Made by a program: the position numbers and the translations under genes. A model generated the notes under the pieces. It was not told where the DNA came from. It did not search any database and worked only from the letters and a program-made list of their open reading frames with translations. Source: a virus. Taken from it: a DNA stretch of 64,000 nt. Every line of letters begins with the position of its first letter. The stretch's first letter is position 1. The stretch lies in IMG/VR virus record IMGVR_UViG_3300027708_000023. One strand, given 5' to 3'. This document shows positions 1 to 64,000 of the stretch, piece by piece.

Positions 1-744
1 TTGCCAAAAACATCTTCAGCAAGTTTAACGTCAGCACCAATAGTAAAAACCTCTATCTTATCTTTCATTATTTTCTCCGTTTTCTATCCATAGGTTATGA
101 TCGAACATCGGCGGCTTGTCTTGATCTAATAGTAGTCTGCGTTCTTCTCGCAAAGAACCTATTTCTTTTCTTTGAGTTCTAATCTCATTTTTAAGAGATT
201 CTATCATATATTTCTGTTGTTCTATGGTTTTTTCCAAGCTATTAATGTAATTATCTACATCAAACAGAGGATCTTTTTTCTCAAGCTGTTTCATGATTCC
301 ATATTTTTTCTAAGTAATTTAGTAGAGTGTCTGTTTTATTGTCATTGTAAAAACAGTCCCAATCTGTTGATGCTAACTGTCTGCTTTTTTCCGGCCAAAC
401 TTCTGATAGGGAATTCATAACTGTCTGACCATACCTTAAGCCATATTTTTTAAGATCATGATCAACTTTATTCCTAAATTCAGAATAATTCATTGGTGTT
501 TTTTCTTGAGAAGTCTAACAATATCTCCAGCAGTATCCGCAACATTATTTCCACCAAGATAATACTGTCCAGTAAGTTGAATCATTTCGTCCAAAGAACC
601 TTGAGCATTATAAAGTCTGGCCCATTTTGGTTTATATTCATCTTTCATGTAATTCCAAACGCTATTATAGAAATCGCAAATAGCTTGATTTACTGACTCT
701 TTCATTGCTTTTCCTTTTTAGTGGAAGATTCGGTGTTCGACTCT

Positions 745-773
745 AGTTTAACACGCTCTGGGTGCTTTGTCAA
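745..773 (-). promoter_or_regulatory. sigma70-type promoter
   Basis: Minus strand TTGACA-17bp-TAAACT upstream of ORF 490-705. Confidence 0.65.
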
Positions 774-846
774 GCCCTCTGGAAGCTCGTTATAAGGACA
801 GTTAATACAATCAGAGGACAGTGCCAGTCCTTTTTAAACAACTAGC

Positions 847-1200
847 CTAGAGAGCATCAACCTGTTCACTCTGAGGATATTCTTTGATAGTCCATCCTAA
901 GTCTAGTAAGTCTGATCGTATTTCGTCAGTAACAAAACTTTCACCAACATATCCATCATGGCTACTACCTATTCCAGAACAATACCAATCAATGTAACTC
1001 TCGCCCACATCTCGTATGTCTGCTAAAACACCCCCAGCATATCTCCAAGAGCAACTCCATTCCTCATCATCCTTATAGAATAAATTGTTACACATAGCGG
1101 CATAAAGATTTTGGCTGTAAGATTCACTATTTGCACATTTATTTGTGATATAATCCGACTTGATAAGATCATGTTCTAGATTAACTTTTCTCATGACCAT
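847..1200 (-). CDS. hypothetical phage protein
   Basis: 117 aa ORF, coupled to 1191-1973. Confidence 0.75.
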   Translation of the reverse strand: MVMRKVNLEHDLIKSDYITNKCANSESYSQNLYAAMCNNLFYKDDEEWSCSWRYAGGVLADIRDVGESYIDWYCSGIGSSHDGYVGESFVTDEIRSDLLDLGWTIKEYPQSEQVDAL

Positions 1201-1973
1201 AACTCCTTGCGTATTTTAATTAGTTCAATAAGCATTTTTGTATCTTCTTTCTCGTAGTCTGCTTCAATCTTTTCAAGTTTTTTGAATTGAGACAATTCTT
1301 TTCTTGTTATTTTACCGTCCATCAAGTTATCTTCTTTATCTTGATTCCAAGATAATTTGGCAACGTCCATAGGTTCTGGTCTATTTGGGCGATCTTTCCA
1401 CCAGAGATAAAGCTCTTTGATCTTTTGTGCCTTAATACTTTGATGGGTTGGTTTCCCATATTTAGGATCTTTTTTATTTATTCCCCAATCTTTGTTATAC
1501 TTTAGACCACAAGCCCATTTTAGATAAGCTAATCCTGCTTCAATTGATCGACCACGTTTGAACTTGTAGTTTTTAGTACCTTTTTTAAGAGACCATTTTG
1601 CCAGATGAGCATATTCAATCTCTACAAAATCCACAAGCTCATTAAATAATCCATGAAGAATTCTGTAATCAAGCTCATAGTAATGTCCCGGCTTTAGTCC
1701 AGTTTTTAGATAATGTGTTTTAGTTATCCAACGATTGTTAACGTAGTACCTTATCTCCCCGTAAACATCAGCAGGAAACATGACCAATCCTTGTAGTTTA
1801 GATAGTCCATCCTCTGCCAACCAATATCTAATTGGTCTTTTCTTTCTTTGTTCTTTATTCCATTCGTCCCACTTACCCCACTCTAAAGCATATGGTTTTT
1901 TCTCTCCACGAATAAAATCCGCAAACTTAGAACAACTCCAGTAATTTACTCTTGTCCTTGGTCTGAACCACAT
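1191..1973 (-). CDS. hypothetical phage protein (Trp/Lys-rich)
   Basis: 260 aa ORF in co-directional cluster. Confidence 0.8.
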   Translation of the reverse strand: MWFRPRTRVNYWSCSKFADFIRGEKKPYALEWGKWDEWNKEQRKKRPIRYWLAEDGLSKLQGLVMFPADVYGEIRYYVNNRWITKTHYLKTGLKPGHYYELDYRILHGLFNELVDFVEIEYAHLAKWSLKKGTKNYKFKRGRSIEAGLAYLKWACGLKYNKDWGINKKDPKYGKPTHQSIKAQKIKELYLWWKDRPNRPEPMDVAKLSWNQDKEDNLMDGKITRKELSQFKKLEKIEADYEKEDTKMLIELIKIRKELWS

Positions 1974-2166
1974 ATTAATACCAGCCTTTATAGTTCGATG
2001 TATTTTAGTATATTTAGTATTTTTCGTGCTAATGCAGCACCGCCTACAATCCTACCATCATTATAGTCTTCTCCATATCCAATATTAGACTCATGATCCT
2101 TTTGATCTTTGATTTTACGATTACACAATTTGATAATCTCAAGGATATTAGCTTTTTCTATTTCTG

Positions 2167-2403
2167 TCACAGGATAGCCTCTTTGGTTTCCTCATCAAGA
2201 ACTGGATTATCAAAACATTCCACTAGTCTTTCTACGGTAACTTTTAGATCTTCCAAACTTTCTGCCAAGATTCTAATAGGCTCTTCTGTCCAGCCTTGTA
2301 CTTTTCCATTCTCATCATAATAAACTTCATGAATAGCATAATAAATACTATCATCCATATGAGTTCTTGGTTCGATATGCCTAATTATTCTATGGTTCCA
2401 CAT
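2167..2403 (-). CDS. hypothetical phage protein
   Basis: 78 aa, AAGGA RBS, overlaps next ORF by 4 bp. Confidence 0.7.
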   Translation of the reverse strand: MWNHRIIRHIEPRTHMDDSIYYAIHEVYYDENGKVQGWTEEPIRILAESLEDLKVTVERLVECFDNPVLDEETKEAIL

Positions 2404-2541
2404 GATTTAATCCTTTATATTAAAGCGGCATTTCTCAGTCATTTACACAGAATGTCGCCAAGAGTCTACGGAAGTTGATTGTAGGGAATACCCGCGATCC
2501 CAAACCTTTCGGCATCAACATTTTTATTATATCTTCTGATA

Positions 2542-3159
2542 CTAAACTGTCAATAGTTCCGTTTCCAATTCATTTAAACATCTAAAGTCTGTGCCACTTA
2601 TATTCATATTCCAACTCTTATGATAATGACCAAATCGCCACTTCTTAGGTTGATGAATATTAAATAGTTCTTGCAAAGCCCATCCTGTTAGGTTCTCATA
2701 TTTTCTTTGGTTACGATCCAATATTTTTAGACTAACCTCATCTGGACAATCATGAGTTAAAACAATGTCGGGTTTAATCTCTCTATAAAGCTCTCTAGCT
2801 TTCATAAACTGGTCTATAGTAACCTGTTCTTGTTCCCACCAATTTATTCCAATAGTTCGATCTTGACGATCAATACTATAAGCCCCTCTATAATAGAAAA
2901 AATTTACCCCATTTAGGCATGAGTAACCAAAATTCCCAAGGTAATGAGGAATATGAATAATCCTATCATAATGATCATGATTTCCTCCTATGATCTTGTG
3001 CTTTTCATCGTCCACATTAAATACTGTACCATAATCAAAACCAAAATCTCCTAATTGAATAGTATACGGATAACGATCTTGTTCTCTGATAATTTCATGA
3101 TAGCGTTTATACTTACCATGAACGTCGCCAATAAGAGTAATTGAATTATTCATATCCAT
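2542..3159 (-). CDS. calcineurin-like metallophosphoesterase
   Basis: Motifs GDVHG, LGDFG, GNHD, THDCP, FGHYH in canonical order. Confidence 0.9.
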   Translation of the reverse strand: MDMNNSITLIGDVHGKYKRYHEIIREQDRYPYTIQLGDFGFDYGTVFNVDDEKHKIIGGNHDHYDRIIHIPHYLGNFGYSCLNGVNFFYYRGAYSIDRQDRTIGINWWEQEQVTIDQFMKARELYREIKPDIVLTHDCPDEVSLKILDRNQRKYENLTGWALQELFNIHQPKKWRFGHYHKSWNMNISGTDFRCLNELETELLTV

Positions 3160-3430
3160 TTAAAGGATCGTTTTCATAAGGATAACTAAACGGCCCCAAA
3201 ACACTTTTTCTTTTTTCTTTCAGTAAATTAATTACATCATTAAAACACATCTCGCACAGATCAACCTCAAATCTTGATCCATCATTCTGTGAGCCATATC
3301 CCCAACAAGATTCAAGAGTGGCATAATCTGGCCCCACATCTGGATAGTTAGTGGTACTTTTCCCACAAACATCACATGAAACGTCATCAAGAACTTTTCT
3401 TATTTCTTCTTTAAATGTTCTCATTACCAT
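3146..3430 (-). CDS. small Zn-finger-like protein
   Basis: CDVC and CEMC pairs. Confidence 0.6.
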   Translation of the reverse strand: MVMRTFKEEIRKVLDDVSCDVCGKSTTNYPDVGPDYATLESCWGYGSQNDGSRFEVDLCEMCFNDVINLLKEKRKSVLGPFSYPYENDPLNGYE

Positions 3431-3770
3431 CTTCGTGACGGATCACGCCTTTTGGGTTTCTTATTTTTAATTTTAGTCATAGACCAACCATCTGGCAATA
3501 CGTTTGCTTGTTTTGTAGACATTCCAATATATTCTGCAAAATAGCCCATAGTTTTCTTGTATCCATCAATAATAACGTCTTTAGAACAAGTTTTCTTCAG
3601 TAAATCTTCAAAACTCTTAGCCATGATTAATAATCTCCAGAATAGTTTCTGCTAGTGTTGAGCGGCCCACAATTCGTCCATCCTCATAAGGATCATTATA
3701 ACTAGATTTTTGGCTCCAAACTTGCATAATACCCAAGCATAGTCTCCTAATCTCTTCCATCTTTTCTTCT

Positions 3771-4082
3771 TTAGTCATTTGTTGCCTCTGCTCTAACATA
3801 AAAGGTTTGGTCAATATTGCATCGTCCAAGAGCAATTCTAACGCCCAGTTTCTTATTGTAGTTTTCTTTCTTGCTGCAAATAGCGAGCCCATCATAATGA
3901 TCGCCAGATGGGCCATCAATTATAATTTGGGTTGACCCACCTTTAGTATCTGGATCAATAGGCCCATAACCCTGTTCACCACTAGGCTTGCTGCCCACTT
4001 GCCACTTATAATAGCCATTGTAAAGACGATTGTGAAGAACCCTAACCTTATATCCACTATTACGAAGCTGTTGAATTGTCAT
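3771..4082 (-). CDS. hypothetical phage protein
   Basis: 103 aa, GGGAG RBS; CSKKENYNKKLG..IALGR segment. Confidence 0.7.
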   Translation of the reverse strand: MTIQQLRNSGYKVRVLHNRLYNGYYKWQVGSKPSGEQGYGPIDPDTKGGSTQIIIDGPSGDHYDGLAICSKKENYNKKLGVRIALGRCNIDQTFYVRAEATND

Positions 4083-4523
4083 ATTTTTCTCCCATTAATG
4101 TATGCCACAAATTTCCACGGTACGAGTAATAATAATCTTGTTGTATTCCGACAAGAATTTGTTTAGGTTGTCTTGTTTGATAGATAGTTCATGATTGTTC
4201 TGACCAATGAAATACTTATCAATCAAATCTTGAACTTTTTGTTGAACTGTTGGACTCATAAACTTTCTCCAAAGGATACCCAAGTATACTGTGTTATCGG
4301 CGTTTGTCAACAGACACTTTACAAAATCACCCATTGTCTTTGTAAAGACCAACACTTATTCCACCTTCATAATATTCACCCTTGCGATATTCTGGAAAAT
4401 CTACTTCGTTTACTCCAAATCCGATCCTGAGATACTCATTAGTGTAAACTTCCCCCACAAAATAGTCATCAAAAACTTTAATCTTTTCGATGGTTGATCC
4501 TCTAGCCACAATAAAAACCCATC

Positions 4524-4913
4524 TCATTTGTTTGTCTCCATAAGGCAGTCCTTTGCATAAATTATACCACGTTTGGTTGGAGGATCAACTGGATTTTCAA
4601 ACCTTTTAACGGATTTTACAATCCATCCAAACTTAGGCTTATCTTTCCAGCTATACAACCCACCATTAATATCCACCTTATGTCTACCATTATCAGATTC
4701 CCACTGTTCTTTAGAGAGGTATTGAACACAAGAGCTAAAAGTAATCGTTCCAATAATTCTACTCTTAAACTTAGCCGATTTCCCCGGTGTTTCAATTAGT
4801 GCCAACTCAACTTCTTCTAATCTTGTGGGAAGTCGATAGGAGCGGGTTTCGACACTTTTCTGACCATTAATTAAAAGGGTAGACCAAGGGGCTTGAATAT
4901 TTAAACCGATCAC
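4524..4913 (-). CDS. ASCH/PUA-like domain protein
   Basis: N-terminal LNIQAPWSTLLINGQKSVETR matches the ASCH GxKxxExR signature. Confidence 0.85.
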   Translation of the reverse strand: MIGLNIQAPWSTLLINGQKSVETRSYRLPTRLEEVELALIETPGKSAKFKSRIIGTITFSSCVQYLSKEQWESDNGRHKVDINGGLYSWKDKPKFGWIVKSVKRFENPVDPPTKRGIIYAKDCLMETNK

Positions 4914-5143
4914 GAATTATTCCCCAAAAGGCTCAAAATTCACAACGTAAAGTTTGCCGTCTTTATTCTTGTATAACAACTCTGGGTTGTCCTTATCAGT
5001 ATACAACCAGATGAATGTGTTGTCAATAGGTGGATTCGTCCAATCTTTGGGATTTGAACCACTTCTAGTTAGTCTTATCTTTAGTGGCCCAACTCCACCA
5101 GAAGTTATATTAAAGCTTCCATCAAATCCAACTTCAATAGATT

Positions 5144-5428
5144 TCATGATTGTAAATAAGCAAGAGTATAAAGAACTAAAAAGAATAAAGAAACTTCTAT
5201 AATCGGAAAAACTGCTATTGCAGTTGCCCATTTGGTGGTAAAAAGGAATGGAAGAATCCCACAAACTAAACTAACTAGTGGAAAACTTAGAATAAGATAA
5301 GCAACAGCATGAGCAAGGACACTATTTTGTGCTTGGGGACTATCCATACTCATAGCTCCAGCCATAAGACATGGTATAGCACTAATTAATGCTAGAATAA
5401 TATTGAACGAACTTAAGAGATTAATCAT
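5144..5428 (-). CDS. small membrane protein
   Basis: Three hydrophobic segments; ATGA coupling to a downstream ORF at 4917-5147. Confidence 0.7.
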   Translation of the reverse strand: MINLLSSFNIILALISAIPCLMAGAMSMDSPQAQNSVLAHAVAYLILSFPLVSLVCGILPFLFTTKWATAIAVFPIIEVSLFFLVLYTLAYLQS

Positions 5429-5747
5429 GTTGTTTCAATCCACAAGATAGCCCAGCAATAAATCCAGTCTCAAAATAATATTGATCATTAGTATTTCCTT
5501 CATGATCTCCATCATCCCAAACTTCTTTAGCTAGAGCTTTAGCTTTATCATATTGTTCTCTCATTTTGTTTAAAACTTCTTGATTAATCATAATAGGTAG
5601 TGTTCTTTAAGAGTTTGATACAAATTTTTTACCTGTTCTTCATCAAGCCGCAGTTCGCTAGGATCAGTATTATTATATGAGAAAACCCTGACCAAGTAAG
5701 GCTTATTCTTCAAAAGTTCATTATAATGAATCTCGACAAGATCATAT

Positions 5748-6119
5748 TCAAGAATCAAAGTTCTTAATAGGGTCATCATTATTTTTACTTAAATTCCTAA
5801 GACACTCACTGTCTTGTTTCATAATCTCTCTAGCAATTTCCATTTGCTGTGATTGTTCATTATTATCTTTTATTCTTTGTAGTAGATTACGAAGGGTATC
5901 TTCTGCTGGGCCGGTTATATCAGAAACATCACCAAGTAGATCATGGATTGCCTCAATTTCTTCTTTAGTCAAAGTTGTTGGTTCAGACAAGTATAGTTTC
6001 TTTATTTGGTCATCTTGTCTAATATGATCATGCTCAAGAGCTAATCTATTTTTTGCAAGTTCAACAACATTTCCCTTGGAGTCTATTACTGCCCAAGCTA
6101 CTGGTTCTTGTTTAGTCAT
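5748..6119 (-). CDS. hypothetical phage protein
   Basis: 123 aa, EPVAW N-terminus, downstream of promoter at 6189-6217. Confidence 0.7.
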   Translation of the reverse strand: MTKQEPVAWAVIDSKGNVVELAKNRLALEHDHIRQDDQIKKLYLSEPTTLTKEEIEAIHDLLGDVSDITGPAEDTLRNLLQRIKDNNEQSQQMEIAREIMKQDSECLRNLSKNNDDPIKNFDS

Positions 6120-6188
6120 AATATATGAGCCTTTGTGTGTGTTTTATGGTATCAAGTGATAATATGTTATCGTTTGCAACGCAACGTG

Positions 6189-6217
6189 AGCATACCATAG
6201 GTATCGGGTGTTGTCAA
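6189..6217 (-). promoter_or_regulatory. sigma70-type promoter with CGATA spacer motif
   Basis: TTGACA-acacccgatacctatgg-TATGCT. Confidence 0.65.
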
Positions 6218-9200
6218 GACCTTACTTTAGATTTCCCCCACAAACATTGCCACATTTGTTCCATTACATCGCCAGCAACATTATTGATACTATTTTTTGG
6301 ATTAGGATAATCAGATAAGGTTTTGATCAGTAAATGAAATAGATGTTTATCTATTGGACTTAGTTGAATAAGTAACGATCCATTCTTCATCCTATGAAAA
6401 TGAAAATCTCTATATTCTGCATAAATATATTCTACTACCTTACAATGATACTTTTTGTATTCAGCTTTAGTCATTATCAAAATCCAATAGGTCAGGATTA
6501 ATAAGATCAATCATATAGTCTTTTGCAGCAGCCAGCATAATTTCATCGCCCACATCAATTAGAAGATCACTAAGATCAAAAACTATCTTATCAACCAGAT
6601 CATTAACGGCCATAAAATCATTACGATCTAGCTTAGATAATTCTTCTTTAATATGAACTATCATTAGAACATTCTTTCAATTTGAATTGGTTTGTTTTCG
6701 ATAATCTCAATAACCGCACGAACCGACATATCTATGTCATGTATCAATTCTGCTGTTTTAGCGTCGTGATAATCACATTTGATACACATATCTTTGATAT
6801 CTTTGAGAATAGTTAAACAGTCTTCTTTATCTTCATTAGTCATTAAAATAACTCCCCATATCCATTCCACCAATCATAAATTCGTACACAAGCCATATAT
6901 CCTAGTATACCAAATAATACCAGTCCAGCCATTATTTCTTCTCCTTTTCTCTATACAAAGGATAATCGGTTTCGTTTTTAGCTAGTTGATCGGCCAACTG
7001 GGCCACCTGTCTTTCGCTCCAGCCCGCAAAATGACCTCTCATGAAAATTTGAGTAAGTTCATTACGGTCTGGTTCATTCTCATAATATTTCTGGACTGCT
7101 TCTATCCAAGTTTTAGTTGCTAGTTGTAGCGGATTTTCAGTCATTATTTATTCTCCAGATAGTTAAAAAGATCTTTATTTTCCACCCATGAACGATCTCC
7201 CCAAATATTAAGTTCGGTTTCAGACCTGTGTCCTATTGTTAGTACAATATTGTCTGGTATTTTTTCTATTTCCTGTAACACTTTCACACAACCAAGACTA
7301 TAATTTTCCCTATCTAAAAATGTATCTCCAGTTTTTGTTCTTATTCCAATAAAATCTCTGTTCTCAGCATCAAAAACACCAAGATTGAAATTTCTAGAAT
7401 TTATTCTGTAGAGATGTCTGTCTTTACAGTCTTGTAGGGGAATTATTTTGATTATTTATTCTCCACATACCATTTCTCAACAAATACTACACTATCCAAA
7501 TATCTTGTCAACTTCATAATATCTGCACGTTCAGGATCGCCCATCCTATCACTTTTCTCAAGATTTTCCAAAGCCATAAATAGAAGATTGATCTGTTTAG
7601 TTGTCAAATCCAAATTTAATCTAGTCATTAGTTTAGTCTCCATATTTTCAGTAAATCTTTTTAGTCTTTCTACCAATACTTTTCCAACATTAAGCGGTTT
7701 AGTCATTATTTATTATCCAAAACTTCTTTCAAAAGATTAATGGCAGTCTCAAGCCACAAATCATAATCAGCCATATTAAAATCACTCACAGTATTATCAT
7801 AATCTACAATAAAGTTCCTGATATTACTTTGTAGTTTATCGTTCATGGATTATCCTCTACAAATTGGTTAAGAAAATTGGCTAATCCCCTAATTTCATCC
7901 TTGGTCAATTTCATCTGTATCCATTGCCAAGAAATAACATTGTTAATAGTTAAAGTTGACAAACTCCCATTTTGCTCAATATCAAAATTGAAAACATCAG
8001 CCTTATAAGAGTCCTTAGTTACAATGCTCATTCTTCGTCCTCATCTTCTTTATTGGTAATGTCGGTCATTTGAGATTCAATATCTTGCAAAACTTTGATA
8101 AGTTTATTAACGGTCTTTTTGGTAGGCCACCACTTTAGACCACTATCATCATTTGCAATATAGAATTTCATACTATCATTTTTAAACTCAAAAGTCAAAG
8201 ACACATAATCATCCAAATCAATATTAGTCATTTAATGTTCTCCCTCATCCATTTCCTATTATCACGAATGTAACTAATAACATCACTAGCTGCATTATTG
8301 ACGCTATTATTTTCTTGGTAATGAAATGTCAGCATCATCTTGATGGCATATTTTTCATCCATAGTTAATTCCTTCCAGTCCTCATCTGGCCCATATTCAT
8401 TCTCAATATAGTCAGCAACAGACGACATATACTCGTTAATTTTCATTTGTTTTTGATTCCAATTTGATTTGTGGGTTAGAGTCCCTAATTGATACTCTGA
8501 TTGTACTTTTTTGTGGGTTTGATCTCCCGTAGACGATTGAGAATAATGGTCAAATTAGTAGCTTCTGGAACAATTTTCTCATGAAGATAATCGCCAACAA
8601 CCCTCTTTAGGAGAGCAATTTCTTTATCGGTCAATAATACGTTTTTATACATTTTTCCCTACTTTTTATTACTTTTACCCATACCAGTAGCATCAGTATA
8701 CATCAAGGCATCCTCTCTGTCAAGTATCGGCATATCGGGCTTGACAACTTTAGCCAGTTATGGTAAAATCCATACTGTGAGATTACCCATTTTTCACCAC
8801 GGCGTAAGATAATAAGTGAATATTAATTCTTTTAGCCGTTAAACAGGTGGTATAAGCTAAGAATACCCCTACTTGGGCGATATCTGGGATTGATCATGGG
8901 TATAAACTGATGATTGTTGGGATGCTGATAATGAATTTGTAAGATAATATCGTACAGAAATCATAGAAACCACAGTAACTAGGGCCACAAAAACCAGATT
9001 CTTGATGAAAGGAACGTGAAATTCTTCAAATTTTGATTTCTTCATAATTATTGTCCTCATATAAAAAATGCTCTAAATGCCAGATCAACAGTGATCGAAC
9101 TATGATGCAGGAAAGAATGATATGTGGGCCATATAAAATAAGGGGATCATTACTTAACATTAAAATACCTCAAGATGCCCCAGTGTATGCCTATGAGGAT

Positions 9201-9955
9201 GGGTAGTGCTACTAGTAATACTATTATTCTGGTTTGATCATCATGAATGAAAGTAGGACAGATAGGTTTTCTAACTATGGAAATTATTTGAACTATCATC
9301 GTCATCTTTCCTAGATAAATAAGCTATGAATCTTAAGCTTCCATAGTATACTGCTGCTTCTACTAGAATCAAGCTTATCATAAAAAAGGTTAAGGTGCGA
9401 AATAATTCATTCATAACCAAATGCCCGTTTAATCATTCCGAAAAAATAATCAGTCTTTGTTAGAGGCTCAACCTTAAACTCAGGAAGTGGCTCCTTATCT
9501 TCTGTACAATTCTTGTCAGGACACTTGCCACAACTTTTTTTAGTACAAGATTTCTTTTTGGGGGCCGGTTTCTTTTTTGCCATAGTATAAGCTCGCTGAC
9601 TATCTCCATAAATTCCAAACCCGGAATTTTAGGTGAGACAAAACAACTTTATCTCAATGGTATTATAAAAGACCCAGACTACTCTATCAAGATTCCTTCA
9701 CTCTTAAATTCTAATTTGGGAATAAGATTACTATCGTCATAAGGTTTCTTAATATCTATCACAACAATAGAATCTGATAGGTCAGGATTGTCTTGTTGAT
9801 ATTTTAGGATAGCACCATGAATCTTTTGACAAATATAATTACAGTCCATCTGGGGTTGAATTTTTATAGTTGTTATCATACTAAATCTCGCTGACTGTTA
9901 CCATAAAAACCGACCCGATATTATTAGCTAGGACAATCATAATAGATTTATTAAA

Positions 9956-10027
9956 AGCAAGAGAAGAGACTCGAACTCTCAACATTCAGGTTGGAAACCT
10001 AACGCTCTACCATTGAGCTACTCTTGC
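9956..10027 (-). tRNA. tRNA-Gly(TCC)
   Basis: Cloverleaf: GCAAGAG/CTCTTGC acceptor stem, anticodon loop TTTCCAA, T loop TTCGAGT. Confidence 0.95.
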
Positions 10028-10036
10028 CTGAAGATA

Positions 10037-10384
10037 TTACCTCCACGATCTTACTCTATACCATTTACCATTATTACCTTGTGCTGACGCATCTCCTGTT
10101 AGAGTCATATTGTTGCTTGGAGTACAAGTGTTACAATTAGGACTAGAACCATAACCAACTCCTTCAAAACTACCAATAACACCCCATACATGACCAGTGA
10201 TGTTATTAGCTGCCATATGATCTGCTTCTGCTTGACAACGCTCTTGATCATTGTTTCCACCAATATAATTCTTAGTATAACTTTCTACCTTAGTAGTTGG
10301 CTGACTATAGTATCTTGGTCGAGCCGCCTCTACGGTAAAAGTAGTGACAAAAACTAGAGCAATTGCAATCATAAAATTTTTCAT
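10037..10384 (-). CDS. secreted Cys-containing protein (possible minimal CAP/SCP-like)
   Basis: Signal peptide MKNFMIAIALVFVTTFTVEA; GH..G...EGVG and GKWYRVR segments. Confidence 0.55.
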   Translation of the reverse strand: MKNFMIAIALVFVTTFTVEAARPRYYSQPTTKVESYTKNYIGGNNDQERCQAEADHMAANNITGHVWGVIGSFEGVGYGSSPNCNTCTPSNNMTLTGDASAQGNNGKWYRVRSWR

Positions 10385-10531
10385 AAGTTCCTCCGTGAGT
10401 AAAATAAAACGTATTTAAGAAAAGACCCCCGAAAGTGTGCATTGCTAAGAGGCATCGGGGGATTTATCTTTTCTTTGATCTATAATCAAACAAATCTGTC
10501 CTTTGATCCTTTTGATTATCAATCAGTTATA

Positions 10532-10747
10532 TTAACGAACCACACTACGAACACGGGCCACAGTTCTTCGACCAACATTACGGGTAGCCTCAACTGTTCG
10601 ACGGGTAACTGCTACTGGAACAGCAACAATTTCTTGGGTAACATTGACAACGCGACTGCGTAGAGTACAATGTCCATTAACACACTCGCCAGCATAAGTT
10701 GACGAACCAAGTACCATTAGAGCAAACACAAGAACAAACTTAATCAT
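10532..10747 (-). CDS. small secreted peptide (CxxGxC motif, Arg/Val-rich tail)
   Basis: Start reassigned to ATG at 10747 after CAGGAGAAAG RBS; signal peptide then GECVNGHC. Confidence 0.65.
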   Translation of the reverse strand: MIKFVLVFALMVLGSSTYAGECVNGHCTLRSRVVNVTQEIVAVPVAVTRRTVEATRNVGRRTVARVRSVVR

Positions 10748-10915
10748 AAACTTTCTCCTGTTGAAGTAATGTCGCGTCCCTGCGACTGTCATTTGACCTA
10801 TAATAGGATCGATGAACTAACAGGCAAGGCCCACTGACAATCTCTTTTTTAACTGACCCCACTAACTCGCTGACTATCGCCACCAACGCAAATCTGAAAG
10901 ATTAGGAGATACAAT

Positions 10916-11599
10916 CTAGATATTATCATCGAATGTTGGGTACATATCTTGAGTAGAGAATGAGCCGTTAATAATTTCGTTACATCTCTTAACGAACAAA
11001 TCGATATTAGTATTATTTCTACTTTCGTATAGATGATATACTCCTCCTCTATAATGTGTTCCTATTCCATAGTTACCATAATTATTTAGCTTCCATGTTG
11101 GCTCTGTTGCTTTTTTATCATAGTGTGTTGGATATAAACAGCGATAAGAAAAACCTACACTTTCTGCTTTTTTAGAAACAAATTGTGCAACATCGCAGTT
11201 ATTAGCTTCTCCAAAAGCAGGACATCCAAGTTCAAACCATTTTTCTCTATAGATAAAGAAAAAACAAGGAGCAGCAAATACATGACATCTATTTACAAAA
11301 TCTTGGTGGCCTGAAATTTGGGCCGTTCCCATGAATGTTTGATTATCATAGACATACTCTTGAACTTGTTTTATGATATTATTATTTACTGGCACACAGT
11401 CTATATCTAAAAAACCAACAACGTCTTCTGTTGATTTGTGTAAAACTTGATGTATCCATAATCCGTGAGGAGTATTCTGATGGTAATAGTTTACATCTAA
11501 ATTAAAATGTTTCGTTACATTCTTATGAGACTCTACCACTGCTAAATTCACATTATCCCAAGCCAAAGTGTGCAAGCTACTTTTCATGTGCTTCTCCAT
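10916..11599 (-). CDS. putative GT-A fold glycosyltransferase
   Basis: Hydrophobic strand followed by DxD motif (VVGFLDIDCVP); 227 aa. Confidence 0.6.
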   Translation of the reverse strand: MEKHMKSSLHTLAWDNVNLAVVESHKNVTKHFNLDVNYYHQNTPHGLWIHQVLHKSTEDVVGFLDIDCVPVNNNIIKQVQEYVYDNQTFMGTAQISGHQDFVNRCHVFAAPCFFFIYREKWFELGCPAFGEANNCDVAQFVSKKAESVGFSYRCLYPTHYDKKATEPTWKLNNYGNYGIGTHYRGGVYHLYESRNNTNIDLFVKRCNEIINGSFSTQDMYPTFDDNI

Positions 11600-12123
11600 A
11601 AAACATTGTTTTAAATGCTCTATATAGAATACACTATAAAGACAGAGCAGCTACCGGTTTATACTAAAGATTGGCAATAAAAAGTTTTTAGCCTTGACAG
11701 AGTCCTGGAAAAATGATATGTATTATGCAGGTGCGTATGATAAATAAGGGTTAAGAAGTTATAGAAGGGTATACTACAAGAGAGTAGTATCTACTATTCT
11801 AGGTAGCTCACACTAACAATATTCTCAGTTCCAAACTCACCAAAAAATTCAGGGTCCTCATACAGTTTTTTATTTAGATAATCTGTGATGTCTGTTTTAC
11901 TAATACATTCACAATCATCATTTGGTATGGCCAAATCCATTTGTATGGTAACGACCCGAATAGTCTGATTATTATCCATGATTTTTAGTTACCCCTGAAT
12001 CCCTCATATAGACCAAAAACAATACCAACTCCAAAGAAGAGGCCTAGCATTATAATTCCTGAGGTTAAAGAAAAGTTGACCACAGCCACCACCACCTTAG
12101 TATACCATATCGGCTCTGTTGAC

Positions 12124-12150
12124 GCAAAGCCTTGATGGTAAACAACTTAC
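12124..12150. repeat. solo 27-bp dyad site
   Basis: GCAAAGCCTT-N7-AACAACTTAC. Confidence 0.6.
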
Positions 12151-12171
12151 AAGAACATCTCACCGCTCTTG

Positions 12172-12426
12172 TTAGATTTTAATACTTCCAGGTTTCCAGA
12201 TTAGTCCTATTAACAATCCTAGAATAAAGTTTATTCCTGCAACATAAACAATATTCTCATAAAACTTGCGCACACTCAAGTATCCATAAAAAATATCATG
12301 AGCCATATACTCTTTAAAAGAACTATTAGTAAGAATTTCCAGTTCCGTCTCCATCATAGAGACTCCGATCCATGCGAATAAACATCCGCAAAAAATTGCT
12401 CGAAATATTCTCCACAATACCAACAT
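12172..12426 (-). CDS. small membrane protein
   Basis: Two hydrophobic segments. Confidence 0.6.
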   Translation of the reverse strand: MLVLWRIFRAIFCGCLFAWIGVSMMETELEILTNSSFKEYMAHDIFYGYLSVRKFYENIVYVAGINFILGLLIGLIWKPGSIKI

Positions 12427-13183
12427 AAAGCCCCCACAAGAAAGTGGCCCAGCCTATTAACTATTACACCACTAATCCTTTAAGACCATTTTAAGCTTTT
12501 TAGTAATGTTGTCAAAAATCTTATTAACTGGTCCAGTTAGAGTATAGTCTTTCTTATAAGCATCAAGAGCATCCAACAGTTTCCAAGCTTCTTGTTTATT
12601 AATATCAATTTCCATAAATTCTCCAGAATTACTGCTTAGTATCTAAAAGGATTAGCATAACAACCACTATAACTATTAGTAACATTAGTTCTCCAGAAGG
12701 TCAGGGTAGTAGTCTTTAATTTGATCTTCCAACATTTTATTGGTCAATCCCTCTTTATTATCTCTCAACATATCATAAGCAAAATTGTACAGAGTATTAA
12801 AGTCCATATCGTCCAAGAGACGGCTACAATAGGTACTCATAATCTCTTGTCTATTTTCATCAGTAACTTTCATTAGTATTTATTCTCCCCATTCACACTA
12901 ATAATACCAGCATCAACATCAGTTCCACACATAGAACTATCAACCAACTGGTCATTGAGCCAGTCAATAAAATACTCGTAGTCAAAATCCTCAGAGCTAT
13001 TTATTTCTAGTACAATTTTCATTTCTTTCCTGCATCATTCTCAAGGGGTCTGTGATTTAGCCTGACTACACTATCAGACTACTAATCTAACCATCTTTAT
13101 CTATTGAGAATTAGTCTCAAAAATCAGCTTCTTTGTTACTATCGTTGTTACACTGTTTAGTATACCATATCGCAGCATCGGTT

Positions 13184-13210
13184 GCAAGTGGTTGAAACAT
13201 AAGAACTTAG
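13184..13210. repeat. solo 27-bp dyad site
   Basis: GCAAGTGGTT-N7-AAGAACTTAG, overlapping a putative -35 (TTGCAA). Confidence 0.65.
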
Positions 13211-13335
13211 AAGCAGTGAACCATGTTACTATAGTCACTATTCTCGCTGACTAACAGCAACGGCAGCAAATCCGCTGGATTAGGCGAGACAAATGAATAT
13301 AATCCTATCTTTACATTATTCATTATTATTTTAAC

Positions 13336-13362
13336 CTAACCCTTTGCCCAGTAACCACTTAC
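13336..13362. repeat. solo 27-bp dyad site
   Basis: CTAACCCTTT-N7-AACCACTTAC. Confidence 0.55.
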
Positions 13363-13435
13363 GTCCATATACAGTATATCGACATCGCAACCCTTTGGCA
13401 ACACTGAGCTTACGAGATTCTTTTACTAAATTGAC

Positions 13436-13515
13436 GTAAGTCGTTGGTATCAAATAACTTAGAGAAATTGCGGCCGGCCCGCCGCGTCGTAAGTCCTTTG
13501 GGAATAAGGGTTTAC
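13436..13515. repeat. 80-bp bipartite dyad element, copy 1
   Basis: GTAAGTCGTT-N7-AATAACTTAG + 26 bp GC-rich + GTAAGTCCTT-N7-AAGGGTTTAC. Confidence 0.95.
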
Positions 13516-13533
13516 GTCAAGTGGTCTAGGGGT

Positions 13534-13569
13534 AAAAAAGAACCGCCACCCATTGCTGAGTGGCGGCTC
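13534..13569 (-). terminator. intrinsic terminator after DUF932 gene
   Basis: GCCGCCAC/GTGGCGGT stem followed by U-tract on the minus strand. Confidence 0.75.
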
Positions 13570-13593
13570 CCACATTACCCCCACTACGAGGTA

Positions 13594-14544
13594 TTAAAGT
13601 GCCTGAGCGAACTGCATGGCTTTTTCCAGAGCCTTGGTGTTGTCGTTCGCATTCGTTCCGAACCACAGGCTGTCGAGCCGATTGTCTTCGGTGCGACCCT
13701 TATTGTAATTCAGATACTCGTTGAAGCCGTTATAAGCGGCCCACCACGTTCCGCGAACCCCCGTCGCACTCTGCTTCGGGCCTTCGACCAGATTCAGAAT
13801 CTCGTCCATGATATTTCTGGTACGAGTCTTGATCTGATCATCCGGCGTACCGTCGATGTCGAGCATCACCTTGACATAGCGACGAACGTCGGCCTGATTG
13901 AAGTTCTTCGACGCGAGGAACTTGAACTGCTCCGCAGTCGCCTCAAACTCCATGTTGATGTTGTCCATAATGTCTCGCACGTTTTCCAGATTGGTCTTGC
14001 TGGAACGTGTGTGACGAATACGGATCAACTTGGAACCACTGCTCTTGCTATGGGCCATTGCCATAGTGTTAGCACACACAACACGGATCGGCGTATAGCC
14101 AACCCGGATAGCGGTCGTGCCATCGTGCGAGTTACTGAGAAGAATGAACTTCCCAACCTCGTCACCCTTCACGATCTCGCTATTGTCGCGGTTCAGTTGG
14201 GCCAGAACCCAAACCTTCTGACCGCTGTGGAGCGAACCGGCAGTATGCAACGCACACTCGCCAGCATCCAGAAACGGCTGGAACCAATCGAACGCCTCGC
14301 TGTTTTGCAGCGGGGTGTATCGCGGGCCGACAACGCCCAGAATACTGGAGTCTGTCTTGCGATAGGTCGCACGGGCCGGAACGGGTTCGCCGTCCACCGT
14401 GAACAAATCCTTCAGACCGACTTCCCAATCCAGACCGGCAGCGGTCATAGCTTCCGAAACCGTAGGGGCTTCGTCAAGCTGGTTCCCAAGGCCGTGCCAC
14501 GGGGTCGCACCAACAAACATCATCTGTTCAACTGCATGAGCCAT
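13594..14544 (-). CDS. DUF932 / TIGR03299-family phage-plasmid protein
   Basis: MAH...PWHGLG N-terminus, YTPLQN, NSHDG, TPIRVVCANT, GTWWAAYN motifs; own promoter and RBS. Confidence 0.9.
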   Translation of the reverse strand: MAHAVEQMMFVGATPWHGLGNQLDEAPTVSEAMTAAGLDWEVGLKDLFTVDGEPVPARATYRKTDSSILGVVGPRYTPLQNSEAFDWFQPFLDAGECALHTAGSLHSGQKVWVLAQLNRDNSEIVKGDEVGKFILLSNSHDGTTAIRVGYTPIRVVCANTMAMAHSKSSGSKLIRIRHTRSSKTNLENVRDIMDNINMEFEATAEQFKFLASKNFNQADVRRYVKVMLDIDGTPDDQIKTRTRNIMDEILNLVEGPKQSATGVRGTWWAAYNGFNEYLNYNKGRTEDNRLDSLWFGTNANDNTKALEKAMQFAQAL

Positions 14545-14587
14545 AATCATCCCTTTCGTGTTGCTGTTCAATCGTTCTTGTCCACTG

Positions 14588-14616
14588 ATTCTACACTATA
14601 TTATCGGCAGTGTCAA
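14588..14616 (-). promoter_or_regulatory. sigma70-type module promoter
   Basis: TTGACA-ctgccgataatatagtg-TAGAAT. Confidence 0.9.
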
Positions 14617-14645
14617 GCGAAAACTTTGGAAAAATTCCGCAGGTC

Positions 14646-14725
14646 GCAAGTGGTTGGTAGATAAGGACTTACGGCGACCGGGGCCGCCCCAGCTTGCCCT
14701 AAGTCTTTGGCTGGTAAGGGTTTAG
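14646..14725. repeat. 80-bp bipartite dyad element, copy 2
   Basis: Same 10-7-10/26/10-7-10 geometry. Confidence 0.95.
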
Positions 14726-15205
14726 GATTATCGTGCCAAAATGCTTCTCAAAAAGTTTAGAATCTGTAGAAGCATTGAAAGAACATTCTTCACCAAGATA
14801 GAAGTATGCTCCGATACACTTTGCTCTTGGAGTATCATCAGAAATACTACCAATAATATGTTTAAGAGTATCTCCAGAACAAATCAAATCATCCACAATA
14901 ACATATCGTGATGGAGAAACGCCTTCAAGGAAAAATTCGCTATATCGCTTTTCATCCTTACGAACAACGATAATATTCTTATTGAGAATCTCCGCAATCT
15001 GTGGCACTACCATCAAACCACTTACGCCACAACAAGCAATACTGTCAAAATCGTTCTCAATCTTACGCAGAGAACAAACGGCTTTTATAATCACACCATT
15101 CCGATATTTATGATTTAATACTCGGCTAGTATGAGCCGCTCCTTGAATGATTTTACCATCTGGTGTGCGACGAAAATCATCTAGTTCTTGCTGGAAAGCG
15201 CTCAT
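14699..15205 (-). CDS. type I phosphoribosyltransferase-fold protein
   Basis: PRPP-binding loop YVIVDDLICSGDT; upstream GVSG and VVRK motifs. Confidence 0.85.
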   Translation of the reverse strand: MSAFQQELDDFRRTPDGKIIQGAAHTSRVLNHKYRNGVIIKAVCSLRKIENDFDSIACCGVSGLMVVPQIAEILNKNIIVVRKDEKRYSEFFLEGVSPSRYVIVDDLICSGDTLKHIIGSISDDTPRAKCIGAYFYLGEECSFNASTDSKLFEKHFGTIILNPYQPKT

Positions 15206-15207
15206 AA

Positions 15208-15288
15208 AGTGTGTGGTTGGATTTGAACCAACAGCCCGTTATAAGAAAGGAATAAGAATAGGGTCTAGTCCCACCTAGAAGCACACAC
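15208..15288 (-). ncRNA. tRNA-like RNA with aberrant pyrimidine-rich anticodon arm
   Basis: Acceptor GTGTGTG/CACACAC, D-like arm TCTAG/CTAGA, T arm GTTGG-TTCAAAT-CCAAC; no 7-nt anticodon loop. Confidence 0.7.
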
Positions 15289-15293
15289 AAAGA

Positions 15294-15467
15294 TTATTCG
15301 TTTTCGTCTTCTTCAATACTGGAATAATAATTCTTACCATAAGACGGAACCTCATCATCCTCTTCTGCATCTTGCATCCAAGGTTCTTCATCCAGACCAA
15401 GATCCTCGGCATTTTCTACCAATTCATCATAGTCATAATCATAACCATCATAATCTTCATATCTCAT
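15294..15467 (-). CDS. 57-aa highly acidic protein (below ORF-track cutoff)
   Basis: MRYEDYDGYDYDYDELVENAEDLGLDEE...; GGGAG RBS; promoter at 15491-15518. Confidence 0.7.
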   Translation of the reverse strand: MRYEDYDGYDYDYDELVENAEDLGLDEEPWMQDAEEDDEVPSYGKNYYSSIEEDENE

Positions 15468-15519
15468 ATTTTACTCCCTTTCTTACCCTTATTCTACACC
15501 AACAATCGTCATTGTCAAG

Positions 15520-15592
15520 TGGGCCCTCGGGGACTCGAACCCCGAACCTAAGAGTTAAAAGCTCCTTGCTCTGCCAATTGAGCTAAAGGCCC
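15520..15592 (-). tRNA. tRNA-Lys(TTT)
   Basis: Cloverleaf, anticodon loop CTTTTAA. Confidence 0.95.
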
Positions 15593-15850
15593 GCCTTATT
15601 ATTCGGTTACGGTAATTTCCTCGTAGGAATAACTTTGGACATTTTCGGTTGTAAAATCATACAGTTTGTCGAAAACATCGGCCCAATCAAAATCCTCTTG
15701 CACGGATAGTTGAATATCGGCCAAAGTCTTACCATCCTCAGTCAAAATATCATAGATGCGAAGGTTCTTCATCATCGTTTTCCTTTCTTGTTCCAATAGT
15801 CTACCATACTCTTATCGTCCTGTCAAGCGATCTAACTTTAAAATTTCCAA

Positions 15851-15922
15851 TGACCCCACGGAGAATCGAACTCCGATCTCCACCGTGAAAGGGTGGCGTA
15901 CTAGCCGTTATACAATGGGGCC
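15851..15922 (-). tRNA. tRNA-Glu(TTC)
   Basis: Cloverleaf, anticodon loop CTTTCAC. Confidence 0.95.
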
Positions 15923-15951
15923 ATCCTCGCAACTCAACATCAGCCTCCGAA

Positions 15952-16038
15952 CGGAAGAAGTAGGATTCGAACCCACGGACCCAATTAAGGGTCTCCGGTT
16001 TAGTAAACCGGTGCATTAGACCACTCTGCCATTCTTCC
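15952..16038 (-). tRNA. tRNA-Ser(ACT), type II long variable arm
   Basis: Anticodon arm CCGGT-TTACTAA-ACCGG, long variable stem GACCC/GGGTC, G73. Confidence 0.9.
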
Positions 16039-16043
16039 TTAAG

Positions 16044-16115
16044 CTGTCCGACTAGGATTCGAACCTAGAACCAAGCGGTTAACAGCCGCCTACTCTACCG
16101 TTGAGCTATCGGACA
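16044..16115 (-). tRNA. tRNA-Asn(GTT)
   Basis: Cloverleaf, anticodon loop CTGTTAA. Confidence 0.95.
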
Positions 16116-16445
16116 TCAATTTCCAACTTCTTCATTCAATGGGTTCACCTAACGAACCTTTAATCTCTTCTTCTTTTTCAATCAATTTATTTGCATTGAT
16201 AATGCCCCACAGTCTGTGGTCAATGTCGCTTATTGTGCTCCATATTACTTTACTTCTGTCATTACATCGATCAACTTCACGATCCAGTTGTTCACTAAGA
16301 CTCCTAGTCCACATAGGGCAATATTGCATTCTGTCCATCAAGAAATATATTTGAATTTGTTGAATAATTAAAGTTATTATAATGATCGTATAAAATGAAG
16401 CTTTGATGTATTTCATTGTCATGTTTCTCTAAAAAACGAACATAA

Positions 16446-16516
16446 TTCCGGGACTAGGATTCGAACCCAGACAAAGAGAACCAAAATCTCTGGTGCTACC
16501 GTTACACTATCCCGGA
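16446..16516 (-). tRNA. tRNA-Gln(TTG)
   Basis: Cloverleaf, anticodon loop TTTTGGT, U1-A72. Confidence 0.92.
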
Positions 16517-16517
16517 G

Positions 16518-16590
16518 AGCCGATGGTCAGAATCGAACTGACGACAGGCAGTTTACAAAACTGCTACTCTACCAACTGAGTTACATCGGC
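16518..16590 (-). tRNA. tRNA-Thr(TGT)
   Basis: Cloverleaf, anticodon loop TTTGTAA. Confidence 0.95.
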
Positions 16591-17091
16591 AATCCTACTA
16601 TTATAGTCAATAGTCCCCATTCTCGCAAGCCCTGCGGTTTTCAGCGGATCGGGTTCGTGTTCGCTTGGGGCGATTGTCCATAACGGTGTGACGGTGTTCC
16701 TTGTGTCCCGTAGGAACTTGCCACTGCGGTCGTACCTTGATCTTGATATGATTGCGTCGTGGCCTCATATCGTCGTTGTTGTGGAGCGTAATCATGCCAT
16801 TGTCCATTTTCGTGTAGGTAAAAAACTTTGTCAACATTAGGGTCGTAAGCCATCAGACAGTATTGTACCGGATAAACTACTTTTGTCAAGGCCGGTTTCT
16901 GAGGCATGGGAGGGAATTTTATATCACCTTTCTGATAATCTTTTACACCATTATAGGCTAATCCCAAAACAGCAATCAGAATCCCAACCCACTGGATCAT
17001 TCTCTCACCCCTCGTTGATAGTCGTCTCGTTCTCATATATCTATTATCGACCAATCCAGAGTAGAAACTTTAGGAGATTTTTGGATTTGCT

Positions 17092-17171
17092 ATAAAGTGT
17101 TGTGGGCTAAGGACTTACGTCAAAGCCGCCCGGCCCCGCTCGCCCTAAGTGCTTATGCAGTAAGGGTTTGC
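17092..17171. repeat. 80-bp bipartite dyad element, copy 3
   Basis: Same geometry. Confidence 0.95.
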
Positions 17172-17179
17172 GGCTAGTC

Positions 17180-17410
17180 TTACTCTAAAGTCCATCCGGC
17201 ATCTTTTAGAATATGGGTAGTATGTAACACACAAGTTAATCCATCAGCATTTGTATAGTCTTTATATCCACGTTCATCAAGATAGATGTGCTCATCTAGT
17301 GTATCATTTTCATTTGTTTCCCATATAGCATCCATCGCAGCATCCCGTGGACATTTGTTGCAGGAATAAATTAGTTCTAGTGTTCCACATTTGATATAGT
17401 ATTTGCTCAT
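17180..17410 (-). CDS. hypothetical phage protein
   Basis: 76 aa, coupled to upstream ORF, stop 8 bp from element copy 3. Confidence 0.7.
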   Translation of the reverse strand: MSKYYIKCGTLELIYSCNKCPRDAAMDAIWETNENDTLDEHIYLDERGYKDYTNADGLTCVLHTTHILKDAGWTLE

Positions 17411-17988
17411 TAGTAGCCCCTCCTGAACAGTTCACATTCGGTACAGCCACAAGCTCCGTAACTATCAACATCATCATAATCAAACTTTCCATAAATATCT
17501 TCATCCCAATCAGTAAAGCTCTCAACCCCAAGGTCGATAGCAACCGCAACCCATTTCCCCTTACGTCGGATATAACCAAAATTACCTTTATGGGCATCAT
17601 TATAGTCTAACCCATATTCTTCTCTCAAATCATAAACTACTTCATCAATAGCAACCCCATTCTTACATTCACTCTGAAAACATTCACCATCACAATCTTC
17701 GTCATGGCACTCTGGCATAGGTCGAGCAACTTCGGTCAAATAACCATAAGCAGTCAACTCGCCATCATACCTACGAATCATACCAACATCCCCATATACC
17801 ATAGGGGCCAAATCAAACTGAGCCAGATGCTTTTGAACCCGATGGGCAAACTCTGCCTCTTGCTCATTCTCAAACTCTTTGAAGCCCACCCGCTTACGGT
17901 TAATCTTTTTGTCTTTGATAATATAGAAAGCATTCTTACTTCCCTCATCATCATACAATCCAACGTAGCTCATTTTTATTCCTTTCAA
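17410..17988 (-). CDS. protein-kinase-like (APH/RIO-type fold) protein
   Basis: GFK, LAPMVY, catalytic loop DAHKGN, DFG-equivalent IDLG; likely start MSYVG behind GAAAGGAA RBS. Confidence 0.7.
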   Translation of the reverse strand: MKGIKMSYVGLYDDEGSKNAFYIIKDKKINRKRVGFKEFENEQEAEFAHRVQKHLAQFDLAPMVYGDVGMIRRYDGELTAYGYLTEVARPMPECHDEDCDGECFQSECKNGVAIDEVVYDLREEYGLDYNDAHKGNFGYIRRKGKWVAVAIDLGVESFTDWDEDIYGKFDYDDVDSYGACGCTECELFRRGY

Positions 17989-18689
17989 TGGGCTGGAAAC
18001 AAGACATTAGCCAAACCACGAACACACAAGTCACATGATATACTATCTTTAGTGCCAGTGCAAGTGATTTCCGAACGACCGCGACGGATTTCGGGACATA
18101 CCACAAACTTTGTGGCATTGAGAACCACCAGCTTTGGCAGTGCTTGTCGCCATGCTTCGGCTTTTGCTTTGCTTTTAGGACGCTTCGGAGCAATCTTCAT
18201 GTCGCTGTCACACCATGCGAACAGCTTGAAACCCTGTGCCAGTGCTTCGCCCATATCATTATCATCATGCACACTAGCGTACACATTCATATACTTTTCC
18301 AGACTCACAAGCCTAGCATCGTAGATATGAGTATAGAACCACATATCGGGCAGACTATCACCATCGGCCAGAATACTCTCACAAGCCCACGTTACATTAG
18401 CAACATAGTCTAGGTCAAGTTCTCCATTGAGAAACCAGTCGCCACGTTCATGCCAGCGAATAGACTTCTCACGACGTTTTGCTTCCAGAATCATAGCACG
18501 GATTTTATTCTTTTCCGTTATGACATTAGCAAATCCGGCAGTGCGAGCATTTTTATACTGGTTTTCAGTAGCTTCGGCATAACATCCATTACCGAGATAG
18601 TCGCAATCGGGTGGGCAAGTATCGCCCACTGGACGCGAAACCACAATGCAACCCTTACCCAACTTATCATTACCGTCTGCTGTTTTCAT
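17985..18689 (-). CDS. Gp88-like phage protein
   Basis: N-terminal GNDKLG, TCPPDC....CYA, IRWHERGDW, WFYTH and C-terminal CP...C..C..C pattern. Confidence 0.7.
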   Translation of the reverse strand: MKTADGNDKLGKGCIVVSRPVGDTCPPDCDYLGNGCYAEATENQYKNARTAGFANVITEKNKIRAMILEAKRREKSIRWHERGDWFLNGELDLDYVANVTWACESILADGDSLPDMWFYTHIYDARLVSLEKYMNVYASVHDDNDMGEALAQGFKLFAWCDSDMKIAPKRPKSKAKAEAWRQALPKLVVLNATKFVVCPEIRRGRSEITCTGTKDSISCDLCVRGLANVLFPAH

Positions 18690-18710
18690 GTTCTTCTCCT
18701 GTGTCTACCG

Positions 18711-18739
18711 ATTCTACACTATAGTATCGGCAACGTCAA
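18711..18739 (-). promoter_or_regulatory. sigma70-type module promoter
   Basis: TTGACG-17bp (contains CCGATA)-TAGAAT. Confidence 0.85.
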
Positions 18740-18768
18740 GCAGAAAACTTGAAGAAATTATTATTGAC

Positions 18769-18848
18769 GCAAGTCGTTGGTAGATAAGGACTTACGACGC
18801 GGCCGGCCCGCCGAACTTGCTCTAAGTGCTTTAGCAGCAAGGGTTTAC
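18769..18848. repeat. 80-bp bipartite dyad element, copy 4
   Basis: Same geometry. Confidence 0.95.
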
Positions 18849-18854
18849 AACAAA

Positions 18855-18928
18855 CGAGAGTGACGGGACTCGAACCCGCAACCTCTAGCGTGACAAGCTA
18901 GCGATCTAACCAATTGATCTACACCCCC
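18855..18928 (-). tRNA. tRNA-Asp(GTC)
   Basis: Cloverleaf, anticodon loop TTGTCAC, G73. Confidence 0.93.
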
Positions 18929-18933
18929 AACAA

Positions 18934-19005
18934 TAGCCCCAGCAGGAATCGAACCTGCAACTAGAGATTAGAAGTCACTTATTATATCCATTTAACTATG
19001 GGGCC
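18934..19005 (-). tRNA. tRNA-Arg(TCT)
   Basis: Cloverleaf, anticodon loop CTTCTAA, one U-U mismatch in anticodon stem. Confidence 0.9.
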
Positions 19006-19071
19006 GTCAATACCGCAAGCCCCCACGGCGTCCCGTGGAGGCTCGCAGTCATTATAACTCCATAGAGTCGA

Positions 19072-19332
19072 TCACGCAACCGTTTCCGTTTCCGTCTCCT
19101 TCTCTACCTTGCCGTCATGGGCATCACCCGCAGCCTCGGCAGTCACACCAGTCACCCTAGCACGCCACACCTTATAGCCCTGCTCGCTAAAAGCCTTGAT
19201 TCCAGCAGCCTTGACATTAGCATGAACATCACCAGGAAGCTCATCATTAAGAGCCTTAGTAAGGGTAGACACCACATCGGCCGAATCAATCTCGTCGCCA
19301 ACAATATCAACAGCAAAACTAAACTTTTTCAT
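19072..19332 (-). CDS. hypothetical phage protein
   Basis: 86 aa, GGAGA RBS. Confidence 0.75.
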   Translation of the reverse strand: MKKFSFAVDIVGDEIDSADVVSTLTKALNDELPGDVHANVKAAGIKAFSEQGYKVWRARVTGVTAEAAGDAHDGKVEKETETETVA

Positions 19333-19468
19333 CTTATCTTCTCCAAAATTGTTATAGTTACCAAATCGTTCTAGTATCAGTATACGCTACTGTTACCCAC
19401 TTGTCAAGTCCGTCGTGATGGTTTCTTATGTTGTGCATCGTCGTGGGGTCTTGACTTGTGATACTCTC

Positions 19469-19497
19469 ATTCTACAGTATAGTATCGTCATTGTCAA
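19469..19497 (-). promoter_or_regulatory. sigma70-type module promoter
   Basis: TTGACA-atgacgatactatactg-TAGAAT. Confidence 0.85.
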
Positions 19498-19538
19498 GGG
19501 CGAACTTGAGCGTCGTTGAAAGATTTTTGATTTTTGTC

Positions 19539-19618
19539 CTAAGTTGTTTGGCAGCAAGGACTTACGTCAAATTCGGCCGCCCCGCCTCGCCCTAAGTTCT
19601 TCAGGGACAAGGCTTTAG
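19539..19618. repeat. 80-bp bipartite dyad element, copy 5
   Basis: Same geometry. Confidence 0.95.
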
Positions 19619-19619
19619 G

Positions 19620-20003
19620 TCAAGAGAGAAAACCCTCGCAACCCAAACCCACCAGATCACGCAGCAGTGCCTCTGCCGCTTCGGGCGTTTTCAGAGTCAT
19701 ACTCTGCTTGGTGTTAGCTGGGGCAGGATGCCATGTATCGTACTTCCAGCCACCAACCAGATAGTCAGTCCAATCTTTGGACTCTTTGAGACCCCATCCG
19801 GAGTGCAGTCGGATAGCCTTGATGCACGGGATACGGTTGTCCGTATTCATGCCACCAGTGATAGTCACCACACGACGCTGGTTCACACCCAGTGCCACTT
19901 CCAATGCACACACAATCTTGTCGAACATATCCAGACTGCAACCATTTGCAATCATGTTCAACGACTCACGCACGCTCAGTTCGATTTTGATCATAAATTC
20001 CAA
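19620..20003 (-). CDS. ribosomal protein bL12 (L7/L12) C-terminal-domain-like protein
   Basis: RIPCIKAIRLHSGWGLKESKDWTD resembles the bL12 CTD KIAVIKxVRxxTGLGLKEAKDLVE; C-terminal EAAEALLRDLVGLG. Confidence 0.75.
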   Translation of the reverse strand: MEFMIKIELSVRESLNMIANGCSLDMFDKIVCALEVALGVNQRRVVTITGGMNTDNRIPCIKAIRLHSGWGLKESKDWTDYLVGGWKYDTWHPAPANTKQSMTLKTPEAAEALLRDLVGLGCEGFLS

Positions 20004-20475
20004 AACTTTCTGTATACTTAGGGTCTATTTCGTAAATGCCGTCAAAATTTCCGTTACGTTCTTCCAGAATATGAACCTGTCGCCCATCGGTAACTAAGGT
20101 ATCATACTCACTGTTATCCCATACAAACTCACCACCATCACTCTCCCTACGCCAATGAACATCACGAATGGGATTATAATACAACTTCTCAAGATTGTCA
20201 ATAGGCAAAGAGGGATAAAAATCCTTGCGAAGCATAACCTCCTCACACTGTACCCATCCACTCACATTCTTTTTTTGTTTCTTATTGACCCATTTTGCCC
20301 TAGCTACCTTATTGACCAGCTTGCAACCACGCATCTCCAACTGGTATTCTGTAGGGTCTACATAAAATTGGTCAACCCTTTTCTTACCCTGCATAATGTT
20401 TACTTGCCACTTCCGATAATTCTTGCCATTAAGCAGATGAAATCGTACTTCGGCATGTTTTTCGACAGTTTTCAT
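19966..20475 (-). CDS. hypothetical phage protein
   Basis: 169 aa, ATGA-coupled to 20472-20714. Confidence 0.75.
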   Translation of the reverse strand: MKTVEKHAEVRFHLLNGKNYRKWQVNIMQGKKRVDQFYVDPTEYQLEMRGCKLVNKVARAKWVNKKQKKNVSGWVQCEEVMLRKDFYPSLPIDNLEKLYYNPIRDVHWRRESDGGEFVWDNSEYDTLVTDGRQVHILEERNGNFDGIYEIDPKYTESFGIYDQNRTERA

Positions 20476-20714
20476 TTGCCTCTCCCGATAACAACACAGT
20501 TGACCGGCTGATCTCCAACCATATCAACGTAGTACGCTGCGTGTCGCCCATTATACCAATAGAACTTCTCTTGTCCATCCCAGTTGTCGTTTTCAACAAG
20601 TGTGCCAGTAGAAACATCGGGATTATCGTAACCACCCTCATAGCCCGGAATCACCACCATGCTATCCTGCGGTACCATCTTCAGTTGTTCGATCAGTTCA
20701 GCAACAGTCATCAT
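20472..20714 (-). CDS. hypothetical phage protein (MTVAELIEQL...GYEGG type)
   Basis: First ORF after promoter 20736-20764, GAAAGGG RBS. Confidence 0.75.
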   Translation of the reverse strand: MMTVAELIEQLKMVPQDSMVVIPGYEGGYDNPDVSTGTLVENDNWDGQEKFYWYNGRHAAYYVDMVGDQPVNCVVIGRGK

Positions 20715-20793
20715 ATTCCCTTTCGTGTTACCACTATCTTACACTACTATTATCGACAAGTCAAGAGCGAATCTTGAAAAAATATTGCTAATC

Positions 20794-20873
20794 ATAAAGT
20801 CTTTAGAGATAAGGACTTACGTCAAACCCGGCCCCGCTGCCTTGCTCTAAGTTCTTTAGAGGCAAGGGCTTGC
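20794..20873. repeat. 80-bp bipartite dyad element, copy 6
   Basis: Same geometry. Confidence 0.95.
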
Positions 20874-21776
20874 GTCAAATCCACAGATCGGCCGCGTTCT
20901 TCACAACGGCCTTTTCTTTGACAGACCCGACATTTTTGATCACGATCTCTTTGGTTCCCTTGAACTCTACCGTACCGTTAGAGTGCATCACCAGATAGGC
21001 CTCTCTGCCGTTCTTTCCCTTGAAGAAGTACAGAAGTTCACCCTCGTCTTCAAAGTCGCTTCGTGTCCACTGTCCAGTCATTTTCGCTTTTCCTCTACAA
21101 CTTGATAGAAACGCCCGTTAACGCTAATTGTACCACCAAACACGTCCCAGGTCAACTCCTCTTTCAAGGCCCGCTTGTGAGCAGCCAGAACAGCCCTGCG
21201 ATCCTGCTTCATCTGTTCCGCTGTCGCATCTGTCGAAATGATTCTCATGACTCGATTTTCTCCAGTTCGCTAAGGTAGGCATCCTTCTCGGTTCCGTCGT
21301 CGTACAAGACCCAGCACCAGACATTGTTTATAGCAGAGTCAAGCTGAATCACGGTTCCTTCGTGTCCGACCAATCCCTGCTTCTCTCCACGCGGCTTCCA
21401 ACGAATACGATCACCAACTGAAATATTGCTCATTGCAGATTTACTCCGTACTTGTGACACTGAAACCTCTCATCCATCTTTTCCGGCTCATCGCACGGTT
21501 CGATCATAATCGAAATACCGTTTGGTGCGGTAAACACATTACGGTAATCGCTATCTTCCCAATCGGGCATATCGTTGCCGACCCCGATCTGATCCATCAC
21601 CAGTGCGTCTGCATGGAACGTGGCCAGATCAAAGCTGCGAAATGCCTTCACATGAACCACTCGGTCATGCTGAACCATCAACACCAGATACATAATCAAC
21701 CTCCTCTTGTGAGCCTTTAGTCTACCATCTATTATCGGCATCGTCAAGGGAGAATCTTGAAAAATTATTTCTAGAC

Positions 21777-21856
21777 GCAAATCCTTTAGAGGTAAGGACT
21801 TACGACAGATTCGGCCGCCCGCCCTTGAGCTAAGTCTTTTAGCAGCAAGGACTTGG
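21777..21856. repeat. 80-bp bipartite dyad element, copy 7
   Basis: Same geometry. Confidence 0.95.
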
Positions 21857-22758
21857 ATAATCTGGTGGGTAAGGTTGTTCTGGTGGCGGTGGTTTTGGTT
21901 GCCCCTCATCTGGCATCCACCAAGGAACGTCAAAATAATCAACATTGCCGGGAGCTTCACCACAATCAATATTATGAATACAAAAAGGATCATTATAGTT
22001 TATCCTATACTTTCCACGCCACACACCAATAGGCTCACCATAATAGATGATCTTTTGTCCATTAATAGGGCGGCGAGGCCCAAAGAAACTAATCCATTCC
22101 ATTTTGCACCTCTTTAGCAAAATTCTCTGCCGCTTCCTCTGTATAAAACCTACCAAGAAGTCCATTACTATTCCATACTGCCCATCTCTTATTTCCATCT
22201 ACAGCGTCACAGTAATATTCATCAATATCACCAATAAATATTTGTGATTCATTCATTTAGTCACCTCAATACTCCACTTAGTTCCCTTCAACTCAGCAAC
22301 CACACACATGTTCAGTTTAACCAGTTCGGCCACAATTTCGGCCAACCGCTCAATCTCGTTAATATTTAGATAGATCATTTCCAACCCTCTGGCATAGGAA
22401 TTCCTTGAAAGCTAGTATAACACACCACTAATGAATTGTCAAATTGTTTCCATTCTGCTGGCCCATCATCATACTCACCGTGCCACCACTCACCCCAACC
22501 ACCAAGCTCTTTATTCCAGGACAGAGTAAAAGGAAAAGAGTAATCTTTAACACAACAGATATAGAATCCATTTATAACAGGATTATTATAATTCCAGTTC
22601 ATTATATATTTCGACAAATTTCTACCCATGTGTCAATCAATTCCTTAGCAGTTATACCATGCTCATCTGCTAAAGTCAATGCCTCTTCCCGATTGGGTTT
22701 ATTTACAGCAGCCGATTGGCTCCTTAAAACCCTCAAAATCTTAATGATCGCCTCGTTT

Positions 22759-22992
22759 TTATTCATACCTATAAAAAGCTTCTCTTTCCTCGTATATATT
22801 TGCTATCGAGATTCTAACTTCAACCCATTCGTCTAGGCTGTCAAAATCTTCAAGGCTTTCGGCCAACTCACTATCCTCATAGCATTCTACGATATACTGA
22901 CCCCAACTCTCATAGTTATCATTAGCAAGTTCTTTTGCTTCAGCAATCAGTTCTGGTGTGACATTCAACATGACATTCTCCTCTTGTGTCAA
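22759..22992 (-). CDS. small acidic hypothetical protein
   Basis: First ORF after promoter 22996-23024; GAGGAG RBS; Asp/Glu-rich. Confidence 0.7.
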   Translation of the reverse strand: MTQEENVMLNVTPELIAEAKELANDNYESWGQYIVECYEDSELAESLEDFDSLDEWVEVRISIANIYEEREAFYRYE

Positions 22993-23054
22993 GCCATTCT
23001 ACACTACTATTATCGACCTGTCAATGGAGTTTTCTTTAGAAGATTCTTTTTGAC

Positions 23055-23134
23055 GTAAAGTTTTGTGGTATAATGAGTTAGAACAAATTCGGCGGGCCGG
23101 TTTTGACGCAAGTCCTTTGTTCACTGGAACTTAC
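23055..23134. repeat. 80-bp bipartite dyad element, copy 8
   Basis: Same geometry. Confidence 0.93.
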
Positions 23135-23139
23135 GTCTC

Positions 23140-24135
23140 ACGGAGAGTATTGTATACCGGTTGTAAATGGATCGACTTGCAATGATATGGGAATCGCACC
23201 CCATACGCCGCTAGGACGTGCTTGTTTTTATCACTACGATAGTTTTACAATAAGTGTCCGGTATCACGCACATTACCAACCACAAGTTACCCTGTGGTAT
23301 CTATCCGACCCCTGTTTATAACCAGCGAACCATTTACGATCCGGTTCTATAATCCACCTAAGACTCGGTATTTAAATGCCCCGAATAGGCAATTACTTAG
23401 TGGAAACCGTCCACGCTGCTTCCTTTGGGTCATGACTCCAACATACACAGAGGCTCAGAGGCGACGGTTACTGGTTGTTCGGTATCCGGCTGTTAGTTCA
23501 GCGATCTTACCCGATGAAAGATAAGACACGGTTTTAGCGCCGTGGTGTTAATTCACTCCATTACCCGATGAAGGATAATACCGGATTGTATTATAACGTG
23601 GTGGGGACGCGATCCCCCATAGATTGGCATTACTATCCAGTGCGTAACCAACACTGTCAGCACCATCGCTGCCGCGACATGCGGTGCTTATCGTAATGAG
23701 TTACCCAACCTAGTCCAAGGCATGGACCCACGGGCTTTGGAACTGAAGCTCCTTTCTCTCATTCTCTCCCAAGTGTGACCGTTGGGTCTCTTGGCGAGTT
23801 CTTTCAGTTCGCTTGTGTTGTGCGGGAGTCACATCTTTATTATCCCGCGTCCCCTCTTCATTAGGTTATGCACAACGACTAACCGTCGCTGCGAGGGTGT
23901 TCACAATCAGATTGGGTTATGCCATACTCGGCCTTGCATTTAACCGTGGCTTCTTTGATATCATTCTGCCAGCGGCCCTCATCTGCTTGTATTGTGCGGG
24001 TGGGTGGTTTCGTCTTTTGGAATAAACCATGAACTTGACCACCTATTTAACTTCCCAGCTCCCATGGTAGCTATTGGGGAGTTGCTCATTGCAACCTTGC
24101 AACCCGCGTCGTATTGTCAATGATCGGCTCGAACT
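23140..24135 (-). ncRNA. candidate ~1-kb ornate structured non-coding RNA
   Basis: Promoter at 24141-24169, no minus-strand ORF >=60 aa, terminal helix TTGCAATGA/TCATTGCAA, many hairpins with G-U pairs and GNRA loops in the minus sense. Confidence 0.8.
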
Positions 24136-24140
24136 CTCGT

Positions 24141-24169
24141 ATTCTACATCTATTATCGTCAATTGTCAA
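24141..24169 (-). promoter_or_regulatory. sigma70-type promoter of the large ncRNA module
   Basis: TTGACA-attgacgataatagatg-TAGAAT. Confidence 0.9.
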
Positions 24170-24208
24170 GCCCTCTCTACAGAAATTCTGAAAAATTTTT
24201 AGATTGAC

Positions 24209-24288
24209 GTAACTCTATAGACCATAAGTACTTATGTCAAGCAGGGCCGCCCGCCCTATCCCTAAGTTGTTTAAGGATAAGGACTTAC
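24209..24288. repeat. 80-bp bipartite dyad element, copy 9
   Basis: Same geometry. Confidence 0.95.
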
Positions 24289-24737
24289 GATTAGTTGTTA
24301 CTAGCCCCAATAGACTCACGAACCCTAACCACCCCATCCCTCTTGGCAATCTCAAGAGCACCACAGATAAAAGCCTGAAACTTATCCAGTTCTGCGGTCA
24401 TAAGCTCAGGATTATAATCAATAGCCTGTATAATCATCTTCATAGCAAAACTAGCCACACGACCAGCAATCAAACCTTTTTCTTCACTTGTCAGCATAAT
24501 TTTCTCCTTACTCCAAGTATACTCTATTAAAGACTCTTTGTCAACCCCTGACTATGTGCTGACTATGCCCACCCAGCCCAACCCCGTAGGGTTAGGAGGG
24601 ACAAACACGAGAGATTCTTTCAAGCATCAAATTCTTCCCGTATAGCTTTTCAGCCATAGACAACGCATGATAAGAACTGTACGCATGAACATAGCCTACA
24701 ATCTTAGTACCCTTCATGACCATGTATGTATCGGTAA

Positions 24738-25028
24738 TCATACTTCTTCCTCCTCTGAGCCAGCAAACATTTCTTCCCAATCTTGAGCATCAAGCCCTGT
24801 TTTCAGAATCTCACGATCATCAGCACCAAGATACGGGAAGCAATTCTGAATCAAACCACCATTCAGCCACTCATTGGCATCACTGAGTTTGGTTGAGATA
24901 CAGAACGGACGACCACCAACACTGTAGCCGCTGAACCTAACAATATCACCTTCCACAGTGCGAGTCACGACATCTCTCAGAGCATACGGCTTATCTATAA
25001 ACATCTTTTTCTCCTTTTGATTCCCCAT
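24738..25028 (-). CDS. hypothetical phage protein
   Basis: LIQNCFPYL...REIL.TG segment; probable start MFIDK behind AAGGAG. Confidence 0.7.
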   Translation of the reverse strand: MGNQKEKKMFIDKPYALRDVVTRTVEGDIVRFSGYSVGGRPFCISTKLSDANEWLNGGLIQNCFPYLGADDREILKTGLDAQDWEEMFAGSEEEEV

Positions 25029-25087
25029 ATTCTACACTACTATTATCGGCCTGTCAAGAGGAAAAACTTGAGCAATAAAAGATTGTC

Positions 25088-25167
25088 GTAAAGTATTGTG
25101 GCATAAAGACTTACGACGCGCCGGGCGGGCCGACCTCGCCCTAAGTCCTTTGGTGTCAAAGGGTTAG
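25088..25167. repeat. 80-bp bipartite dyad element, copy 10
   Basis: Same geometry. Confidence 0.95.
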
Positions 25168-25202
25168 GGGTTGGTCAGTTAGTAGGCAGAGACTGCTAGT
25201 TT

Positions 25203-25646
25203 TTAGAACAGGTTAGCAAACCCGCTCTTGAACAAAGCACCAGCCAGAAGAGGCTTTCGGCACTTCGTCACTCGCTCTGCGTAGAAATTACGCACCTTAC
25301 CATCCGCAGTTCGACACGTTACCAGATTGGTAGTACGCACAAACTCAGGATCATTGATACGATATCGACTCTTTCGATTCAGTCTCTTAATCTGGTCAGC
25401 AGTCAGCGTCTGCTTGCCGATCACCTTAGCCAGAAAACGCTCATGCGTTCCATGCAAAGGCTGCTCGTAAACAAAGTTGAAAACCTGACCCTCTTGAGCA
25501 TTCGCCAAGCTAGCCTTCGATCCACCATAGACCGAATAGAAGACGAAACCCACAACAGCAGCGGCAACAGCCGCAAGAATCGAACCAAACAGAATCACAT
25601 CACTCATAGAAACCCTTTCAAATTGAAAACCGATCACAACATCCAT
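25203..25646 (-). CDS. membrane-anchored protein, possible WYL/SH3-like domain
   Basis: N-terminal TM helix; C-terminal VRNFYAERV resembles the WYL RxFxxxRI motif (weak). Confidence 0.5.
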   Translation of the reverse strand: MDVVIGFQFERVSMSDVILFGSILAAVAAAVVGFVFYSVYGGSKASLANAQEGQVFNFVYEQPLHGTHERFLAKVIGKQTLTADQIKRLNRKSRYRINDPEFVRTTNLVTCRTADGKVRNFYAERVTKCRKPLLAGALFKSGFANLF

Positions 25647-25677
25647 GCCACAAGTCTACACTAATTATCGTCGTTTG

Positions 25678-25941
25678 TCAAGCACAAACTTTAGAAAAAC
25701 TTTCTGCCCAGTATTCTTCCATTTCTGCCATATTGATACCACTATCATTCCAAGCCACACAATCGGGTGTTTCGAATCGAATAGGGTCTTTGGTAAAAAT
25801 CTCACGAATCAAAATCTTGAAATGATCGTAAGAGGTACACTGCTTTGCCAGACTATACATATTTTCATCATTACTGATCCACAGACAAACATTCCATGTC
25901 TGGTAGTTTTGATAGCCGTTGTAACTTCCATCGGGACTCAT
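25678..25941 (-). CDS. hypothetical phage protein (YNG..NY.TW...LW..ND type)
   Basis: 87 aa, first ORF after promoter 25970-25998. Confidence 0.75.
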   Translation of the reverse strand: MSPDGSYNGYQNYQTWNVCLWISNDENMYSLAKQCTSYDHFKILIREIFTKDPIRFETPDCVAWNDSGINMAEMEEYWAESFSKVCA

Positions 25942-26036
25942 GTTTCACTCTCTCTTTCTCGTATACGTCATTCTACCATATATTATCGGCAAAATCAAGG
26001 GGCAAACTTGAATCTTACGGAATTGTAAGGATTCTC

Positions 26037-26116
26037 GTAAAGTGTTGCAGAGTAAGGACTTACGTCGAACGCGGCCCGCCCCGTCGGCCCTAAGTGCTTG
26101 AACACAAAGGGTTTAC
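26037..26116. repeat. 80-bp bipartite dyad element, copy 11
   Basis: Same geometry. Confidence 0.95.
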
Positions 26117-26132
26117 GACGAGACATTATTTT

Positions 26133-26363
26133 TTACTCAAAATCAACAAAGATGATTTGAGCATAACCGCGAGGCTTAACTGTATAGCCGTCGCCATAGT
26201 CATAGGTCTCGGCCTTGACCGCTGTCATACCGGCCAGAGCCTTAGCTTTACGAACAACGCTACGCTGGCTAGCATTCTTCTTAGGGATGAACTCATAACG
26301 ATTCACCCAACCATAGTTAGCTTCACCACCAAAAGTATCCGTATGGGTAACAACGCACTTCAT
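26133..26363 (-). CDS. hypothetical phage protein (TDTFGGEANY.WV type)
   Basis: 76 aa, AAGGA RBS. Confidence 0.75.
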   Translation of the reverse strand: MKCVVTHTDTFGGEANYGWVNRYEFIPKKNASQRSVVRKAKALAGMTAVKAETYDYGDGYTVKPRGYAQIIFVDFE

Positions 26364-26764
26364 TTAACAAGTTCCTTTGCTTTCATGGTTTCAAGATACA
26401 ACTGTTCCAACATCTTCACACGACTTACTGCACGATTCGTCTCACGATTCATGAGTATAACAGCTTTTTCGTGTGCTGTCAATACCTTCTTTTTGGTTTT
26501 CATTTTTGATACTCCTAGCCAAACATCTCATACTCTTCATCGGTCAATGCTACCTCATCGGGACGATAGCAGTTATTGCCATACAAATCGCGATTCTTAG
26601 GACGCTTTTCCCATTCATCCATGAATCGGTTGTATTCTTCAAGACGCTTTTCTTCTTCACTTTTCATTCTTCGCTCTCTCTTTCTCTACTCTATTATCGA
26701 CAAGTATAGCATAGAAACTTTAGGTGTCAAGCGGGTAGTTTCCTTGCAATACTGTAAGGTTATC

Positions 26765-26844
26765 GTAAAGCATTGCAACATAAAGACTTATGACAAATGC
26801 GGCCCGCCCCGCCAGCCCTAAGTGCTTATGCACAAAGGGTTTAG
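26765..26844. repeat. 80-bp bipartite dyad element, copy 12
   Basis: Same geometry. Confidence 0.95.
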
Positions 26845-26853
26845 GGGTAGTGC

Positions 26854-27252
26854 TTAGAATTTTCCTCCAAAATCTGGACTAATTCCAAGTTGCTGCTGAA
26901 CATCCTCGTCGTCCAGAATATCTTGGTCGATCATAAAATCCATGTCATCAAAGAACACTTCGATTTCTGGTTTTCCGTCATATGCGAGAATAGCAGCAAA
27001 ATCATAGATCATAAAGTAGGCCGTAGCTTGTACCCATGATTCTACAAGCCCAGAATGTAACTCAATAGTATCTCTATTAAGATAAACATACTCTATTGCA
27101 GAACACTTGGTACTCTCATTCATTTCATCCCACACGGGAATTTCTTGATTATGCTTATTCAGTTCTTCATCCAGCACACCATCTTCCCGCCACTGTACAT
27201 AATTTTCGTATGTGGCCTCGATAATACCCGTCGCAATCTTTCGATACTGCAT
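26854..27252 (-). CDS. acidic hypothetical protein
   Basis: 132 aa, GAAAGGA RBS. Confidence 0.75.
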   Translation of the reverse strand: MQYRKIATGIIEATYENYVQWREDGVLDEELNKHNQEIPVWDEMNESTKCSAIEYVYLNRDTIELHSGLVESWVQATAYFMIYDFAAILAYDGKPEIEVFFDDMDFMIDQDILDDEDVQQQLGISPDFGGKF

Positions 27253-27269
27253 TATACATTTCCTTTCAA

Positions 27270-27503
27270 TTAGTCGTTATATGGCCCATCTTCATTGTAA
27301 TCCACAAATCCCACAGCCTCATCGGCATGGAAATCTTCCTGATAGTCTAAATCTTCCCCATAGCAACCGTAATCCTCATCGGTTCCCCATCCAGCGGAAG
27401 CCAACGCAGACTCAGCATCACCATCCATACTATCATCAAACGAATCATTCTCAAATTCTCCAACGGTATCATCTTCCTCGAAATCGTCGTATTCGTAGCT
27501 CAT
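27270..27503 (-). CDS. extremely acidic small protein
   Basis: 77 aa with DGDAESALASAGWGTDEDYG; no Lys or Arg. Confidence 0.75.
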   Translation of the reverse strand: MSYEYDDFEEDDTVGEFENDSFDDSMDGDAESALASAGWGTDEDYGCYGEDLDYQEDFHADEAVGFVDYNEDGPYND

Positions 27504-27852
27504 GATCAGTCCCTCACGATGGTAGTAATGTAAAACAAACCGATATAACCCACAACAAAAGCAATTGCACTAAGCATTAGTATACTCCTCGGGAACAAAT
27601 TCGTCAACAGCACCCACAACGTCGGCCCAATCCCAAAAGTTGACTTCCACACTGGGATCGTCAATTGGCTCGACCATCGGCTCGACAATACCCGCTTCGG
27701 CCATATCGTTCAGAATATCGTTGATCTCGTCGAAGTTCAGCATGATTCTGGTTCCTGTGGTTTCCGTTCGTGATGCTGGTATTCTACACTTATTATCGAC
27801 CCATTGCAAGCCCTAGCGTAAAAGTTTTTCCTTGCAATCTCGTAAGGTTGTT

Positions 27853-27932
27853 GTAAAGTGTTGCAGCATAAGCACTTACGCTTCGCGGGGCGGGCCGCGC
27901 TCGACGTAAGTCCTTACAGATGAAGGAGATAC
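27853..27932. repeat. 80-bp bipartite dyad element, copy 13
   Basis: Same geometry. Confidence 0.93.
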
Positions 27933-29229
27933 GTCAAGCCACATCCTAGAATGAAACACAACCCAAATAGAATATAATCACTGATTTTCATCATTTTCCT
28001 CCATATACATGATATTTGACATACTAGCATACAGAATAATACCAACAATATACCCAAAAGCCACACTAATAAAATCAAATTGATACATCCCTGTATCTCC
28101 ATTTTGGTTTAAGTGGTCAATCCCCGTATCCTACCCAGAAATCATCACCCTCATCATTCTTCATAAGAGTATAACCCCTAGACTTCATATTCTCATACTC
28201 GTTGATTCTCTGCCAGACTTCACAGAAAGTTTCCATAACTTTAAGGAAAGCCCCCATAACCCACACAAAAGGATATTCAATCATTCTCATAGTCAAGCCT
28301 CCACAGTGTTGGCAACATGGGTCATATTCTCACACTGGTCAAGATAGCACGAACGATATTCGGTCAGACCAATTTTCACAATCATCATCTTACCCTTGGG
28401 CTTGTCAAGAACCCTACGAACTTCACCACGGTAATTCTCACCCTTATAATCAAACTCGACCCAATCATACCGCTTAATATAGTCCATCATACATTCCTCT
28501 TGGTTACTGGTCATCTTCTCTATACCTATTATCGACATTCTACACTGCAAAACTTTAGTTGTCAACCTTACAAGACCCACAGGTTCCGCTGACTATGCTG
28601 ACTATATCCAAACCACCCAAACCCGTAGGGTTAGCTGAGACTCTCAATTTCCTTTATTTCTGCTCAGAGCAGCATGGCACACTATCTGATCAAGCGTATA
28701 CCATTCACCATCACCGTATCGGCCAGAAAGCCGAATCTTCAGATTCTTTCCGATAATTTGCTGGACAATACCATACCCGTCAACCACCTGAACCACATCG
28801 CCAACCATAATCTTTTGCATCTTTTTCCTCTTTTGAGTATTCTATCGAACTTTTCTGCCGTCGTCAACCCCTCTTATGCGGGGGTAGGTTGCGACCGATA
28901 ATACTTCGCCCACAGTTCATTCATCACGAACTGGACAACACGATCATGAGTACCACGACAAACGTAGTATCCCATGTGAATGTCGAACAGAGCAAACGTT
29001 CCATCCTCTTTCGGATGAAACGTAAACCCACACTTGTAGGCATACCCATTGATCTTACCCTTGACGGTCGAAACTTTCGGAGGCTTTCTCATTTTCATTT
29101 TCTCTCTTTCTTGTCTTACCATTATACATCTATTATCGTCATTTGTCAATAGGGTAGACCAGAAAAAGTTTCCTTGCAATGCTGTAAGGTATTTCTAACA
29201 TGATTTGGTACAGCATTTGCTATGGTGTC

Positions 29230-29309
29230 GTAAGTCGTTGTGGAATAAGCACTTACGTCAAGCGGGGCCGGCCCGCCTTGCCCTAAGTCCTTTAGCAGCA
29301 AGGCTTTAC
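29230..29309. repeat. 80-bp bipartite dyad element, copy 14
   Basis: Same geometry. Confidence 0.95.
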
Positions 29310-29447
29310 GTCAAGTTTTTCTTTTCCTGTATATCCGTTCAGTACCCACCCAAACGGGGAGGTAGAGCTTAGGGTACAGCTGTACATACTTACTCTTTAC
29401 ATAACGCTCAGCCTCTAGTGTAACGTCGTATACTAGTGTACAGTCGT

Positions 29448-29876
29448 TCATTCTTCCCCCTTGAAGCTGAACGGGCTGATTTCCAGATGAGCAACCGCCC
29501 CATACTGCTTGGTTAGTTCCTCGATACGCTCACGCGAACCCGGCTTGCCAACCGGAACGATCATGGTATCCTGTCCCCCCACATAGCGGGGGTCGGCCTT
29601 TTCCTTGCGAGTCTTGCCGATATTCTTCAAGGCAGTACGATTGAACTTGAGAACCTTTTCGGTCACAACGTAACGCTTGTGGTCAGTCACACCGTGAACG
29701 TAGTCAACGTCGATGATAAACTGCTCATCGGCTACTTCGTGGCGAACGGGAATCGCGATACCCTTGAAGATCGCACGGGCTTGACGCTTGGCATTTTCGA
29801 TGATGGGGAACTTGGTTTTCATTGTCTTTTCTCTCTTAGGGTCTATCGTTCTCTTGTGTGTGGATTCTATCAACAA
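29448..29876 (-). CDS. hypothetical phage protein
   Basis: Probable start MKTKF behind GAGAGAAA; GC-richer codon usage. Confidence 0.7.
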   Translation of the reverse strand: MLIESTHKRTIDPKREKTMKTKFPIIENAKRQARAIFKGIAIPVRHEVADEQFIIDVDYVHGVTDHKRYVVTEKVLKFNRTALKNIGKTRKEKADPRYVGGQDTMIVPVGKPGSRERIEELTKQYGAVAHLEISPFSFKGEE

Positions 29877-30501
29877 TTCTTTTGCCTATCAACCCCCACT
29901 ATGGGTGGGTCGATAAGTCCAGGGGTGTCCGTAGGCATCCACTGCGGGCGAAAGCTCATGGTCTGCACAGTCATGGAGATTTCCACCTTCTGTACGCACT
30001 ACCCACACATTGCCCTCATCATAGTAGTAGGAAACAATCTTTCCAACAATCTGTTTCTCGAATCCCTTGAGCATCACACTATCACCAATTTCGTACATTC
30101 TTTTCTCTCTTTCTTGTGTGTTCATTATACCAAAATGATTTTATGTTGTCAACCTTACAATGTCGTAAGGCTCACCATCCATTTTGACGATAGGTTTCGT
30201 TCAATGATTCGTTTTCACGACGTTGCCTACTATTCATAGGTTCATCACCAACTTCCCAATTATCCTTTAACGCATCATATCCATCATCAGAATTCTTACG
30301 AACATCATCGAAATCATCATAATCATACCGTGTGTCAGAATAACTCATTTTCTTTCCTCTTTCTTTTTCTTTCTTCTCTATCTATTATACGCTATGAATA
30401 GGAAAAGGTTCAAGAGAAATCCGGATATTTTTATGTCAAGAGAATTTGACAAAACTTTTCGTCATTTTCTTTCTCATTGGCATACCATTTGCTAAGTCGT
30501 C

Positions 30502-30581
30502 GTAAAGTCTTACTGGGTAAGCACTTACGTCGCGCCCGGCCCGCCCGCCTTGCCCTAAGTCGTTTAGGGACAAGGACTTAC
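30502..30581. repeat. 80-bp bipartite dyad element, copy 15
   Basis: Same geometry. Confidence 0.95.
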
Positions 30582-30819
30582 GTTCAGTGTTGCTTATTTA
30601 TCCTGCGATTCGCAAAAACCAGCAATGCCAAGCAACCAATGCCTAGTGTACAGCTGAGTACTGAACATCCGAACAGTGTAGCATAGAATTCAGCATATCC
30701 TACAGTAGTAGGCTCACAGTTAGGATGTCCCAAGCCGATAGCCTGCATTACGACAACAAGCAAACAAATCGAAACGCTCCACAACATCGTAAAGGTAAAA
30801 ACGTTCATTTTTTTCTTTC

Positions 30820-31152
30820 TTAGTAAATAAGGTTCATATCGGCCACAACCATACCATCTTCATACTCTAGGCCACATTCCAGATACCATTGTCCCTTGCG
30901 TTGATACACACGCACGGGCGAATACTGATTGATTCTATCCTTAGTGGTACTCGTATGCCAACCCCCACTATTGAGGGTAGCACTATTGTCGGGATGAATC
31001 TTTACCACATAGGTACTATGCAGCATGATCCCTACGCTACCATCAGGAAGAATTTCCGCATAGGTATTGTTGCCAACCTTGCGAGTATCCTTATTAGTCT
31101 TACCACGAACCATCTTCACTGCTTCACTGTGTGTCATGCGAGAACCTTTCAA
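30820..31152 (-). CDS. hypothetical phage protein (NNT...L.SGGW.T.TTK.R.N type)
   Basis: 110 aa ORF with GAAAGG RBS. Confidence 0.75.
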   Translation of the reverse strand: MKGSRMTHSEAVKMVRGKTNKDTRKVGNNTYAEILPDGSVGIMLHSTYVVKIHPDNSATLNSGGWHTSTTKDRINQYSPVRVYQRKGQWYLECGLEYEDGMVVADMNLIY

Positions 31153-31379
31153 TAGTTGTAGTCGTCGTAGTCGTGGAGCATGGAATGGATAGCATTACCC
31201 ACCTCATGCACGGTATAGGTAATGAAAGCACAACCAGCAATCAAGGCAAACAGTTGAACATAGTCGATAATCGTCAGCATTAGGATCTCTCTTTCTTGTG
31301 TTGTTATTCTACATCTATTATCGACCAATGTCAACCCCTAGCAGCAAGAAAAACTTCCTTACAATACCGTAAGCTTTCT

Positions 31380-31459
31380 CTAAGTCTATATGGAATAAGC
31401 ACTTACATAGAGTTCGGCCCGCCACGCTCGCCCTAAGTCCTTATAGGGCAAGGCTTTGC
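31380..31459. repeat. 80-bp bipartite dyad element, copy 16
   Basis: Same geometry. Confidence 0.95.
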
Positions 31460-31460
31460 G

Positions 31461-31676
31461 TCAAGAGGCGTGAATGAACACTTGTTCACTTCTCAGTCTG
31501 CTATTGATAGTTACGATCCAGTTTTTTCCGCTACCATCCTCACGCATGATACCGTTGATAAGGCCCACATGAGCGTTACCCTTGGGGTCGAGCACGCAGT
31601 GATACTTGCCAGCTCGCATAGCAGAGAAAATCTTGTCAAGGTTATTCGTTACCGGCTTATAGGCTGTTGCAAACAT
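31461..31676 (-). CDS. hypothetical phage protein (REDGSG..W type)
   Basis: 71 aa, AAGGA RBS, promoter 31704-31733. Confidence 0.7.
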   Translation of the reverse strand: MFATAYKPVTNNLDKIFSAMRAGKYHCVLDPKGNAHVGLINGIMREDGSGKNWIVTINSRLRSEQVFIHAS

Positions 31677-31990
31677 GTTTTTCCTTTTCTTTCTTGTTTT
31701 TCTATTATACAGTATAGACTAGGTGGTTGTCAATACCTTAGAAAATATTTTTTAGTGAGAGGAAGCCGGAAGCCTTTTGATGATTCGGCTACCATAGGCA
31801 GTTTCATCGCCCTCCCATTTGCTCCAACCGGCTTCATACGCTTCGTTTTCAGTATTGAACGGGCCGATGAAGTCGATTTCACAATCCCAAGCGTCGAAAA
31901 CCTGAATGAAATAAGTCATTTTCTTTTCCTTTATCCTATCGTTCTCTTGTGTCTCTATTATAGCTTATCGGCTAGACGGCTGTCAATACC

Positions 31991-32233
31991 TTAGTAGTAA
32001 AGAAAATCGCTAAGAATGTTTCCGTCACGATCAACATTAATTCCCTCGCCCTCATCGCCGCAGGGAAAGAAATCTCCGATGGAAGCGGTCCCGTCGCTCA
32101 GTTCGTAGTAGTGGAAAGCCTCGATGAGCAACTCACCGCCAATACGAGCAATTCCAACCAAGGTTTCGGGGCTGGTCGAATCAGCACCATAGAGGAGGTT
32201 GTTCAGTTCGTCGCGATTGTTGATGGTGATCAT
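31991..32233 (-). CDS. small acidic hypothetical protein
   Basis: 80 aa, GAGGA RBS, promoter 32262-32289. Confidence 0.7.
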   Translation of the reverse strand: MITINNRDELNNLLYGADSTSPETLVGIARIGGELLIEAFHYYELSDGTASIGDFFPCGDEGEGINVDRDGNILSDFLYY

Positions 32234-32333
32234 TTTCTTGTCCTCTTGTTCTTATATCGACATTATACAGAGTATTCTGTAGTTTGCAAGTGGAAAGTTT
32301 CCTTACATTTCCGTAAGGTTCGCGGTTTTCGTT

Positions 32334-32413
32334 CTAAACCCTTGGGACCAAAAGACTTACATCAAACGCGGCCCGCAAAATGAGACATAAGTCCTTATCT
32401 GCCATATACTTGG
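32334..32413. repeat. 80-bp bipartite dyad element, copy 17 (most degenerate)
   Basis: CTAAACCCTT-N7-AAAGACTTAC + 26 + ATAAGTCCTT-N7-ATATACTTGG. Confidence 0.85.
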
Positions 32414-32526
32414 GGGGTTTTTCTGTTTTATTAAGGACCCCAGAAAATTGCGAGACAATCCGGGGGTGGTACATAAACAATAAGGACCCCCATATAATAA
32501 TTGGCCGGTTTAATAGCCACTTTATA

Positions 32527-34338
32527 TTATTCTACAGTCACGCTTTTGGCTAAATTCCGTGGCTTATCAACGTTTTTGCCCCTCAAAACTGCCGAGTAGT
32601 AAGAAAATAGCTGCAAAGGAACTATTCCCATCAGTGGACTCAAAGCATCAGTCACCATTGGCACCCTTATCTTATAATCCCCCAATCCAGCATTCTCAGA
32701 AAATATGCTTATCACCTTACCGTCTCGTGCCATTATCTCACTAACATTATTTACCATCTTCCCATACTGCCCCACATTATTAGCTAAAACGATCACTGGC
32801 ATATTTTTATCTATCAAAGCAATAGGTCCATGTTTCATTTCCGCCGCCGGATATCCTTCAGCATGAACATAACTTATCTCTTTTAACTTAAGAGCCCCCT
32901 CAAGAGCTATTGGAAAATTATATCCGCGCCCCAAAAACAAGCAATTAGTCATTCCAACCATCGTCTCTGCTAAAAATTCCACATTCTCATAACACTTCAA
33001 ACATCTTTCAGTCAAATCTGGCAAATCTCTCAAATCATCTATTATTGTTTTTCTATGATCCAAACCCATAAGCCCCAAGTTCTGCTCAATCCACAGACTT
33101 AACATCAATAAAACAACCACCTGATTAGTAAAAGCTTTAGTACTAGCAACTCCCACTTCCACACCAGCCCGCAAATAAATTCCACAATCAGTCATTCTTG
33201 ATATGGTAGAATTAGGAACATTACAAATCCCCACAATAATCGCCCCATATATCTTTGCTATTTCTAAAGCACTAATAGTATCTGCAGTTTCCCCACTTTG
33301 ACTAACTCCAACAACAATATCCCCCTGCTCAATACATGGCTTTCGATATCGGAACTCACTAGCATATTCCACACTCACCTTAATTTTACAAAATTCCTCA
33401 ATATAATATTTTGCAATCAAAGACGAATGCCAACTTGACCCACAACTCACTATGGTTATATGCTTTACCTTTTTAAATAAATTCTCATATCCAATCAATC
33501 CCCCCAATTTAATCCGGTATCCATCAAGTCGCCCCTTCAAGCAATCATCAATCACCCTTGGTTGCTCAAAAATCTCCTTAAGCATGAAACTATCATAACT
33601 TCCCTTTTCCACCCTCAAATTATGATTATATACCTGCTCAATCTCATAATCAATTTCTATATCGTTATGAAGATCATATACGGCCAATTTGTCCGTAATT
33701 TCCCCCACACTATTATCTTTTAAATAAACCAGCCCCAAACTTACCCTATCACCAAAAGCCCCACTATCACTCCCCACCATTATCTCATTTACCCCCAATC
33801 CTATTACCAAAGGACTTCCTTTTCGAGCCACTATCATTTGACCGTTATCCCCCAACACCACCATAGCAAAGGCCCCGACAATTTTCCTAAGAGCGCACTT
33901 GACGCTCGTTAAAATATCCTCTCCTTCCTGCACAAATTCATATATTTGATACAAAAGGACTTCAGAATCAGTGTCGCTTTTGAACTTATACTTTTTCTCC
34001 AGACTATCCTTTAATTCTTGGTAATTCTCAATTATACCATTGTGGATTATGGCCAATTTATTGTCGCTGGTCAGATGAGGATGAGAATTCCTTTTACAGG
34101 GCTTTCCGTGGGTGGCCCATCGGGTGTGGCCAATGCCGCTGTAGGCTTCGATATGGGGGTTTTTAACAACCTTTTTTAAATCTTCCACGCTACCAGTCTG
34201 TTTGACATTTATTAAAGTCTGGTTGACCAAATAGCAGATGCCAGCACTATCATAACCCCTATATTCCAGAGATTGAAGTCCATCAAGCAAAAAAGACAAG
34301 CATTTCTGCTTGCCTTTGTAAGCTACTATACCACACAT
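32527..34338 (-). CDS. glmS: glutamine-fructose-6-phosphate aminotransferase (isomerizing)
   Basis: MCGIV N-terminus, EYRGYDSAG, GHTRWATHG, SQSGETADT, EGALKLKE, C-terminal PRNLAKSVTVE. Confidence 0.98.
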   Translation of the reverse strand: MCGIVAYKGKQKCLSFLLDGLQSLEYRGYDSAGICYLVNQTLINVKQTGSVEDLKKVVKNPHIEAYSGIGHTRWATHGKPCKRNSHPHLTSDNKLAIIHNGIIENYQELKDSLEKKYKFKSDTDSEVLLYQIYEFVQEGEDILTSVKCALRKIVGAFAMVVLGDNGQMIVARKGSPLVIGLGVNEIMVGSDSGAFGDRVSLGLVYLKDNSVGEITDKLAVYDLHNDIEIDYEIEQVYNHNLRVEKGSYDSFMLKEIFEQPRVIDDCLKGRLDGYRIKLGGLIGYENLFKKVKHITIVSCGSSWHSSLIAKYYIEEFCKIKVSVEYASEFRYRKPCIEQGDIVVGVSQSGETADTISALEIAKIYGAIIVGICNVPNSTISRMTDCGIYLRAGVEVGVASTKAFTNQVVVLLMLSLWIEQNLGLMGLDHRKTIIDDLRDLPDLTERCLKCYENVEFLAETMVGMTNCLFLGRGYNFPIALEGALKLKEISYVHAEGYPAAEMKHGPIALIDKNMPVIVLANNVGQYGKMVNNVSEIMARDGKVISIFSENAGLGDYKIRVPMVTDALSPLMGIVPLQLFSYYSAVLRGKNVDKPRNLAKSVTVE

Positions 34339-34344
34339 AGTTTT

Positions 34345-34686
34345 TTAGTACCGATAAGGATACTGTCGATAGTTATAATAAACCGGCCTATTCCAGTAAC
34401 ATGACGGAAAGTAGGTTTGAGCATACGGGGTCACCTCAGATATTGGTCGATATAACGGAGCTTGATAATACTGAACATTTGGAACATTTACCGGAACCAT
34501 AGTAGTATAGTAATTAGTTACAGCATAATTGTAAGGAACATATTGGGTTGTATTAACCACCATAGGAACCCATGCTTGAGTAACTACCGGATATTGAGCA
34601 GAGGCTAAGTTTCCCAGCATAAGCAACAACGTTAAAGAGCATAGTAGAGTTTTCATAATTTTCTCCAGGTTCGGGACATAAGACAC
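34345..34686 (-). CDS. secreted Tyr/Pro/Val-rich low-complexity protein
   Basis: Signal peptide MKTLLCSLTLLLMLGNLASA behind GGAGA RBS. Confidence 0.65.
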   Translation of the reverse strand: MSYVPNLEKIMKTLLCSLTLLLMLGNLASAQYPVVTQAWVPMVVNTTQYVPYNYAVTNYYTTMVPVNVPNVQYYQAPLYRPISEVTPYAQTYFPSCYWNRPVYYNYRQYPYRY

Positions 34687-34809
34687 TTTTATTCTAACGC
34701 GTCAGGCCTCAATAGTCAAATCTTCTTTTTAAGAACACATGTTTTTATCTTATGATATAGTGTATATTTTATTAGCTATTATTTACCATAAGTAGGAGAA
34801 ACCATAATT

Positions 34810-35643
34810 ATGAGAGAACCATTACCTCCTGGTGTTATTTTTAGTCCAATGCAATGCATAAGCTGTAATGGTATAGTTGGCGGTTGGAATACTGTTAATT
34901 GGGTGACTAAACAACAATGTGATAGTACAGGAGGAACCTCATCTGTTGGAGAGGGCGCTCCAGAATCTACTGTTGGACCTTGTGGACAAGTTTTAAATGC
35001 GCCAAACTGTAATTCTTATTTTGCAAATAGGTCATTTGCAGGAATTCCTATAAGAGTTATAAAACCCATGATAACTCTAATTGGAGCAGGAGGAGGAACG
35101 GTAAGAGTAAATGCTTGTAATATTAGTGACTCTGATCCTCCTGGGGCTATTCCAGTACACTATGACTCTATGAAAGATTTACAAGACTCATGTACAGCTT
35201 TTTCTGCTCTTCATCCCGAACTAACTCTTTGTTTAAATAGAGTACATCAATATGCTCCAATAACCGTAGAAAATACCAATATTAATGAGACCTTTCCCAC
35301 AACAACAGATACATCGTCTCCGTGGACTTATGGTATTCCATTAACTGTTATTTCAGGAGGAGTAGCTACGGCAGTATATAGATATTTTACTACTCCTGGA
35401 GTTCCTCCCCCAGGACCTCCACCAACATTCAATCCTATTGGACCAGTACCCTCAGCAGCAATCGGGGCTCTGAAAGCTTTAAAAGCAATATTAGGAGCAG
35501 CAACAGGAGTAATATTTGGACCAATTTTAGTAAGACCAGATCCTGTTGGAGGAGGACAAGTTGCAAGTTATGGAATAATACTATATAACAGCGACGGAAC
35601 TTCATCAAATACCCTAATTGCTGAAATTCCATTATCGTCTTAA
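34810..35643 (+). CDS. hypothetical Pro/Gly/Cys-rich protein
   Basis: 277 aa, AGGAGA RBS. Confidence 0.75.
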   Translation: MREPLPPGVIFSPMQCISCNGIVGGWNTVNWVTKQQCDSTGGTSSVGEGAPESTVGPCGQVLNAPNCNSYFANRSFAGIPIRVIKPMITLIGAGGGTVRVNACNISDSDPPGAIPVHYDSMKDLQDSCTAFSALHPELTLCLNRVHQYAPITVENTNINETFPTTTDTSSPWTYGIPLTVISGGVATAVYRYFTTPGVPPPGPPPTFNPIGPVPSAAIGALKALKAILGAATGVIFGPILVRPDPVGGGQVASYGIILYNSDGTSSNTLIAEIPLSS

Positions 35644-35693
35644 TAGTTTTGGGGTATATCTTAATAAGATACAACTTCTCATAAGGAGAGTCT

Positions 35694-36410
35694 ATGATCA
35701 ATAGTAGTCAACCATTCTTATATACAAACAATAGCGGCCAAAAATGCCTTCTTTATTGTTATGCTGATTCATTAAGAACACTAGTTTTTGGAAAAGAATA
35801 TTCTATTCGTCCATGGAAAATCTACCACAAAAATTATGTTACAAATGAAGAAGTTAGTATTACTACCCCAACAAACGTTGAGAATTACGGAGAGGTAATT
35901 CTAGAATGTAATCCTCATCTATATTCCAATAAACTATATTATACAGCAGGATTTAATAAGGGGCCAAATACTCCCATAGTTTATTATTTATGTTCTTTGG
36001 ACATTTCGCCTCTAGATCCTTCTCAAACTTCTAATTTTACAGTTATCCAGCAAACTTTCACAGGAACAGTCGTTGATGATATTCCAATCTACGCCAATCC
36101 TAACAAGAACGGAAAAGTATTAAAAGGAATCACAAATCCCCAGGAGTTTGACTTGGGATTAGTTTATATCTACAAATTAAATAAAGTTTTTAATGAAGAC
36201 AAATTTATAGTAACAGGACAAACAACTGAGAAGTCATACCTTTCCTTATTAGTTGATAGTTCATTCAATATCATTAAAGAGCTCAAAAACAATAATAATA
36301 AATCAATTTATAAATGTTCTTTACTAAATAATGAACTAGTTTATACTCTTAAACTAGATCAAGATAGTTATGAATCACGAGAATTGGTAGAGGAGGTTTA
36401 TAATGGCTGA
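35694..36410 (+). CDS. hypothetical protein
   Basis: 238 aa, AAGGAG RBS. Confidence 0.75.
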   Translation: MINSSQPFLYTNNSGQKCLLYCYADSLRTLVFGKEYSIRPWKIYHKNYVTNEEVSITTPTNVENYGEVILECNPHLYSNKLYYTAGFNKGPNTPIVYYLCSLDISPLDPSQTSNFTVIQQTFTGTVVDDIPIYANPNKNGKVLKGITNPQEFDLGLVYIYKLNKVFNEDKFIVTGQTTEKSYLSLLVDSSFNIIKELKNNNNKSIYKCSLLNNELVYTLKLDQDSYESRELVEEVYNG

Positions 36411-37197
36411 TAGTAGTAATAGATATTCAATAAGTGGTTTAATTCGCAATAGAACCTTAAGTGGGCTACATGCACATAGGCCAGAGAATACCACAAAATA
36501 CTTTGAGTATACAAAATTAAATATTCCACCACAGTTTGTATCTATATTGCAAACTAAAGTTACAAGTAATGGTTATAACTATAGCAAGTCTACAACCATT
36601 AGTTTTCCACAACCAGAACATCCAGATGGTATAGTTGCTACCGCCAAACCTTTCTTTTCTCCAATTAAAACAACTTTTACAATAACAAATCCTGGTACAG
36701 CATACAGCATAAACGACGCATTTTCAATTCTTCAGCAAGGAGAAGCTGTTGGTTTTATGAGAGTCATAGCAACAGGAAATTTAGGCTCAATTTCTGATTA
36801 TGAGATTTTTTCCAAACCGCTTGATTTAGGTCCTAGCTCACCATTGCCAAATATTGATTTATCAAACAATAATTCCGCAACTATTATAGCAAATGATAAA
36901 TTTGGCATTTTTGAGATAGACATGACAGGCTTTGGTCTTGGATATCAAACCTTTAATAGAATAACAGGAAATAGCATCAATCGCACACCTATAATTTCTA
37001 ATCAAGGAATCTCTAATCCAATTCCTAGTGGTTTACAATTAGCAATATCTATGGATCCTTTTGTTATAGATAATCAAATTGTTGATCCTAGAAAAAGACC
37101 ATCAGTACCAAATAAGTTTAATGTCTCTTCTGCAAATAATGAATATAAAACCCACTATATGTTAATTAAAAATTTTTCTCTTGGAGATTTTCAATAA
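36403..37197 (+). CDS. putative virion structural protein
   Basis: VTSNGYNYS, ITNPGTAYS and GFGLGY repeats typical of phage beta-rich structural proteins. Confidence 0.55.
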   Translation: MADSSNRYSISGLIRNRTLSGLHAHRPENTTKYFEYTKLNIPPQFVSILQTKVTSNGYNYSKSTTISFPQPEHPDGIVATAKPFFSPIKTTFTITNPGTAYSINDAFSILQQGEAVGFMRVIATGNLGSISDYEIFSKPLDLGPSSPLPNIDLSNNNSATIIANDKFGIFEIDMTGFGLGYQTFNRITGNSINRTPIISNQGISNPIPSGLQLAISMDPFVIDNQIVDPRKRPSVPNKFNVSSANNEYKTHYMLIKNFSLGDFQ

Positions 37198-37210
37198 TTA
37201 GGAGACAATT

Positions 37211-38863
37211 ATGCCAATAATGTTTGATGATCCTCTGGTTCCGTCCCCAAAACCAGGCGGCGGTAGTGGCTCTTGTAGCAGTAGTGGTGGTGGGGGTTTT
37301 ACCCCTCCTCAATGCCCAATAGTTACCAATAGAACAGTATGTGAACCCAAAACGGTGCAAAGCTGTAGTTGTGTTAACGACGGTCCTAAAAATCCAGTAA
37401 CCCCTTCTTCTTGGAGAGTTACAGAAGTAGGAGATTCCGGATATGGAGGATATGACTATATAGGAGGATGGAGGAGTTCCACAACCACATCATATGATCC
37501 AACTACCCAGACCGTTACTTTAGATGGCGCTCCCTCTTCTTGGAATCCTCCTTATCCATATGGATATACTGGATATATGAGATTGATACTAAATTGTTCC
37601 GATGGAAGCTCTCATGTTCTAGATAGTTGGACCACCATTAACGGACATCCAACAAGTAATCCAGGAGGTAGTCATCCTATTAGTTCTTCTGTTATGAATC
37701 CTTGCGGAACACAAGGACCTATTGAAGACGTTAGTGGCAGAGACGAAAACGATTGCAATAATGCTAAAACAGCGTATTCTGACTACAAGATATCTTGGAA
37801 ATGCGTAGATGTAGTAACAGAAGATTGTACAACTATTACAGACACCAACTATGTAGATGCTAGTCCAACACTTAAGGCTGGCGTTTTAGCTGGTCTTTTT
37901 GGCGGTCTTTTTGGATCAACACCACCTCCACCTACCCAGATAGACCTCAGAACCCTTTCTTCAGATGAACTCAAAAAGTTTATTGAAGCTGGTTTGGAAA
38001 CTCAAAAAAATAATAATCCATTATTAAGAGATATCCAGACTTTCGAGAGAGCTAAAAGTCTTGTCAAAGAATATAAGATAACAACAGTAAACGGAAAAAC
38101 AGTGATCGAAGTAATATATAAAGATCCAAAAAAGATAAAAGATACAGCAGAAAGAATATTGACTGGAACTATCGAAAAAATATGTAAAGAAACACAGACA
38201 CTGATAAATAGTGGAAAGACAGTTTCTAGTAACAGCGTTGTTGGACAAAAATTTTTGGAGCTTTTAAAAGCCGGAGGGAAAATTAGCGCACAAACATTAG
38301 CAAGATTAGGGCCATGTTTATCAAGACTTAAACCCTTGATTGCTTTTTTGGGGGTTTTAGCTGCAAGTGAAGCAGAAGCGGCTATTACAGCTTTAAGCGA
38401 GCCTTCTTTTGGCTCTAGCGGATTAGCAGATTCAGATATAATTTGGACTTGTGATCCAGAAGGAGGAGGTGGTTCTTCTGAAGGAAATTCTGGTAGAGGT
38501 CCAAAGAAAGCATCTAATAATGATGGACAATTAAATTATACAGATGGGGTGTTTTTGCCAGACGGTTCATTTCAGAACCATAATGGTTCTATTAGCTCAC
38601 CTGTTCCTAAACCAGACTCTAATAATCCATCACGATCCAACTTTTTAAGAGGCAATACTACAACTAACGTTAATATGAGAGCCATATCCAATATTAATGC
38701 TCCTACTGATCTTAGAAATAATTTAACACTAAATTCAAACTATGGTATGCCGATACAAAACTTTCCAGTTCTTAAAGTAGCTAAAGAACCACCTACACCA
38801 AGAGATATAATCATTATAGACGATGGTAAATTTATTCCAGGTCAAGTAAACTACCCATTTTAA
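37211..38863 (+). CDS. hypothetical multidomain protein
   Basis: 550 aa, AGGAGA RBS; Cys-rich N-terminus, helical middle, low-complexity C-terminus. Confidence 0.8.
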   Translation: MPIMFDDPLVPSPKPGGGSGSCSSSGGGGFTPPQCPIVTNRTVCEPKTVQSCSCVNDGPKNPVTPSSWRVTEVGDSGYGGYDYIGGWRSSTTTSYDPTTQTVTLDGAPSSWNPPYPYGYTGYMRLILNCSDGSSHVLDSWTTINGHPTSNPGGSHPISSSVMNPCGTQGPIEDVSGRDENDCNNAKTAYSDYKISWKCVDVVTEDCTTITDTNYVDASPTLKAGVLAGLFGGLFGSTPPPPTQIDLRTLSSDELKKFIEAGLETQKNNNPLLRDIQTFERAKSLVKEYKITTVNGKTVIEVIYKDPKKIKDTAERILTGTIEKICKETQTLINSGKTVSSNSVVGQKFLELLKAGGKISAQTLARLGPCLSRLKPLIAFLGVLAASEAEAAITALSEPSFGSSGLADSDIIWTCDPEGGGGSSEGNSGRGPKKASNNDGQLNYTDGVFLPDGSFQNHNGSISSPVPKPDSNNPSRSNFLRGNTTTNVNMRAISNINAPTDLRNNLTLNSNYGMPIQNFPVLKVAKEPPTPRDIIIIDDGKFIPGQVNYPF

Positions 38864-38880
38864 TTTAAATAGGAATATTT

Positions 38881-39240
38881 ATGAACAACTCAGCTTATTA
38901 CAACTATGGCCATCGTATTTTTTACCAGTTTAATAATGGACTATATCAAATTCCAGTTATTGATTATCTTCACTTAGAGATACAAATATTAGACACAATA
39001 ACCTATGCTCCTAAACAACATATAGAACATATTGATCCTATATATCCATCTAGAGAAGATATTTCTTTAATAGATCTTATTAATAAATCTAGGCCAAATA
39101 TTCACAATCCAAATAAAATCGCAATAGATATTCCATCAACCAAACACACCAAACAAGAAAGACTCGGATTCTCTTCTGCGTCTTCTTCTAGTTCTAGTCG
39201 TAGATTGGTTTTTACACGAGGTTTAAAGAACGTTGAATAA
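38881..39240 (+). CDS. hypothetical protein
   Basis: 119 aa, AGGAA RBS. Confidence 0.55.
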   Translation: MNNSAYYNYGHRIFYQFNNGLYQIPVIDYLHLEIQILDTITYAPKQHIEHIDPIYPSREDISLIDLINKSRPNIHNPNKIAIDIPSTKHTKQERLGFSSASSSSSSRRLVFTRGLKNVE

Positions 39241-39300
39241 AAAAGGGACAGCCAATTACGACTATCCCCATTTTATTATTTATTTACTATTATTAGTAAG

Positions 39301-39534
39301 TCAAACGCTCTGAGTACTATTTTCCTCAGGACTTTCCACAATCCTAATCTTTGGCCTTCGACCCTTAGCTTTTTTAATTCCTAGCTTTCTTCGCTGCCTA
39401 CGAATCATGCTGGTTGTAATGTTTTGTGTGGTCATTTGGCTAAGCTTAGCGGCTAACTCATCATCACTCAACAACTTCTGATTCTCATTAATAAACTTCA
39501 ATTCGGCTTCTGTCCACTTCTTGTAATTAGCCAT
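39301..39534 (-). CDS. small Myb/HTH-like DNA-binding protein
   Basis: KKWTEAELKFI...SDDELAAKL...SMIRRQRRKLG pattern. Confidence 0.65.
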   Translation of the reverse strand: MANYKKWTEAELKFINENQKLLSDDELAAKLSQMTTQNITTSMIRRQRRKLGIKKAKGRRPKIRIVESPEENSTQSV

Positions 39535-39743
39535 AAAAAATGTTCCTTTTGGTGTAATATTGACTACAGACTAGAATACTCTATTATATTATAGATTGAC
39601 AAGTTTGATGCAAGGAGAAAAGATGAATAATCCCAAAATTAAGATAACAGACTCCGTTTTGGACGTTAAAGCCGTTGGCAGCATTATGGACGTGTCAGCA
39701 GATTTTGATTGTGTACAAACCAAAACTATAGCAGAACTACTAG

Positions 39744-40445
39744 ATGCCGAACAACAAGAAGAAGAAAATAACACTAAAAAGCAAAAAGAAAAAAATTAAT
39801 AGCGCTAATTTATATGGTGTGTCAGAAGAGGAATTTTTAATAGTTTTAGATAACATAAGTAGAAGACTAGCTAATAAATTCAAATTTGGATATCATGACT
39901 TTGATGATATGAAACAACAAGCGGCTATTTTTGCTCTTGAAGGATTAGAAAAGTACGATCACTCACGCCCATTAGAAAATTTCTTATGGACCCATGTTCG
40001 TAATCGTCTATTCAATTATAAAAGGAATAATTACCAGAGACCCGACAAGCCATGTTTAACTTGTCCTCTTTTTGACAAAGCATATCAATGTTCAACAAAT
40101 CAATGTTCCAAGTATACCGACAAAACAGAGTGCGAATTATATTCAGCATGGGCAAGTCGAAATGACTCTAAAAAGAACATTATGCAGCCATCTTATATTA
40201 GTGATCATGAAAATTTACATAATACCCTAGCTAAAGATGAGCTTTTCAATAACATACAAAACAATGAGATTATTAAATTTTTGGATCAACATGTTCAATC
40301 AGAATATAGAGAAACTTATTTAAAGCTTAAACATGGACTTAAAATTCCCAGACAGCAACTTGATAAACTAAAAAGTCACATTAACGAAATACTCAGGAAC
40401 AACAAGTGGACACCAGAAAATCTCCAAGAAAACGAGGACAATTAA
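39744..40445 (+). CDS. sigma70-family (region 2) phage sigma factor with Cys-rich insertion
   Basis: DFDDMKQQAAIFALEGLEKYD..RPLENFLWTHVRNRLFNYKR resembles sigma region 2.2-2.4. Confidence 0.75.
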   Translation: MPNNKKKKITLKSKKKKINSANLYGVSEEEFLIVLDNISRRLANKFKFGYHDFDDMKQQAAIFALEGLEKYDHSRPLENFLWTHVRNRLFNYKRNNYQRPDKPCLTCPLFDKAYQCSTNQCSKYTDKTECELYSAWASRNDSKKNIMQPSYISDHENLHNTLAKDELFNNIQNNEIIKFLDQHVQSEYRETYLKLKHGLKIPRQQLDKLKSHINEILRNNKWTPENLQENEDN

Positions 40446-41236
40446 GTCTCGAAGAGGAAAAGTTCATAACAGACAACTTTGGTTCTTTGTCTTTAGAGGA
40501 TATAGCCGAAGCTCTGAACAGAAATCTTCCACCCATACAAAGGTATGTGTCAGAGAATAAATTAGTCGTTTCGTCAGAAGATAGAAATGAACAAGAAATC
40601 CTAAGACAAAAACTGCACGCCAAAACGTTTTGGTCAGAGATACTCAGACAGTTTGACGAAGATACTGGTGAACTAAAATATTTTGAAGATACATGGATAG
40701 GATTAATTAAACAGTTTAGAGAAGATGTTTTAGCAGCAGAAGAACTACAGATTAAACAATTTATTACTATTGACATTCTTATTAATCGAAGCATGAAAGA
40801 AAGAAAAAGACACATATCAGAAACAGAGAAACTACAAAAACAAGTAGATAAAGAATATGAAAAATCCGAGACAGACAGAGACATTCCAAAACTGGCCAAC
40901 CTAGAAACACAACTGAGCTTTGCTCGCAATAGTATTGCGAATTATACTAATGAATATACCAAGCTCTTAAACGAGCAACAAAAGATCAGCAAGGATCTCA
41001 AGGCTACCAGAGAACAAAGAATCAAAAGAATAGAAGACGGAAAAAGCTCTTGGGTAGGTCTTATCCGAATGTTAGAAGACGAAGACGTAAGAGAAAAAGA
41101 AGGTCGTGAAATGGAAATTCTTAGTATGGCAACTGAAAAGTACAAGACCATGCTTAGTCAATATCATGCCTATGAGGATAAAGTTTTGGATAAACCCTTT
41201 CTAACAGCAGACACTATAGAGAAAAACGATGAATAA
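40406..41236 (+). CDS. HTH plus coiled-coil protein (terminase small subunit candidate)
   Basis: N-terminal LSLEDIAEALNR HTH, long coiled coil, located upstream of TerL; function inferred. Confidence 0.45.
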   Translation: MDTRKSPRKRGQLSLEEEKFITDNFGSLSLEDIAEALNRNLPPIQRYVSENKLVVSSEDRNEQEILRQKLHAKTFWSEILRQFDEDTGELKYFEDTWIGLIKQFREDVLAAEELQIKQFITIDILINRSMKERKRHISETEKLQKQVDKEYEKSETDRDIPKLANLETQLSFARNSIANYTNEYTKLLNEQQKISKDLKATREQRIKRIEDGKSSWVGLIRMLEDEDVREKEGREMEILSMATEKYKTMLSQYHAYEDKVLDKPFLTADTIEKNDE

Positions 41237-42299
41237 AACAGCTTTGATCACAGGAATTACCGGACAGGACGGAAGCTATTTAGCAGACTATCTTCTAGAT
41301 AAAGACTATAAAGTAGTTGGACTACATCGCAGAAGTAGCGTAAATAATTTTGAAAGAATAAAACACTTGCTTGATAATTCAAATTTTTCTTTGGAAGAGT
41401 TTGATATTACAGATCCTAGTGGATGTGTTAGGGTGTGCGAAAAATACCACCCAGAAGAATTCTATAACTTAGCTGCTCAGAGTCACGTTGGGACCAGCTT
41501 CAAACAACCTTCGACAACCTTAGAGATTAATACTATAGGAGTAGTTAATCTACTAGAAGCCTTAAGAATAATATCTCCACACTCCAAATTTTATCAGGCT
41601 AGTACTAGCGAAATGTTTGGGGCGAATTCAACACAGCAATGGTCGGAGGCATATAACAGAATGGAGCAGTATCAGAATGAAGAGACTCCTTTTGCTCCTC
41701 AAAGTCCTTATGCAGTAGCCAAATTGGCTAGTCACAGGATGGTTCATATTTATAGAGAATCCTATGGACTATTTGCTTGTTGTGGCATCTTATTTAATCA
41801 TGAAAGCCCACGAAGGGGTGAGAATTTTGTCACTCGCAAAATTACCAAATATCTGGGGGAATTAACTAATGGTTTTTTAAGTGGAGATAAATATGTTTCT
41901 TTAAAATTAGGAAATATTAATGCTTATCGAGATTGGGGTCATGCCAAAGATTTTGTACGAGCTATGCATCTTATGCTACAACAAGACAAACCACAGGACT
42001 ATGTTATAGCCACAGGACAAACCAATAGCGTAAAAGACTTTCTATATCATAGCTTTAAATTATTCAACTTAAATTATGAAGAACATCTCGAAATAGACCC
42101 TTCTTTATACAGACCATCAGAAGTAGAATATCTAAAGGGGGATTCTTCTAAAGCCCAAAGGTCACTGGACTGGAAGCCAGAAATATCTTTTCAAGAATTA
42201 GTGGCCGATATGGTGTATTCAGATTTTGAATTGGCCAATCAAATAGCCAGAAATAATAATGCTACTTGTGGTCCACCCCCAGGAATAGTCCATGTTTAG
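41229..42299 (+). CDS. gmd: GDP-mannose 4,6-dehydratase
   Basis: TALITGITGQDGSYLA, NLAAQSHV, YQASTSEMFG, SPYAVAK, LFNHESPRRG, RDWGHAKD. Confidence 0.97.
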   Translation: MNKTALITGITGQDGSYLADYLLDKDYKVVGLHRRSSVNNFERIKHLLDNSNFSLEEFDITDPSGCVRVCEKYHPEEFYNLAAQSHVGTSFKQPSTTLEINTIGVVNLLEALRIISPHSKFYQASTSEMFGANSTQQWSEAYNRMEQYQNEETPFAPQSPYAVAKLASHRMVHIYRESYGLFACCGILFNHESPRRGENFVTRKITKYLGELTNGFLSGDKYVSLKLGNINAYRDWGHAKDFVRAMHLMLQQDKPQDYVIATGQTNSVKDFLYHSFKLFNLNYEEHLEIDPSLYRPSEVEYLKGDSSKAQRSLDWKPEISFQELVADMVYSDFELANQIARNNNATCGPPPGIVHV

Positions 42300-42570
42300 A
42301 AATTTTGGAGATCCTCAATATAAGAAATGGCGTAAAGCTGTTTATAAAAGGGATAACTATAAGTGCCAATGGCCAAATTGTACCATGAAGAAAAGAATAA
42401 ATGCTCATCATATTAAAACGTGGGCTGGTTTTCCTGGCTTACGATTTGAGGTTAATAATGGAATAACATTGTGCAAATATCATCATGACCTTATTAAAGG
42501 TATGGAAGAAGATTATAGTCTCAGTTTTTTAAAAATAATTCTAGCTAAAAACCAAAGGAAAGAACCATGA
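42292..42570 (+). CDS. HNH endonuclease
   Basis: WRKAVYKRDNYKCQ, AHHI, NGITLCKYHH. Confidence 0.9.
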   Translation: MFRNFGDPQYKKWRKAVYKRDNYKCQWPNCTMKKRINAHHIKTWAGFPGLRFEVNNGITLCKYHHDLIKGMEEDYSLSFLKIILAKNQRKEP

Positions 42571-43160
42571 TCAAATTAGAGTCTCAAATAACAATAACCC
42601 CTCCTCCTTTCACTAACGAAAATAATCAAGTAGTTAGTCCAGGGTCTATGACTTTTGATGTTTTAAATGTTTCTTATGTAGATACTCCATCTAGTAAAAA
42701 TTTGGTCGCTTACATTAACGGATTACCAGGATCTTTCACATTATTCTCAGGTCAACAGTATGACATTATTGGAAACTGGACTCAAGAACAAGCAGACCGA
42801 GCCCTTAGATCACAGCTTGGAAATACAGCAGAAGAAATAAAAGAAACCTTACAAAGCTTATTTCCAAAAACATTAGAACAAAATCCTAATGGTCCAGGAT
42901 CAATTCTAACAGGTATGATTAGCTCACTCGGAATTAAAAGCACATCCAACTGTTCTTGTCGCCGCCACGCCCTAGAAATGAATGAAAAGGGACCAGACTG
43001 GTGCGATCAAAACATGCCCACCATTTTAAGTTGGCTCAAGGAAGAGAGTTCCAAACGCAATCTTCCGTTTATCGAGATGGTAGCCAAAGCTATGGTACAA
43101 AGAGCTATTAATAAGTCTCGACGACTAATGGCCAAAGAGCAAAGTAATGAGCAAGCATGA
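42567..43160 (+). CDS. hypothetical protein with C-terminal GPG...CSC...MN..G..WC motif
   Basis: 197 aa, coupled to neighbours. Confidence 0.75.
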   Translation: MIKLESQITITPPPFTNENNQVVSPGSMTFDVLNVSYVDTPSSKNLVAYINGLPGSFTLFSGQQYDIIGNWTQEQADRALRSQLGNTAEEIKETLQSLFPKTLEQNPNGPGSILTGMISSLGIKSTSNCSCRRHALEMNEKGPDWCDQNMPTILSWLKEESSKRNLPFIEMVAKAMVQRAINKSRRLMAKEQSNEQA

Positions 43161-43629
43161 TGATTTTACTATAATTATAGATACCAGAGAACAGCAACCC
43201 TGGGCTTTTGAGCACTATACTACAGCTAGTAGAAAACTAGACACTGGAGATTATAGTATTGAAGGACTAGAAGACGTTGTATGTATAGAGCGTAAAAAAA
43301 GCGTCAGTGAAGTTGCCAACAATCTCACAGAGTCTAGATTTATTGATGTTGTAGATCGAATGAGCAAGTTCAAGTACGCTTTCTTGCTTCTTGAGTTCGA
43401 TCTTGCACAAGTTTTAAGTTATCCAATAGGATCTAATCTTCCTCGTAGACTTTGGGATAAAATAAAAATATCTCCAGCATTTATAGTCAAACACATTTTA
43501 GAACTACAACTAAATCATAATATTAAAGTATTATTCTGTGGTTCATCGTCTGATGCAGAACAAATGGCAGAATATATTCTTAAGAAAGTTCACTATATTG
43601 AAAAAGTCAAACAGCAAAAAGATATTTGA
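43147..43629 (+). CDS. ERCC4-type (XPF-like) nuclease
   Basis: IIIDTREQ, TGDYS, IERK motifs. Confidence 0.85.
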   Translation: MSKHDDFTIIIDTREQQPWAFEHYTTASRKLDTGDYSIEGLEDVVCIERKKSVSEVANNLTESRFIDVVDRMSKFKYAFLLLEFDLAQVLSYPIGSNLPRRLWDKIKISPAFIVKHILELQLNHNIKVLFCGSSSDAEQMAEYILKKVHYIEKVKQQKDI

Positions 43630-45631
43630 AGATGCATGGTTAGGGCTTGGAGATCTTTCTGAGATTATAGTTCCTTCTAACCCCATGATAAATAGGGTCA
43701 AAGAAGATATAGAAAATCCTGATTTGCATCTTATGAGAATATTACGCAATCCTCATTATCTAGGATCAACATGCAAATTACTCTTTGATATAGAGTTACA
43801 TCCTATTCAAGTTGCTATTTTGCAAGAATTTTGGATACGCTCTTTTCCTATGTATATAGCTAGTCGTGGTTGGGGTAAGTCATTCTTATTGGCTTTATAC
43901 TGTATTTTACGATGTGCTTTTTTCCCTGGCACCAAGATAGTAGTAGTTGGTGCTGCTTTTCGACAGAGTAAGATTATTTTCGAATACATGGAAACTATCT
44001 GGAGGAATAGCGCAATATTACGCAGTATCTTTACGGGAAATGATGATGGACCAAGAAGAGACGTTGATCGATGTACTTTAAGATTAGGAGATAGTTGGAC
44101 AATAGCTATCCCCATGGGTGATGGTAGTAAGATTAGAGGTTTAAGAGCCCACATTATTATTGCTGACGAATTTGCTTCTATATCTCCAGATATTTACGAG
44201 ACGGTGGTTTCAGGCTTCGCAGCAGTTTCAGCTACTCCGATTCAAAACGTTAAAGAACAAGCCAAAAGAGCAGCCATGACAGAAGCTGGCCTATGGAATG
44301 AAGAATTAGAAACTCTTAATACAAAAATGGGTAATCAAGCAATCGTATCCGGAACAGCAGATTATGGTTTTAAGCATTTTGCTTCTTACTGGAGACGATA
44401 TAAGGGAATTATAGAAAGCGGTGGAGATAAACGCAAACTAGAAGAACTATTTAATGGGGAAATTCCTAGTAATTTTAATTGGAAAGATTACAGTATCATT
44501 CGTATTCCTTATGAATTGATTCCCAAAGGATTCATGGATGACAAACAGGTATCACGAGCCAAAGCAACTATCCATACCGGTATTTACAATATGGAATATG
44601 CCGCTTGCTTTGTTAATGATAGTGAAGGTTTCTTTAAAAGAAGCTTAATAGAAGGATGCGTCACATCTAGCTCCAAACAAATCATAGTAAATAATAAACA
44701 CATTTTATTTGAAGCAACAATAAAAGGCAATCCTAATTTACGTTATGTATATGGTATCGACCCAGCTAGTGAACAAGACAATTTTAGTATCATTATACTA
44801 GAAATTCATCCAGACCATTCTCGTATTGTATATTGTTGGACAACAAATAGAAGCAACTTTAAAGATAGACAAAAAACAGGACTAGTAACAGAACATGATT
44901 TTTATGGATTTTGTTGCAGAAAGATACGCAATCTTATGAAAATCTTTCCTTGCGAACGAATAGTTCTTGATGCTCAAGGTGGTGGCGTTTCTATTGAAGA
45001 GGCTTTGCATGATCCTTCAAAGCTAGAAGAAGGAGAGCATTTGATTTGGCCAGTTATTAATCCAGAAAAAAACAAAGACACAGACGATCAAGCCGGTTTA
45101 CACTTAATAGAATTGATACAGTTTGCCAGAGCAGACTGGACAGCTCAAGCTAATCACGGATTAAGAAAAGATCTTGAAGATAAAGTATTGTTATTCCCAG
45201 CATTTGATAATTTAACATTGGGCTTAGCCCTAGACGCTGAAGGTAAAGATATTATCAATACTGAGCTTAACCCAATTTATGATAGTCTTAGCGAATGTAT
45301 TCTGGAAATAGAAGAATTAAAAAATGAATTAACCACTATAGTTATGAGTCAAACTAGCAACGGACCTAATGCTAGAGATCGATGGGATACTCCAGAAGTT
45401 AAACTTCCTAATGGTAAAAAAGGACGATTACGTAAAGATAGATATAGTTCTTTAGTAATGGCAAATATGGCGGCCAGACAACAACAAAGAGCCCTTCCCC
45501 CAGTTCAGTATGATATTATTGGTGGTAATTTAAAAGATGTTGCAGAAAATAAGGGTCAATTATATAGAGGACCAGAATGGTTTACTTCAGCAGTAAATGA
45601 AGATATATATACTGGAATTTATAGACAATAG
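43538..45631 (+). CDS. terL: terminase large subunit
   Basis: Walker A ASRGWGKS, Walker B IIIADE, RNase-H-like YGIDPA, C-terminal KDRYSS; true start probably slightly downstream (TTG ~43598). Confidence 0.92.
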   Translation: MVHRLMQNKWQNIFLRKFTILKKSNSKKIFEDAWLGLGDLSEIIVPSNPMINRVKEDIENPDLHLMRILRNPHYLGSTCKLLFDIELHPIQVAILQEFWIRSFPMYIASRGWGKSFLLALYCILRCAFFPGTKIVVVGAAFRQSKIIFEYMETIWRNSAILRSIFTGNDDGPRRDVDRCTLRLGDSWTIAIPMGDGSKIRGLRAHIIIADEFASISPDIYETVVSGFAAVSATPIQNVKEQAKRAAMTEAGLWNEELETLNTKMGNQAIVSGTADYGFKHFASYWRRYKGIIESGGDKRKLEELFNGEIPSNFNWKDYSIIRIPYELIPKGFMDDKQVSRAKATIHTGIYNMEYAACFVNDSEGFFKRSLIEGCVTSSSKQIIVNNKHILFEATIKGNPNLRYVYGIDPASEQDNFSIIILEIHPDHSRIVYCWTTNRSNFKDRQKTGLVTEHDFYGFCCRKIRNLMKIFPCERIVLDAQGGGVSIEEALHDPSKLEEGEHLIWPVINPEKNKDTDDQAGLHLIELIQFARADWTAQANHGLRKDLEDKVLLFPAFDNLTLGLALDAEGKDIINTELNPIYDSLSECILEIEELKNELTTIVMSQTSNGPNARDRWDTPEVKLPNGKKGRLRKDRYSSLVMANMAARQQQRALPPVQYDIIGGNLKDVAENKGQLYRGPEWFTSAVNEDIYTGIYRQ

Positions 45632-45687
45632 TGTATGATCTCTTATAATACTATTGTAATCCCATCACAATCATAACGTGGAATATT

Positions 45688-47907
45688 ATGGCCAATAAAC
45701 AGCCCACAAATCCCATCATTCAAGATGCAGCACCACATATCCCAGATCAAGCCTATATTGCTTGGGGAGATGACCTAGCCAGCAAACAGGAAGCTCTAAA
45801 AACTTCGTCTGAATCTTTAGACGAATTTACAATGGTACAACGATCCAAGGCTGGTAGATTTTACAGGGTAGATTATAGTAATCTTGATGGTAGCACAGGA
45901 GGTAGGCCAGGACTAACAAGAAGTGACTATGACTTCTTTAGACCAGACGAAGCAGTACCCAAGCGCATCAAAGATATTATGCGCAGATCTGATGAGATTT
46001 ACCAAAAGGTTGGATTAGTAAAAAATGTTATAGATCTCATGGGAGATTTTGCTGTACAGGGGATTAATATCTGTCATAAAAATAAAAGGATAGAACGATT
46101 TTACAGACAGTGGTTTAAGAAAATAGGAGGAAAGGAACGCAGCGAAAGATTCCTTAACAATCTTTATAAAACGGGTAACGTTGTCATAAATAGACAAACG
46201 GGCAAACTTAGTCTTAAAGTTACAGATAAGTTATATAGAGCAGTAAGCTCCCCAGATCTTCAAATAGCTGATATGGATAGTGTGCAAGTAGAAAAAAGAG
46301 AAATTCCGTGGAAGTATACTTTTATAGATCCGTCATTTGTAGATGTTGCTGCTGGTCCACTTTCTTCTTTTGTTTCTCAAAAAAGATATGAATTAACACT
46401 ACCTGCTATTTTGAGAAAAATGATCAACTCTCCTCAGTCCGATGCTGAAAAAGAAATCATTAATAATCTACCTCCTCAGATAGTTCAAGCAGCAAAAGCA
46501 AAAAAACCATATCCTCTAGATCCACAAAAGATTTTAGTATTTCACTACAAAAAAGACGATTGGCAAACATGGGCATATCCTATGGTCTATTCTATAATGG
46601 ATGATATTACAGTTATAGAAAAACTTAAACTAGCAGATATGGCAGCTCTTGACGGGGCTATCTCTAATATTCGTATTTTTAAATTAGGAAGTCTAGAACA
46701 CAAGATTGCTCCTACAAAAGCAGCCACAGCAAAGCTAGCTCAGATTTTGGGTAATAATGTTGGTGGAGGCACAATGGATTTAGTATGGGGACCAGATATT
46801 GAACTCATAGAATCTAAAACAAGTGTTCATCAATTTTTAGGAGAAGGCAAATATGTTCCCCACATGAATAGCGTATATGCTGGTTTGGGAATTCCTCCTA
46901 CATTAACAGGAACATTCGGAGCAGCCGGAACAACCAACAATTTTATATCCCTCAAAACTCTCACACAAAGACTTCAGTACGGTAGAGATATGCTTATTTC
47001 TTTTTGGGAGAAAGAGATCGAGCTAGTACAAAAAGCTATGGGCTTTAAATATGGAGCTAAAATAGAATTTGATAGAATGGACTTAAGTAATGAAGATGCT
47101 GAGAAAGCATTATTAATTCAACTAGCAGATAGGAATGTAATTAGTGATGAGCTATTACAAACCAAGTTCGGCATAGATCCAGACATGGAAAAGAGTAGAC
47201 TCAATAGAGAAACCAGAGAAAGAAACTCAGAAAGAATGGTTCCAAAAGCTGGACCGTGGAATGATCCTCAAGTTGAAAATGCTCTCAAGAAGATTGCTTT
47301 ACAAACAGGTACCGTAACTCCTAGCCAAGTTGGTCTAGAACTAGAGAAAAAGAAAAGCGGAGAAAAAACAGCTTTAGAACAAAAAATCCCTCCTCAGTCT
47401 GGTCCTTCAACGAAGTTGGCAAATGATTCGCCAGAATCATTGCCAGGTATCCCCGGACAAGGCAGACCTAAATTAAGTAAGGATTCTGCACCCCGAAAAA
47501 CCAAAAAGTTCTCGCCCCAGACTGGAGCTAGCCTAATGCTATGGGCTAATGAAGCACAAGATAAAATTAATGATATGCTTAATCCAATCTTATTAGACTT
47601 TTATAACAAGAAAAATTTGAGGAGTTTATCTAAAGCAGAGAGTAAGGAAATGGATTCGGTTAAAACCAAAATCTTATTCAGTCTCACACCAACCTGCACA
47701 ATTGACCCCGACCTAATGACCAAAGCATTAGCCAACATTCATGCCAAAGAACACGCCACGGTTATTGGGGCTTATAATAATTGGCTAAAACCCATTAAAA
47801 CAGAAATCAATAGAGATCTAACAGTTGACGAGATTAAACAACTTAAGTCTTCTTTTTATTCTCTGGTGTATAATTCTTTGATCGAAAAATCTTATACTGA
47901 GGCTTAA
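45688..47907 (+). CDS. portal protein
   Basis: 739 aa immediately after TerL; LGIPPTL-type motif; synteny. Confidence 0.8.
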   Translation: MANKQPTNPIIQDAAPHIPDQAYIAWGDDLASKQEALKTSSESLDEFTMVQRSKAGRFYRVDYSNLDGSTGGRPGLTRSDYDFFRPDEAVPKRIKDIMRRSDEIYQKVGLVKNVIDLMGDFAVQGINICHKNKRIERFYRQWFKKIGGKERSERFLNNLYKTGNVVINRQTGKLSLKVTDKLYRAVSSPDLQIADMDSVQVEKREIPWKYTFIDPSFVDVAAGPLSSFVSQKRYELTLPAILRKMINSPQSDAEKEIINNLPPQIVQAAKAKKPYPLDPQKILVFHYKKDDWQTWAYPMVYSIMDDITVIEKLKLADMAALDGAISNIRIFKLGSLEHKIAPTKAATAKLAQILGNNVGGGTMDLVWGPDIELIESKTSVHQFLGEGKYVPHMNSVYAGLGIPPTLTGTFGAAGTTNNFISLKTLTQRLQYGRDMLISFWEKEIELVQKAMGFKYGAKIEFDRMDLSNEDAEKALLIQLADRNVISDELLQTKFGIDPDMEKSRLNRETRERNSERMVPKAGPWNDPQVENALKKIALQTGTVTPSQVGLELEKKKSGEKTALEQKIPPQSGPSTKLANDSPESLPGIPGQGRPKLSKDSAPRKTKKFSPQTGASLMLWANEAQDKINDMLNPILLDFYNKKNLRSLSKAESKEMDSVKTKILFSLTPTCTIDPDLMTKALANIHAKEHATVIGAYNNWLKPIKTEINRDLTVDEIKQLKSSFYSLVYNSLIEKSYTEA

Positions 47908-47908
47908 A

Positions 47909-49519
47909 ATGCATATTTTTGAACAAGAGATTAGCGATGGTCTCGAAGAAAAGCTTAAATCACAAGCTTCTATCTCATATGCTTGCGTTGTTGAGCCTTC
48001 GAATAAAACCAATCATAGTGTTAAGCACATAAAGAGTTTAGCTTCACTACAAGATAGTGATCTTTATTATGTCCAGTCTATTTTAGTAACTTCTAGCTGG
48101 AATAAAAACGATGATATTTTTGATAAAGATGAAGTTTGGGCAGCTAAACATACCCCAGAGGATAAACCCACTAATCTTAATCATGACGAAAATGTTATAG
48201 TTGGCCATATTACATCAAACTGGCCTATTACTGATGATGGAGTTTTAATTGACGAAAATACTCCAGTAGAAAATCTACCAAATAAATTTCATATTTTAAC
48301 AGGATCAGTTATTTATAAAGGATTTTCTTCTGAAGAATTAATGAGTAGGGCGAATACTCTAATATCAGAAATAGAGTCCGGAACTAAATATGTTAGTATG
48401 GAATGCTTTTTTAAAGGATTTGATTACGGACTATTAAATAAATCAACAGGTGAATTTAAAGTTTTAAATAGAAATGCAGAAACAGCATTTTTAACTAAAC
48501 ACCTTAGATCATACGGTGGATTAGGAGAACATGATAATTATAAAATTGGTAGAGTATTGAGAAACATAACCTTTTCAGGCAAGGGTTTTGTTGACAAACC
48601 AGCAAATCCCGATAGTATAATTTTTACAAAAGATTCTTTTTTAAATAATTCAACAGAAATTTTTGCTAATTTATCAAATCTAGGTGTATTTGATAATCAG
48701 TCAACCTTAAATGTGGAGAACACGACTATGAATTCAACTCAGACAGAGACAGTAGCTTCAACAGAACAGACCATTGTAGCAACACCAGATGTTGGCACAC
48801 AAACAACAGACGTTGTTACAGAAACAACCACCACAACAGAAACTGTTGCAACAGATACGGCTTTTGTAGACAGCCTACAAACAAGAATAGTTGAACTTGA
48901 ATCTCAAGTCGCTTCCCAATTAGAGATAATTGAAGCTGCTAAGAAAATGAAGGAAGAAGAAGAAAAGAATGAAGTAGAAGATAAAAAGGAAAGTAAAAAA
49001 GAAGAAGATAAAGAAGAAGAAACAGAAGCAGCCAAGAAAACAAAACAAGAAATGGCCAAAAAAGATGAAGAAATGAAAAAGGTCAAATCTGAACTAGATG
49101 CTGCTCTAGAAGCCATTGCTGGATATAAGATGAAAGAAGTAGAAATGGCTAAGAAAGAAAAGAAGATGAAAAGAAAAGCTTCTCTAATCGACAATGGTGT
49201 TGATGCTGAGTCAGCAGAAACCGTTGTAGAAAAATTTGAAACTATGGCTGATGATGCTTTTGAGGCTATGACCAGCTTGTTTGCTGGTAAGATGCCACCA
49301 TGGTTGGAAAAGATCAAGAAGGGCGACGATAAAGAAGATGATAAAAAAGCCAAAGACAAGAAGAAAGCATCAGAAACTTCTGCTGATCCAGAAGTATTAG
49401 ACACAGTTGAGGTAGTAGAAGAAGTTAATCTTGGCGTTGGAGGAGAAACCGAATCTTCGGTAGACACCACCAGAGCCGCATTAATCGATTTTGTAAGTAG
49501 CAGATTAGGTAAAAAATAA
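47909..49519 (+). CDS. prohead protease/scaffold fusion
   Basis: NKNDDIF, VSMEC, FSGKGFVDKPANP N-domain; Glu/Lys coiled-coil C-half. Confidence 0.8.
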   Translation: MHIFEQEISDGLEEKLKSQASISYACVVEPSNKTNHSVKHIKSLASLQDSDLYYVQSILVTSSWNKNDDIFDKDEVWAAKHTPEDKPTNLNHDENVIVGHITSNWPITDDGVLIDENTPVENLPNKFHILTGSVIYKGFSSEELMSRANTLISEIESGTKYVSMECFFKGFDYGLLNKSTGEFKVLNRNAETAFLTKHLRSYGGLGEHDNYKIGRVLRNITFSGKGFVDKPANPDSIIFTKDSFLNNSTEIFANLSNLGVFDNQSTLNVENTTMNSTQTETVASTEQTIVATPDVGTQTTDVVTETTTTTETVATDTAFVDSLQTRIVELESQVASQLEIIEAAKKMKEEEEKNEVEDKKESKKEEDKEEETEAAKKTKQEMAKKDEEMKKVKSELDAALEAIAGYKMKEVEMAKKEKKMKRKASLIDNGVDAESAETVVEKFETMADDAFEAMTSLFAGKMPPWLEKIKKGDDKEDDKKAKDKKKASETSADPEVLDTVEVVEEVNLGVGGETESSVDTTRAALIDFVSSRLGKK

Positions 49520-49541
49520 CTATTAATAGGGAGAAACTGAA

Positions 49542-49997
49542 ATGGCTCTAAAACCAGATCGTATCGAAGCTCGCACAGATATTTCTTTTTTCATGAACAC
49601 AGTTGCAGAAAGAGGCGGCGTAGCTTCTGTTGTAACTGGTGGTGCCGGAGTAGCTATGGACGACGCTAATGCTGTCGTTGGCTACGCCTCAGCCGTCTCG
49701 GGTGCTCTACCCGTTGGCGTTCTTATGAACGACGTTGTAAATATTGATTTAACCAGACAGCACATCAACTGGTACAAAGACGAAGTCCAAGTCGGGGGCA
49801 AGGTAACTCTTCTCCGTCAGGGACAAGTCACTACTAACATGGTTGTATCTGGAAATACTCCAACAGCAGGTGTCGGTGCTTACGTAGGCGCTAACGGCTT
49901 ACTTAGTACTTCATCCACAAACGCTGTGAAAGTAGGTACATTCCTTGGTAGTAAAGACGCTGACGGTTACGTTAAAGTAGACATCAACATTACTTGA
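49542..49997 (+). CDS. capsid decoration/cement protein
   Basis: 151 aa Gly/Val-rich beta protein between scaffold and MCP. Confidence 0.65.
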   Translation: MALKPDRIEARTDISFFMNTVAERGGVASVVTGGAGVAMDDANAVVGYASAVSGALPVGVLMNDVVNIDLTRQHINWYKDEVQVGGKVTLLRQGQVTTNMVVSGNTPTAGVGAYVGANGLLSTSSTNAVKVGTFLGSKDADGYVKVDINIT

Positions 49998-50017
49998 TTT
50001 TAGAGGAGAGAAAAAAA

Positions 50018-51028
50018 ATGGCATCTAATACAAATAAGTTCCAACCAACTGCAGAAGTTACTGAACTACTAGTTCGTTCTGGTTCACCAGACCGAGAAGT
50101 AGCTCTAGCAGCTAACAGAGAGTTTGCAAAAGCTCTCGAATTGCCCCTTCGTCAAGGACTGTTAAGCGGTAACATCCTCGACAATATTTTTGAACCCATC
50201 CAATTGGCTCAGAGTGCAACTCCTGAGTTTCCATTGGACTTCATCGCTCCTGGCACAGAAAAGGACTTCGTAGCCTACACTGTACCAAATCATGGATATA
50301 TTCCAGAGCGTCACGTTGAAAGCGATTACGTCATGGTTCCAACCTATGACATCGGCGCTTCAATTGACTATCTCTTGAAGTATGCTCGTGATGCTCGCTG
50401 GGACGTTGTTGGTCGTGCTATGGAAGTCCTAGAGGCTTCATTCGTTAAGAAGATGAACGACGATGGCTGGCACACACTAATGGCCGCTGCTGTTGATCGT
50501 AACATCGTAGTATACGATAGTGACGCCAATGCTAATCAGTTTACCAAGAGACTAGTCAGTCTCATGAAGACAGTTATGCGTAGAAACGGTGGTGGTAACT
50601 CTGCTAGTACCAACCGTGGTATTCTAACTGATCTTTATGTTTCTCCAGAAGCTATGGAAGACATCCGTAACTGGGGTATCGATATCGTTGACGAGATTAC
50701 TCGTCGTGAGATCTATACCGCTGCCGACGGTACTCTTAACAGAATCTTCGGAATCAACTTGCACGACAGAGACGAACTAGGTGTTGGACAAGAATATCAA
50801 CTATTCTATACCAATACTCTCAGCGGCACACTACCAAGTGGTAAGGGTGAAGTTGTAGTTGGTCTTGATCTACGCAAGAGAGACAGTTTCATCATGCCAG
50901 TTCGCCAAGAAGTCCAGATCTTCGAAGACGAGACACTACATCGTCAGAAGAGAGCCGGTTTCTATGGATGGGCCGAGCAAGGCTTTGCTGTTCTAGATAA
51001 CCGTAGAGTTCTACTTGGTGCTCTCTAA
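50018..51028 (+). CDS. major capsid protein (HK97 fold)
   Basis: Position, size, strong RBS GAGGAGAG before ATG at 50018, biased codon usage, terminator downstream. Confidence 0.85.
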   Translation: MASNTNKFQPTAEVTELLVRSGSPDREVALAANREFAKALELPLRQGLLSGNILDNIFEPIQLAQSATPEFPLDFIAPGTEKDFVAYTVPNHGYIPERHVESDYVMVPTYDIGASIDYLLKYARDARWDVVGRAMEVLEASFVKKMNDDGWHTLMAAAVDRNIVVYDSDANANQFTKRLVSLMKTVMRRNGGGNSASTNRGILTDLYVSPEAMEDIRNWGIDIVDEITRREIYTAADGTLNRIFGINLHDRDELGVGQEYQLFYTNTLSGTLPSGKGEVVVGLDLRKRDSFIMPVRQEVQIFEDETLHRQKRAGFYGWAEQGFAVLDNRRVLLGAL

Positions 51029-51061
51029 TCAAGTTAGTTAACTTAACCTAATCAGCTATAA

Positions 51062-51099
51062 AAGTCAGGGCTGGGCCTAAAAACCCGGCCCTGATTTTT
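51062..51099 (+). terminator. intrinsic terminator after MCP
   Basis: TCAGGGCTGGG/CCCGGCCCTGA stem plus T-tract. Confidence 0.85.
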
Positions 51100-51161
51100 G
51101 TCTATAGGTGTACTATAACTATATCTATCTAATTATCTGTTTTAAATAGGATAACAACACT

Positions 51162-51566
51162 ATGCCTGCAAGTAAATACGATTTTTCTATTGAGCAGGGA
51201 ACATCCTTTAAACTAGCATTAATCTACAAAGATCCTAATAATATTCCTTTTAATATCACTAATTGGTGCGCTAGACTCGTTTGGACAACAGACGATGGAG
51301 CTATGCAGATTTTTTCTACAGCAAATACAGACCATAGTATTTATAAGTTTGATATTATCGGAGTTGATGGAAAATTATTGCTACAGATTCCGGCTAATAC
51401 TACAAACGGATTCATTTTTAGCAAAGCAAAATACGATCTTGAATTAGAAAGTCCCCAAGATATGTATGTTGGAGGAGGAAAAGAGATTATCAGACTAATA
51501 TTTGGAACAGTTAAAATTACTCATAGATTTAGTGAAAATGAAACTCTTTTGGATTGTCAAACATGA
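51162..51566 (+). CDS. virion structural protein (Ig-like adaptor type)
   Basis: EQGTSF...YDLEL...GTV; paralogous to the N-terminus of 61076-62092. Confidence 0.6.
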   Translation: MPASKYDFSIEQGTSFKLALIYKDPNNIPFNITNWCARLVWTTDDGAMQIFSTANTDHSIYKFDIIGVDGKLLLQIPANTTNGFIFSKAKYDLELESPQDMYVGGGKEIIRLIFGTVKITHRFSENETLLDCQT

Positions 51567-51826
51567 ACGACTTTACTGTAATAGTTGAAAATACTCAACC
51601 CAATATTATTTCTATAGAAACTAGTTTTTTAGATACTGTTGGAGTAGTGGAAATAGAAAGATTCTCGTCTGCTGGTGTAAGTATACTAAGTAGATCAGCT
51701 ATTATTGGAGTTGGTGATTTACCAGATATTCCTTTTAGTAAAATTATTGGAAATTTAGACGTATCTAGGATCAGTGGACTAGACCATTATTTAGACCATT
51801 ACAACTTCGACTGCGGTACCCCATAA
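51554..51826 (+). CDS. small virion protein
   Basis: Ends in DCGTP, like DGGTP of the next fibre protein. Confidence 0.55.
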   Translation: MSNMNDFTVIVENTQPNIISIETSFLDTVGVVEIERFSSAGVSILSRSAIIGVGDLPDIPFSKIIGNLDVSRISGLDHYLDHYNFDCGTP

Positions 51827-51860
51827 AAAAATTTTTTTAAAAATATCGGAGACTATTAAA

Positions 51861-54689
51861 ATGCCAGCTTTAACTACTATTCAGCTCAGAAGAGGATCAT
51901 CAAGCCTATGGGCAGCTTCTAATAGCCCACTAGCTCAAGGAGAGCTTGGCTACGATACAACAATTAAAAAATTTAAGATAGGCGATGGCACTAGTCTCTG
52001 GGGAAGTTTATCTTGGGCAAATATTACCGGAGCTGATTTTGTAGGAACTAGTGGTATAAATGTATCTTATGCTTCAACTTCAGGAACAATAACAGTATCA
52101 GTTACTGGATTAAGTTCTAGCTATCTTAGCGATTTTAATAGCGCAGTTAGCGGACTACTTCCAGTAAAGAGCATTATTGCCGGAAATAATATTACTATAA
52201 CTCCAACAGGAGATAAAGGTTTTGTTATTAGTTCGCCTGTTAATTCTGATACTGTTAAAGATCTAATTGGATCTACAATTACTGGAGTAAGTGGAATTAA
52301 AGCCAGCTACGACAATACTGGTAAGGTAGAAACAATCTCGGTTACTGGACTAACTAGTTCTTATATTGGAGATTTTAATACTAGTGTTAGTGGATTGGTA
52401 AGCGGAGTATATGCTCCACTAAATAGTCCAGCATTGACTGGAACTCCAACAGCTCCAACTGCTGCTGCTGATACGAACACAACACAAATTGCTAGTACAG
52501 CATTTGTTATTGGACAAGCTTCTTCAAGCAATCCTTTAATGAACGGAACTGCTGCTGTCGGAACTTCCAAAAAATATTCGAGAGAAGATCACGTTCATCC
52601 AACAGATACAACAAGAGCAGCATTGGCTGGAGCAGCTTTTACAGGATCAGTTAGTATTCCAAGTGGAACTGGTAATTTTAATACTTTAACTGTTGGTAAT
52701 ACGGCAGTTAGTTTGAATGGACATACTCATACAAGCTCTAATATTACTGATTTTAACACAGCAGTAAGTGGACTATTAGGCGTGAAGAGTCTAGTTCAAG
52801 GCTCTGGAATTGGTATTGTTAGTGTTTCTGGTAATCATACTGTTAGTGTGACTGGTATTCCAACATCTTTAATTACTAACTTTGCTAGTGGCGTTAATGC
52901 TCTTATTGATAATGCTGTTAGCGCAAGTATTGTTGGTGGTAGCGGTGTTGATATCGTATATAGTAGTGGAACTAATACTCTTACAATTAGTAGCTCTTTA
53001 ACAGCTGGTAGTGGTATATCTTTAACACATAATAGCGGTAATTATGTTATTAGTTTAAGTGATCCTACTATTCAACTAGCAGAGATTACAGATCTTTCAG
53101 CTAACGCTAGAACCTTTTTACTAACACCAAGTAGTAACAATCTCTCAACTCTTGTTAGCGATGAAACTGGATCAGGCAATTTAGTATTTTCTAATAGTCC
53201 CACGCTTGTTTCTCCAAACATCGGAGTAGCAACAGGTACGTCTTTTAATAGTATCACCGGTCTAAGTAGCTCAACTCCGTTGATGGACAGTATCGCAGCA
53301 GTGGGTACTGCAACAACAGCAGCTCGTGCTGACCACGTTCATCCAACAGACACCAGTCGCGCTGCTGTAGCAGGAACCTTAGCTCAGTTTGCTTCGACAA
53401 CATCTTCACAACTAGCTGGAGTTATTAGTGATGAAACAGGAACAGGATCATTAGTATTTGCAAATAATCCCACACTGAGTGGAGTGACCATTAATGGTAA
53501 TCTTACTGTTGGTGGTAGTGGTTTAGTTGCTAGTAATATTAATGACTTCAATACTGCTGTAAGAACCAATCGTTTGGATCAAATGAGTGTTCCTACAAGT
53601 GACGTATCCTTCAATAGTGTTAAGATTACTAGTTTAGCAGATCCGGTTAGTGCTCAAGATGCTGCCACAAAAGCATACGTAGATGCTGCCCGAATGGGTC
53701 TTGATGTTAAAGCAAGTGTTAGAGTTGCTACAACAGCCAATATAACACTATCTGGAACCCAAACTGTTGACGGGGTTACCGTTATAGCTGGCGATAGAGT
53801 ATTAGTAAAGAATCAGAATACTGGTAGTCAAAATGGTATCTATACGGTAGCTGCTGGTTCTTGGAGTAGAGCATCCGACGCTGATTCTGATGCTGAAGTT
53901 ACTACTGGACTATTTACTTTCGTGTCTGAAGGTACTGTTAATGCTGATAGTGGGTGGGTATTGACAACAAACGACACCATCACTCTCGGCACAACCAGCC
54001 TAGCATTTGCTCAATTCTCCGGGGCAGGTCAGATAACCGCCGGTGCTGGTTTAACAAAGAATGGAAATACTATAGATGCTGTTGGTACAGCTGGTCGTAT
54101 AGTTGTTAATGCTGATAATATTGATCTTGATACTGTAACGCTTGCTCGCGCTGTTAGCAGTCTCCCAGCCGGAGCGACCTCTGCTCAAGCAGTAGTTTCT
54201 AGTGTAACTACAGATTCTTATGGTCGAGTAACAGGAATTATTGACAGCTATATACTTAACGCTTCAACACAGGATAAAGGTCTTGCTAGTTTTGATAGTG
54301 GAGATTTTAGTGTTTCTTCTGGCGTCGTAAGTATCAAAGCTAGTGGTGTCGATAATTCTCAATTAGCTAACAGCTCTGTAACTATTGGTTCAACATCAGT
54401 TAGTCTTGGAGGAAGCATCACTTCTGTATCAGGACTAAGTAGTGTTAGTAGCACGTCATTTGTTGGTGATCTTAGTGGTACAGCTACTAATGCCAATAAT
54501 ATTGAAGTTGATCTTAGTAGTTCTAATACTAATAATTTAGTTTTTGTTAATGGTACAGATGGTAATCTTAAACCAAGCGTCAATAATAATCTCCGATTTA
54601 ATGCATCTGCCAATGAGCTTTTGGGTTCATCAAATACCACACCAGCAACAACATTGAAATACTTTATTATAGATGGTGGAACACCATAA
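51861..54689 (+). CDS. long fibre protein (Mtd-N-like N-terminus)
   Basis: IQLRRG...W......LAQGELGYDT...FKIGDG; repeated I/LxDFNxAVSG and R.DHVHPTDT; DAATKAYVD...GDRVLVKNQ...NGIY fibre module. Confidence 0.85.
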   Translation: MPALTTIQLRRGSSSLWAASNSPLAQGELGYDTTIKKFKIGDGTSLWGSLSWANITGADFVGTSGINVSYASTSGTITVSVTGLSSSYLSDFNSAVSGLLPVKSIIAGNNITITPTGDKGFVISSPVNSDTVKDLIGSTITGVSGIKASYDNTGKVETISVTGLTSSYIGDFNTSVSGLVSGVYAPLNSPALTGTPTAPTAAADTNTTQIASTAFVIGQASSSNPLMNGTAAVGTSKKYSREDHVHPTDTTRAALAGAAFTGSVSIPSGTGNFNTLTVGNTAVSLNGHTHTSSNITDFNTAVSGLLGVKSLVQGSGIGIVSVSGNHTVSVTGIPTSLITNFASGVNALIDNAVSASIVGGSGVDIVYSSGTNTLTISSSLTAGSGISLTHNSGNYVISLSDPTIQLAEITDLSANARTFLLTPSSNNLSTLVSDETGSGNLVFSNSPTLVSPNIGVATGTSFNSITGLSSSTPLMDSIAAVGTATTAARADHVHPTDTSRAAVAGTLAQFASTTSSQLAGVISDETGTGSLVFANNPTLSGVTINGNLTVGGSGLVASNINDFNTAVRTNRLDQMSVPTSDVSFNSVKITSLADPVSAQDAATKAYVDAARMGLDVKASVRVATTANITLSGTQTVDGVTVIAGDRVLVKNQNTGSQNGIYTVAAGSWSRASDADSDAEVTTGLFTFVSEGTVNADSGWVLTTNDTITLGTTSLAFAQFSGAGQITAGAGLTKNGNTIDAVGTAGRIVVNADNIDLDTVTLARAVSSLPAGATSAQAVVSSVTTDSYGRVTGIIDSYILNASTQDKGLASFDSGDFSVSSGVVSIKASGVDNSQLANSSVTIGSTSVSLGGSITSVSGLSSVSSTSFVGDLSGTATNANNIEVDLSSSNTNNLVFVNGTDGNLKPSVNNNLRFNASANELLGSSNTTPATTLKYFIIDGGTP

Positions 54690-54762
54690 TTAAGACTGTT
54701 TTTAAGTTTTATATTTTTTACACAACTAATAATCTAATCCTTTATGTTGGAATACATATAAT

Positions 54763-57024
54763 ATGAAAAATGGTAAAATATTTATAGTTAATGGAAGAGC
54801 CAAAGTAAATCCTCCACAACCCCCGTCTCCTCCGCTGTCCTCCTTATCAGCCATGACAATAGGAGGTTGGGGTGATCCTCATCTTTACATTACTACTAGT
54901 TCTACAGATTCTAAAAATAGAGTCAGCACTAAAACTATAGCTCAGTGGGGAGATAATAAACCAGGAACTGCAGGAAATAATGAATTGCAGTTATTAGATT
55001 TACAAACGTCAACAGATAGTATAAAAATTTATTATACTAATAAGGCTTATGGTAGTGCTAAAGTTATAAGTAATATTAGAGTGGTATACAACACTGTCTC
55101 TACAACGTATAACTCTACCACAAGACTAACTCTTGGTCCAGTAACTCTGAATATTCTAAAAGTTGGATCAGGAGCCTCTGCTTATTTGACTTTTGAGATG
55201 AGTTGGTCTAACATTAATAATATAGTTAAATTGGGTGGCGCTCTAGTTCCTATTCTTAAAAGAGTAGCTGATAATAATGGAGTTTTATGGAATGGTGGAG
55301 ACGGAGCAACCTGGGATGGTTTTGGAAAAGCATTAGCTCCTTATGGTCTGAATAGAAGTAGTTTTGAGACAGGTATTGGGGTTCAAAGCTTATCAGAAGA
55401 ACTAATATTATCAGAAAAAGAAGCCAACTTCCTATCGGTTGCAACAGAAAACTTTACCCAAAATGGTAGTATTTTTGATAATTTACAAAATCTTGGAGAA
55501 AATGGAGAGGGTAATAATGCTGCTATTGAGGATTGGGATCCTACTCATGCTGAGGTGTTACCTGTTTTATCTGATAATACTGGGCTAGTGGGCGCTGTTA
55601 ATATAGAAATTGGTGACCCTACACCTACACCAACAGCCACACCAACAGCCACACCAACAGCCACACCAACAGCCACACCAACAGCCACACCAACAGCCAC
55701 ACCAACAGCCACACCAACAGCCACACTAACACAAACCCCCACTACTACTCCAACAACTACAATAACCAACACTCCTACTTCTAGCTCCATACCAGCTACT
55801 CCTACTCCAACAGTAACGAAAACCCCATCAGCTAGTCCAGTAGCAGCTAGTAGTGGTATTATTGTTCAGTCTAGCGTATCTAGTACTCCAAGAGCATTAG
55901 TTGGTGGTGGAGTAACTTATAATCCAACATTCATTAATAGTGACTATAGACAATATTATGGTCAAATAGTAGATCGTTGGAACTATACAATAAGTAATGG
56001 AAGATTACCTTATGATAATATTTGGAATAACTGTTATTTGTTTAATGGTGGTGGAACATATTATTTTAATTTTATGATTCCAACAGTACTTACAAAGTAT
56101 AGATTATGGAATCCATTTAAAGTCAATGTTCCATGTCCTGGAGAAGGAGGTTCTTGGAGTAGTCAAAATGGATACAATAAATATTTAGATTTTGGCAACC
56201 AAACTCCTCAATCATGGAAAATACAAGGAACTAATGATGATGTTAATTGGGTAGACATTGATGTTAGAACAAGTCAAGCAAGATTACCATATGCAACTAG
56301 TAGCATAACAGCTGACAGTGCATATTCAGAATTTTCTGTAGGTTCACCAACTGCATATAAGTCATATAAATTTATTGTTACTGGAACAGGAAGAGATGCG
56401 CACTCTTGCAATAAGAGTGGATGTTCTTATGACTGGGTATTAGGAGAGATACAATTATGGGGATATGAAAGTCCGTCGTCTACAAGTGCTATTCACGGAT
56501 ACTATTCATGTTTACCGACAATAAAATACTTGAATGCGTCTCAAGGATTTGATACCTCTTCATTTAAGAAAGTATTTTTCCAATCTGGTGGTCTGGGAGG
56601 AGATAATAGAAATAAGTGGTCAGTATATCAACACGGAACGCCGAATAGAACTTGGTATGATTATTATTGGGATATCCCATACAAAGCTATCGGAGCAACT
56701 GAGACAGGGTATTTTGGTTTTGATTATGGGGTAGTAATAAATTCTTATAGCATAAAATCTATAACTAACCAAAACGGAGGTCTATACTCTATCTCTTCTT
56801 GGGAATTATATGGATCAAATAATTTTTCTTCTTGGAGCTTGTTGGATAGTAGATCTGGTGTTGGTTCAAATGACATATCAACAAATTATAGTTTTAATAA
56901 TTCTACTAGTTACAAATATTACAAATTAATAGCTAAGGACAGTACCAGAAGTTGCAGTAAAAATGGATGCATTTGGGGAAATGTAAGAATTTCTGATATA
57001 CAACTCAAAGGCTATATAACATAA
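54763..57024 (+). CDS. adhesin-like virion protein: GWGDPH N-domain, Pro/Thr linker, two discoidin (F5/8-C)-like domains
   Basis: PQSWKIQGTNDDVNW...YKSYKF and SWELYGSNN..SW...YKYYKL motifs. Confidence 0.7.
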   Translation: MKNGKIFIVNGRAKVNPPQPPSPPLSSLSAMTIGGWGDPHLYITTSSTDSKNRVSTKTIAQWGDNKPGTAGNNELQLLDLQTSTDSIKIYYTNKAYGSAKVISNIRVVYNTVSTTYNSTTRLTLGPVTLNILKVGSGASAYLTFEMSWSNINNIVKLGGALVPILKRVADNNGVLWNGGDGATWDGFGKALAPYGLNRSSFETGIGVQSLSEELILSEKEANFLSVATENFTQNGSIFDNLQNLGENGEGNNAAIEDWDPTHAEVLPVLSDNTGLVGAVNIEIGDPTPTPTATPTATPTATPTATPTATPTATPTATPTATLTQTPTTTPTTTITNTPTSSSIPATPTPTVTKTPSASPVAASSGIIVQSSVSSTPRALVGGGVTYNPTFINSDYRQYYGQIVDRWNYTISNGRLPYDNIWNNCYLFNGGGTYYFNFMIPTVLTKYRLWNPFKVNVPCPGEGGSWSSQNGYNKYLDFGNQTPQSWKIQGTNDDVNWVDIDVRTSQARLPYATSSITADSAYSEFSVGSPTAYKSYKFIVTGTGRDAHSCNKSGCSYDWVLGEIQLWGYESPSSTSAIHGYYSCLPTIKYLNASQGFDTSSFKKVFFQSGGLGGDNRNKWSVYQHGTPNRTWYDYYWDIPYKAIGATETGYFGFDYGVVINSYSIKSITNQNGGLYSISSWELYGSNNFSSWSLLDSRSGVGSNDISTNYSFNNSTSYKYYKLIAKDSTRSCSKNGCIWGNVRISDIQLKGYIT
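55630..55725 (+). repeat. 8 x 12-bp perfect tandem repeat encoding (PTAT)8
   Basis: Unit CCAACAGCCACA. Confidence 0.95.
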
Positions 57025-57034
57025 AGGATAAATT

Positions 57035-58354
57035 ATGCCAAGTGAAAGAATATTGATTGGAGGAGGAACGGGGTATGACAAAACCAACGTTGATGCCAAA
57101 TATCAACCATACTACAATTTTAGGACCTATGATATTTATGAGATTGTAGGCTATGGTGGTGGAATAAATGCTGTATCTTCTTCTACCAACGGTCGAGTAT
57201 ATATTAGTAATCAATATACCATAGTAACCAATAGACTTTTTACTGGAGTTCTACCATATGCTGATCCATATGATAAAAACTACTATTGTCAAACATTAAG
57301 TTTGCCCCCTGTAATACCTGGTTATCTTCCTGGATTATCCAATGCAAATGAAATATTTTTTACATTTGGACTTCCCATTACTTTGACAAAATACAGAATA
57401 TGGAACGGTTTTGCAAACGGAACAAGTGGACAAACAAGTAGTAATATGGGACTAGATACCCCAAGATCATGGGTATTATACGGAAGCAATGATTACATTA
57501 ACTGGACGGCGATAGACTCAAGATCCAATCAGTCTCCATTGTCATATGCGACTAGTAAACTTTGTAAAAATAGTCCTTATTCAGAATATTCAATAGCGTC
57601 TCCATCAGCTTATAAAACATATAAGCTATCAGTTACTACTGGAGCGTCTAATTCTGCTCTTGCCATAGATTGTAATAAAAGTGGTTGTACTTATTTTTAT
57701 GGATGGCAAATAGGAGAATTGCAGTTGCTGGGATATGAAAGTCCAACGTCTTCTTGTAGTTTGCATGGATACGATACTCTACTCCCCGGAACAAACGGAT
57801 CTATGAGCAAACTATTTGGATTAAAAAATGCCTGTAAAGAAGTTGGTATTAATGAAGGATCTGTGTCAGATAGTAGTTATAGATATCTATCTACTCTTTG
57901 GGCATATAGGGGAGATTGGACTTATGAAAATATTTATTATTCTATACTTGGTCAAACTAGAACATTTAGAGCAAATTACTATAGTGGCAATTCAAATGCT
58001 GTTATAATTTCAGCATCTATTGATATGGGTCAAGCATTAACCATTACATCTTATAATATGCTGGGAGGATATGTTGCGGATGGTTGGAGTGTAAAAACAG
58101 ATGGTTCTCCTAAAAATTGGACACTCTATGGGTCAAATAATAACTCAACATGGACAACTATTGACTCAAGGACAAATGCCAGTTTGACGTATACAGCTTA
58201 TTCAAATTATAGCATAGGCTCTCCTTCGTCATATAGATATTACAAGCTAGAAGTTAAAGGAGGAGGAGGTTCACGAACTAGTAATTGTGACAAAGGAGGA
58301 TGTTGGTATAATATAGCACTAAATGACCTTCAACTTGTAGGAATCATATCATGA
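57035..58354 (+). CDS. tandem discoidin (F5/8-C)-like domain protein
   Basis: PRSWVLYGSND..NW and PKNWTLYGSNN..TW...YRYYKL; paralogous to the C-half of 54763-57024. Confidence 0.7.
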   Translation: MPSERILIGGGTGYDKTNVDAKYQPYYNFRTYDIYEIVGYGGGINAVSSSTNGRVYISNQYTIVTNRLFTGVLPYADPYDKNYYCQTLSLPPVIPGYLPGLSNANEIFFTFGLPITLTKYRIWNGFANGTSGQTSSNMGLDTPRSWVLYGSNDYINWTAIDSRSNQSPLSYATSKLCKNSPYSEYSIASPSAYKTYKLSVTTGASNSALAIDCNKSGCTYFYGWQIGELQLLGYESPTSSCSLHGYDTLLPGTNGSMSKLFGLKNACKEVGINEGSVSDSSYRYLSTLWAYRGDWTYENIYYSILGQTRTFRANYYSGNSNAVIISASIDMGQALTITSYNMLGGYVADGWSVKTDGSPKNWTLYGSNNNSTWTTIDSRTNASLTYTAYSNYSIGSPSSYRYYKLEVKGGGGSRTSNCDKGGCWYNIALNDLQLVGIIS

Positions 58355-58884
58355 AAGGTGTCTGTGCTTTATTCAATGGGAAGGCTCTTGCTCTTGTTAC
58401 AAGAAGCGGAAGTCATGCATTAATGAATTTGATGCTTCCAAAAGATCATATAAAAACTCAACCAGAACCTTTTAAAAATGAAAAATGGCACCCTATAATG
58501 AATCTTACCGGCCATGATCTAAAATTAGGTTTGCCAGAATGCGAAGTTTATTGCATGGTTCGAGATCCGATTGAAAGATTTAAAAGTGCTTGTGCAAGAA
58601 GGAATAAGACGGTGGAAGAAGGATTGTTAGAAGACGAGGTTCACTTTTGGAGCATAGAAAGTATGGGACTTATAAATGATAGTATTAAATACTTCTTATT
58701 TCCAGAACAAATAGATGAATGTGCAGATTGGCTAGGATTACCAACTCCAGTACCAAGAGTAAACGAAGAAAAAGATGAGAAAAAGCCAGTTTTAACTGAA
58801 GAACAGCTTGAATTAGTAACCAAACAGTATTATAATGATAATGAACTATACCAAAGATTAAAGGAGAATTACTATGGCAAATAA
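58351..58884 (+). CDS. sulfotransferase-family protein
   Basis: 5'-PSB-like TRSGSHAL, 3'-PB-like VRDPIERFKSA, C-terminal Y..D..LY. Confidence 0.7.
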   Translation: MKGVCALFNGKALALVTRSGSHALMNLMLPKDHIKTQPEPFKNEKWHPIMNLTGHDLKLGLPECEVYCMVRDPIERFKSACARRNKTVEEGLLEDEVHFWSIESMGLINDSIKYFLFPEQIDECADWLGLPTPVPRVNEEKDEKKPVLTEEQLELVTKQYYNDNELYQRLKENYYGK

Positions 58885-59452
58885 TTTTGATGGTCAGGTG
58901 TTGTTAGTTCCTAATTTTATAACAGCAGAAGAAATTCAAGCTCTTAAAGATTGGGCTAATCAAGCTGTAATTGATGGACAGTTTGTTGATGGGATTACTG
59001 GGGATTGGGATAAAAAAGAATTTAGTACAACAAAACTGAGACTCACAAATCGCATGAGTCCAAAGATTGATTACCCAGACTTGGTCAAGACTTTGCAAGA
59101 CCGAATTCGTCAAACAATTCCGCTAACAGCACAAGCTCCGGTTATTGAGAATCATGGTAAAGACGGAGTTGTTGTGAGTGTAACCTATAACGACGGTGAT
59201 GTTTACAAGCATAAAGATCCTAGTGTTGGCGAAGGAGTAGTTGGATTAAGATGTAATATTCTTGCTAGCAAAGCACAGAGCGGCGGTACTGTTCATGTTG
59301 AAGATAAAGCCTATGATTTAAATGAAGGCGATATGATGTGCTATTTAGTAACAGAACTTTATCATAGTGTTGATGTTTGTCATGGAGATAATCCACGAAC
59401 ACTATTTATGTTTGGATTTGTTGTTGATAAAGACACCTGGGTAAACCAGTAA
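58874..59452 (+). CDS. 2OG-Fe(II) oxygenase (prolyl-4-hydroxylase-like)
   Basis: VPNFITAEE N-terminus, HKD facial triad, distal H (YHSV) and R. Confidence 0.8.
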   Translation: MANNFDGQVLLVPNFITAEEIQALKDWANQAVIDGQFVDGITGDWDKKEFSTTKLRLTNRMSPKIDYPDLVKTLQDRIRQTIPLTAQAPVIENHGKDGVVVSVTYNDGDVYKHKDPSVGEGVVGLRCNILASKAQSGGTVHVEDKAYDLNEGDMMCYLVTELYHSVDVCHGDNPRTLFMFGFVVDKDTWVNQ

Positions 59453-59532
59453 ACTTTAAAAATTGACAACTTTCTTTAAATAGGTAATAGGTGTATTATA
59501 ACTAATATACCTGTCTTATAGGACTTTATTAA

Positions 59533-60372
59533 ATGGCCGTAAATGATCTTATACAAATACGCAAAGGAACTTCTGCTGCATGGACTTTGGCCAATCCAGT
59601 ATTAGCTAGTGGTGAGCCGGGATATGATCTGACCGATAAGATTTTTAAAATTGGTGATGGAGTATCAAATTGGGCTAGTTTAGGTAGTATTAATTTAAGC
59701 TCATCAAATATTACTGATTTTAATAGTGCTATTAGTGGTGTTTTACCAGTAAAGAGCATATCCGCCGGAAATAATATCACTATAAGTTCTGTCAATGGGG
59801 CCTATACTATTAATTCAAGCAACGGAGGAGCTTCAGCAAGCTTTGCATGGTCTACTGTTCCCAGTTCACCAACAGCATCCGGAGTTGCTGGTAACGTTGC
59901 TTATGATAGCGATTATTTCTATGTTGCTACAGACAACAATACTTGGAAAAGATCAGCCCTATCAACTTGGATAGTCTCATCCCCTACTCCAACAGTAACT
60001 ATAACACCAACAATAACACCAACAATAACAGTTACGCCCACCGTAACCCCAACCCCAACACCCACATCGGTATTTGATACGACTCTAACAATAGCTTCCG
60101 GAACCAATTCTTCTTCTGGTAATGGAGTCACACTTTCTGGAACTTCTGGATCTAAGATAAGATTTAATCAAATCCTTCCTATTAATAATCCATTATCGTT
60201 TATAGACATCAGAATATATATAGCAGGAGTTTATAGCTATAGGATCACAACATACTCAGAAGTAGTAACCGCAAATAAAACATTCACATTAGCAACTAAT
60301 ACTGGAACAACATATGTCTCTTCTTTTGGAGCAGGAACAGACCTTGGCTCTTATAGAAGAATTAATTTTTAA
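59533..60372 (+). CDS. short fibre protein (Mtd-N-like N-terminus, Pro/Thr linker)
   Basis: IQIRKG..AAW...NPVLASGEPGYD....FKIGDG; (PT)n linker. Confidence 0.8.
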   Translation: MAVNDLIQIRKGTSAAWTLANPVLASGEPGYDLTDKIFKIGDGVSNWASLGSINLSSSNITDFNSAISGVLPVKSISAGNNITISSVNGAYTINSSNGGASASFAWSTVPSSPTASGVAGNVAYDSDYFYVATDNNTWKRSALSTWIVSSPTPTVTITPTITPTITVTPTVTPTPTPTSVFDTTLTIASGTNSSSGNGVTLSGTSGSKIRFNQILPINNPLSFIDIRIYIAGVYSYRITTYSEVVTANKTFTLATNTGTTYVSSFGAGTDLGSYRRINF

Positions 60373-60539
60373 TGAACAATAAACATTTAGCTATTGCACC
60401 CAATTCTGAGGAATATATTTTAGATGAGACTATTGGATTATAAGTTATTCCAATTTAGCCACTTAATTTAAAACATTACACCAATCAACATAAGGTGTAT
60501 TAAAGACTAGACATTCTATCCTTATAAAAGGGTCAAAAA

Positions 60540-61061
60540 ATGAGCTGGAAAAATGAAATACCCATTATTGTTAGAGTTTGGATAAACGATCTATCTGAAA
60601 CCCCAACATATAGTGATGATAGATTAGAACAACTAATTGCTGTAGCAGCTCAGTATGTTAAAAGAGAGATTAATTTTTCCAATACCTATACGATAGATAC
60701 GGTCAAGTTAACCATCACTCCTGACCCAACCCAATTAGAATCCCCAGATCAAGATTTTATAGGATTTGTGGCCCTAAAAGCCGCCTGCTTATTAGATCAA
60801 AGTACTTTCAGAACCAAAGCTGCTTCAGAGGGCATCAGAGCTGCTCTAGGACCTGCTAGTTTAAGTGTGGGGGGAAATCTTAAAGGATATCAAACCATAT
60901 TGGAGATGGGCCCCTGTGCAATGTATCAAGATCTTAGACTACAATATGAGATTGGTAATGCTAATGGTATCAAGTCTATTCTTTCTCCATTCGTTGGTAA
61001 TAAATTTGACCCAAGTGCTATTCGATATAGTTCTGATAGATCACGAGATTTTTACTCTTAA
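60540..61061 (+). CDS. head-tail adaptor/neck protein (putative)
   Basis: VR..I.D......YSD..L pattern; synteny. Confidence 0.6.
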   Translation: MSWKNEIPIIVRVWINDLSETPTYSDDRLEQLIAVAAQYVKREINFSNTYTIDTVKLTITPDPTQLESPDQDFIGFVALKAACLLDQSTFRTKAASEGIRAALGPASLSVGGNLKGYQTILEMGPCAMYQDLRLQYEIGNANGIKSILSPFVGNKFDPSAIRYSSDRSRDFYS

Positions 61062-61075
61062 AGGAACCATAGACA

Positions 61076-62092
61076 ATGCCTGCCGCAACACACAATTTTC
61101 TCCTAGAGCAAGGTTCTGATTTTCAGATTACATTTAGATATCTGGATGAAAATAACACTAGTGTTAATATGACCAACTGGTATGTATTATTTAAATTTGT
61201 TAGTAATACTGGTCAAATATATACTTTTGATAATATTACTAAAACATCAGACTATTCTTTGATCGCTTATAGTAATGGAGATATTGTTTTAAATATCCCA
61301 GCTCACATTACAAATAATTACTCTTTTGAGACCGCAGTCTATGATCTTGATTTACAGGAACCTAATGAACAATATTCTGGTAGTGGACTTAAAAGATATA
61401 GACTAGCCCAAGGAACCATTACCATAGTCAAAAGAAATACCACAATACCAGCATTTGATATTAGAGAGCCTATAGAAGGTCAAATCCTAGATGCCTGCAC
61501 AATAAATTGTTCTGCTTTTGATTCGTCAATATATAATGGTCCTAGAATTTATATAGTAGATAATGCGACCAGCACAAGCTCTATCACTATTATGGATAGT
61601 AGACCAATAGAAAATGTAGAAATAGGAATAAATGGATTAAACCATAATTCTCCACAAGACCTAACCATGTTTCTAGCTCCTCCTTCTGGAGATAAAATAC
61701 TACTATTTGCCCACCACAAAATATCTAATTATGTTCCTGGTTTTAGTTTTATGTTGTCCGATAGGGCTTTACCTCAGACTAATGTATCTAATACAAAAAA
61801 TGGTGGATTGTGTAAGATTATAGATAAAACAAACAGCACAAGATTTGACAATAGTATTCCAATGACAATCTGCGATAATTCAGGATGTTCAGAAGCAAGA
61901 ATCCCAATATCCATATCAAATGGCTCCATAACATTGGGGGCTCTTAATAATGAAAATCTATTAAGTTCTTTTGGCCACCTCAAAGGTTATGTCCCATCCT
62001 CTGGAATATGGTCTTTGCACGTCTGTGACAATGATGCTTCTGTATCAGGTCTGATAGATAATTGGAAATTAATTATTACTTATCAAGAGTGA
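61076..62092 (+). CDS. virion protein with proprotein-convertase P-domain-like C-terminus
   Basis: GLNHNSPQDLTMFLAPPSG ... GIWSLHVCD....SGLIDNWKL. Confidence 0.7.
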   Translation: MPAATHNFLLEQGSDFQITFRYLDENNTSVNMTNWYVLFKFVSNTGQIYTFDNITKTSDYSLIAYSNGDIVLNIPAHITNNYSFETAVYDLDLQEPNEQYSGSGLKRYRLAQGTITIVKRNTTIPAFDIREPIEGQILDACTINCSAFDSSIYNGPRIYIVDNATSTSSITIMDSRPIENVEIGINGLNHNSPQDLTMFLAPPSGDKILLFAHHKISNYVPGFSFMLSDRALPQTNVSNTKNGGLCKIIDKTNSTRFDNSIPMTICDNSGCSEARIPISISNGSITLGALNNENLLSSFGHLKGYVPSSGIWSLHVCDNDASVSGLIDNWKLIITYQE

Positions 62093-62323
62093 GCTTTATA
62101 TGATTTTTGTTCAAACTAACTACAATATAAAAAGTAATCGAACTCAGGTGGATATTCCTAATGATTTTCAAAATATATCATCCTCATCTGCTCAAGGCAT
62201 ATCTCTTCTAGAACAATTCGTTACCATACAAAGAATTCCTTTTCAGCAACCTTCAGTATTATTTCAAAAAGAAGTAGTATCTTTAAACGCCACGAACCAG
62301 ACTATATCTATTAAGTACTAAAT

Positions 62324-62845
62324 ATGTTTGATAATCTAATTACCCCACAATTTAAACAAATATTTGATGATGCTATTAATACTATTTTAGCAGAGGGATC
62401 TTTGTCTGTTCCTTGTAGGTTGATTTTTGACAAAATGAATAGTCCTGTTATGTGCAACAATTGTCAATTTGATCCTATCTCTCATCTTTCAGCAAACATA
62501 TACAACGGATCTGGACCACTACCTTTCTCTGATGGCCAAACATGTCCAGTATGTATGGGCGATGGATATAATAATAGTGGAGATGTTAGTGAAATTTTAC
62601 ATTTGGGAGTTATTTTTGATAGCAAGTACTGGTTAAATATACCTCAAAATGGAATAGAAATAGCTAATGGATCTATACAAACAATATGTTCAAGCTCCTA
62701 TCTCAACAAATTAAGAAATGCAAAATATTTAGAGATAGTAGAATCTCACGGAGTAGGAAGCAAGTCATACGACAGAGCAGGAGACCCCAACCTTTGTGGT
62801 TTCGGTAATACAAACTATTGCATAACAATGTGGACCAGCAAATGA
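62324..62845 (+). CDS. head closure/neck protein (putative) with CxxC pairs
   Basis: CNNC and CPVC.G.G; synteny. Confidence 0.55.
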   Translation: MFDNLITPQFKQIFDDAINTILAEGSLSVPCRLIFDKMNSPVMCNNCQFDPISHLSANIYNGSGPLPFSDGQTCPVCMGDGYNNSGDVSEILHLGVIFDSKYWLNIPQNGIEIANGSIQTICSSSYLNKLRNAKYLEIVESHGVGSKSYDRAGDPNLCGFGNTNYCITMWTSK

Positions 62846-63486
62846 ACTTTGATATTATCATCATGGAATCTGATAGTGAAATTAGATCGCTCATTTTAGA
62901 AGCGATGAGAAGTCATTTAGATATTGCTTTTAATAAGTCTATTTCAGAGATTAGAGAAGAAATCAAGAAAATATTTATAGAAGGACTTAAAAAAGAACCA
63001 GAATATGAGTCCTTAATGTCCGGTTCACTAAAGTTTGAGTTTGGCATCCCAGACTCTACTGCTATAGACAGAGTTATCGTTCTTATGGCAGATACACTAG
63101 AAATAAATAAAGTTCCAATTACTGCTTCTAATTTTGGTCTTACTGGTGGATATAAAATGACCATGATTAAATCAGATGACATTAATGGAATTATTAAGGA
63201 TGAAGCAGCTACGGTACAGGATGATGCTAGGGGATATGTTTTACCTTGGTTAGATTGGTTATTGTTTCAATCCAATAAGCCCATAGTTAAAGACTTTGAG
63301 GTTAGATTGGGACCTAATAATAATTCGCGTACAGGAATGGCTATTATGGTTGATTCTAATAAAAACTGGAGAGTTCCTCCTCAGTTTGCCGGTTCGATAA
63401 CAAACAACTGGACAACAAGAGCCATAGAGAATATGGAAAAAGATATTTTAAAAATCATGCAAACCAGTATTGAAAAGAACATTTAA
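62818..63486 (+). CDS. neck/tail-completion protein (putative)
   Basis: 222 aa (likely start at 62842); synteny only. Confidence 0.55.
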   Translation: MHNNVDQQMNFDIIIMESDSEIRSLILEAMRSHLDIAFNKSISEIREEIKKIFIEGLKKEPEYESLMSGSLKFEFGIPDSTAIDRVIVLMADTLEINKVPITASNFGLTGGYKMTMIKSDDINGIIKDEAATVQDDARGYVLPWLDWLLFQSNKPIVKDFEVRLGPNNNSRTGMAIMVDSNKNWRVPPQFAGSITNNWTTRAIENMEKDILKIMQTSIEKNI

Positions 63487-63487
63487 T

Positions 63488-64000
63488 ATGACTGAAGATT
63501 ATACAAAATTTAATTATATCACTAGTATTCGTAATAAAAATTCTATCTCTCAAGTAGAAGATAATCTAAAGCATTTTTTAGATTGGTCTTTTTTACAGAT
63601 AGATGGTTATGTTAATGTTAATCAATCATCAGCTTCACAGTCTGGTTTATATACTCTCAGACCACAACCCCAAGTAACAGGAACCTCTGTTGGATCTCAG
63701 GCAAAAACTTGGGAAGGCCCTGTAAAAGATTGGATTTACGAAGATACATCAATCCTCGATCCTGCTAAAAATATTAATCATATTTCTGGAGTATCTTTAA
63801 ATAATACCTTTTTGCCAGCGCCAACAGGTAGTGGTAATTATGGATATTATATTGATTATCCTTTGGGAAGAATAGTTTTTAATAATGCCATTAACTCTAA
63901 TAGTAATATTAAACTTGATTATGCATATAGATATATCCAAGTATATAAATCTAATGAGGCAATGTGGTGGAAAGAATTATCTGATATTATTTATACGACT
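63488..64000 (+). CDS. structural protein, truncated by window end
   Basis: ATG at 63488, frame appears open to the end of the window; IDYPLGRIVF motif. Confidence 0.65.
   Translation, partial: MTEDYTKFNYITSIRNKNSISQVEDNLKHFLDWSFLQIDGYVNVNQSSASQSGLYTLRPQPQVTGTSVGSQAKTWEGPVKDWIYEDTSILDPAKNINHISGVSLNNTFLPAPTGSGNYGYYIDYPLGRIVFNNAINSNSNIKLDYAYRYIQVYKSNEAMWWKELSDIIYTT

Follow-up and report, generated by a model that had tools for sequence, protein, structure and literature searches.

What keeps a four-armed inverted sequence at constant internal distances while it recurs between one small gene cassette and the next? In the 64-kb window, by which we mean the whole stretch of viral DNA analysed here, such an element could be the site of a protein, a structure formed by an RNA or a single DNA strand, or a junction at which cassettes are exchanged. 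We describe its geometry in the window and in related phages, its relation to the neighbouring promoters and the explanations that have to be weighed.

Geometry of the element

The alignment of the window yields 17 copies without gaps, at each of the 17 starts given in the first-pass annotation. A sequence-only model returns exactly 17 full copies together with three partial, single-dyad matches, and the latter coincide with the solo dyads previously placed at 12124, 13184 and 13336. When up to two mismatches are allowed, the four-arm skeleton has 33 matches over both strands, against 0.01 expected from shuffled sequences. The individual features are the following (dyads have no assigned strand):

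13436..13515, no strand: double-dyad element 1; promoter 13401-13373 (minus)
14646..14725, no strand: double-dyad element 2; promoter 14616-14588 (minus)
17092..17171, no strand: double-dyad element 3; sigma70 hexamers degenerate, only a sigma28-like TAAAGTTT...GTCGATAA motif at ~17040-17074 (minus)
18769..18848, no strand: double-dyad element 4, adjoining the 3' end of tRNA-Asp (18854-18929, minus); promoter 18739-18711 (minus)
19539..19618, no strand: double-dyad element 5; promoter 19497-19469 (minus)
20794..20873, no strand: double-dyad element 6; promoter ~20764-20736 (minus)
21777..21856, no strand: double-dyad element 7; promoter ~21747-21719 (minus)
23055..23134, no strand: double-dyad element 8, with the most degenerate arms; promoter 23024-22996 (minus)
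24209..24288, no strand: double-dyad element 9; promoter 24169-24141 (minus)
25088..25167, no strand: double-dyad element 10, GC core inverted; promoter 25057-25029 (minus)
26037..26116, no strand: double-dyad element 11; promoter 25998-25970 (minus)
26765..26844, no strand: double-dyad element 12, stop of the upstream ORF 9 nt ahead; promoter 26730-26703 (minus)
27853..27932, no strand: double-dyad element 13, GC core inverted; promoter 27809-27781 (minus)
29230..29309, no strand: double-dyad element 14; promoter 29149-29121 (minus)
30502..30581, no strand: double-dyad element 15; promoter 30413-30384 (minus)
31380..31459, no strand: double-dyad element 16; promoter 31334-31306 (minus)
32334..32413, no strand: double-dyad element 17, downstream of glmS (32527-34338, minus); promoter 32289-32262 (minus)
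12119..12150, no strand: solo dyad, its proximal arm forming the -35-like TTGCGT of a minus-strand promoter with an extended -10 (TGGTATACT)
13181..13211, no strand: solo dyad over the -35 (TTGCAA) of a minus-strand promoter ending TATACT
13331..13366, no strand: solo dyad just past the -10 of promoter 13401-13373, at about +1 to +37

Each copy follows the layout 10-7-10/26/10-7-10 and occupies ~90 bp with its extended arms. All 34 spacers in the window are 7 bp long and all 17 linkers 26 bp, as the annotation had counted. The 10-bp arms do not match perfectly: in the window copies, Watson-Crick complementarity holds at 5-8 of the 10 positions, and each arm reaches ~15 bp through flanking TTGNC or GNCAA. 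Likewise, the statement that the linker always contains GGCC holds for the window (17/17) but not for the wider family, in which 77% of 460 unique members have the motif; the conserved feature of the linker is instead a core of ~83% G+C, with the palindromic consensus GGCCGGCC at its exact centre.

This family was assembled by an HMM search, from a sample seeded with a pattern that demands intact inner arms, and comprises 548 copies at 120 loci on about 100 uncultured phage contigs. Its spacing is fixed and does not vary freely among homologs, also where the geometry was not assumed: half-sites located by regular expression are separated by 7 bp in 486 of 495 pairs, and of 429 pairs of adjacent dyads located with a single-dyad HMM, 423 have a centre-to-centre distance of 53 bp, the exceptions being 50, 52 (three times), 54 and 55 bp. 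A net indel is absent from 520 of the 527 full-length HMM matches, and spacer positions carry 0-0.3 bits of information. The invariant 7- and 26-bp distances thus bear out the earlier suggestion that length is under selection, and not the sequence of linker or spacers. The half-site consensus, TTGNC-GTAAGTCCTT, occurs four times per element, as two 15-7-15 dyads, and includes the contact-like conserved pattern TAA-N4-TT-N7-AA-N4-TTA, in which near-invariant bases recur at distances of 22 and 9 bp. The element is pseudo-two-fold symmetric yet polar; in this sample, conservation is highest in the inner arms and lowest in the promoter-proximal outer arm.

In complete relatives of 200-229 kb, all 15-25 copies lie inside one contiguous region of 17-22 kb. 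The element is also retained where the flanking cassettes have no detectable nucleotide similarity to the window (e.g. at loci L019 and L091); such exactly shared geometry, despite flanking genes that have diverged beyond recognition, is rare for a non-coding phage element.

The symmetry could reside in a folded strand or in the double helix. No covariation was found in the four candidate helices a1:a2, b1:b2, a2:b1 and a1:b2; Watson-Crick pairing in all four does not exceed the level predicted from column composition, and the pairs with the highest mutual information consist without exception of neighbouring positions. In silico, folding of the dyads is weak (-2.4 to -4.2 kcal/mol), and that of the linker is no better than in its shuffles. 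The whole element reaches -26 kcal/mol, compared with -20 in shuffles, and the inner a2:b1 hairpin -14, compared with -10.5. Because covariation is lacking and the dyads fold weakly, the symmetry is best understood as that of a double-stranded protein site, and not of an RNA or single-stranded DNA hairpin.

Element-linked promoters and helical phasing

A sigma70-type promoter is found on the a1 side, reading away from the element, in 368 of 495 cases (74%), compared with 31 on the other side; in the window, a TTGACA-like/TAnAAT promoter lies 20-90 nt off every copy except that at 17092. The gaps between element and promoter fall into classes of 19-20, 29-30, 40-41, 51 and 63 nt and have a period of ~10.7 bp (10.5-11; Rayleigh R = 0.53, p ~1e-14, calculated after clustering the spacers to 113 independent ones). 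The sequences that fill these gaps differ among the distance classes. The phasing could stem from intrinsic curvature of A-tract spacers, and not from contact between a protein and the polymerase.

The element-linked promoters are a distinct class. A CGATA spacer motif is present in 80% of their number, whereas its frequency among the remaining promoter-like sites is 21%, and the 25 nt upstream of the linked promoters are 67% A+T. The intergenic module to which the element contributes the upstream part is composite and ~150 bp long. In the direction of transcription, it opens with the previous gene's stop codon and the double dyad, continues with an A/T-rich tract, a TAAAG motif, TTGACA, the GCCGATAA spacer motif and TAnAAT, and closes with a ribosome-binding site and the start codon. 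Every element begins where the preceding gene has its stop codon, or a preceding tRNA its 3' end, give or take a few nucleotides, and the element edge provides stops in three frames (TGA at -4, TAA at +1 and TAG at +24). The first reading of the window had missed this tight link to the downstream promoter.

Each cassette has at least one promoter of its own. Since the same region contains ~23 further strong promoters without an element, a promoter does not need one in order to be active. No element accompanies the promoters with which the region begins, upstream of glmS, either. Finally, solo dyads occupy positions within promoters. At no fewer than 12 loci, one overlaps a -35 hexamer that is weak and belongs to a promoter with an extended -10; these dyads are centred near -45, in phase with the series -67, -78, -88 and -99, and at 6 loci one spans +1 to +37.

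A putative double operator

Taken from sequence evidence, the element is probably a double operator, likely bound by a dimer of dimers or a tetramer, that would control early gene cassettes. It has two hallmarks of a transcription-factor operator, namely dyad half-sites at fixed spacing without covariation, and positions relative to the promoter that are limited to one helical face. Furthermore, the fixed geometry and the helically phased promoter distance make a docking site likelier than a recombination site. Among the options of the first-pass annotation, a protein that binds one face of the DNA as a tetramer or as paired dimers, which corresponds to its enhancer-type option, gives the best fit to the 7/26-bp spacing, the 53 bp (five turns) between centres, the lack of covariation and the promoter phasing.

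In the proposed mechanism, the dimer of dimers or tetramer would lie on one face of the helix, with the dyad centres five turns apart and the two dyads flanking a rigid G+C-rich core. The bound protein would influence RNA polymerase at the neighbouring early promoter, with an effect that depends on helical phase, and the 15-25 presumably early cassettes would therefore be controlled together. We lean towards shut-off or repression, possibly plus a block of read-through from the upstream cassette, because the promoters are near-consensus and the solo dyads lie over the -35 hexamer or the transcription start. Pfam detected no DNA-binding domain in 30 window ORFs, the best-conserved cassette genes included, and neither an HU/IHF gene (PF00216) nor a consistent HTH_3 gene (PF01381) was found in four relatives; the binding protein may possess a novel fold or be a host factor.

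The operators of P1 C1 and the conserved inverted repeats of phiC31 are known multi-operator phage regulons. The present element resembles such regulons in its tens of dispersed copies of one putative protein-binding site in short intergenic regions, which would serve the coordinated control of many units. The stoperators of cluster A mycobacteriophages, another such regulon, are 13-bp asymmetric monomer sites distributed genome-wide (PMC9283540). Our element differs in being a symmetric, four-arm unit of 90 bp, confined to one region of 17-22 kb, and its carriers differ in being apparently lytic jumbo phages in which no integrase was found.

With regard to phasing, CRP class I and class II sites are the familiar example of an upstream-bound regulator that touches RNA polymerase in a face-of-helix manner. 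Protein p4 of phage phi29 is another upstream regulator of this kind (PMC2731898 and its reference 17). The likeness consists in an upstream dyad, in positions one helical turn apart, one of them over the -35 hexamer, and in the ability of such sites to activate or repress; the differences are the two dyads per unit, the conserved G+C core and the unrelated sequence.

If it is an operator, the element marks a putative protein-DNA system that would govern all the early, host-takeover genes in a widespread clade of 200-kb lake phages. It offers a ready 92-bp bait for the putative regulator and, in metagenomic contigs, a marker by which the presumed early region and the cassettes within it can be recognised. 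The element-linked promoters represent a natural set that is strong, modular and phase-tuned.

Alternative explanations

A position that is always after a gene suits an end-of-unit role, as an insulator or roadblock, just as well. The element might accordingly be a protein-mediated insulator that leaves the downstream promoter unregulated, either as a tetramer roadblock to read-through polymerase, similar to stoperators, or as a supercoiling barrier, similar to BIME/REP sequences, between densely packed co-directional units. It would be expected that the element starts where the preceding gene or tRNA ends, the first unit of the region has no upstream element, and 20 kb contain only ~10 coding-strand terminator-like matches, just one of which lies at an element; moreover, phage repressors that halt elongation at many dispersed sites are known (PMC9283540). 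By contrast, an insulator does not require helical register with the next -35 hexamer, and the solo dyads lie on promoters and not at gene ends. We regard a purely insulating role as unlikely; insulator and promoter-regulator roles are compatible with each other.

Another alternative builds on the PeSL cassettes of T4-type phages, in which a stable polyG/polyC stem-loop upstream has been shown to terminate transcription, and which mediate indels and replacements of the flanked ORFans between relatives and form mini-circles (PMC2839356, PMC4122927). Here, too, small ORFans in a plastic region are separated by a repeated intergenic module of ~100-150 bp, whose palindromic, G+C-rich part comes just after the previous gene and is followed by an A/T-rich tract and a consensus sigma70 early promoter, and relatives differ by gains and losses of cassettes; the module would be a second, independent case of regulatory cassettes that delimit exchangeable ORFan modules. 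The module might, then, be kept mainly for the shuffling of ORFan cassettes between co-infecting phages by homologous recombination. Whole cassettes are gained, lost and split among relatives: additional elements divide C02 and C03, and C06 is missing from L072, L034 and L073, with the corresponding junction in L072 located within an element. The order of blocks is permuted in three distant relatives (L042, L069 and L020), and the element edge carries a stop in each reading frame, which would suit such exchange. Homology breakpoints are enriched in the element only ~1.7-fold (77/451 against 10% expected), with most of them elsewhere, and cassette order is colinear in most relatives. Sequence similarity would suffice for shuffling, which needs neither the invariant 7/26-bp geometry nor the near-invariant TAA/TT bases nor the phasing to the -35 hexamer. 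Unlike PeSLs, the present element has weakly folding arms (in silico) without covariation or a U-tract, and an invariant, helically phased layout. As its main purpose, shuffling is unlikely.

It is possible, if less likely than not, that several roles are combined, and that the element is at once the operator of Pfam-invisible phage global regulators, a read-through insulator and a portable junction for cassette exchange. Throughout a clade of jumbo phages that live in fresh water and are uncultured, each of the 15-25 early cassettes would then carry a tetramer that sets promoter output via phase-dependent contact. If true, this would be a regulatory-plus-evolutionary device one step past PeSLs, with a previously unrecognised regulator family.

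An RNA-level signal in read-through mRNA is very unlikely, whether as an intrinsic terminator, as a put-like antiterminator made of the four arms or as an RNase III processing site of the type that separates the early genes of T7. Such a signal would agree with the placement after each cistron and with the somewhat better folding of the whole element and the a2:b1 hairpin relative to shuffles, but no helix covaries, stem positions 5-8 are often mismatched, a U-tract is missing, single dyads fold only weakly and no Rfam family matches the element; it also leaves the promoter phasing and the solo dyads over -35 hexamers unexplained.

Integron attC arrays have an adjacent IntI-type tyrosine recombinase and promoterless cassettes expressed from a common promoter, and attC sites conserve their folded single-strand structure while sequence and length vary. 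The annotation had offered an attC-, dif- or pdif-like array, served by a host Xer-type or unrecognised recombinase, and the four inverted arms round a short 7-bp spacer, recurring between cassette-like units, do recall such sites; this reading is extremely improbable, as Phage_integrase (PF00589) and Resolvase domains were not found in four relatives (G001-G004, two of them 100% complete and two near-complete), Pfam and PHROGs scans of window ORFs gave no tyrosine recombinase, in line with the annotation, pairing at variable positions is not above chance, length is fixed and arm bases conserved, cassettes are self-promoted and largely fixed in order, breakpoints also lie away from elements, and 185,579 representative bacterial genomes contain no bona fide copy, phage-like MAG contigs aside. 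Xer dif and pdif are 28-bp sites of 11-6-11 layout recognised by host XerC/D, whereas the present layout is 10(15)-7-10(15) and occurs in pairs.

Copies and geometry of the double dyad

The 17 copies of the element, a double dyad recurring between 13436 and 32413 in the window, align without gaps, with 7 bp in every spacer and 26 bp in every linker. When a sequence-only model built from these copies is scanned over the 64-kb window, its full matches are exactly the same 17, and its partial matches are three single dyads that stand without a partner (solo dyads):

12119-12150: partial single-dyad match
13181-13211: partial single-dyad match
13331-13366: partial single-dyad match

The bare four-arm skeleton (a1, a2, b1 and b2, where a1 is the outer arm on the promoter side and a2 and b1 are the inner arms) is matched 33 times on both strands, against 0.01 matches by chance. 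Complementarity between arms is imperfect, with pairing at 5-8 of 10 positions.

The exact pattern of the two inner arms is found at no fewer than 120 loci in IMG/VR, and an HMM of the window copies detects 548 elements in the ~1 Mb of the 120 loci listed. The geometry was assessed in these loci by two approaches that do not presuppose it, namely a regular-expression search for half-sites at gaps of 0 to 20, and the distances between the centres of single dyads found by HMM. Among the family loci listed, 486 half-site pairs have a gap of 7 and no other single gap value has more than two pairs, while 423 of 429 adjacent pairs of dyad centres are 53 bp apart, the exceptions being 50, 52 (three times), 54 and 55 bp; likewise, 520 of the 527 full-length HMM matches in the loci listed carry no net indel. 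In the divergent relative L040 (IMGVR_UViG_3300042887_002870), double-dyad centres are spaced by 52 and 55 bp rather than 53. The invariant spacers and linkers that the first-pass annotation reported for 17 copies are thus confirmed and, with few exceptions, hold across a large clade of phages.

Every copy in the complete relatives falls within a single stretch, as in a 200-kb record (15 copies, 57.7-74.3 kb) and a 229-kb record (~25 copies in ~22 kb across the contig ends). The phage collection contains no close cultured phage, just tRNA and distant terminase and GlmS matches, and a literature search for the arm sequence returned just unrelated primers. A scan of bacteria, with one genome per species, did not place the element on host chromosomes: the matches are short or phage-like lake MAG contigs with mutually inconsistent taxonomies, and the single chromosomal match (Melioribacteraceae, L121) proved to be an A+T-rich repeat unrelated to the element, where the element model gives no match.

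The consensus of 460 unique copies is pseudo-two-fold symmetric, with arms of ~15 bp once extended (TTGNC plus GTAAGTCCTT), a near-invariant base pattern of TAA-N4-TT-N7-AA-N4-TTA and almost no information in the spacers. At its centre lies a core of ~83% G+C (consensus GGCCGGCC), which is found in both orientations. Restriction-site avoidance is ruled out as an explanation for GGCC, which is undepleted outside the elements (110 observed vs. 82-97 expected). Conservation is highest in the inner arms and lowest in the promoter-proximal outer arm, so that the unit is polar. Between some elements and their promoters, there is also a mini-palindrome, CCTTAC-N6-GTAAGG/GCAAGG, whose core GTAAG/CTTAC equals the arm core in reversed relative orientation:

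26739-26768: mini-palindrome
27827-27856: mini-palindrome
29169-29198: mini-palindrome
31354-31383: mini-palindrome
32298-32327: mini-palindrome

Genome context and coupling to promoters

The window is a piece of a large phage genome, in which the following features frame the array of elements and gene cassettes:

from ~34.8 kb, plus strand: terminase, portal, head and tail proteins
below 34.7 kb, minus strand: GlmS, many small ORFs and nine tRNAs
15519-16590 and 18854-19005, coding strand: eight tRNA genes inside the cassette array

About 40 near-consensus sigma70-type promoters lie at 13 to 33 kb, on the minus strand only. This element-bearing region (12000-33000) has a G+C content of 0.42-0.48, compared with ~0.35 (0.33-0.40) in the remaining window; as the elements make up only ~8% of it, the cassette genes themselves must differ in composition. 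From promoter density, the small ORFs and tRNAs, and composition, we infer that the region is early. Along the direction of transcription, the stop codon of the preceding gene or the 3' end of a tRNA is followed within a few nucleotides by the element, then by an A/T-rich tract and the promoter; for instance, the 3' end of tRNA-Asp lies 5 nt ahead of element 18769.

A sigma70-type promoter is located on the a1 side and directed away from the element in 368 of 495 cases, and on the opposite side in 31. The distance from the element to the -35 hexamer is quantised, with classes of 19-20, 29-30, 40-41, ~51 and ~63 nt, which are not copies of each other, because their intervening sequences differ. 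With related spacers collapsed to 113 clusters, a Rayleigh test peaks at 10.5-11 bp (R = 0.53, p ~1e-14). If the -35 hexamer is assumed to begin at -35, the proximal dyad is centred near -67, -78, -88, -99 or -111, with its distal partner 53 bp farther upstream.

The element-linked promoters are a distinct class. The spacer motif CGATA(A) occurs in 80% of them vs. 21% of other promoter-like sites, and ~40% carry a TAAAG...GCCGATAA arrangement resembling sigma28/FliA promoters, at ~12 times the background rate. In this second conserved motif set, TAAAG(TTT) precedes TTGACA by ~9 nt, and GCCGATAA lies within the 17-bp spacer (14588-14630, 18711-18753 and other element-linked promoters); at 17040-17074, the sigma28-like set alone is intact. 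The plus strand, which is antisense here, carries a sigma54-like motif, TGGCAT-N5-TTGCT, that is aimed into the element (~30480-30500; 29205-29228). The motif also marks a family subclass with an element-to-promoter distance of 88, and ~5-9% of family members have it.

Elsewhere in the window, a 233-aa ORF (39744-40445, plus strand) has a weak match to Sigma70 region 2 (E = 5e-5), consistent with a putative phage-encoded sigma factor. A further short conserved motif, GTC.C..CTAA(C/T)CC-loop-GG(G/A)TT ... ATAGTCAGC, occurs in three copies:

13225-13300, minus strand: GTC.C..CTAA motif
24537-24612, minus strand: GTC.C..CTAA motif
28576-28651, minus strand: GTC.C..CTAA motif

It shows one compensatory change within a 5-bp hairpin and a weak consensus fold (-4.3 kcal/mol), and could represent a small RNA or a signal for processing.

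A candidate double operator

A putative double operator is the best description of the element, which would then make up the upstream half of a composite cassette built around an early promoter. In architecture it has an analogue in the promoter-early stem-loop (PeSL) cassettes of T4-type phages, and in logic it has analogues in multi-operator phage regulons and in phase-dependent upstream regulators such as CRP and phi29 p4, but it belongs to none of these groups.

The dyads might instead act as a folded strand, be it as two hairpins, an inner a2:b1 pairing or a full attC-like fold of RNA or single-stranded DNA. Across the four conceivable helices, however, the variable positions show Watson-Crick pairing at or below the level predicted from column composition, and the top mutual-information pairs are neighbouring bases without exception; single dyads fold with only -2.4 to -4.2 kcal/mol. 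Such hairpins are rejected on this lack of covariation and the weak folds. An Rfam search with the element gave zero family matches. Because of these three observations, the dyad symmetry appears to reflect protein binding to duplex DNA. An intrinsic terminator in the G+C core is likewise rejected, since the linker has no folding advantage over shuffled sequences and only copy 13436 has a terminator-like score. The earlier proposal that element length is under selection and reflects a protein binding as paired dimers is supported by the invariant spacing in the geometry-independent tests, with binding itself predicted from sequence.

The solo dyads occupy two recurring positions. At one of them, a proximal arm with CTTGC at its end provides the weak -35 hexamer of an extended -10 promoter, and the dyad centre lies near -45, in the same register as the upstream series. 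At the other, the dyad lies just past the -10 hexamer and spans ~+1 to +37. Both are classical operator positions, and the promoters beside full elements are already near-consensus (5.7/6 and 5.0/6 matches); for these reasons, we lean towards regulation by repression or shut-off.

As to the binding protein, Pfam identifies no DNA-binding domain in 30 window ORFs, including those beside the promoters of the solo dyads. Phage HU/IHF, hinted at by the 37-bp length of the site and the 9-bp distance between its TT/AA steps, was rejected, as PF00216 is absent from four relatives; an HTH_3 regulator was dismissed as inconsistent, with a single sub-threshold match in one relative only.

Cassette evolution and recombination

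For the most part, the relatives carry their cassettes in the order of the window, and permuted blocks are seen in three more distant contigs. The relatives differ by whole-cassette loss or gain, by cassettes split by extra elements and by replaced segments; in the relative L001, for example, a segment with an extra element takes the place of the tRNA-Glu/Ser/Asn block.

Homology breakpoints are enriched in the element, and in one clean case, the relative L072, which is without the window cassette C06, the junction lies inside an element; one further replacement ends exactly at a promoter. Yet the enrichment is only ~1.7-fold, and many breakpoints lie elsewhere. Moreover, neither a tyrosine nor a serine recombinase was found in four relatives, of which two are complete and two near-complete. 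Together with the prevailing colinearity, this leaves the initial reading of tyrosine-recombinase or integron-like sites unsupported. Given the modest enrichment and the lack of a recombinase in the four relatives, the pattern is a poor match for a site-specific system of the integron kind and agrees instead with homologous exchange that occurs now and then at the repeated modules, a mechanism proposed for PeSLs (PMC2839356, PMC4122927). The element edge contains stop codons in all three frames.
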